Shown piece by piece: positions 1-64,000 of a stretch of 64,000 bases of DNA (positions are counted from its first letter, which is position 1; each line of letters begins with the position of its first letter). The DNA comes from Paraspadella gotoi (Eukaryota > Animalia > Chaetognatha). The notes beneath the pieces are model-generated. The model saw nothing but the letters and a program-made list of their open reading frames with translations. It did no database searches and had not been told where the DNA came from. A program made the position numbers and the translations under genes. The stretch is taken from the NCBI GenBank assembly GCA_051294375.1, contig CM119266.1, forward strand, positions 10,255,677 to 10,319,676, given 5' to 3'.

Positions 1-429
1 GCAGAATTTTGGTCAACTGCGCAGTAATATTTGGTAACATTACAAGAATGTTGCGTTTCAACTGGCAGTATTTTTGTCATTGGCATAATTGGGTCAATTA
101 ATCCTAATCAATGCAATCAATCAATTCAATCAAGTCACACTCAATCAATCAATTAATCATGATACGAAAGGGAGAGATGAGAGGAGAACTTTAAAAATAA
201 TTCAAATAAATGTGTGCTTTTGCGTTTTTCTAAATTTGACTCTTTTCCCACGTCCTACGATATTCCATTCAGAAGAAAAAATTCCTATATCCAGCTTTAT
301 CACTATACTTTCCTACCCACACACAAATCGAATTCCATTTGATTTGATCTTATCCAATTGATTTAATAAACAATAATTAATATATGAGGTAATTTAAGTA
401 GAAAGAATCTTTAAGTAAAATATGACTTT

Positions 430-995
430 TGTTTTTTCCATTGTTTAACTTCATTGTTCCACTCGCCACGATTCCATCCGAAACTTTATTATCCAGCTCA
501 ATCTCACACTTCCCTAACCATCATACAAAATTGCAATACAATTGCCCTATCCACTCATGCAGCAATTGGTCCGTTAAAGTACGTGAATATATTTTTTTTG
601 TTTTTCCATTTAAGACCCGCAATTTCCACTCGCACGATTCTCTTCAAAAGAACTTCATATCGCATCTCAGATCACACTGTTTCCTACCCACCACCCCAAG
701 ATTTCATTACCATCCATCCATCCAATCCACGAGTAAAATGGAGTTTTTATTGTCTAAAGGGTGGACGGACGGACGGACGGGACGGACGGACCGGACGGAC
801 GGCACCGACACGACAGACGGACGGGGTCTACGGACATCGTTTGTTTTTGGCTATAAGTTATTTCATGAATTCCTAGTTGTTCTGAATGACTATAAGTGTG
901 TTGCCCACAATATTGAGGGCGGACGCGCCGACGGACCGAAATGAAAGTGAGTTATAGAGTCGCCGGATCTGCTGATTAAGCAGATCCGACTACAA
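430..995 (+). mobile_element. Non-autonomous DINE-1/Helentron-like interspersed repeat with GGAC microsatellite and 3' hairpin
   Basis: Internal ~150-bp tandem unit (about 430-700), (GGAC)n tract at about 763-825, perfect 10-bp hairpin CGGATCTGCT-gatta-AGCAGATCCG at 964-988. A diverged reverse-complement copy lies at about 38188-38655. Family assignment is inferred from architecture only. Confidence 0.5.
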
Positions 996-3504
996 ATAAA
1001 CCTCATTTAAAATGGATCGCGAAGTGGGGCGGTAACTAAGGCTTACCAATCGGCCTATCCTCACGCCGTATTGTTCTTCTCAAATAATTTTTTTTTACAT
1101 TTAATATAGTTTTGAAAAGGAAAGAAAAATGAAAATTCAGAATTCAGCGTTGTATAAAGGTAAGATAATCTGGACTTTACTGACGATATGAAAACCATGA
1201 CCTTTTTAATTATCTTGGAAAATCGCGGGCGGCTAGTAAAGATTATCTAACAAAGAATTTGATTCATTTTCGAGTAGTCAGTTCAATGAACCCTGTTTCT
1301 ATATGGGCTATTACGACTGAAATATTTTTTCTTTAATTAAAATGGGCATTGATAGAATAATTAAGAATTAAATTCCTTTGCTATATTTTAAAGAAAAGTT
1401 GAAATCAATCACCAATTTAACACATATGATGTCTTGGCTTCTGTCATAATATGATCTTGCCAGCGTTATATATTTTTTAAGGGAACCTTTTAGGTTATGC
1501 AGTTAAACAGAGGCAGAGTGTGTGCTCCAAGCGTTTTAGTTTGCAGGGTTCAAAGTAGTAATTAAAAAATGACGATTTTTTTTTTCACCAGACTAAGACA
1601 GGTTGTATGTCCAGACTGTTTTATATCCAAGCTGAATAACACTTTTGTTGCTTGAATTTATCATATTCTGTGAATATTCTAAAAAAACTATTTTTAGTCA
1701 CAGCTACGAACATAATGTTTTGGCTTGTTTTGGTTAGCTATTAACTTAAGAAAGTTATAGAGCAGTTTATGGCAATAAAGAAAAATTTATATAATCAATC
1801 AATAATGTTAATTCAGTCTTTCCTTTTTCAAATTACAAAAGGGAAAAATAAAAAAATTTCATTTACCCTTCATTAAGAATTTTAAAGCAGAAAAGAACTG
1901 TTTCTACTTTTAACTCTGGATTTTAGAACACAAACGCTGTTGTAAGACAGATTTATGGATTTAATTTAATAAAACGTTGTTTAGAAAGGGTGTCCCACAT
2001 GATTTAGGCGTTGTTAATTTGATACCACGACCCAATCTTGCTAAGCTCTTTTCTTGTCAAAAGTTATTTTAAAAAATTATTTTTTTTTTTCAAACTTACG
2101 CAGTCTCTACAAACTGCTTTTGTTAAATCTAAAAATTTCGCACAAAAGCGGGGGTGGTATCTCACTTATTTCTAATTGATACGAATACGTATAATTTTAA
2201 AATAGGAAACTTTGAAGGAAATATTGTTTGTCATTTTGAGGAGCATATCAACTTTCAGATGTACCGATGTCGTATAAGTAATTTTATTTATTATTTCCCC
2301 CGAATAAACCAAGCCTAATTAAAAAGTTGAAAATTTTTTTTAAAACTTGTGAAAACAAAATTTCCCTGCCGACCTGCGATGCTCATTGAGAATAATGCGT
2401 TTTGCATAGGAAAATCAAGAATTATCAAAAAATAAAAAATCAGCCTCTAGTATAATGTCGGAAGGCTAGAGGGCTGATTTTTTTAGAATTGCAATTAAGT
2501 TTTTTCCTAAACTCGAAATCCCAGTTATTTCTCATAAGGTTTCAAATATATTTTTTTCCAAGAATCATTCGACATCAATTTTTTTTTTATTAATTTTAAA
2601 GAGATGTTTCATGACTGTTGTTGTTTTGTGTTGAAAGAATTGAAAAAAAAGTGAAAAATATTATGTTAATTATATAAAGGTTTTTTGGAGTAATTACTCT
2701 AAAATATTAGATATAGTAGATACAAGGGTGAGTAAGCAGAGAAAATTCCCATTCTTAAAAAAAATTTAAAAATGAATTGTCCATATTGTTATTAAGACTT
2801 AATTGATGCTAATACAAACATATGATTTCATATAATTGAGGGAAATGCACATGGGGTAACAAAATATTCATCTTGGTCTCGGTTAACTATTATAGGTTAT
2901 CGTTAAAGTTTTGTTTTTTAATAATATTAATATTTTTTTTGCATTTATAAAAGCAATTGTCTAAACAGTATTTTTGTAAGCGGTTTCAGAGCTAGTATTT
3001 GCTTCATCTTTGTTTTACTATTTTGATTTGCTTAGCTAGCTTTCTTTTTCGTCTTGATGGTCAAGGGTATGGTTCAGAAGAAACGAGTAATGATCAGGGT
3101 AGTGTATATCGCACTATATTACGCAAAGTAATAATCAATTTTCAATAATCTATTTCAAGATATTTTCTGTTTAATAAACTCGCAAGTCATCTCGCTTCTC
3201 GGTTATTTCGCGGTTATTTCGCGGTTATGCCCTTATTTGTCTGCCTCATAAAATTTGAAAGGAACCTAATATTGCTTGTCAAATTGAGCAAATCTCTCTT
3301 AAAAAAAAACTAATGTTCCCCTTGACAAGTTTGAATTTTTTTAAAAGATACTAACGTTCTTCTTGATTATCGATTTTTATTTTTAAAAAACTTATGTTCC
3401 GATTTTCTTCGCGGATCGAGTTTCGACTTTGACTCAACGTCACAAATGATTCGGATTCATGATGGATTTTTCTTTTCTTATTTGACCTCGAATTCTTTTT
3501 TTTT

Positions 3505-4337
3505 NNNNNNNNNNNNNNNNNNNNNNNNNNNNNNNNNNNNNNNNNNNNNNNNNNNNNNNNNNNNNNNNNNNNNNNNNNNNNNNNNNNNNNNNNNNNNNNN
3601 NNNNNNNNNNNNNNNNNNNNNNNNNNNNNNNNNNNNNNNNNNNNNNNNNNNNNNNNNNNNNNNNNNNNNNNNNNNNNNNNNNNNNNNNNNNNNNNNNNNN
3701 NNNNNNNNNNNNNNNNNNNNNNNNNNNNNNNNNNNNNNNNNNNNNNNNNNNNNNNNNNNNNNNNNNNNNNNNNNNNNNNNNNNNNNNNNNNNNNNNNNNN
3801 NNNNNNNNNNNNNNNNNNNNNNNNNNNNNNNNNNNNNNNNNNNNNNNNNNNNNNNNNNNNNNNNNNNNNNNNNNNNNNNNNNNNNNNNNNNNNNNNNNNN
3901 NNNNNNNNNNNNNNNNNNNNNNNNNNNNNNNNNNNNNNNNNNNNNNNNNNNNNNNNNNNNNNNNNNNNNNNNNNNNNNNNNNNNNNNNNNNNNNNNNNNN
4001 NNNNNNNNNNNNNNNNNNNNNNNNNNNNNNNNNNNNNNNNNNNNNNNNNNNNNNNNNNNNNNNNNNNNNNNNNNNNNNNNNNNNNNNNNNNNNNNNNNNN
4101 NNNNNNNNNNNNNNNNNNNNNNNNNNNNNNNNNNNNNNNNNNNNNNNNNNNNNNNNNNNNNNNNNNNNNNNNNNNNNNNNNNNNNNNNNNNNNNNNNNNN
4201 NNNNNNNNNNNNNNNNNNNNNNNNNNNNNNNNNNNNNNNNNNNNNNNNNNNNNNNNNNNNNNNNNNNNNNNNNNNNNNNNNNNNNNNNNNNNNNNNNNNN
4301 NNNNNNNNNNNNNNNNNNNNNNNNNNNNNNNNNNNNA
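3505..4337. other. Assembly gap (833 N)
   Basis: Run of N. The long X-containing ORFs across it are artefacts. Confidence 1.
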
Positions 4338-4842
4338 TGTCGTTTCCTTTTTCATTTTTAATTAGATCTTTTTTTAATTTGAAGTCTCTCCCTTTGAATT
4401 TTCTCGCGTCCCACAAGTAATGAGAGTTCAAAGATTTTAAAATTCGCTTTCTTCTCCATAGACGTTAATTTAGAGAAAACGGATCTTCATGAAGAAAAAT
4501 GAAAGTAGAAAAGAGAGGATGAATTAGAAAAGGAGGAAAGGAAAGGAGTCACCGATTGGTTTTTTTACCTTTCGTATTTTTACTTTTCACTATTTTTTTT
4601 AGTTTGAGGTTTGAGACAAAGAAGGCTATTTCATACGGATCTTTCAACACCACTTATAAATTAGCCTTTTTATTTTTCAGTTCTCAGTCATTTTTTATAA
4701 AATATTGTTGATTTTTTTCAGCTCTTCTCATGAATGACATAACAAAACGTTAAAAACGACTTTGTCATTGTCGAAATCGTTTCACCGCAGTTTGAGATAT
4801 ATCGTTTTTAAAATTTGGCAGACTTTGCAAAAAAAAACCCAC

Positions 4843-22165
<17,323 letters not shown>

Positions 22166-23356
22166 CGCCTCCGCTGGGCGAGGGGGGGGGATGGGGTGTG
22201 GGCGAGGGGTGGGGGAATAGGGGGGTGATTAGAGGGGGGAGGTGGTGAGGATCGGGGAGGGAAAAGAATTTCCCGATCGGCTTTCGAGCGAGTGAGAATT
22301 TATTGTTCGCGAATCTGCAAATTAAAAGGGGAAAATTATTTTCAATGAAGCGGTTGTTCCAAAATAATGAATATTAATTAATATTCGTTCGTCTTTAAAT
22401 TTTAAAAAAATAAATGTTTTTTTTTTTTATAGACAGTGTCGGTTTTCAGTTTTCAGGTTTGTTTAAAGTTGTTCTCGTTTTAAAAATACATTGGGTAATG
22501 ATTAGAATTTAAAGATTGGCGTATCATATTAAATTAAACCAAGCTAAATTATTTCGGTAATTTATTTAGTAGTAGTGTAGCGAAAAAGTTATATTAAATT
22601 TCGTTTCGAACTATATACATATTTAACTCGCGATTGTTTGCCAAGAGACAAAAGGCGGTGATGAATGGGAGTCAATCTGCGAAAACTCGAAACTTCGAGA
22701 GTCGACTTAATCTCGAGAGAAAAAAAATATTCTCGATGGAAAAATTATTCTTCTTTCCTCCTCATGGAAATCATGAGGCGGATCCAACTTCCTCCTTTCT
22801 CTCCTTAGTTCTTTTCTTTTTCTTTTTTAGGGAGCAAAACAAACACGGAGAAGGCAATACACAATAAACAATAAACGCGAGAAGACGTCAACCACCTTGG
22901 CGGAAGACCAAACAACGACGATGGAGACGATGACGACGACGACGACGACTAAAACGACCTTAGAGATAAAAATTAAACGACGCCCAAACGAAATATTGCG
23001 ACGACGCCAACGCCGCCTACGCCACGCTCGCCCACTGATGTCAAATGAAGAAGATATTAACGAACTTGCGACGCCTACGAACCGCGCGCGAGAGAGAGAT
23101 TCATTCTACGTCAACATTGCAGCGACATCTGCGCCACAAAGGACGCATTTTTTTTTTTTTTTTGTTTTTTTTTCGTTTTTCGTTCTTCTCTCGTAGGAAA
23201 GTTCAATTTCTTCGATTCTGACATTTACCGCGCGCCAACCGACCATAAAACGCGCGCGCGAGCTTGATAGAGTTTTTCGTGCTTGGGGGGGATGAAGAGG
23301 GGGGAGAGAGAGAGAGAGATAGAGAGAGGGAGAGAGAGAGAGAGAGATAGAGAGAG

Positions 23357-23408
<52 letters not shown>

Positions 23409-23416
23409 AGAGAGAT

Positions 23417-23469
<53 letters not shown>

Positions 23470-23590
23470 TAGAGTGAGAGATCCCCCTTTTCCTTCTCGT
23501 TCGACTTTTGAAGAGTCTTTCCCTCGACGCCGATTCCGGCGCCCTCTGCCGTCGGCGTCGCCAGTCGTTTAAACGCGCGAGAGAGGATTA

Positions 23591-23624
<34 letters not shown>

Positions 23625-23730
23625 GATATGACCGAGAGCGAGAGAAGGCGAGATTTAAAGCGAGAAAGAGAGAGTGAAATGAAGAAAAATAGAGAGAATA
23701 ATGACGAGATATTTGACTAAGAGATAGATA

Positions 23731-23841
<111 letters not shown>

Positions 23842-26800
23842 ATCGAGGAGAGAAATAGGACAAGTGTGAATAGGGAGTCCGGCGAAATTACCACGGCGTG
23901 CGCCATGAATTAAGATAGTGAAAAGCTCACTCAGAAAGAGTAGGAATCGGGAAACGGTCGAAATGTGAAATGTATTCACCCCATAGGTCGTCCGAAACTC
24001 ATCAGCGAATTCCTTTGGCGCCGGAAGAAACGTGAGCTTCTTTCAGCGATAACGTTTTAGGTTCGTGCCTCGCTTGGTTATTGAAGAAGACGGACAGACT
24101 AAAAATGTATTTAATTATGCATACTGTGCAATATGATTTTCTGCAGTGTGCAGTGTCCACAGACATGCAGAAACTTTAAGACAGACCCAAGCTATGTTAT
24201 TTTCTTGCTTTAGGAAAAAAGAATGAGAGAATGAATGTGCACAATAAATTACATAGAAGACGAAATTAAGATAAATGAAGGTAAGAAATTCTGAATATGT
24301 AGATTGGCCGAGAGAGAAGGAAGCGCGAGTACTAGCGAAAGACTTAATTTAATCAACATCCGTTGAACCTGAGAGAAACGGAAGACCGAAGCGTTTTAGT
24401 TTAAACCGTTTTAAAGGAGACATGGCGCAAGCGCAGAAGATGGAAACTGGCGCGAATATTCGAATGTTAGCCAAAAAAAAAAATTGAGCATCTAGCGTTT
24501 GTCAGAAAATTTCGGGGTTTGGACGAATCGACGAGGGAGAGAGAGATAATCTAACATCGGGAAGATTCCCGTGCGTGCCAAAAAAGGAAAAAAAATGGGG
24601 GAAGGGTATCCTTGTTTAAAAAATAAAAAGAGCGTCTCGAACCCGCGGGGGGGAAGAGGGAAAAACCGCGACATGCGACGCGCGCGCGATCTTTCGTCGC
24701 ACGCAAATGACTTGGCCGGTTTTTTTTTTTTAGAAGGCGAACGCGTTGGCCAATGTCCATCTCCTTCTGCCCTTTATCGCTTCCAACCAGTTTTCCTCGT
24801 CATCATTCAAACTCCGCCTCGTCTACCCGACTAACGACCATCCCACCGAACGAGAAAGAGAGATGTTTCCTCTCTTTCTCTCTCTCTCTCTCTCACTTTC
24901 TTATTCTTCGTCCGAGATCCAAAAATCCTCCGGCCAACTGACTTTCCCGCCACCACCAGCCAACCAGCCACGCCCACCATCGCCACGCCGCCACCGTCGC
25001 GGCGTCGAGACGTCATCAATCTGGTCCATTGAACTCGACTTGGCCTAAAAGATCGAAATCGTGACGAATCTGCCGACGGAAGGAATCCGAAACGAGCCAC
25101 GCCCATTTCGGAGCGCGACGCCGGAACTCGGCAGCGGGACGGCGTCCCGTCGAGCGACGTCGAAAATCAAGGCGGCGCGCGAGGCGTCGGCCGCGTCGGG
25201 CGCGTTCGTGCGTGGCGCCGCGTGGCATCGCTCGCGTGTATTTTATTTGTTTATTCGCGCGACCAAAAACTCTGCCGAGGAAAATATAAATATGGCGGCG
25301 GGAATTCGCGTCGTCGTTCCGGGAGGGAAATATAATACTTAGTAGGAGTAACTGGGAAACTAGGCACTCGATTTTGGCCGAGAGAGGCTTTTGGAACTCG
25401 TTTTAACGACCTCTTTCTCTCTTTTAACGACCCCTCGACTTCGCTTCTCGTTTTTACCGAACGTTTATCGTCGCGAACTGAAAAACCTGAGGAACGACGT
25501 CAACTTGGTTGGAGTTCCGAGAGTTGAGCGCGAGTTGAGAACGAGATGAGCATAAGTTGAGCTCTAGTTGAGAATATAAATCGAGTTGAGATTAGGATAA
25601 GCTAAAGTTAAGGTCGTGCTTGAGGCCGTGATGATCCAAAGTTTAAATAAAGCTAAACTTATATTCCGAGCAATTTGAGATCGAGTTGCGATCGATATAA
25701 ACAACAGTTGAGAAGGAAACGATCATGCTGAGAGCAACGTCGAGGACTATTGCAGCTTTTAATACATTCTCCGCGTCGTCCTACTTCCATCGATATCTGC
25801 ATCGAACGCTCGCGCGGCGCTAGTCATTTGTTTGAAAGATAAACATCGACTATTAGCCTGAATTCAGCTCGGCGCGTTGTGGCCGCGGAGACCGGAATCA
25901 CTGAGAAAACTGGGAGAGAGAGAAAGAGAGAGAAAACACAAAAGATAAATGGTAATCGATTAAACCGACAAACTGGGGAGAAACCGGCTTTTTGCGCCAA
26001 AGCTTTCGTCAGAGGAAAAAAAGCTCTTTAGGCTTATTTTTTCCCTTTTAAGCTCTTTTTCTTTGAAACCAAATTTTTTATTGTTTGTTGAAGAGAAAAC
26101 GGAAGGGATTTGGTGGTTGGCCAAATATGCTGCAGTTTTTTTAAAAGCTAAGTCGTATTTAAATTTTAAATTCCGTTTTTGAATTGTTGCCCTAAATATG
26201 TTTTTATATATTAAATATTCTAAGGATATTTGTATTATTGATTACGTAATAATTATTTCTTTTACGGATGAATAAACCACCCTTTTTGCCCACGATCCAT
26301 TGTGTAATTAACTCGCTAAGAGTGACACTTGATTAAAGCATTTTTTTTTAATCGCATCTGAGCTTTAGCCACAGGTAATCTCAAATCAGTAATCAACCGC
26401 AAACGTGCATCGCTTCTACGTCGTAATTAAAACCCGGCAATCGTATCAAATTAATTACTCGGATTAAATCTATCAATATATAAACAAGTGACACCGAAGG
26501 AAGAATGCTGCCACTAGCGCTGGCGCTGCCGCCACCGCCGCAGCCGCCGCCAACGTCGCCGCCGCCAACGTCGCCGCCGCCTCCTACTCTATCGCCAAGG
26601 CGTTCTTGGAATTTCCTTGCGCGAGGAAGAGCCAAATGATTAATAAAACATTGATGTGAATCGCTGGGAATCAAGGAAAGTGATAACTCGATTGTGACTA
26701 GGAGAGAACGAATTGATAAATAGAAATATAAGTAGAAACAGATAAATATAAACAGATAAGTGGATATATTAGTTGATAGATAAGTAGAATCCCACCCTCC

Positions 26801-27747
26801 GAAAATTTAGGAGAAAGGTTTTGCGAAAAATGGTGAAAAACATTCAAGATAGAAAACGATCTTCAATAATAACGAGATGATACCTCCTACTGATAAAATT
26901 GATTGATCTCAGTGCTTGCCAAGATTTTGACGGGTTTTTTTCTTTGGCTCTGAGAGTTATTTCTTGTACTATCACAATATTGAGAGAAACATGTCATCGA
27001 TGACAATGACATTAGTATAAGGAAAAGGATAATAAAGGGATAAGAGTAAACGTCAAAACCAATGTACAATAAAATCATTACATTTTTCATGTAATTAACT
27101 CAAAAAACGAAAAATAGAATGAAATAAGATGCGTCATTGGAGAAATAATTCTTGTTTCAAATTTGTTGTATTTGTATTTGTATTTGTAGTTGTATTTGTT
27201 GTATTTTAGTAAATAATCATCAAACTATGTTTTTATATTTTTAGGATGATGAATTTTTAACAACAACAACAACAAAAATAGAAGAAAAAAAAACCAAGAT
27301 GGCGAAACGGATTCGTCCCCGAGAACAAATTCGGCGTTGACGAATGATGTTTTCGCGCGAGACGGAGACAGAGACAGAGAGACCGAGGGGAAGACGCGAG
27401 AGAGATGGAGAGAGAGACGTTTTGAGACGGAGTCGCGTTACGGCGAAGGGATGGGGGGAGACATTCGATATCGAAAGATTGACGGCGGAGAAAAAAAAAC
27501 GAGGGAATCAGCTGGAAAGACAAAGACGTCCTTTTCTTTTCTTTTTCTTTTCAGATTTTTTCCCGAGTTGTTCTTTTTTTTTTAAATCTCATTCTAAAGT
27601 GGATTTGGCGGAGATGAAAAAAAATTCCATCCCGGACGGAGAAAGGAAAGAAGAGACGATGGAAAAAAAAAGGAGAAGAACACGAACGGTTAATCGCGTT
27701 TCGTTGGAAACGAAGATAAAGAGGAGAGAGGAGAGAGAGAGAGAGGC

Positions 27748-27834
<87 letters not shown>

Positions 27835-27840
27835 CAGAGA

Positions 27841-27898
<58 letters not shown>

Positions 27899-28058
27899 CA
27901 ACAACCTGTTAGCACGAAATCCGGTGTGCGAGCCGCGAGCGACGAGCAGGGTACGCGAGAGACGGAGATGGGAACGACGACGACGACGACGACGACAACG
28001 TCAATGACGTCCACAGATGAGGGCCAATAGGACGGAGTTGCCCATCTCTCTCTCTCTC

Positions 28059-28126
<68 letters not shown>

Positions 28127-30047
28127 CACTCTCTCTTTCTCTCGGTGCCTGCCATCGTTGGCGCCAGCCGCCTTGGCATCCTTTCATTGGTAAAAGTCAT
28201 TGGGAAAGATGCGGCCTTAAAAAATCGTGGCTGACTTCGCACAAAACCTTCGGGATTTGAAACAGAGAGGGAAAAACAGAAAAGAAGACACAGAGAGAGG
28301 GGGAGAGAGTGAGAAATAATATCCAATAGTTGTAGGAACTTTTTTACGCTATAATTAGTATAACGCTAGCATAACTTTAAACTCTAAACTTTGATCATCA
28401 TCATAATCATCATTCTCACCATCATCGTGATCATCATCACCAATCACTATGCTCGTTTCGAGGCGTCGAACGTGTGAAAACTTTCCATTACGTCAATTCC
28501 CGATTCTGACGAACAGAATGAGACGAAAAATCGATATTCTTTTCGAGAGATTTCTTTCTTTTCTCGCCTTTTTTTCTCCCTCTCTCTCTCTCTCTCTCAT
28601 CCTCTCTCTCTCTCTCCCTCTCTCTCATTCCCTCTCTCTCTTTCTATTCCTTTCCCTTTTTTCGCGTTACCGACGTTCGCGTTGCAGCGTTGCCAGGCAG
28701 CGGATTGCGCTGCTCCGATCCGCACGTCCGCAGCTTCTGCCGCGTGACTGAGCTGCAGAAAAATTCGCTGCATGAACTAAAAAAAAAAAAAAACCCTGCA
28801 ACACGACTTTCGGACTTTATAAAGAGGAGGAGGAGGAGGAGAAGGAGCAGGAAAAAGAGGAGGAGGAGAAGGAGGAAAAAGAAGATGAGGAGGAAGAGGA
28901 GGAGTAGGAAGGAAAGAATTGGCGGGTGATTACGACTGAAGGAAAGAAGAAAGGAGTCAAAAGGGCGAGAAGAAAAAAAAAAGGAGAGAATTCGTGACGG
29001 TGAATGCCGTCCGTCGGCGTAAGGAGGGCGTGGCCGAGTCGTCGTGGGGCAGAATGAAAGAAATGTAGGCGGCGTTTATGAAAAAATAGGGAAAAAAAAA
29101 ACAACTTATGGGCCTTAGGACAAAAAGCCTTGAATTGACGGTCAGCTGGGCTTCCGGCAGAAAACGCCATCTGTTCATTGGTAGCATTATTTTTTTTCAT
29201 AAATTTTAACTTTGTAAATATTAGTTATTACTTATTAGTAATAACTTTCTCTCTCTTTCAAATTTCGTTCCGCTCGTTCAGTCGTGCGTTCGTTCGCTCG
29301 TTTCTTGGTTCTGAAATGAGCCGGTTATTGGAAAATTCCGTCGGTGTTCTTAACCCAATTATTGCTGGGGAGGGGAACTGAAAAAAAATAACTAGCTCGG
29401 TTTTTTTTTTAGCCTTTTTCGGAATAAATTGTTAGGGAAAAAAGTGTTGCAATTAAATTTTAAAATAACTCCAATTGACCGCCTATATATTTTTTTCTTG
29501 TTAGTTTTTTGTTTGTTATTAGTATATTTTTCCTTTCTTTTTCGTCGGTTTAGAATTTGAAATAAGAAAAGTCTTCTTTGTTTTCCCAACGAAATTTTGT
29601 TTGTTATTTAAGGTTAAGCACTCTTTCGCAAGAAAGGCGAACGCACGAAACGGCATCGAAACCCTTCTATCTCTTTTAAATATCCCCGTTAAAATCCCTT
29701 ATTTAGTGTATTTGAACTAGTTTTGACGGGAATAAATGTTAGCCATATTCGCTCTCTACTTTGCGACTTCGTTATTCTCGGCAACATTGATTAAACATTC
29801 TGGCGATTTAGAGATTTCAGAAATATCGAGAATCTAAGTCGCTTAGCTAATCCCAACAAAATTGGTAATTCTCACAATGTTACAATTATAGGAAACGTTA
29901 AGAAATCACTGTTCCGCCTATACTTTTTTTTTCAGTTGGTTTGTTATTGACTATTCTTGCTATTTTTCGGAAATAGCTATTTCTCGCGACTTCGCTTTAA
30001 CCGCCTACATCGAATTTCCCGGAGAATTTACTATTTCCGATTGAATC

Positions 30048-30366
30048 ATGAGGCGCTTCCTTAGCCGTATGCTTCGGAAGCGCATGATGATTTCCGAGAC
30101 GGGAAACGCTTCCTTCTTTATCCAGTTTACCTGTTGCGTCCTTATCATCATCCACGCGAGCAGGTCCATAGTGCCTTATTCAGTGATGTCTAAAATTTTA
30201 TTCATTTTATATTCGTATTTATGTTTTATATTTTTACTTTAATTTGCGCCGCGAGTACTCTTATTCTTATTCAAATTGGCCTTATCTAAAATCTGTCCTC
30301 ACCACTGATCACTGTCCTTTCTCAATTCATTGTTGGAAACTCTAACCTTTCTCTTCTTCTTCTTCT

Positions 30367-30432
<66 letters not shown>

Positions 30433-31590
30433 AACTCAAAAATTGTATTCCAATTCACAATTGTCAAGTGCTGATGAAGGCTCGAAATTGTGAGCCGAAA
30501 CATGTCTGCTTTTTCACAAATAAAATTCGTTGTAAAAATATTCAAAAAACTTTACGAACTAATTTAAATTCATCATTTTTCGGGAATCTTTAAAAATGTT
30601 TAAAAATATTTAACAAATACGATATCTCCTCGAAAGTCGAGTCTCTTGTGCCGCAACTCTCTTTCTCCCTTCTTCCCCCCCCCCACTCTCTCTTTTTACT
30701 CTCAAGCATATTTCAAGACATCCATCGGACATTCATCAACTTTTACTACGTAGAAATAACTCTGTTGTTTTGGTTCACGGTCAAGTGTTTCCTGGGTTAC
30801 GTCGTCGACGGCCAGGAGATTCAATCCTTCGGCACCTCGCTCCGACACTACGTGTGCAAGGCTGGATTCGTGCTGAATATGATCTTCTACTTTCCTTGGT
30901 CGTCCGTCATCGGAAAGATTTTGATGAAGGTTAGCCGATCTTGTATTTATACTAAGGGCATGGTCGTGTTATGCTAAGCGGCGGCGCGGACGCAAAGTGA
31001 CGTAAGCCCTAGAATCTGGGATAAAGGACCCGGATACCGGATTGAACCCAAATTTCCATATTCGGCGGTTTATTCACACCGCCTCACATCCACCATCGTT
31101 CAGCCAATCAGCTAAGAGGGGGAATGCAACATCCCAGGCGTTAGGTTCATTCCACAGTCCTAACGACTTCTCTCTGCGTTGGCAAAGCGAGACCGTCCTA
31201 GGGTAATCGCGTCAGTGAAGCCAGTGAAGCCTCCGAAGCCAACAGTGAGATGCCCCACCCCAATGGGCATTACAGGCAACCCGGCCGTTGCCATACGTAC
31301 ATCAAATGCGAAGACAGTTTAATATCCTCGACGCTCCGTTCGTCAGTGATTGCATACACTCTTGCTCGTCTTTCCTTTCTTCCTTCTACATGACCCGTGG
31401 CGTGGTGGTCAACCGTCTGCGCGAACTCGGCGTCCTCGGGGACTTCTCCGTGCTCTCGTGGATCAAAGCCATCGCCATCATCCTCCTGATGAGTTATTGC
31501 GGCATCATGACGGAAATGTTCTCTACGCTCTTCTTTCAGACGATGTGGAAAATCGTCCAGCAATGCCCGTCTATCACTATGGAGAATAAG
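30048..31590 (+). CDS. Channel repeat I, S1-S5 exons (30048-30163, 30707-30929, 31276-31590)
   Basis: Hydrophobic helices plus CNG/KCNH-like S2-S3 motifs (KCFLGYVVDG...LRHYVCKAGFVLNMIFYFPW); phases 2,0,0. Confidence 0.75.
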
Positions 31591-32296
31591 GTTAGAGCCA
31601 GCTAAAAAAGGCGATAAAAAAAAATTCTAAAAAAAAATTTTCATGAATTTGGCAACTCCTGATAGAAAAAAATTAATTTATAAATAAATTTGGTTAAATT
31701 TTATAGCAGCTAGCAGCTTCATTTTCTCCTTGATGAGAAAGGCAAAAAAAATGTTGACAAAAAAATTTAACATTTTATTATTAATTTTACAATTTGTTAT
31801 TTTTCTTTTATTTCGTTGGTACAAATTTAAACAAGAAAAAAAATTGATTTTCACAACGGAAAAAAAAATTCGTTGTTTACAATTTAAATTATATGGTTAG
31901 TGTCATCTATAATTGTAGCCTAAGTTGCCTAACGCAAAAAGCTGTTATTGATATTAATATAATTTTTATTTTCAAAATAATATTCCTCGTCATTATTAAC
32001 TTTAGAATTCTTGATAAGAAACTTTCCCTGTGCCATATCGCTCATTCAAGCCCGCCAATACCTTACCTTCCCGACCCGACCTCCTAAACCGTCGACAGCG
32101 CCTGAACAACCTGAGCTTCCCGACGTCCGAGAAGCACCAGTGCCAATTTCCCTCGTTTCTCGAAATCTTCACGATGTCCGGCGTCCGATTTCTCCCGCGC
32201 GGCGACGCCAACGGCTCCTTTCGGTTCATCATTCCTCCGATCAGCGGGACGCAGTTAGAAAGAAGGCTCATTTTCAGGTACAACGGGAGCGTCGAT

Positions 32297-32335
<39 letters not shown>

Positions 32336-35300
32336 GTCAGTTTTGGCTTTTGGTTGGTTGGACTTTATTTCACTACTGGTGATAGATTTCAACAGGTCAG
32401 TCGTAAAAACCCAAGAATACTATTATTTTGTTTCTTTTAAAATTTGAATAACTGATAACGAATTTGACTAAATATAATTTTCCAGTGAAAAAACTGGATC
32501 TTTATCTTTATCTTTACTCCCAGTTGGGTAACGGAAATCGCAAGAGGAGTTGGTTACGGAAGAATTTGGCTGCCGCAACAGTCCGCTATGATATTTCACT
32601 TTCAATACGTAGTCATGGTATGATTTTGATTATTATTATGCTTATTTAATTATTTATTTATTTATTTCAATTATTGGCTCGTCTATTTATTTATTAATTT
32701 TTATTATCCGCAATCATGTATTCATTTTTTTCCGTCATTCAATTTATTCATAGCCTTAATTTATTCATTAGTAACACACTCCTGTGCAAAAAAAAAAAAG
32801 AAACGCGCCACTTTAGTAGTGTATAGTAATTGTACATATCTCCTTGTATTTGTTTATTGCCATTAAAATATAATCATGTACCCCTACATTCGATTAATTC
32901 ATTCAGATTTCCGGCGCCGTCTACTTCTTCGGAATCTTCCCCGGCCTCATTAACACCTTCGTTCTCGTCCTTCATCACACCAACGGTTTTTACGAAGATA
33001 AAAAGAAAAACTTTCGCCTCTACGTCCAACAGATGGAACCAGGTGAACGAATTCGTTCCTTCATTCTTTCTTTCGTTCGTTTAAATTGAATTTTAAGAAC
33101 TCTCTCTCTTTCTCTCTCTCTTTCTTTCTTTCTCTCTCTCTCACAGATAAGAAGAAGAGATCTGCGGAAATTCGAAGAGTCAACCATCACTTGCGTCATC
33201 TCTGTTGGCTTACTCTCCGCAATTACGTTGACATTGAAGGAGGTGTTCCTTCATTATTTTTACAAATACATATATAATTATTAGTACAATATAGTATTCC
33301 CCGATCTAATACTTAAGGGAGTGGTCTTTTCATACAATTGAAACATTCTTTGAAACATTATACCACTTCATTGATAGGGAAGCCAGGTTCCCTGGGAGTG
33401 AATAAACGAGACTGTGAGAGAGGGACTTGCTATGTCATTATCTTGTAAGAGCGATGGAGGCCTTAAACCACCAAAGCCTGTCCAAAGTCAGGGGCAAGAT
33501 AGCTTATTTATTAAATGAATGGATAATTTTTATATTGGTTGTTCCAATTTCATATATATATATTTATTTTAAATCGTCCCTCGATTACTTTGTCGCTTGC
33601 CCGGGAACATCTCCGGATCCTCAGGATTTTCCCAAGACAACCTCAAAGCCTCCGTGACGCAAGACTGGATCGCCAAGCGGGCCAGCACCCTCGCCAAGGC
33701 CTCGATATTTTTCAAGGGCGACTGTCGATCCACCGGCAGGTCCAAGATGACCCCCGCGGCGCAGCGGTTCGACCCTCGCGTGGTCGGCTTGCTTCACAAA
33801 AAGGTCTTTCTCGAGGGGGAGACGATCTTCGCTGCCGACGGACGCGCCTGCCCGTTCCTCTACTGGGTCACTGTAGGCAAGGTTGTGAAGGCGAGGGGTT
33901 TTTGTTTGTTTTTTTTTGGGGGGGGGGAAGTTTAGCGAGCATCATGAACCTTCTCGGCGTCGATTATAACGTTTATAGCAACCACAGTAACGACTCTAGG
34001 AACAATACTTTATTCAAAAATTATTCTTCACATTCAATCAATAAAAGATGATGAAGGAGCACCGCCGACTTAAAAATAGATTTTTATCAACGATCAGACA
34101 TTTTTCTTCGTGCGCACACACACACACACGCTCCCCCCCCCCCAAAAAAAAACCCCTTCAGGTGCGCCTCAACTTTCCCAACGGCTTCGTCAGCTACTTG
34201 ACCCCTGGTAGCATCTTCGGCGAAACCAATTTCACCGTCTCCTTCGTCCCGCCTTACGTCATCACCGCCGCCAGCGAAGCCACGCTGCTGACGCTTCGAC
34301 GATCCCACGTGGAGAGACTTCCAGGGATCAGAGAGCGGCTGATAAGTATACGGAAAGCAACCCTGGCGCGGCTGCTGGCGGCGGAGCGAGGGGAGGCTGA
34401 AATGAGGAAGGCGGGTGAGAGAATAGCAGAGCCCGTGGGGTAAAGGAGTAGGGAGGCAGCGGGGGGGGGTAATGAGAAGAGGATAAAGATGAGAGGGAGG
34501 AGCGAAAGTTGGGAGAAACCAGAGACAAGACTTAATATTAAACTTAAAGCATTCACAATCACAAACATTCACTTCCTGGAACCCTTTGGTAACGTAGTAT
34601 GTGGCTATGTATATTCTCACCGCCTCACATCCACCATCATTCAGCCAATCCCATTCACTCAGAGGGGGAACGCACCATCCCAAGTGTTGCGTTCCATCCA
34701 CAGTCCTCCCGACTTCCCTCTGTGTTGGCAAAGCGAGACCGATCCTAGGGGAACCCGGCCGTGGCCGAAAGTAACGACTTTTCTCTCTATCTCTCTCCAA
34801 CCAAAGGATCACGCCCCGGTGCCCCGTGGTAAACAATGTTAATCATAGTGTGGTGACAAACGACATACACTTCCAAATCCGCGGTTTAAGCCTCCACATC
34901 AATACTAAAGTTTAGACTGTATAAAATTACAGGGTTCGGAAGCAAAAACCTATAAAAAATTTATCTCCTGAACCGTTTTAAGGATATAAATAAAATTTAT
35001 ATAAAATGCTTTAAGACGCCCTACTTTGAGCTAATAAAAAGTCTGACATCTGTAGAGGATAAGGGTGAAAGGTCTAATGACTCCAAATAAAAATCTTATT
35101 CATTACTAAAATATTGTAACTGATAAGCTGCATTATAGCATGAGGCAGTATATCACTTTTTGAGCTTGGGTTATCATCTTGAGAACTGTTAACCTCTACC
35201 CAAGGGCCAAGGCTTTAAATTACACCGAAGTTTATATCAATTGGCTTCAGCACTTGTTTTATTTATCATAATAAAATTATTCTGTATGGCAACGGGGGGA

Positions 35301-38300
35301 CATGTGTGATGCCCGTGGTGAGGAACATCTCCCGACAGCTTGCGCTCTTGGTTTTGGACCTCCTGTGACCACCCCATGTTACCGGCGTATTTATGCCAAC
35401 ACCATCACACTTTAACCTGCGTGACCGTGAGGGTATTGAACCCGGCACTCACGGTTGGTGAACGAGTACTTAGCTGTCCAATCCAATGGGACGAGCAGAG
35501 TTTTATTAAGCTATACGGGAGGCGAATTTAGGATTCGCCACAACTGACCCATTTTTATATTATCTCTTGTCATTAGCCCAATCTTTGTGACATAACGAAA
35601 ATGTTTGGTATAGTAAGTTAAGTTTGCCCAGTGTCAATAATTTAATTTACTTTAATTTAATCAATGTCAAATCTATATTTGATTGATTTGGGCGAAAGGA
35701 TACTGGCTCACTGTGAACTTATTTTTTACCTTAAGTTAATAATATTTGGGTGAATGATAGCATAAACACTCTCATTTGAGCTCTTTTACGTTTTTATATT
35801 CGGCTAGAAAAAAAGAAGAGGATGGTCACATCGAGGCTGACGCTGACGCCTCGATGTCATCCGGTGGAGAGAGATTCCGTCGTAGATCTTGTGTGGCAGG
35901 GATTCGTCGCCCTCGTCGCTCTCTTCGCCAATGTGCTCTTCTTTGTCGACAACAATCACCCCACCTTCTTTTTCTGTCACGCCTTCTTCAATGTACGTTT
36001 CTAAATTTAAAATTTGTGATTAAAATGTATGTATATTTATTTATTGATACAGTGTGTCCCAATGGTTCTGTCGTTTAACTTTTAAATATTTTGCGGAACT
36101 GTGTTATTAAATATTATTTCTGAGATAACAATGTCAAAGATAAGTTCTTACCATTTATGATACTATATTTCGAATTCATTTTATATCAATTTTTCTTTGC
36201 AGAACACTCAATTTAAATGAGTCCTCATTTCTTACTTTTTTAATTTTTAGATATTTTTTTACTTTAAAATAAATTGTATTAAAAAAATTATGTAAAAAAA
36301 TATTTTAAATATATATAAATTATTTTAATTTTAATTTGTATAAAATAAGTGAATTAATAAAAAGAAATAAACAAATATTTAAAAAAATATAAAAATTTTT
36401 AAAAATTTTTAAAAATATGCTATAATTAATTTGATATTTAAATTTTATTATTTGAAGTTGTGAGCGATTGAATCATTCAGCTAGAACAAAATGGTTGCTA
36501 TTTATTCAATAAATTATTATTAAATCAATTATAAAAAGTAATATGAACAAGTAGATAATTTTAAAAATAAGGATTCCTGCATTGTAAAAGCTCTGGAGCT
36601 AAAAATATGAGGGTAGTTCTTACTGTCCTGTCTAAAGTAGGGTTCCGTTAACCGTTAATTTTTAAGGAAATTCGCTTAAACGTTAAAAGTAACGTTTTTA
36701 ACGGTTAACCGTTAAAATCGGTTAATTTTATAATTCAACTTTAAATTTAAAATACTAATATTTAAAACTAATTAAAGTATTTAATGGTATTTTCTTCCTT
36801 AACTCTGGCTCCTGAATCGTCTTTATCTTCTATTTCAGATGGATGAGGTACACATTATAGTTGATAAATGAGAAAATTGGTTTGAGAAAACTATCTTGAA
36901 TCTACCCATTAGCTAATCAAATAAACCATTATAATAAATCTTTCTTTACTCATAGCATATAAAATATGAAAAAAGACAATGAAATAAAAAGCACAATAAA
37001 ATTCTAATTCTGTATATTTTGTTTCTCTTTCTCCCTTTCTCTTTCTTTCTTTCGCTTTCACTTTTTCTATTTCTCTTCCTCATTATTTTTATAGTTGTTT
37101 AGTTTCTTGAAAGCATGTTTTCTGTTATTAGTCTTTCATAAACCATGACTATAATATAATTATGAATATTGTGTTAAGACTTTCTTTTCGTTGCTTTTTA
37201 TAGATAAAGTAAAAGCAAAGTTTATTTGTTTTACAAACGATGGGTTTTATTAAAAAAACGGACATGTTTCGACTCTCACGCGCTGATGTAGACTTGGAAA
37301 AACTAGAGTCGAAACATGTCCGTTTTTTGAATAAAAACCCGTTGTTTGTAAACAATTAAACTTTGTTTCTCTTAATTATGAATATCAATTTATTAATTGA
37401 ATGTGGAATGATCGATTGATCAAAAGAGTTATTAATTAATAAATATTTTTTTCAATTTTATGAAAGTATATCATCATTGAAAGATAGTTTTAGTTAGCCT
37501 TAATGTCTTTTCAAAGATTTATTCCTTCTATTGTTCATGTTTTAAATGTTTTCTAATAATTTTTTTTTTTAATTTATTCGGTTTTATTTTATTTACTTCT
37601 TTGTTCATTTTAAAAAGGAAAGAAAAAGTGAAAAAAAGTAAAATTATTTAAAGATTATTTATTTTTTTATTAGCAAAATAGAATATTATTGCATGTAAGA
37701 ATTTTATTTGCAAGAAAATATATGCAGATGCATATTATATTTCAAAATATTCTTTGATGTAAATGTATAAAATTAACTGAAAGGAAAAACGAAAACATTT
37801 AGAAGAAAGTAAGTAAAAAATACTGGAAGGTCCGAAAAAAACGATAAGAGATTAGGATAGAAAAAAGTTTAAAAGGTTTGAAAATAACAAAGGAAAAAAA
37901 AGGGAAAAAATGTAGAAGAGACAAGGGGAAAAATATAGGGAGAAAGGGAGAGGAGAATAAGAGAGGACAGGAAAAAAAACTTTTCTCTTAAAAAATCAAA
38001 GTTTTCCTAACAAAAAATAACAAAAATCGTACTTGAAAATTAACCGAATTTAACCGTTAAAATAAATATATTAACTGTTAACGGTTATCGGAACTTTAGT
38101 CTAAAGAAAAGATTTAAAACATTATTTAATCAATATTATAAAAAATATTTGATAATAAAAAATATATCATTTAAGAAAATTTTTAGAAGTATCTGCTTAC
38201 AGCAGATTCCAGCTCTATAATTCACTTTGTCGGTCTGTCGGTCCGCCCCCCAATCATGTCAGAACATCGAATTATGATAAATTATGCTAAAAAAATATTT

Positions 38301-41300
38301 GTCCGTCTGTCTGTCCGTCCGTCCCACCTTAGCAAAAAAAAAATTACTCGTGATTTGATAGATGGATTGAAATAAAATTTTGTGTGTGGGTACTGGGTAG
38401 GAAAGTATGTGATTGAGCTGGAAATCAAGTTTCGATGTAATCGTCCGAGTGGAAATGAATTAAAATGGAAAAAACAAAAAAAATATATTTCACTATTTGA
38501 ACACCAATTACTCATGAGTGAATGGTGCGATTGACTTCAAATTTAAAATGTCGGTAGGAAAGTGTGTGATTGAGCAGGAAATAAAGTTTTGATGGAATCG
38601 TCCAAGTGGAAATTAGTTGAAATAGAAAAAACAAACAATCTATTTCACTATTTCATTATGCTCTTTTTATTTTTATATTAAATGTAAATTCAAGCTGCAT
38701 TAATTAATTATTAATAAATAAGTAATTAAGTAATTATTAATTATTTGTAATTAATTAATTTGTTATTTTTCTTTCATTTCGTTGGTGTAAAAAGGGGGCC
38801 AGCTCACTTTGAGCTTCTTTCTTTAACTTTCTTCTTCACCTCACAAATTTCACTTTCCTTTCACCCATTAAACTATACAAAACTATCCTTTCATCCATTT
38901 TTAGTCTAAAATATTTTTATCGTTGAACATTTTGCAATGTAAATCCTAAATTATTACCTCTGTGTTGCCTTTTCTCCCTTGACCTTTAATTTTCTTTTCC
39001 CTCCTGTATTCTTCAATCTGACAAAACAAAAACAAAACAAAAATTCGTTGTGAAATTCAGTCTTTTCTATTTTTAATTAATTAATTAATTAATTAATTGT
39101 GTGATCGAGTTTGTTTTTTTGTAATTGAGAGGGGAGACAAAGTGGAAAACGATTTTGACACGAATAAAAAAATNNNNNNNNNNNNNNNNNNNNNNNNNGA
39201 AAATTAATTTATTATTATCGTGATCAGCTGCTTACCGCTAATGATCGTGGCAGATCCGGCATTGCTTGCTCAAAACTTGTTTTTTTACCAAATTACTTTA
39301 TGAAATTGGTAACAACCAATATAAAAATTATCCATTCATTTAATAAATAAGCTATCTTGCCCCTGACTTTGGACAGGCTTTGGTGGTTTAAGGCCTCCAT
39401 CACTCTTACAAGATAATGACATAGCAGGTCCTGCAAGCTTTCAATCAAGACTCTCTCACAGTCTCATTTATTCACTCCGCAGAGTCCTGGCTTCCCTATC
39501 AATGAAGTGGTATAATGATTCAAAGAGAATGTTTCAATTGTATGAAAAACCACTCCTTAAGTATTAGATCGGGAATACTTATTGTACTCCGCACTAGCAT
39601 CAAATACATAAGAGCTGAATTTTATGAAATTGGTACAAACCACAATATAAAAATTATTCATTCATTTAATAAATAAGCTATCTTGCCCCTGACTTTGGAC
39701 AGGCTTTGGTGGTTTAAGGCCTCCATCACTCTTTACAAGATAAATGACATAGCAGGTCCCTGCAAGCTTCAATCAAGACTCTCTCACAGTCTCGTTATAT
39801 TCTCACATCGAGAGTACCTGGCTTCCCTATCAATGTAATAACTACAGGAGTTTGCTTTGTTCAATTTTTTAAATTTAGGTATCCTATAAAATTATCCATA
39901 CTTGTGAGCATATTATATAATTGAATAGTTTTTCGATCTGGTACAGGAGCAGTAAGCTTTCTTACAGAGTCACCATTAGGGAGCACCTGTATCATTAGAA
40001 TTATAAATCTAGAAAATCTTAAATACCTTGTTTTACAATAAACTATTTTTTTTAATAAAATTTTATTTGCAAAATATAAATTTTTTGAAAATTATAATTA
40101 TTATTTATTTCTACACTTTACGTATATTACAAGATATTATATTAAGTTAAGTAGAACTCTGAGATAATACGGAATATTTTGTAAATAAAATTAACCTTCT
40201 TTGATGGTCATGGTGATTGCTGTTGTCTCTGATTTGTGTTACATGTTTTTGTTAGTGTAGTGAAGTATATCGCGTTTTCTCAGATCAAATACAGTTGGGT
40301 CTTCACGCTCTGTCGGTTTAACGTGTTGGTGATGGGGCTGGACTGCGCCGCAGATGCTTCTTCTACTACATCTGTCGGGCCACACTATCGCGGATCCTTG
40401 TGCTGTAGACTTTTCGCGTCTTTTATGCCGAATCTCAAAAGTGAGAACCTGAGAGGTTTTATTGTTGAGCCACGTCAAATATTATTATTATTATTATATT
40501 ATATATATTATGAAAGTGGTACAACCAATATAAAAATTATCTTCATTTAATAAATAAGCTTTGGACAGGATTTGGCTTTGGTGTTATTTTATTATTATTA
40601 TTATATATTATTTTATATTATTATTATTATTCATGGTGACAATTTACAAGCGCCGGTAGAAATACGCTGTCATTTGCAAACCAGTGGTTATTTAATTGAT
40701 TTTAAAAATTTGTTGAGTAGAATATATTAAAGTCATTTATGTGTTCAAAATTTTATATTGATCAGTTAAAGATATGCCTTGGCAATGAGTGAAGAAAGTT
40801 GGCTTGTTAAATCGGGTTTCATTTTCTAACTCACTTTTTAGATTCAATTTTTTTTCTTACTTTCAGTAAGTTTTCTGAAGAAATTTAAAATAAAATAATA
40901 TTAATATTATTATCTTCTGAAAGCCCTTTCAAATCTAAAGAGAATGATATATTTGCAAATACTGTAGTATAAAATTTAACCGGCCCAGCTTTAATTTAAT
41001 TAGGATACTCAAAAACAAGAATTCTTTCCAAAAATCAATAGCTGGAGGGTAAATTTAAGATTTTTATCAAATTGTGATTGGCTATCTTAAATCTCCTTTT
41101 TTCAGTTTTTTTCATGATACTTATATAAATAATAACATTTTATGTTATAATAATTTAATCAGGTCATATTTTTTAAAAAAAGATTTGAAATTTTAGATAA
41201 TTAACTTTTGACTCTTTTAATTGAACCAAGGCTGGGCAGCTTAATTTTTATGTTAGAGCTTTCGTAAGTATATCATTCTCTTCATTTTTTAAGGGCTTTC

Positions 41301-44300
41301 TGAGGATATTAATATTGTTAATATCTTAATAAATACTTTGTTTAAAAAAGTGCTAAAAGTTGAAAAAAAAAAAAATTTAAAAACATGTGAGTTGGAAAAT
41401 GAAACCGATTTTACAAGCCAACTTTCTCCACTCATTGCCAAGGCATATCTTAACTGATCAATATAAATTTTGAACACATAAATGACTTTAATAAGTTCTA
41501 CTCAACTAATTTTTAAAATCAATGAGATAACCACTGGTTTGAAATGACAGCGTATTTCTACCGGCGCTTGTAAAAATTGTCACCATGTATATATGAAAAT
41601 AAACAAAATTTGGAAAGAGTAGCAGAATCTGAGAATTAAAGACAAATTAAGAAAGACAAAGTATTATCTAATGACATCTCAAACGATCTCCCAACCTTTT
41701 AAACCTCCCAGTTATGTGCCAGAGCAACTACTGGATTGACAAGTGGCACCACCGTTTCTCTCATTACATCTTTGCTCAGCTTCTCTACATCGCTTACACC
41801 TCATCGTCATCTGCCACTTTGTCTTTAAGCTCGCCCAGACCTCGGATACGCACAGGGCCGTCTGCCTCGCTTTCTATCGCAAACCTTCTGGCGGGGTTGA
41901 ATATGTCGACGCTGGTAGACAACTTGTACGTCGACTGCGGCCGTGTGGCGCAACTTGACGATAATGTCACGGCTGCCGTCGAGGCCGCTATTGCTTCCTG
42001 CAGAAATTGGGAGAGGACGAAGATTATGATTATAATTATGATTATGATTATGATTATTTGGACTATAACGGGTCCTCGGTGACAGGCCACGGTGATCTTG
42101 AGGAACATTACCATGGAAAATATACTAGGTCCACATTAAATAGCGAGCATCATGTCCTTTCCGACTACATCCCGGCACATGTGCCCATTTGCGAAAGGGT
42201 GAAGGAATTCGCCAAACCTTTCCATCGCCTTTGCCGCAGCTGCACCAAAGAATCAGAACCTACTGACTACCTGTTGGACATGTTCTTTTACTTGAGTGGA
42301 GCCACACAGTTGGTTACACCTCCGTCGTTGAGTACTGGAATGTTGATCACGTCTTTCATATGGATTTTGAACACAGCTTTAGCATCTTTACCTCCTTTTG
42401 TGGGATTATGCTTATGGCCATCAATGGAAGCTCTTTTTATGTTTCACCTGGTAGAGGAACTGAGGCCAATGCAATGGGCAGACAACCACATTACCAGCCT
42501 GCAAAAGATGATTTTGCAGGAGACGAGATGGCGCGCAGAAAAAATAACGCATCAACAATAACTGATGCCTCAGATGCCGAATTAATTGAAACAATGTCTC
42601 AGCAGCTGCACCTCACCTTTGTGGAAAGTCACGGAAAGGACATGCTTTCCAACCAAAAATCTGTTAATGCCATGAGAATCGTGGATCCCGAGTATGAGAC
42701 TATGCCAACTGTAAAAATGCTTAAAGTATATATCAACGTTGTGGTTTGTGGACAAGGAAGATCTTATGGGGTTGATGGGGTATGGACATACCCTGACTGT
42801 GGTCCCTGGATTTCATTTATTCTTTAAAGGAGACCTGTTGAGGGATATCATGGTAATAATTGATGGATATGTCGAATATGACTCGATGGATAGAAGGATG
42901 CTTGCTTCGCACAGGTAGATCAATGTATAATTTATGAATTAAGTATATTATTAATGGACATCATACTGAAAAATTCTGAATTTTGAGTTCACGCATATGT
43001 TGTTTCGTCTACTCGAAATCATTTATCAACTAATGAATAATATTTTTATTTATAATTGATTGATTTTAGTTGATATAAGGCATTCTTGGTGGGAAGTAAA
43101 GTGTACTTTCAATATATTGGGCAAGGATATTCATTGCCCGGTAGCTGAGACATTGATAAACGCAAGTAAACTGAGTGGCTGAAAAAATTGCGATTTAGAG
43201 ATGTCCCAAAAGTAGAAAGAGTAAAAAAAGGATAAGGATGTAGGTTCATCTCTCTAATACCATATGGGAAATGAAAATTAGCCTGAAACTTATACCAAAC
43301 TTTTTATACATACATTTCATGTAAAAATTGAAGAAAAACTGAATATCTATAAATCCTGACTTTTTTTATTTGAATGAGCTGTTTAAAAAGTATTTCAATA
43401 TTTATAGGATATATTTTGGGCCAGTATAATATATGTTTCTTAGAAAGTTAATATAATAAGTTATTCAACTAAATTAGGTTGTGAATTTAATTTAATTAGT
43501 TAAATTGTTGTCGCGAAATGTGACATTAAAATAAAAAAGTGGTAATTTTTAGTGAAATAAATATATATATGTTTTATTCGTTTACATCAATTAGTTGAAA
43601 CAGTAAATTCAAAAGGGCATACAGCATTACAAGAAAAAAGAAGGGCTCATAATACTTTATTACTTTATTACTTTGTTTCTAAATAAATTTAAACGATTCA
43701 AAATAAACAATTCAAAGAATTTTTTTAATATCTTTAATGGGATCTGATATGCACAATAGAGTGGAGCACTTCAGAACAAAAATTTGATTTGAGTCAATTA
43801 ACAATAACAATTTTATGCAAGATGGTATGATTATTGAATACAAAAGTATTTTGTTAATCTTGTTTTGGAAACAGAAAAGCAAAATACAATATATTTATAG
43901 TATTATCCTTAGACGAAATAACAATTTTTAAGTTTTTCACAACGAATTTTTATTTGTATAGTAGCAGACATGTTTCGAACGTGTATTTCGTTCTTCATCA
44001 GTGCTTTAACAGTATTATCCTTATGAAATATAAATTTTTTAAAAAATGTTTTGAAATTTTTTTCAAAGATTCTGATTTCTTATAAAAAGTTAGACCAAAA
44101 ATATAAAACATGTTTTTTTGTCTCTCTGTAGTAGAAACTATTAAATGATAAACTTTTTTTGTCGTTTTTGCAGCTTTACATTAAAATATATATAACATAT
44201 TTTAAAAAAGTTTCTTATTTTTTTCTAACGAAATCTGAAACTGTTCTTCAAATTAAAAATTACTATAAATAAAATAGAATTTGCTATACTGTTATGCTAA

Positions 44301-47300
44301 AAAAATTTTTTAAAAGGATATGGTTTCTTTAGTTACAATTTACACATACAGAGGCAGCAAAAAAAAATGTTGTTAACTCGTAATCATTTCATCACTCCAC
44401 CTTAATGCCCAAGTCTAAGAAAAAAACCTATTATTCATCATATTCCAAACTTTATTGAGAGAAAAGTAATTTCTAAACGATTTCAAAAAATGTTAACAGA
44501 GCTATATTCTATAATTTTAAACATCATATGAATTTTGAATAATTATTTAAGCAATAATTTTTAAATAATCATTTAAAAAAGGCGCTGCAGTTTTTTGTTT
44601 ATTTTTACACATCTATTTTCCGCTGCTCCCTTTTTTTATCATAAAAAATTGTAAAAAAGTCGAGACAACAATTTTCATTCTCAACATGGTCTCATGTTGA
44701 AAATTTATTATTTCCTCAAAAAATGGAGTGCCTCCAACGTTTTTGGACCTGGTGAAATCTTAAACTGCATGGGCTATCTCACTGGACATGCCAAGCGGCA
44801 CGTCAAAGCACGAACGTTTGTTCAAGTTTTGGTAATCACCTCATCAACTATTGACAAACTTCTGGCTGACAGTTCCAAGGCTTACAAGTATTTTCAACGC
44901 TTGCCTTTCGAGCGTTGGAACTAGATTTTGCAACTGCAAAAACAGGTCACCAATGATAAGCAAGAAAACGAGGAGGGCCGCACGATTCGGAATGTAAATT
45001 TAAGCGCATGTAAGCGCAGATGGTCATCGGAAAAGTGCGCCCCTTTGGAAGTATGGCTTTCTTACAATGAAACACTTTTTCAACATGATGATATGTTTAC
45101 TATGGATCGGTACTAAGGAATTGTACATATGCTTGAAGAAACCTACGTGAAGGAATCAAGAACAGATACTGAGGAAAAATTCCTTGAAAATTTAGAAAGT
45201 AGGGTCAACACAATTAATTACATTAAGGTAATTACAGATGTAGTGACCATCACAACTGAATTTGTTTTTTTCTCCACACAAATTATACTATACTAAAGAG
45301 GGAGTTTTTGTAGACCAATACCGATTTACGCTATACAATAGTTTTGTCAAGCAGCTTGTGCATTGGATGCTTGCCTGCATGCCTATGGAAAACATCTTTC
45401 CCCATTTTCGTTACAGCCATATACTTGCACTTAACCGCCTAATGAGCTTTTGGCGAATGTATGCCTTCAAGCATTGGCTGCTTTACAGATTTCCCTCTCA
45501 CATTAAGTTGATAAGTTTTGTCTGGTGTTATTTGCCTCTATACTGTGTCACTGCACCTTTTCACCTGCATGATTCTGTTTGGGGCAGAGATAACGTGTGA
45601 TCCAAAAGACGTTATAAACATTGATGATTTGCAGAGATTATACTCAGGATGGTGTGAAGCTTTTTCCTTTCCGTCCATTCGCACAAATATGCGGAAGTGT
45701 CCAAACAACTGGACACCGTTCCATTCAAAAATCCAACATTTCTAAATTCTCCCGACTGTTGGATGCCAGACAGAAGTGCGGAAAGTCCACAAGCTTGCCA
45801 AGCCTTGTATCAGAAGTTCAAGCGTCGGTATTGGACTTTTACCATGAAGGCCCCTTACTTTGGCGAGGATCGCCGCTGGTGTGTCGCTGTGTTGAAAAAT
45901 GGCACAATTGCTCAACTCTACCTCACTTGCCTTTACTATTGACTCAGACAATTACCATGACGGGATTCGGGATTTCACTATCTACAGCCAAGTCAATTTA
46001 TATTCTTTGCCTTTCTTATCGTCATATCCTTCTTCCTCAATTCTTACATGAGCGTCCACTTTTTGGCCCCACATTTGAGGATAATAAGGCACTCGAGGAT
46101 CATCGGGACAAAGATGGCCCGGCAGCTTCAATACTTGAAGGATAAAAATGTGCCAGACTACTTGGCATCAGCCCTCAGCAACTACGTTAACACTACCTTT
46201 CTCAACATCTTTCCTTGAACAATTTGTTTGTGAAGCTCCAGATCTGCTTCTGCGCGAGTTAAAGTATTTGGCTTTTCGCAAAACTCTACGACGGAGCCGC
46301 TGTTTCAGCAAGAGCAGACTCTCACGACGACCTCATCGTAATGCTATCGGAGATCATGCACCCGCTCTACCTGCCACAAAACGCATCGGTGATTCGTAGA
46401 GGCGACGTTGCCGATATGATTTACTCCTGGGCAAAGGCAGCCTGAGAAAGGAGAGCGTTCACGGACGCGAGTGTCTTTTCAGAGGATTCCGACGAAATAT
46501 TCGGCGACTTGGAAGAAGGGTCTGTCCTTTTGGACGTGGACAGGTGACGACGAACAACGCCAGCGTTTTTTCTCGTTGTATCCAAGGTCCACGTCTTGCA
46601 GATTCTCCAAAATATCCAGTGGCTAAACGCACTCTCAAAATGCTGTTCAGCTCGCTGCCCGACTATTGCTGCCATGCCCATCATTCACGATCGAATAACT
46701 CGCGGGAACTGTCGGGGAACCGAAATTCGACTTGGGAGCATCTTTAATAACTACAGGAGTTTGCTTTGTTCAATTTTTTAAATTTAGGTATCCTATAAAA
46801 TTATCCATACTTGTGAGCATATTCAATATAATGAATTAAAGTTTTTCGATCTGGTACAGGAGCAGTAAGCTTTTCTTAACAGACAGTACCATTGGGACAC
46901 TCTGTATAATATGAAAATCTTAAAATTACTTGTTTTACAATAAAACTATTTTTTTTAAAAAAATTTTATTGCAAAATATAAATTTTTTGAAATTATTTAT
47001 TTCTACACTTTACGCTTATTATCAAGGATATTATTTAAGTAAGTAGAACTCTGAGATAATACGGAATTTTGTAAAAATAAAATTAACCTTCTTTGATGGT
47101 CATGTGATTGCTGTTGTCTCTGATGTTGTTACATGTTTTGTTGTTAGTGAAGTATATCGCTTTTCTCAGATCAAATACAGTTGGGTCTTCACCGCTCTGT
47201 CGGTTTTTAACGTGTTGGTGATGGGGCTGGACTGCGTCCGCGGATGCTTCTTCTACTACATCTGTCGCGGCCACAACTATCGCGGATCCTTGTGCTGTGA

Positions 47301-47474
47301 CTTTTTCGCGTCTTTTATGCCGAATCTCAAAAGTGAGAACCTGAGAGGTTTTATTGTTGAGCCACGTCAAATATTATTATTATTATTATATTATATATAT
47401 ATGAAAGTGGTACAACCAATATAAAAATTATCCATTCATTTAATAAATAAGCTTTGGACAGGATTTGGCTTTGG

Positions 47475-47525
<51 letters not shown>

Positions 47526-50500
47526 ATGGTGACAATTTTACAAGCGCCGGTAGAAATACGCTGTCATTTGCAAACCAAGTGGTTATTTAATTGATTTTAA
47601 AAATTTGTTGAGTAGAATATATTAAAGTCATTTATGTGTTCAAATTTTATATTGATCAGTTAAGATATGCCTTGGCAATGAGTGAAGAAAGTTGGCTTGT
47701 AAAATCGGGTTTCATTTTCTAACTCACTTTTTAGATTCAATTTTTTTTCTTACTTTCAGTAAGTTTTCTGAAGAAATTTAAAATAAAATAATATTAATAT
47801 TATTATCTTCTGAAAGCCCTTTCAAATCTAAAGAGAATGATATACTTGCAAATACTGTAGTATAAAATTTAACCGGCCCAGCTTTAATTTAATTAGGATA
47901 CTCAAAAACAAGATATCTTTCCAAAAATCAATAGCTGGAGGGTAAATTTAAGATTTTTATCAAATTGTGATTGGCTATCTTAAATCTCCTTTTTTCAGTT
48001 TTTTTCATGATACTTATATAAATAATAACATTTTATGTTATAATAATTTAATCAGGTCATATATTTTAAAAAAAGATTTGAAATTTTAGATAATTAACTT
48101 TTGACTCTTTTAATTGAACCAAGGCTGGGCAGCTTAATTTTTATGTTAGAGCTTTCGTAAGTATATCATTCTCTTCATTTTTTAAGGGCTTTCTGAGGAT
48201 ATTAATATTGTTAATATCTTAATAAATACTTTGTTTAAAAAAGTGCTAAAAGTTGAAAAAAAAAAAAATTTAAAAACAGTGAGTTGGAAAATGAAACCCG
48301 ATTTTACAAGCCAACTTTCTCCACTCATTGCCAAGGCATATCTTAACTGATCAATATAAAATTTGAACACATAAATGACTTTAATAAGTTCTACTCAACT
48401 AATTTTTAAAATCAATGAGATAACCACTGGTTTGCAAATGACAGCGTATTTCTACCGGCGCTTGTAAAATTGTCACCATGTATATATGAAAATAAAACAA
48501 AATTTGGAAAGAGTAGCAGAATCTGAGAATTAAAGACAAATTAAGAAAGACAAAGTATTATCTAATGACATCTCAAACGATCTCCCAACCTTTTAAACCT
48601 CCCAGTTATGTGCCAGAGCAACTACTGGATTGACAAGTGGCACCACCGTTTCTCTCATTACATCTTTGCTCAGCTTCTCTACATCGCTTACACCCTCATC
48701 GTCATCTGCCACTTTGTCTTTAAGCTCGCCCAGACCTCGGATACGCACAGGGCCGTCTGCCTCGCTTTCTATCGCAACCTTCTGGCGGGGTTGAATATGT
48801 CGACGCTGGTAGACAACTTGTACGTCGACTGCGGCCGTGTGGCGCAACTTGACGATAATGTCACGGCTGCCGTCGAGGCCGCTATTGCTTCCTGCAGAAA
48901 TTGGGAGAGGGACGAAGATTATGATTATAATTATGATTATGATTATGATTATTTGGACTATAACGGGTCCTCGGTGACAGGCCACGGTGATCTTGAGGAA
49001 CATTACCATGGAAAATATACTAGGTCCACATTAAATAGCGAGCATCATGTCCTTTCCGACTACATCCCGGCACATGTGCCCATTTGCGAAAGGGTGAAGG
49101 AATTCGCCAAACCTTTCCATCGCCTTTGCCGCAGCTGCACCAAAGAATCAGAACCTACTGACTACCTGTTGGACATGTTCTTTTACTTGAGTGGAGCCAC
49201 CACAGTTGGTTACACCTCCGTCGTTGAGTACTGGAATGTTGATCACGTCTTTCATATGGATTTTGAACACAGCTTTAGCATCTTTACCTCCTTTTGTGGG
49301 ATTATGCTTATGGCCATCATGGAAGCTCTTTTTATGTTTCACCTGGTAGAGGAACTGAGGCCAATGCAATGGGCAGACAACCACATTACCAGCCTGCAAA
49401 AGATGATTTTGCAGGAGACGAGATGGCGCGCAGAAAAAAATAACGCATCAACAATAACTGATGCCTCAGATGCCGAATTAATTGAAACAATGTCTCAGCA
49501 GCTGCACCTCACCTTTGTGGAAAGTCACGGAAAGGACATGCTTTCCAACCAAAAATCTGTTAATGCCATGAGAATCGTGGATCCCGAGTATGAGACTATG
49601 CCAACTGTAAAAATGCTTAAATATATATCAACGTTGTGGTTTGTGGACAAGGAAGATCTTATGGGGTTGATGGGGTATGGACATACCCTGACTGTGGTCC
49701 CTGGATTTCATTTATTCTTTAAAGGAGACCTGTTGAGGGATATCATGGTAATAATTGATGGATATGTCGAATATGACTCGATGGATAGAAGGATGCTTGC
49801 TTCGCACAGGTAGATCAATGTATAATTTATGAATTAAGTATATTATTAATGGACATCATACTGAAAAATCTCTGAATTTTGAGTTCACGCATATGTTGTT
49901 TCGTCTACTCGAAATCATTTATCAACTAATGAATAATATTTTTATTTATAATTGATTGATTTTAGTTGATATAAGGCATTCTTGGTGGGAAGTAAAGTGT
50001 ACTTTCAATATATTGGGCAAGGATATTCATTGCCCGGTAGCTGAGACATTGATAACCCGAAGTAAACTGAGTGGCTGAAAAAATGCGATTTAGAGATGTC
50101 CCAAAAGTAGAAAGAGTAAAAAAAGGATAAGGATGTAGGTTCATCTCTCTAATACCATATGGGAAATGAAAATTAGCCCTGAAACTTATACCAAACTTTT
50201 TATACATACATTTCATGTAAAAATTGAAGAAAAACTGAATATCTATAAATCCTGACTTTTTTTATTTGAATGAGCTGTTTAAAAAGTATTTCAATATTTA
50301 TAGGATAATTTTGGGCCAGTATAAATATATGTTTCTTAGAAAGTTAATATAATAAGTTATTCAACTAAATTAGGTTGTGAATTTAATTTAATTAGTTAAA
50401 TTGTTGTCGCGAAATGTGACATTAAAATAAAAAAGTGGTAATTTTTAGTGAAATAAATATATATATGTTTTATTCGTTTACATCAATTAGTTGAAACAGT

Positions 50501-53500
50501 AAATTCAAAAGGGCATACAGCATTACAAGAAAAAAGAAGGGCTCATAATACTTTATTACTTTATTACTTTGTTTCTAAATAAATTTAAACGATTCAAAAT
50601 AAACAATTCAAAGAATTTTTTTAATATCTTTAATGGGATCTGATATGCACAATAGAGTGGAGCACTTCAGAACAAAAATTTGATTTGAGTCAATTAACAA
50701 TAACAATTTTATGCAAGATGGTATGATTATTGAATACAAAAAGTATTTTGTTAATCTTGTTTTGGAAACAGAAAAGCAAAATACAATATATTTATAGTAT
50801 TATCCTTAGACGAAATAACAATTTTTAAGTTTTTCACAACGAATTTTTATTTGTATAGTAGCAGACATGTTTCGAACGTGTATTTCGTTCTTCATCAGTG
50901 CTTTAACAGTATTATCCTTATGAAATAATAAATTTTTTAAAAAATGTTTTGAAATTTTTTTCAAAGATTCTGATTTCTTATAAAAAGTTAGACCAAAAAT
51001 ATAAAACATGTTTTTTTGTCTCTCTGTAGTAGAAACTATTAAATGATAAACTTTTTTGTCGTTTTTGCAGCTTTAACATTAAAATATTATATAACATATT
51101 TTAAAAAAGTTTCTTATTTTTTTCTAACGAATCTGAAACTGTTCTTCAAATTAAAATTACTATAAATAAAATAGAATTTGCTATACTGTTATGCTAAAAA
51201 AATTTTTTAAAGGATATGGTTTTCTTTAGTTACAATTTACACATACAGAGGCAGCAAAAAAATGTTGTTAACTCGCTTAATCATTTCATCACTCCACCTT
51301 AATGCCCAAGTCTAAGAAAAAAACCTATTATTCATCATATCCAAACTTTATTGAGAGAAAAGTAATTTCTAAACGATTTCAAAAAATGTTAACAGAGCTA
51401 TATTCTATATTTTAAAACATCATATGAATTTTGAATAATTATTTAAGCAATAATTTTTAAATAATCATTTAAAAAAGGCGCTGCAGTTTTTTGTTTATTT
51501 TTACACATCTATTTTCCGCTGCTCCCTTTTTTTATCATAAAAAATTGTAAAAAAGTCGAGACAACAATTTTCATTTCCAACATGGTCTCATGTTGAAAAT
51601 TTATTATTTCCTCAAAAAATGGAGTGCCTCCAACGTTTTTGGACCTGGTGAAATCTTAAACTGCATGGGCTATCTCACTGGACATGCCAAGCGGCACGTC
51701 AAAGCACGAACGTTTGTTCAAGTTTTGGTAATCACCTCATCAACTATTGACAAACTTCTGGCTGACAGTTCCAAGGCTTACAAGTATTTTCAACGGCTTG
51801 CCTTTCGAGCGTTGGAACTAGATTTTGCAACTGCAAAACAGGTCACCAATGATAAGCAAGAAAACGAGGAGGGCCGCACGATTCGGAATGTAAATTTAAG
51901 CGCATGTAAGCGCAGATGGTCATCGGAAAAGTGCGCCCTTTGGAAGTATGGCTTTCTTACAATGATACACTTTTTCAACATGATGATATGTTTACTATGG
52001 ATCGGTACTAAGGAATTGTACATATGCTTTGAAGAAACCTACGTGAAGGAATCAAGAACAGATACTGAGGAAAAATTCCTTGAAAATTTAGAAAGTAGGG
52101 TCAACACAATTAATTACATTAAGGTAATTACAGATGTAGTGACCATCACAACTGAATTTGTTTTTTTCTCCACACAAATATACTATACTAAAGAGGGAGT
52201 TTTTGTAGACCAATACCGATTTACGCTATACAATAGTTTTGTCAAGCAGCTTGTGCATTGGATGCTTGCCTGCATGCCTATGGAAAACATCTTTCCCCAT
52301 TTTCGTTACAGCCATATACTTGCACTTAACCGCCTAATGAGCTTTTGGCGAATGTATGCCTTCAAGCATTGGCTGCTTTACAGATTTCCCTCTCACATTA
52401 AGTTGATAAGTTTTGTCTGGGTTATTTGCCTCTATACTGTGTCACTGCACCTTTTCACCTGCATGATTCTGTTTGGGGCAGAGATAACGTGTGATCCAAA
52501 AGACGTTATAACATTGATGATTTGCAGAGATTATACTCAGGATGGTGTGAAGCTTTTTCCTTCCGTCCATTCGCACAAATATGCGGAAGTGTCCAAACAA
52601 CTGGACACCGTTCCATTCAAAAATCCAACATTTCTAAATTCCTCCGACTGTTGGATGCCAGACAGAAGTGCGGAAAGTCCACAAGCTTGCCAAGCCTTGT
52701 ATCAGAAGTTCAAGCGTCGGTATTGGACTTTTACCATGAAGGCCCCTTACTTTGGCGAGGATCGCCGCTGGTGTGTCGCTGTGTTGAAAAATGGCACAAT
52801 TGCTCAACTCTACCTCACTTGCCTTTACTATGTGACTCAGACAATTACCATGACGGGATTCGGGGATTTCACTATCTACAGCCAAAGTCAATTTATATTC
52901 TTTGCCTTTCTTATCGTCATATCCTTCTTCCTCAATTCTTACATGAGCGTCCACTTTTTGGCCCCACATTTGGAGGATAATAAGGCACTCGAGGATCATC
53001 GGGACAAGATGGCCCGGCAGCTTCAATACTTGAAGGATAAAAATGTGCCAGACTACTTGGCATCAGCCCTCAGCAACTACGTTAACACTACCTTTCTCAA
53101 CATCTCTTCCTTGGAACAATTTGTTTGTGAAGCTCCAGATCTGCTTCTGCGCGAGTTAAAGTATTTGGCTTTTCACAAAACTCTACGACGGAGCCGCCTG
53201 TTTCAGCAAGAGCCAGACTCTCACGACGACCTCATCGTAATGCTATCGGAGATCATGCACCCGCTCTACCTGCCACAAAACGCATCGGTGATTCGTAGAG
53301 GCGACGTTGCCGATATGATTTACCTCCTGGGCAAAGGCAGCCTGAGAAAGGAGAAGCGTTCCACGGACGCGAGTGTCTTTTCAGAGGATTCCGACGAAAT
53401 ATTCGGCGACTTGGAAGAAGGTCTGTCCTTTTGGACGTGGACGGTGACGACGACAACGCCAGCGTTTTTTCTCGTTGTATCCAAGGTCCACGTCTTGCAG

Positions 53501-56500
53501 ATTCTCCACAAATATCCAGTGGCTAAACGCACTCTCAAAATGCTGTTCAGCTCGCTGCCCGACTATTGCTGCCATGCCCATCATTCACGATCGAATAACT
53601 CGGCGGGAACTGTCGGGGAACCGAAATTCGACTTTGGGAGCATCTTTCAATACTCGGATTATCTTGAGTCAAGCGGCCACTCTCTCAGCTTGGATACCAC
53701 TAAGTCTTCGGGCTACGTGCTGACGGGAAAGTCTACGAAAGATCACGTGGACTTGGTATGGAAATTCAATTGTGGTTCTCATAAAAAATTTAAAAAAATA
53801 AATGGTGACGTTTGTTTTTTTTTTCCGGGTGCCTTTTTTGATTAGGATTCGGAGGATAACGTAACGGCGTCAAGATTAGTTCCCAGGGAACCAACGACAA
53901 AGGAGCCAAACCGTGGCCTCCACGAAGACACGAAGGCCGCCACGTTGCACAGCTTTCACGCAGGGATTAAAATGATTGATCGATCGTTTGATAAATTGGC
54001 CGATTGATTGTTTTATTGGTCGAATTGAAAAGACGATGCTCTTATCTTATTAAATCATTAATCCATGCGCGATGCTTTCACACTTAACAGGCGACGTCAA
54101 ACGTCAGGCGACTACGAAAGAGACTTTCGCCAAAGCCCACGCGGCGCATCCTGCCGCCGGCCCCGACATCGCCGCGTCCCGCTGCCGAACTCTCTCGCCA
54201 ACCAAATATAAGCTTCGCGTTTTCCTCATCTTTGCCGCGCTTCTCAAGTTGAAGCAGATGCAACTCTGCATCTTCCAGATCTTGCACGTGCAATCGCTGC
54301 ACGATCCATTCATCAACCACATATACTTTCTCGACCTCGTCTTTCTCGCGGAAATCATTATCCGGTTTTGTTATAAACAACAAAGTTTTGAATTGTTAAT
54401 TTCAAGAATACAGTCGTGTTCATTGATACAATGACGTTCATCGTTTACCTTCTTTTTTTTAACGCAAATTTATATTGTGTGTTTTCTTTCTCTTTTGTTG
54501 CCTTTTGAGATTTAAAGATTATTAAGTTGCGATTTGGAAACGATAATTGAATTTTTATTTTACAAAAAAAAAAATGTTCCGAAGCCGAAACGTGCTTGAA
54601 TTTTTTTTATTATCGTTGTCGAATCGCGTTTAAAAACTTTTCTGAAATACAATATTAAATTCACTGTCCGCCCAGATTCCGCATGGGATTTTTCGACGTC
54701 AAAACGGGAGAGATGGTGATGACGCCGTCGAGGATTCGGCGTCACTACGCGTCGCCGCGCAACATCCTCAGCTCTGACGGCGGATTCTTACTCGATCTTG
54801 TCAGCATCGCTCCGTTCCATATCGCCCTCAGATTCATCAAATTCCGTTGGCGCCACGAGCTCGTCGCCGGGCTCTTCGTCGCGCAGATGCTTCCGTGGTG
54901 TTTGAAGGGTGAGTTGGGGAAAGGTGTTTGTTACAATTACGTACATTTAAATACATTTATTAAAGAACTTATACATAAAAAGGTATCTTCTGAAAGCTCT
55001 TAAAAATTTGAAGAGAATGATATATTTAAGAATATTGTAACATAAAAATAAGCCTAACCAGCTTTAATTTAATTGAGGTTATCAAAATTGAAATAATGAA
55101 ATTCTCAAATTTATTTTTTAAAATATCTGAACTATTTAAATTATTATGATTGTTTGGCAATAATAATATAATAATAATTTAATAATTATTCCAAACATGC
55201 TCTTTAGCAATTTTTAATTTAATGGTTATCTTAGTTTTTATTACCTTTGTAAATTTTTTTTATGCGATTTTTACTGATTGTTAAACGCTGACGAAGGCTT
55301 GAAATAGCAAGCCGAAACATGTCAATCTCTTAAAAATAAAAATCGTTGTACAAATTTTAAAGCTTTCTCTAAGTTTTTTAAAAAAATGTTGAGAAAGTTA
55401 GACAAACAAATTTAAAAAAAAAAAATTTGAGTTTTAAAATGAAAGACGATTTTTAAGGCAACTTTTCTCCGTTCATTGCCAAGTCAAATCATAACCAATC
55501 AATATGAAATTAGGATATATAAATGACTTTTTACTACAGAAAAAAAACTTTCAGATTAAAGAGATCTTCAAAGGTTTGCAAATGACGATTTTTTTTTTTC
55601 TAGCGGCGGGTTGCGGTGTGACACCTTGTAAATCTTGCCATTAAAAGATTATCCTTCCAATTCTATCATTTAAGGCCACATCCGTTCATGTTCATGCCTT
55701 CGTCTCTCTCCCTCAAAACCTTTTCCAACCCCCGCACCCCCGTCATCTCCAAGTGGTCCGCGCCCTCGTTTTTCTCGAGATCTTCGCCGCCACCCGCGCT
55801 TCCAAATGGGTCTACCACCACGCGGGCACGCGCATTCTCAAACTGCGACGTCTTCACTCGATCGTCCGCCACGGTGTGATCCTGATGGGGCCGACGCTGC
55901 TCTGCGTGGAGATTTGGTGCCTGACGGGCTGCTCGATCATGGACTTGCCCAACCCGACTCGATGCCCCAAGGGCTCGTGGATGATTCAAAGGCTGAGTTT
56001 CTCCGGCGACGGACGCCCCGGAAATTTCAGTGGAGGTTTCAATCTCGTTTTCTCATTAATTTTTATTATTGTTTACATTAAATGTAGGATTAGAGTGAAA
56101 CTCGTTTTAGTACGAATACAGTACTTTTTTTTATTATCTTTTGTGCATTTTATTCCATTTACCTCTCTCAAGGAATGCCCTTTCCATTGCAAAAAACATA
56201 TTTGTAAAGCAAGCTTGCCGTTGAACAATAAGCGTCCCTAAACCCCCATAAAGGCTGTTCGCGGCATTTTTTTTTTCGTTCTTTTTTATGTTTGCTTATT
56301 AAGTAGTTAATAATAATGGTTGAAATTATCACAAAACTTCTTCCCTTGTTCTTTTAACGTCATCTCATGCACAGTTTGTAACTTTGTATAATATAAAGTC
56401 AGGGGCAAGATAGCTTATTTATTAAATAAATGGATAATTTTTATATTGGTTGTACCAATTTCATAATATATATATTTATAATATTAATAAAAATAATAAT

Positions 56501-58348
56501 TAATATAATATAGTATGAAAATTTTCAAATTACTTGTTTCACTATTTTCTATTTTTATATTTTATGAAGGATTTAGTATATAATCTATATTATTTAAAAA
56601 TATATATTTTGCTTTCTTTCTTTAAAAAATTTTTTTACTTATCATTATATCTAATAACTCAATTTGGGAAGAGGAAATCAGTGTTGTCTTCTTAAAATAG
56701 CGGGAGCATCTATACAACAAGGTTAGATTACAATATGTTCTAGTTTTCTAATAGATATCACACATCATTTCTGTTAGAAAGTAATTAATGAAAAATCATA
56801 ATATCTAAGAGGCTGAACAGAAAGGGGTGGGAATGGATAATTTTTTGAGGGGGGACCAAAGTTATATATGATTTTTTTTACCAATAGGGATAAGACTACC
56901 ATGTAGAATTGTATGTTCTGATAGGGATACATACTGGGGAAAGGTCTATAGGGGCACCTCTATGTCATGAATAGAATTTTAATTTAATTTAATTTTTTTA
57001 TCCTACTTTTTATTTATTTCTTTTTTGAATATTTTTTATATTTTATGTTTATACAATGGGAAAGTCATCAGTTGGGAACCTATACCCTTCATGGATTTCG
57101 GCTCTTTATCAATATCCAGGTATAGGCGAGCCATCACCAAATGGTGATCCCTCATAGTTAATTTTTATATAATTTGAAGAATTTAATTTTGAAAAATTAA
57201 TTTTTAGATTTTAATTTTGAGAAATTAATATTAAGAAATAAATTTTGAGAAATTAATCCTAATATCGAGGTATAGGCGAGCTATCACTAAATGGTGTTCC
57301 CTCTGTTATTAGTTATATAATTTTGAGTATTTAATTTTGAAAAATTAATTTTGAGAATTTAATTTTGAAAAATTAATTTTGAAAATTTAATTTTGCAAAA
57401 TTAATTTTGAGAATTTAATTTTGAAAAATTCAGTATAATATAATGACGGCACAGCAGTGGACCTGGGGAGGGGCTCAATGAAGACTGGGAGCCTACGTTA
57501 AAACTGACGCGTGGAACTGTGTCTTTAATGACGTGTGAAGGGGTGGGTTCTTCTGACCACTTTAAGGTCATTTAGTCTTAAGCCTCTTCATTTTTATTGT
57601 GTCTCTCTCTCATTATTTCTTTCTTTGTAAAAGTTTTGCTTGTTAACTCTCTCATTTCCACTGAAGATGACATAAAAACATATGCCGAAATATATGGAAA
57701 ATTTATAATTTTCTCTTTTTTTTTCTGAACTGTACTCCATTATGAAATTGAACGTTTTCATCCTTGTTCTTTTGTTTGGCAGCAAATAATCCGATTGGCC
57801 ACGTCTCGGACACTGTGTATCTCTATTACGAAAGCTTTTACTTCGTCCTCAACGTGTTGACGGCGACGGGGATCGGGGACATCCACCCCGGCACCGCCTT
57901 GGAGATGCGAGTCGGGATATTTATGATGTTGGGTCTCAGGTCGGCGCCCCAGAGTTTTTTGTAATGGGTGTTCTATATTGTATGTTCTGAAGAGACAGTA
58001 ATTATTGTTATGTGTTAGTGACAGAACCGTTCAATATAAGCAATCCCTGAGCTTCGGATCAGGCTGTAACACCGTGTTACAGGCGGGTTAAGCGCCCCGT
58101 CCCTCTTAACTGCTAGGCGGCCACCGGGCTATTACCACGGACCTTTGGGTGGGGAGGCGAATGACTTGCCTCCGGCACCAATGGCCACTGATGAACGGTT
58201 GGTGGATTTTAGTCCACCATAGTTCTATGAAATTGTTACAACCAATATATTATATATTGGGTCCTCGTTGTCTTTGTAGTTGTCGTTTTCGTTTGAACTA
58301 TTTGAGGTTCCAAAATAAAATTATTGTCGCCGGCTTTTAAAATTTGAA

Positions 58349-58414
<66 letters not shown>

Positions 58415-60080
58415 TCGACCATAGGATTGTGAATATTTCTTCATCAATTTCCCTCATTTGATTTTTTCCCTCAAGATTGATCGCCATGAACGTCTTGAGT
58501 AAAATAATCACCACGACGATGGCCGCGGCGTTGCGATCGTTCAAAAACAAAAAAAGTAAATAGTAGTTAAAAAAAAGTCGATTCTTTAGCGGCTTCAACA
58601 GACGACGACGACGACGACGACGTCCACTCCGACCAAGACGATCGAATAAACTATTCTCTTTTTCTCTATCAACTATAAACTTCTAAATATATATTCTCTT
58701 TGTAGCGGAGTATAAAATACTACCGCTACATCATAATATTTAACCTCGCTGAACGTTTCAAAGGCTGTAAATATTATTTTTAATTCAATTTTTTTATTTC
58801 ATTTTGTATATTTTTTTAAACAAACAGTTCTCGCAGCGCTATGGGTTTTCAACAAATGCAACGTCAGCAAACAAATAATGGTAAGCGCCAAATTTTTACT
58901 TTATTTTTCAATGAGATTAGCGCTACAGTACTAGTTGTGCCTCTACCTATTACCTAATGATAATTTAAACTCAAAACAGAAAAAGTTCATTCACGACCAA
59001 CGATATCGTCGCAGCTACTACAGCAGCAACACGCTGCAGTCTCTGGTGACCAATTGCGTGCACCTGGCGACGCTGCGCGAGGACATATGCTTCTGCGTCT
59101 GCGAACCGTTCCTGCGGCGCCTGCGCATCCTCCACGGGCTCCCGCTTGGCGTCGTCAAGCTCATCAGCATCTGCGTCCTCGAGGAGCTGCACGACTTGGA
59201 CGCCATCGTCATCGAAGAGGGCGCTCTCGTGGACAGCGTCCTCTACGTGGTCAGAGGATTCGCCGAGACGTTCACTCTGGGCCGAAAGGGGAAGAGAAGG
59301 ATACTGTCGGAGGGCGACCTTTGGGGGGTCGACAACTTCGAAGGTTTGAAATAGGAGGGGAACTCTAAAGATGCCGGACGTTGTAATGATGATCATTGTA
59401 ATGAAGATGTCTAACATCTTAAATTTAACTATTATTCCCCATTTTCTTACTTTCAATTAAGTTAGACTTTTGCTCGCAAACGACGACGACGACGAATATA
59501 AACCAGTTTAATGGGTCAGTTCATGCTTGACATTTAAATACGAAAAAAATTTGGTTAGCTCGAATGGCTTGAGTCACCAAAAACGTACATTTTAACTGAT
59601 GCATGAATCTGAAAAGATTCCTTCTTTTGGAGTAAACTTTTTGAATAAAGATCAAACTGCATGTTGTGCCACAGTGACTTTCTTCTGTGGACGCATTTCC
59701 AGATGATTACGTGACTATGCAATACAATACTAAACTATACAATATAGTATACATACATGTATACAAATACAAACTTAATTGATGCTGTTCTACCAAAGTT
59801 GAAAGCAATTAAAACGTCAGTGCGTCAGACCGATGGACAAACAGACACAGACTGGCCGCCCATACCGAAAAGCGACTTACTACAGACTTCCTCCGCGGCG
59901 CAACTAAAAAACGAAAACCTTACATTGGTTTGTTTTTACTTTTTAGGGCGACGTTTGCGGGCGAACGAGACGCTGGTCGCCGGACAAAAGTTGGTCGTTT
60001 ATCGGTTGAGTTCCTCTTCGGTGATCAACTATTTGGAGGGACGCTTGGACATTTACAGCTCGGCTTTGGGACGACTCTAG
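30048..60080 (+). CDS. Four-repeat cyclic-nucleotide-binding-domain K+ channel (CNGK / tetraKCNG-like), ~2,350-2,390 aa, ~23 exons
   Basis: Exons: 30048-30163, 30707-30929, 31276-31590, 32099-32297, 32341-32395, 32524-32617, 32907-33042, 33147-33242, 33625-33881, 34162-34414, 35808-35992, 47170-47332, 48606-49809, 51625-53755, 53846-~53963, 54091-54364, 54676-54908, 55754-56035, 57783-57939, 58476-58555, 58828-58880, 58980-59343, 59947-60080. All are phase-compatible (one donor uncertain). The product has four successive TM bundles, four pore loops (GVGYG, TVGYT, TGFGD, TGIGD), four C-linkers and four CNBD beta-rolls. Confidence 0.85.
30466..30511 (+). ncRNA. Minimal type I hammerhead ribozyme motif
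   Basis: aagtg-CTGATGA-a-GGCTC-gaaattgt-GAGCC-GAAA-CATGTC-tgctt: intact core, 5-bp helix II, palindromic CATG helix III, GUC cleavage triplet, helix I with wobble pairs. Confidence 0.75.
31071..31203. repeat. Dispersed intronic repeat (second copy at 34612-34750)
   Basis: ccgcctcacatccaccatc...cagccaatc...ttggcaaagcgagaccg...cctaggg is shared by both loci. Confidence 0.8.
32099..33242 (+). CDS. Channel repeat I turret, pore, S6 and C-linker exons
   Basis: Exon 32524-32617 encodes WVTEIARGVGYGRIWLPQQSAMIFHFQYVVM (GYG filter) and is not in the ORF track in this frame. It is followed by S6 ISGAVYFFGIFPGLINTF and C-linker YEDKKKNFRLYVQQM. Confidence 0.8.
33283..33554. repeat. ~270-bp dispersed repeat family (inverted copies 39299-39588 and 39623-39835; end fragments near 40510, 47401, 56395, 58226)
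   Basis: ...ggaggccttaaaccaccaaagcctgtccaaagtcaggggcaagatagcttatttattaaatgaatggataatttttatattggttg..ccaatttcata; the end usually abuts TA-rich tracts. Confidence 0.85.
33625..34414 (+). CDS. Channel CNBD 1 exons (33625-33881, 34162-34414)
   Basis: KKVFLEGETIFAADG...FLYWVTVGK|VRLNF...YLTPGSIFGETNF...VITAASEATLLTLRRS, a CNBD beta-roll. Confidence 0.88.
35290..35497 (-). mobile_element. Possible tRNA-derived SINE fragment
   Basis: B-box GGTTCAATACC on the minus strand (35432-35442) enclosed by a ccgtgag/ctcacgg stem; weak A-box upstream; no full cloverleaf. Confidence 0.35.
35808..35992 (+). CDS. Channel repeat II S1 exon
   Basis: ctag|AA...TTC AAT|gtacgt; encodes DSVVDLVWQGFVALVALFANVLFF, a typical S1 start. 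Confidence 0.8.
36638..38098. mobile_element. Non-autonomous hAT-type DNA transposon, 1461 bp
   Basis: Ends TAGGGTTCCG...CGGAACTTTA with subterminal TTAACCG/CGGTTAA repeats; perfect 8-bp TSD GTCTAAAG at 36630-36637 and 38099-38106. Confidence 0.85.
37226..37355 (+). ncRNA. Long palindrome enclosing a hammerhead-like motif (Penelope-like inverted pLTR remnant)
   Basis: Arms acaaacgatgggttttattaaaaaaacggacatgtttcgactc / gagtcgaaacatgtccgttttttgaataaaaacccgttgtttgt. The core CTGATG(t)a-GACT..AGTC-GAAA-CATGTC at 37283-37320 has one core mismatch. Confidence 0.6.
38188..38655 (-). mobile_element. Second copy of the DINE-1/Helentron-like repeat (see 430-995)
   Basis: Reverse complement similarity including a GTCY tract at about 38300-38325, ATCTGCT-tac-AGCAGAT hairpin and duplicated internal unit. 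Confidence 0.55.
40632..41587. mobile_element. Foldback MITE (duplicate of 47525-48480)
   Basis: CATGGTGACAA...TTGTCACCATG long terminal inverted repeats. Confidence 0.8.
43963..44005 (-). ncRNA. Minimal type I hammerhead ribozyme motif (duplicate of 50860-50902)
   Basis: Identical to the 50860-50902 motif; lies within the 6.9-kb duplicate. Confidence 0.7.
47170..47332 (+). CDS. Channel repeat II S2-S3 exon
   Basis: ttttctcag|ATC AAA TAC ... CTC AAA A|gtgaga; phase 0 in and phase 1 out, matching both neighbours. Confidence 0.7.
47525..48480. mobile_element. Foldback MITE, 956 bp, TA-flanked (Tc1/mariner-type target), ~370-bp TIRs
   Basis: ta|CATGGTGACAATTTTACAAGCGCCGGTAGAAATACGCTGTCATTTGCAAACC...GGTTTGCAAATGACAGCGTATTTCTACCGGCGCTTGTAAAATTGTCACCATG|ta. 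A diverged relative lies at about 54985-55642. Confidence 0.88.
48606..49809 (+). CDS. Channel repeat II S5-pore-S6-C-linker-CNBD2 (first half), 1.2-kb exon
   Basis: 401-aa ORF; pore DYLLDMFFYLSGATTVGYTS; CNBD LTVVPGFHLFFKGDLLRDIMVIIDGYVEY; cccag| and AG|gtagat splice sites. Confidence 0.88.
50860..50902 (-). ncRNA. Minimal type I hammerhead ribozyme motif
   Basis: Minus strand: AGCA-CTGATGA-a-GAACG-aaataca-CGTTC-GAAA-CATGTC-TGCT; perfect helix I and II, intact core, followed by the family tail acaaataaaaattcgttgt. Confidence 0.8.
51625..53755 (+). CDS. Channel CNBD2 end plus entire repeat III (S1-S6, pore TMTGFGD, C-linker, CNBD3), 2.1-kb exon
   Basis: 751-aa ORF with LNRL S4, LYLTCLYYVTQTITMTGFGDF pore, YLKDKNVPDYL C-linker and VIRRGDVADMIYLLGKG...IFGD CNBD. 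Confidence 0.93.
53846..60080 (+). CDS. Channel repeat IV exons through the stop codon
   Basis: LDLVFLAEIIIR|FRMGFFDVKTGEMVMTPSRIRRHY...FLLDLVSIAPF (classic KCNH/CNG S2-S3); pore YYESFYFVLNVLTATGIGDIHP; CNBD4 VIEEGALVDSVLYVVRG...LSEGDLWG; TAG at 60078-60080. Confidence 0.85.
55288..55327 (+). ncRNA. Minimal type I hammerhead ribozyme motif (weak helix I)
   Basis: CTGACGA-a-GGCTTG-aaatag-CAAGCC-GAAA-CATGTC followed by the family tail aaaataaaaatcgttgt. Confidence 0.65.
56514..56719. repeat. Dispersed repeat shared with the insert at 13646-13849
   Basis: tatgaaa...aattacttgtttcactatttt...gaaggatttagtat...tttgggaag...tcagtgttgtcttct...gcatctatacaaca is present at both loci. Confidence 0.8.
57110..57430. 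repeat. Compound tandem repeat
   Basis: Two copies of aatatcnaggtataggcgagcnatcacnaaatggtgntccctc, each followed by tandem AATTTTGAAAAATT-like ~14-mers. Confidence 0.8.
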
Positions 60081-60786
60081 ACACGGAAATTGATCTTCCT
60101 TCAGTCTTGTTCACGTTTTCGAGTTTTAGCCAGAATTTTTTTTTTAAAAAAGGATAATATTTATCCGATCTTTTTGCTTTTGGGAATTTTCGATAAATCT
60201 CCCTCTGTATCAATCTATCCCTGATACAGAGATTTAATTTTCTTAAAATAAAGACTAGTAATATTGAAAATAAACAAGCATTTAATATTTGAGAATATTA
60301 AGTGAAAAGTAGTTAAACTGTACATATTCATAGGAGAAAAAAAATTGTATACAAAAAAGTAAAGTTCAACGCGTTCATGTAATAAAAGCGATTTCGATTT
60401 ATAAATACATTTCGTATACGGAATTACGTGACGCTGTTAGCGATACAACAAAATGGATGATTATGAACGAATAAAAAACGGCGGGATAAATTGAACGGCG
60501 AAAGAAAGAGCGATTACGAAACAAATTTTTTTATACGTGAATAATGTTATTCGTTAGTTTTAATGAATTTATCTTTCGATCTTCCGAATTAGCCGCTCAA
60601 TCGACATACAACATGGTCAGGCGGAATTTGACAGATCTCCTTGTCAGACGGTGACGATTCTTCTGTATCAGAATTTGACATGGTCCCGTGTCAGACGTAA
60701 CTTTTATCAATGTCAGACACGAGGCTTCATTCTTCAATCAAATCGCGCTCACCTCACTCAGCCAAAAAAAAAAAAGAAGCTTGTGT

Positions 60787-61104
60787 TCACTGTCCCAAAA
60801 CCGTCTCCGTCTCGCTCGTCGCCTTCGACTCCGTCTCGGTCTCGCTGTCGTCTCCCGTTTCTTTCGCCGAGCCGTCTAGGTTCTCCTTCGCTTCGTCCGA
60901 CGCCGACTCCTTTGGCGTCTCTCTCGGCGCCTTTTTTGGCGCCACTTTGGGCGATGCGTCGCTCCCGCTCTTACGACGCCGCGATTCGTCGGCGGCGACG
61001 TCGAGCTTCAACTGTTGCTGCTGCGTCGCCTTGGCGTCGACCTTGCGTCTGGCCGGCGCCCGCATGCAGAGCATCGCGTCGTATTCGGCAATGATGTCCG
61101 ACAT
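60787..61104 (-). CDS. Probable terminal coding exon of an unidentified gene convergent with the channel gene
   Basis: Polypyrimidine tract plus ccag| acceptor at 61105-61106; GC3-rich 105-codon frame (MSDIIAEYDAML...charged low-complexity tail) ending in TGA. No upstream exons recognised in the window. Confidence 0.6.
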   Translation of the reverse strand: MSDIIAEYDAMLCMRAPARRKVDAKATQQQQLKLDVAADESRRRKSGSDASPKVAPKKAPRETPKESASDEAKENLDGSAKETGDDSETETESKATSETETVLGQ

Positions 61105-64000
61105 CTGGAGGTTGAAGGTGGAGGGAAAAAATGGGGGAGAGTTTAGATGGGAGAATGAGAATGGGCTGGGGGGGCGGTGGGAAGAAGTATTGGTTGTGGG
61201 ACGTAAAGAGATGAAAAGTAAATTTTCTTCGTGGAATTCAAAAGGAGCTGGGGAAGAAATTTCCTTTTTTAATTGTTGCTTTAAATTACTTTTTTTTTTA
61301 AAAGTCGACGTTTATTTTACTGAACGAGTAATTCTCCTCTCGTTCAAGAGCTTTTAAATTAGAGCAAATTAACAAAAAAAAAGCTTTTTTTACTTATGAC
61401 TAAATACGAGAAGAAAAAAAAGAAAAAATAATAAACTCAATCATTTAGAATCAATGGATGGTCTAATTATGAATATGGCAAAAATATTTGTTTCATTTTT
61501 GTTTTATTGTTTTATTGTTTTATTTTAATAGAGCGAAAAATAGAGACAAATTCTCTTCTTTTTTTTTCACAGAAATCAGTTAGTGTCAAGTTGATTATGC
61601 GAAAAGAACGAAAAGTTATTCTACTGTAAAACTATTTCGCGCTGCGACCTGCGGTTCTGTCAACGCAGCTCTGCAGATAAGAGGTTTCCCCTTATCATTG
61701 AGCGTTTTGCGATCAGTAGCAAACACACGTGATTTTATCATCGGGTTTTTTTGTTGTTTTTTTATATTACTTTTTTTTTTATTCAAAAGCGAATAACTGG
61801 AGTGGGTCGATCCCGTCCTTGTTCGAAAGTTAAAAAAATAAACTTCCTTCCCGATCACCAAGTTTAGATTCGGGGGAAACCGTAAAAAGTTTGTGGGTGA
61901 TTTTAATGATACTGAAAGATATACGTAAAAAAAGATGGAATGTTCCAAAATGAAAGAATAGATATCAATTTTGTTCACCTGATTCTAACCGAATTATTGG
62001 ATTATCCAAAATCAATCCTTCAATCTTATTTGCATATCGTCGTGTTTTGATTAGGCAGTTATAAATATATATTTATTCCGTTAGTTTAGCTTTATCATCT
62101 CATGATATGTTTAATATATTAGGATGCATCCCGGTCTTATACAAAAATATACCTTTTATAACATCACCTCTTTTACTTTTTTTTTTAGTCGGTTCCAAAA
62201 AAATTCCTTTTCGTCTGGCGTTCTGACGTTGGTCCGAGGGGGGGGCGTCGATAGACGAGGATGAGCTCACGTACGATCGATGTATTTTTGTTTGATTTCC
62301 TTCAAATTCTCGAGATGAATTTCGGAATTTGGAATCTCTGGCGGCAAAATCTCGGAATTCGTCTGATCTGCGGAGATAAAAAAAAAATAGAAAAGAACCA
62401 CTCGTTAGTTTTCTCTTTATTTATTTTATATATATGCGTACATACTAAATTAAAAAAAAGCGAATTAGAGAAAGATTTTTTTTTTATAGTCGACTTTGTA
62501 GATTGTTGCGATTTCTCGCTCTTTCCCCTGACTCAACCGTAAGACGGAGCGAGGAGGGGAAATCTCAAGAAAGGGAAGAAAAAAATAGTTTTTTCTTTCT
62601 GCGTCGATCGAGTTTGAGTCGCCCAAAACAACGACGACAACAACAACGACTTCAACTCTGCGCGCGAATTCCTTGTGCCTTTTTCCGCGATTTATTTCGG
62701 CGACGATGAAAAGAAAATAAGATAAAATAAAATAAAAAGAAAATAAAAAGAATCTTGACTTTTGTCAAAAGAGCGTGACGACGATCACGATGAATCAGAG
62801 TTAGAAGATGACGACGACGACAAAGACGATGACGTAAATTGCAACGATGACGAGGACGAAGACAAATGCGCAAACCGGGCAAGACGTGAAAAGTGAGAGA
62901 AAACGGGATCCATATCTCTATCGACGATGTAGAATTAGACTCAAAATAAGACGTTTGATGAGAGAGAAAGAGAGATGTGTTTATTTCTTATTAACGACCT
63001 TTTTCTTGACAATGACTACTTCCAGTTAGTTTTTTTAGATTCCCCGCTGACCAACCCAAATAGAGTCTGCCCCACTCCAGTCTTCAGTGAGAGTCGCCCC
63101 GGGTTTATTTTGCTCTACTGCGACAGGGTCTCAATGACTCGTGACCAAACTCATTTGTTAGTTTTTAAATGGAACCGTTTGTCTGTCCGTCTGTCGTCGG
63201 GAAAACCGAAATATATTTAAAATCGACAGGAGAAAAAAAATGATAAAGAAAAAATGACGATAAGAACCCGTATGTGAAAAGAGAAACAACCAGTGATTTT
63301 TTTTAAATATGTGATGATAAACTCATACGAATCAAAAGCTGATCGGAAGTGACGAAAACGAAAATTGTGTTAAGGACTCAATTGCTAGATATATGAGCTT
63401 TTTTTTGCATTTCCATAAATAGAATATATAGAAATAAAAAAAATTGTTTCACAATATTGACACTAACTTTTCGATTTCACCGACAGAGGGCAAAAGACCG
63501 ACGAAAGTACAAGAGTCAAAAAAATGTTACCGGAAGTCATGAAAAACAATTTTGAAAACTTAGAAAAAAATCTTTCTGGAAAAAAATAACTAATTTGAGA
63601 CAAGACTTTTTTTTGCGCTGGCGGACACTGGGGGACGGCGTGGGAGTGGAATGAAAACCAGAGTGGAAACATTTTAATGCGAGGTCACGCAGTGGAATAG
63701 AGTTTTTTTGAGCCCAGTTTTTTTTGGGGGGGGGACCCGAACGAGGAATCGCTTTTTTCCTCGTTTCTAAAATGGAGAAAGAGAAGAGGCGAAAGGGAGA
63801 AATGGACACTGTCCAATAGTAAAAAAGGACAAAAGGGGCAAGCGGCAAAGAAAGTTAAAAAAAACCAAATAAGCAATGAAAGAAATGACAAAGATGAAAC
63901 GGGGGAAAGTATCAAAGGGTAAAGGGCCAAACTGGTAAAAGAAAAAAAAAAAGAAAACGGCCGAAAGACGAAAAGGTGAAAAGGAAAAAAGGAAAAGTCG

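What the first reader, a model, noticed from the sequence alone, without database searches (positions are those of the whole stretch)
30048..60080. Hidden four-repeat (24-TM, 4-CNBD) CNGK/tetraKCNG-type channel, extremely divergent
Seen: ~23 phase-compatible exons, several invisible in the ORF track, splice into one ~2,370-aa frame with four consecutive S1-S6/pore/C-linker/CNBD units. Known: this pseudo-tetrameric architecture is that of sperm CNGK (tetraKCNG) channels of sea urchin and zebrafish; ordinary CNG/HCN/KCNH subunits have a single unit. Inference: this is a fast-evolving lineage-specific CNGK, or an independent concatenation, that automated annotation would likely split into fragments.
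Basis: partly seen in the sequence, partly recalled or inferred. Interest (0 to 1): 0.85.

Follow-up and report, generated by a model that had tools for sequence, protein, structure and literature searches.

The report
Heavily remodelled four-in-one ion channel
An invertebrate gene, three quarters of it spliced in one RNA contig, links four channel units into one predicted protein that likely descends from the sperm potassium channel CNGK, but its altered pore and nucleotide-binding residues and very large outer loops suggest it is likely opened by a different signal.

Summary
The gene is real. A 22-exon model gives a protein of about 2,350 aa. One spliced contig covers the last 12 exons (1,730 aa: most of repeat II, then III and IV). 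The first 10 exons are predicted only, and the exon 2-3 joint is unresolved. A 6.9-kb frameshifted duplicate inside the locus is most likely an assembly error.

Custom profiles detect 4 of 4 CNBDs, 3 of 4 pores and 3 of 4 voltage sensors; repeat II's membrane part rests on motif and hydropathy. Against repeat-specific profiles of animal CNGKs the four units match in order I-II-III-IV (best of 24 orders, in 8 of 8 jackknifes). This favours descent from CNGK over independent concatenation; an AU test prefers it but rejects nothing.

It departs from CNGK: 0 of 4 complete K+ filter signatures, 0 of 4 intact nucleotide-binding cassettes, and outer loops of 106, 155, 122 and 61 aa (about 40 in homologues). 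The repeat III loop and its four cysteines are conserved in orthologues. It is likely not cGMP-gated. Tissue and function are untested. This scan noted a similar degenerate four-repeat channel earlier in another genome.

The parts
30048..60080 (+). Whole gene, 22-exon model, about 2,350 aa, four channel repeats
30048..30163 (+). Exon 1 (predicted; alternative donor 30187): start, S1 of repeat I
   Evidence: no RNA joint
30707..30967 (+). Exon 2 (predicted; donor 30929, 30942 or 30967): S2-S3 of repeat I
31347..31590 (+). Exon 3 (predicted; start 31347 or about 31390, unresolved): S4-S5 of repeat I
32051..32277 (+). Exon 4 (predicted; alternative acceptor 32099): outer loop of repeat I
32524..32617 (+). 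Exon 5 (predicted): pore of repeat I, filter GVGYG at 32546-32560
32907..34414 (+). Exons 6-9 (predicted: 32907-33042, 33147-33242, 33625-33881, 34162-34414): S6, C-linker, CNBD of repeat I
35808..35992 (+). Exon 10 (predicted): S1 of repeat II
39836..46749 (+). Frameshifted tandem copy of 46745-53652, likely an assembly artefact; not part of the gene model
47170..47332 (+). Exon 11: S2-S3 of repeat II
   Evidence: RNA-type contig
48606..49809 (+). Exon 12: short S4, S5, 155-aa outer loop (48719-49183), filter TVGYT (49202-49216), S6, C-linker and first part of CNBD II
51625..53755 (+). Exon 13: end of CNBD II and all of repeat III (122-aa outer loop 52463-52828, filter MTGFG 52850-52864, CNBD III)
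53846..53963 (+). Exon 14: III-IV linker; followed by a GG..AG intron (53964-54090)
54091..56035 (+). Exons 15-17 (54091-54364, 54676-54908, 55754-56035): S1-S5 of repeat IV
57783..57939 (+). Exon 18: pore of repeat IV, filter ATGIG at 57863-57877
58476..60080 (+). Exons 19-22 (58476-58555, 58828-58880, 58980-59343, 59947-60080 stop): S6, C-linker, CNBD IV; the contig continues past the stop

Best explanation
This is one spliced gene whose predicted ~2,350-aa protein carries four linked cyclic-nucleotide-channel units, likely inherited in order from the animal sperm channel CNGK and likely folding alone into one pseudo-tetrameric pore that is probably no longer opened by cGMP or cAMP. Shown: splicing of repeats II (most), III and IV into one frame; four CNBD folds by profile; the CNG-type fold of repeat III (model). 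Inferred: the four pore loops meet at one axis and still conduct, with K+ preferred but selectivity lowered, because no unit keeps the full [T/S]xG[Y/F]G signature. The CNBDs act as structural gating rings, not nucleotide sensors. Gating has moved to another input, most likely intracellular pH as in zebrafish CNGK, possibly tuned by the enlarged cysteine-bearing outer loops. By family precedent only, it sets sperm membrane voltage upstream of Ca2+ entry.
For: One contig spans 11 joints, 1,730 aa. The II-III fusion lies inside one exon and recurs in orthologue fragments P0002, P0153, P0010, P0016. Register: I->R1 29.1, II->R2 26.3, III->R3 97.7, IV->R4 101.4 bits, each the best of four animal profiles; the in-order sum ranks 1 of 24 and stays first in 8 of 8 jackknifes, cut and uncut. 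The in-register constrained tree has the best likelihood of 6. Repeat III model pLDDT 76.6, Foldseek to CNGA1/B1 E 7e-17. Filters 0 of 4 canonical, versus 59 of 79 homologue units and 27 of 32 in the animal clade. Gly-Glu plus Arg cassette 0 of 4, versus 33 of 76, with at least one in 7 of 8 animal-clade proteins. The Arg-to-Trp change in CNBD III is shared by P0002, P0003, P0020, P0022. Orthologues are 37-40% identical over exon 13, and 6 of 9 coding differences in run X5 are synonymous (p 0.005-0.054 by the assumed expectation). Zebrafish CNGK is pH-gated and nucleotide-insensitive (PMC4749565, Discussion read).
Against: AU does not reject a separate clade of the four units (p 0.11), a place outside CNGK (p 0.10) or shifted registers (p 0.08, 0.14). 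In the free trees unit I fell among R4 rows and branches are 4-10 substitutions per site; in the large FastTree unit III joined a plant-type channel. Three of the protist four-repeat profiles score units I or II as high as the animal ones (30.7 and 27.5 vs 29.1; 27.9 vs 26.3). In 6 of 16 jackknife runs one unit preferred another repeat. Homologues were found with repeat III as query, which biases the set. An Arg lies one residue from the cassette column in IV and two residues from it in II (kept in 4 of 4 orthologue pieces), so binding is not excluded. 7 of 20 four-repeat homologues also have no intact cassette and 1 of 20 has no intact filter, so degeneration is not unique. Tissue, ion selectivity and pH gating were not measured.
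Confidence: 0.6

Rival explanations
1. A CNGK orthologue that works like the sea-urchin channel: K+-selective and opened by a cyclic nucleotide at one remaining site; the divergence is tolerated drift.
For: Sea-urchin CNGK needs only one working CNBD (PMC4749565). GYG or GFG cores persist in units I and III, Thr before the first Gly in III and IV as in marine CNGKs. Nearby Arg residues in CNBD II and IV. PMC7576140 (passage) warns that selectivity cannot be read from sequence.
Against: No CNBD has both Gly-Glu and the Arg. Repeat III, the working site in sea urchin, has Trp in that column in every orthologue piece that covers it. The third Gly is lost in filter II.
Confidence: 0.15
2. The central pore no longer conducts; the protein is a scaffold or sensor, or conducts through a voltage-sensor path as HCNL1 does.
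For: All four filters deviate; S4 is short or charge-poor, most clearly in repeat II. HCNL1 is a precedent in sperm (PMC7306766, passages).
Against: Pore helix, two filter Gly (3 of 4 units) and S6 remain recognisable, and TGFG is conserved in P0002 and P0003, unlike the unconserved HCNL1 filter.
Confidence: 0.12
3. An independent four-fold concatenation of a single-unit CNBD channel in this lineage, converging on CNGK architecture.
For: AU cannot reject a clade of the four units. Other eukaryotes have separate tandem channels (PMC7576140). A single-unit profile scores unit III highest (178 bits), though that set was chosen by likeness to unit III.
Against: The units are less alike to each other (9-13%) than to animal CNGK repeats (13-17.5%). 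In-order match ranks 1 of 24. That tree is 20.8 log units worse.
Confidence: 0.08
4. Repeat I belongs to a separate upstream gene, or the locus is decaying, and the four-unit protein is a modelling product.
For: No RNA joints for exons 1-10; the exon 2-3 joint is awkward; a long gap with an assembly break lies between exons 10 and 11.
Against: The contig has 1,894 nt upstream of exon 11, which begins inside repeat II, and the predicted 5' exons fill 1,869-1,893 nt with compatible phases. Unit I matches CNGK repeat 1 best in 16 of 16 jackknife runs.
Confidence: 0.05

Closest known systems
CNGK / tetraKCNG of sea urchin, Ciona, amphioxus, cnidarians (PMC4749565, PMC8835908; passages read)
   Same: One chain with four S1-S6/pore/C-linker/CNBD units; repeat order matches; Thr before the filter Gly in two units.
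   Different: About 15-17% identity to animal CNGK repeats versus 30-36% among them. No complete K+ signature, no intact nucleotide cassette. Outer loops of 61-155 aa and unequal, whereas PMC6259924 (passage) states CNGKs lack asymmetric turret extensions.
Zebrafish CNGK (PMC4749565)
   Same: Four-repeat CNGK; precedent for loss of nucleotide gating.
   Different: The zebrafish channel keeps GYG/GFG filters and mostly canonical CNBDs. No zebrafish sequence was compared here.
Degenerate four-repeat protein P0035 (unnamed) and beetle fragments P0074, P0087 (Holotrichia oblita)
   Same: Animal CNGK clade; P0035 has 1 of 4 intact filters and 0 of 4 cassettes.
   Different: Far less diverged (Pfam finds 4 CNBD and 3 Ion_trans stretches in P0035). 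Kinship with this gene is unsupported (FastTree 0.5-0.7).
Nav/Cav/NALCN four-domain channels
   Same: One-chain pseudo-tetramer with unequal cysteine-bearing turrets and an asymmetric filter (PMC6259924, passage).
   Different: Analogy only: this protein has CNBDs and a K+-channel-type pore.
Single-unit CNG, HCN, KCNH, plant AKT/KAT channels
   Same: Fold of one unit (Foldseek).
   Different: One unit per chain; no solved four-repeat CNGK among the 60 rows shown.

Membership tests
CNGK/tetraKCNG | Four 6TM-CNBD units in one polypeptide | tested here: met
   4 CNBDs by profile; II-III-IV joined in one contig; unit I joined by prediction and contig length only; membrane part of II not detected by profile
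CNGK/tetraKCNG | Descent from the animal CNGK clade with repeats in register | tested here: inconclusive
   Profiles favour it (rank 1 of 24, 8 of 8 jackknifes); best tree, but AU rejects no alternative
CNGK/tetraKCNG | Canonical GYG/GFG K+ signature in the pore loops | tested here: not met
   GVGYG, TVGYT, MTGFG, ATGIG: 2 of 4 keep the GYG/GFG core, 0 of 4 the full signature
CNGK/tetraKCNG | At least one CNBD with intact binding cassette (Gly-Glu and Arg) | tested here: not met
   0 of 4; alignment is within 1-2 residues of an Arg in II and IV
CNGK/tetraKCNG | Short, near-equal extracellular loops (pseudo-symmetry) | tested here: not met
   106, 155, 122, 61 aa versus medians 36-42, range 14-109, in 77 homologue units
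CNGK/tetraKCNG | K+-selective current; cGMP or pH gating | not testable with these tools
   needs electrophysiology
CNGK/tetraKCNG | Testis or sperm expression | not testable with these tools
   spliced contig shows a transcript, but the tissue of X6/X7 is not on record
Single-unit CNG/HCN/KCNH | One unit per polypeptide | tested here: not met
   at least three units in one RNA-supported frame

The most novel reading that the evidence does not exclude
A CNGK lineage has been rebuilt into a channel gated from outside the cell. All four nucleotide sites are dead, the filter is asymmetric and passes cations broadly, and the large disulfide-bonded outer loops of repeats I-III form a receptor cap: a K+-channel scaffold converging on Nav/Cav-style asymmetry.
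Probability: 0.15. Interest if true: 0.85.

Novelty: new variant of a known kind. Interest (0 to 1): 0.52.

Why it matters
CNGK has been described as a pseudo-symmetric channel with no specialisation among its four domains (PMC6259924, passage). This gene shows strong asymmetry in filter, nucleotide pockets and outer loops, and the repeat III changes are conserved in orthologues. It is a natural test of what chaining four subunits allows, and of how sperm-type channels swap their gating signal. It also shows that standard profiles miss such genes, so reported absences of CNGK may be wrong in fast-evolving lineages.

Tried and rejected
No whole genome is held, so copy number and partner genes (guanylyl cyclase, SLC9C1, CatSper) were not examined. 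No listed run is on record as RNA; X6 and X7 proved spliced when laid, but share depth and coordinates and are counted as one data set. Word-index searches found 1 remote hit for exon 13 and none for exon 12. The AlphaFold model of exon 12 was poor (pLDDT 61, pTM 0.33) and its fold search gave only helical hairpins at Z up to 6.8: no information. The mixture-model 'careful' tree did not finish in two runs; the quick tree and an LG+F+G4 AU test with 5,000 replicates (below the advised 10,000) were used. The turret could not be searched in the Atlas. My first reading of exon 4 as the pore of repeat I was dropped when exon 5 with GVGYG was found. The motif censuses (filter; cassette) had index errors and were redone. 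The host lineage was not resolved: neighbouring FBXL16 has its best named hits in spiralians, but sits on a long unsupported branch. The tandem copy was rejected as a real paralogue. Paper searches (listings only, seven papers read in passages) showed no description of a CNGK with enlarged turrets or four degenerate filters; subscription papers and supplements were not seen.
Full report
Setting. The window is eukaryotic, about 38% GC and rich in microsatellites. A neighbouring minus-strand gene is FBXL16. Its best named hits are brachiopod, mollusc and annelid proteins at 61-71% on one exon, but in a 208-column tree it is a long branch without support. The host is a bilaterian invertebrate, possibly spiralian; no closer placement is claimed.

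A false duplication. Self-comparison shows 39836-46749 repeated at 46745-53652, 97.7% identical. The copies differ by 103 indels and 23 substitutions; 89 indels are one base and 67 of these sit in homopolymer context; 41 indels fall in the exon copies. In DNA runs X1 and X5 (both possibly sources of this assembly) unbroken contigs of 1.1-2.6 kb cover the second copy, two of them cross its end at 53652, and none of the rows shown has an indel in the exons. The first copy lies 640 bases after a 25-N gap, and the two other 25-N gaps also have local duplicates. The gene has four units using only the second copy.

Gene model. Contig 17 of run X6 (8,294 nt; run X7 gives the same joints and similar depth and is counted as the same data) skips 11 introns between 47170 and 60300. 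Ten are GT..AG; one is GG..AG. The 12 exons sum to 5,413 nt, the contig span, and give one 1,730-aa frame ending at 60080. This covers repeat II from S2, then III and IV. The II-III boundary lies inside one 2.1-kb exon. Ten upstream exons were predicted from splice signals and phase, including a 94-nt exon with the pore of repeat I. They fill 1,869-1,893 of the 1,894 upstream nucleotides. The exon 2-3 joint has three candidates: canonical but long, one needing a missing base, one needing a GT..AC intron. Profile scores differ by 2-5 bits and disagree on the winner. Total: 22 exons, 2,353 aa. A contig is not proof of one molecule, but in-frame splicing across unit boundaries makes separate genes unlikely.

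Domains. Pfam on 17 channel exon ORFs passes its cut-off only for CNBD III and pore IV. Profiles built from 80 units of 20 four-repeat homologues find 4 CNBDs (11-28 bits; shuffled maximum 3.7), 3 pores (3.6, 33.6, 28.4; maximum 1.9) and 3 voltage sensors (6.9, 7.6, 30.8; maximum 5.8). Repeat II's pore is seen only as a weak alignment with a TVGY motif between two hydrophobic helices. Its S3-to-S5 stretch is about 17 residues shorter than in repeat III, across an RNA-supported joint, so S4 is reduced. AlphaFold models repeat III with S1-S6, pore, C-linker and CNBD (pLDDT 76.6; outer loop mostly under 50), closest to CNGA1/B1. The Atlas returns CNBD channels, including a 1,933-aa cluster.

Ancestry. 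A search with exon 13 returned orthologue fragments (P0002, P0003, 39-42%) and then four-repeat proteins: named ones from a crinoid, amphioxus, a nemertean, a barnacle, coral and two protists. Eight complete proteins formed an animal-type clade. With a profile for each of their repeats, each unit of this gene scored best on the matching repeat, and the true order ranked first of 24 (254.5 vs 220.0 bits). It stayed first in all 8 leave-one-out sets, with loops cut or uncut; in 6 of those 16 runs one unit preferred another repeat, most often II preferring IV, its known sister (PMC7576140 passage). Held-out proteins also ranked first in 8 of 8. In trees the units do not group together, II nests in R2 (SH-aLRT 96), and the others are weakly placed. 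The in-register constraint had the best likelihood; alternatives were 19-25 log units worse, KH p 0.04-0.09, AU p 0.08-0.14 (33 rows, 440 columns). Descent from CNGK is likely (my estimate about 85-90%), not proven.

What changed. Filters read GVGYG, TVGYT, MTGFG, ATGIG: none has the full signature, against 27 of 32 animal-clade units. No CNBD has both Gly-Glu and the cassette Arg, against 18 of 31 animal-clade units; the Arg is called crucial for binding in PMC4749565. In CNBD III, the working site in sea urchin, Trp takes that column here and in four orthologue pieces. The S5-to-pore loops are 106, 155, 122 and 61 aa with 2, 6, 6 and 3 Cys and N-glycosylation sequons (anchors chosen by motif; loop I rests on predicted exons). 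Only 1 of 77 homologue loops exceeds 100 aa. In P0002 and P0003 the repeat III loop keeps its length, four Cys and a sequon, so it is maintained. Against uniqueness: 7 of 20 homologues also lack any intact cassette, and P0035 shows milder decay of the same kind.

Mechanism. From established channel structure, four linked units assemble one pore without partners. Loss of the signature Thr in three units and of a filter Gly in the fourth predicts weaker K+ selectivity (my knowledge of K+ and HCN filters; PMC7576140 cautions that sequence alone does not fix selectivity). Degenerate cassettes predict no nucleotide gating. The nearest precedent is the pH-gated zebrafish CNGK, so I commit to a non-nucleotide-gated, K+-preferring channel, likely in sperm (0.6). 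A conserved ORF, 37-40% identical orthologues and 6 synonymous of 9 coding differences in X5 (weak) argue against a pseudogene.

Verdict. The observation mostly holds. By descent it is likely a CNGK; by defining residues it fails three membership features, so it is filed as a new variant derived from CNGK, not a plain member. CNGK in marine invertebrates is known (PMC4749565, PMC6660944, passages), and this scan noted a comparable degenerate channel elsewhere. The enlarged conserved outer loops are the new element. Interest 0.52.

Noticed in passing
window 53964-54090: Intron with GG..AG ends, fixed by contig coordinates; DNA contigs of X1 and X5 show no other letter at the donor in the rows listed. 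FlyBase lists 0 GG-AG introns in Drosophila (PMC4528330, table passage).
   Followed up: partly
window 51625: RNA-supported acceptor without a pyrimidine tract (A-rich, ending GGAG).
   Followed up: no
window 4847-8350, minus strand: FBXL16 orthologue, three exons found, with an insert of about 19 aa in the second; used for lineage placement.
   Followed up: partly
window 10094-10516 and 12761-15567: Local duplicates beside the other two 25-N gaps, suggesting more gap-fill artefacts in this assembly.
   Followed up: no
window 60790-61120, minus strand: Charged, low-complexity ORF with no Pfam hit; the channel contig runs 987 nt past 60300 and may overlap it.
   Followed up: no
window 48606-49809 and 51625-53755: Repeats II-III lie mostly in two very large exons with lower GC3 (0.52-0.56) than most small exons (about 0.6-0.8); orthologue fragments share the large exon 13.
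   Followed up: partly
window 48915-48960: Asp-Tyr repeat tract inside the outer loop of repeat II, making it strongly acidic.
   Followed up: no
window 21539-22228, minus strand: Ala/Ser/His-rich ORF resembling a transcription-factor low-complexity region; no significant Pfam hit.
   Followed up: no
P0074, P0087: Two beetle proteins annotated as CNG subunit A group with repeats 1 and 3 of four-repeat P0035: possibly a split insect CNGK.
   Followed up: partly
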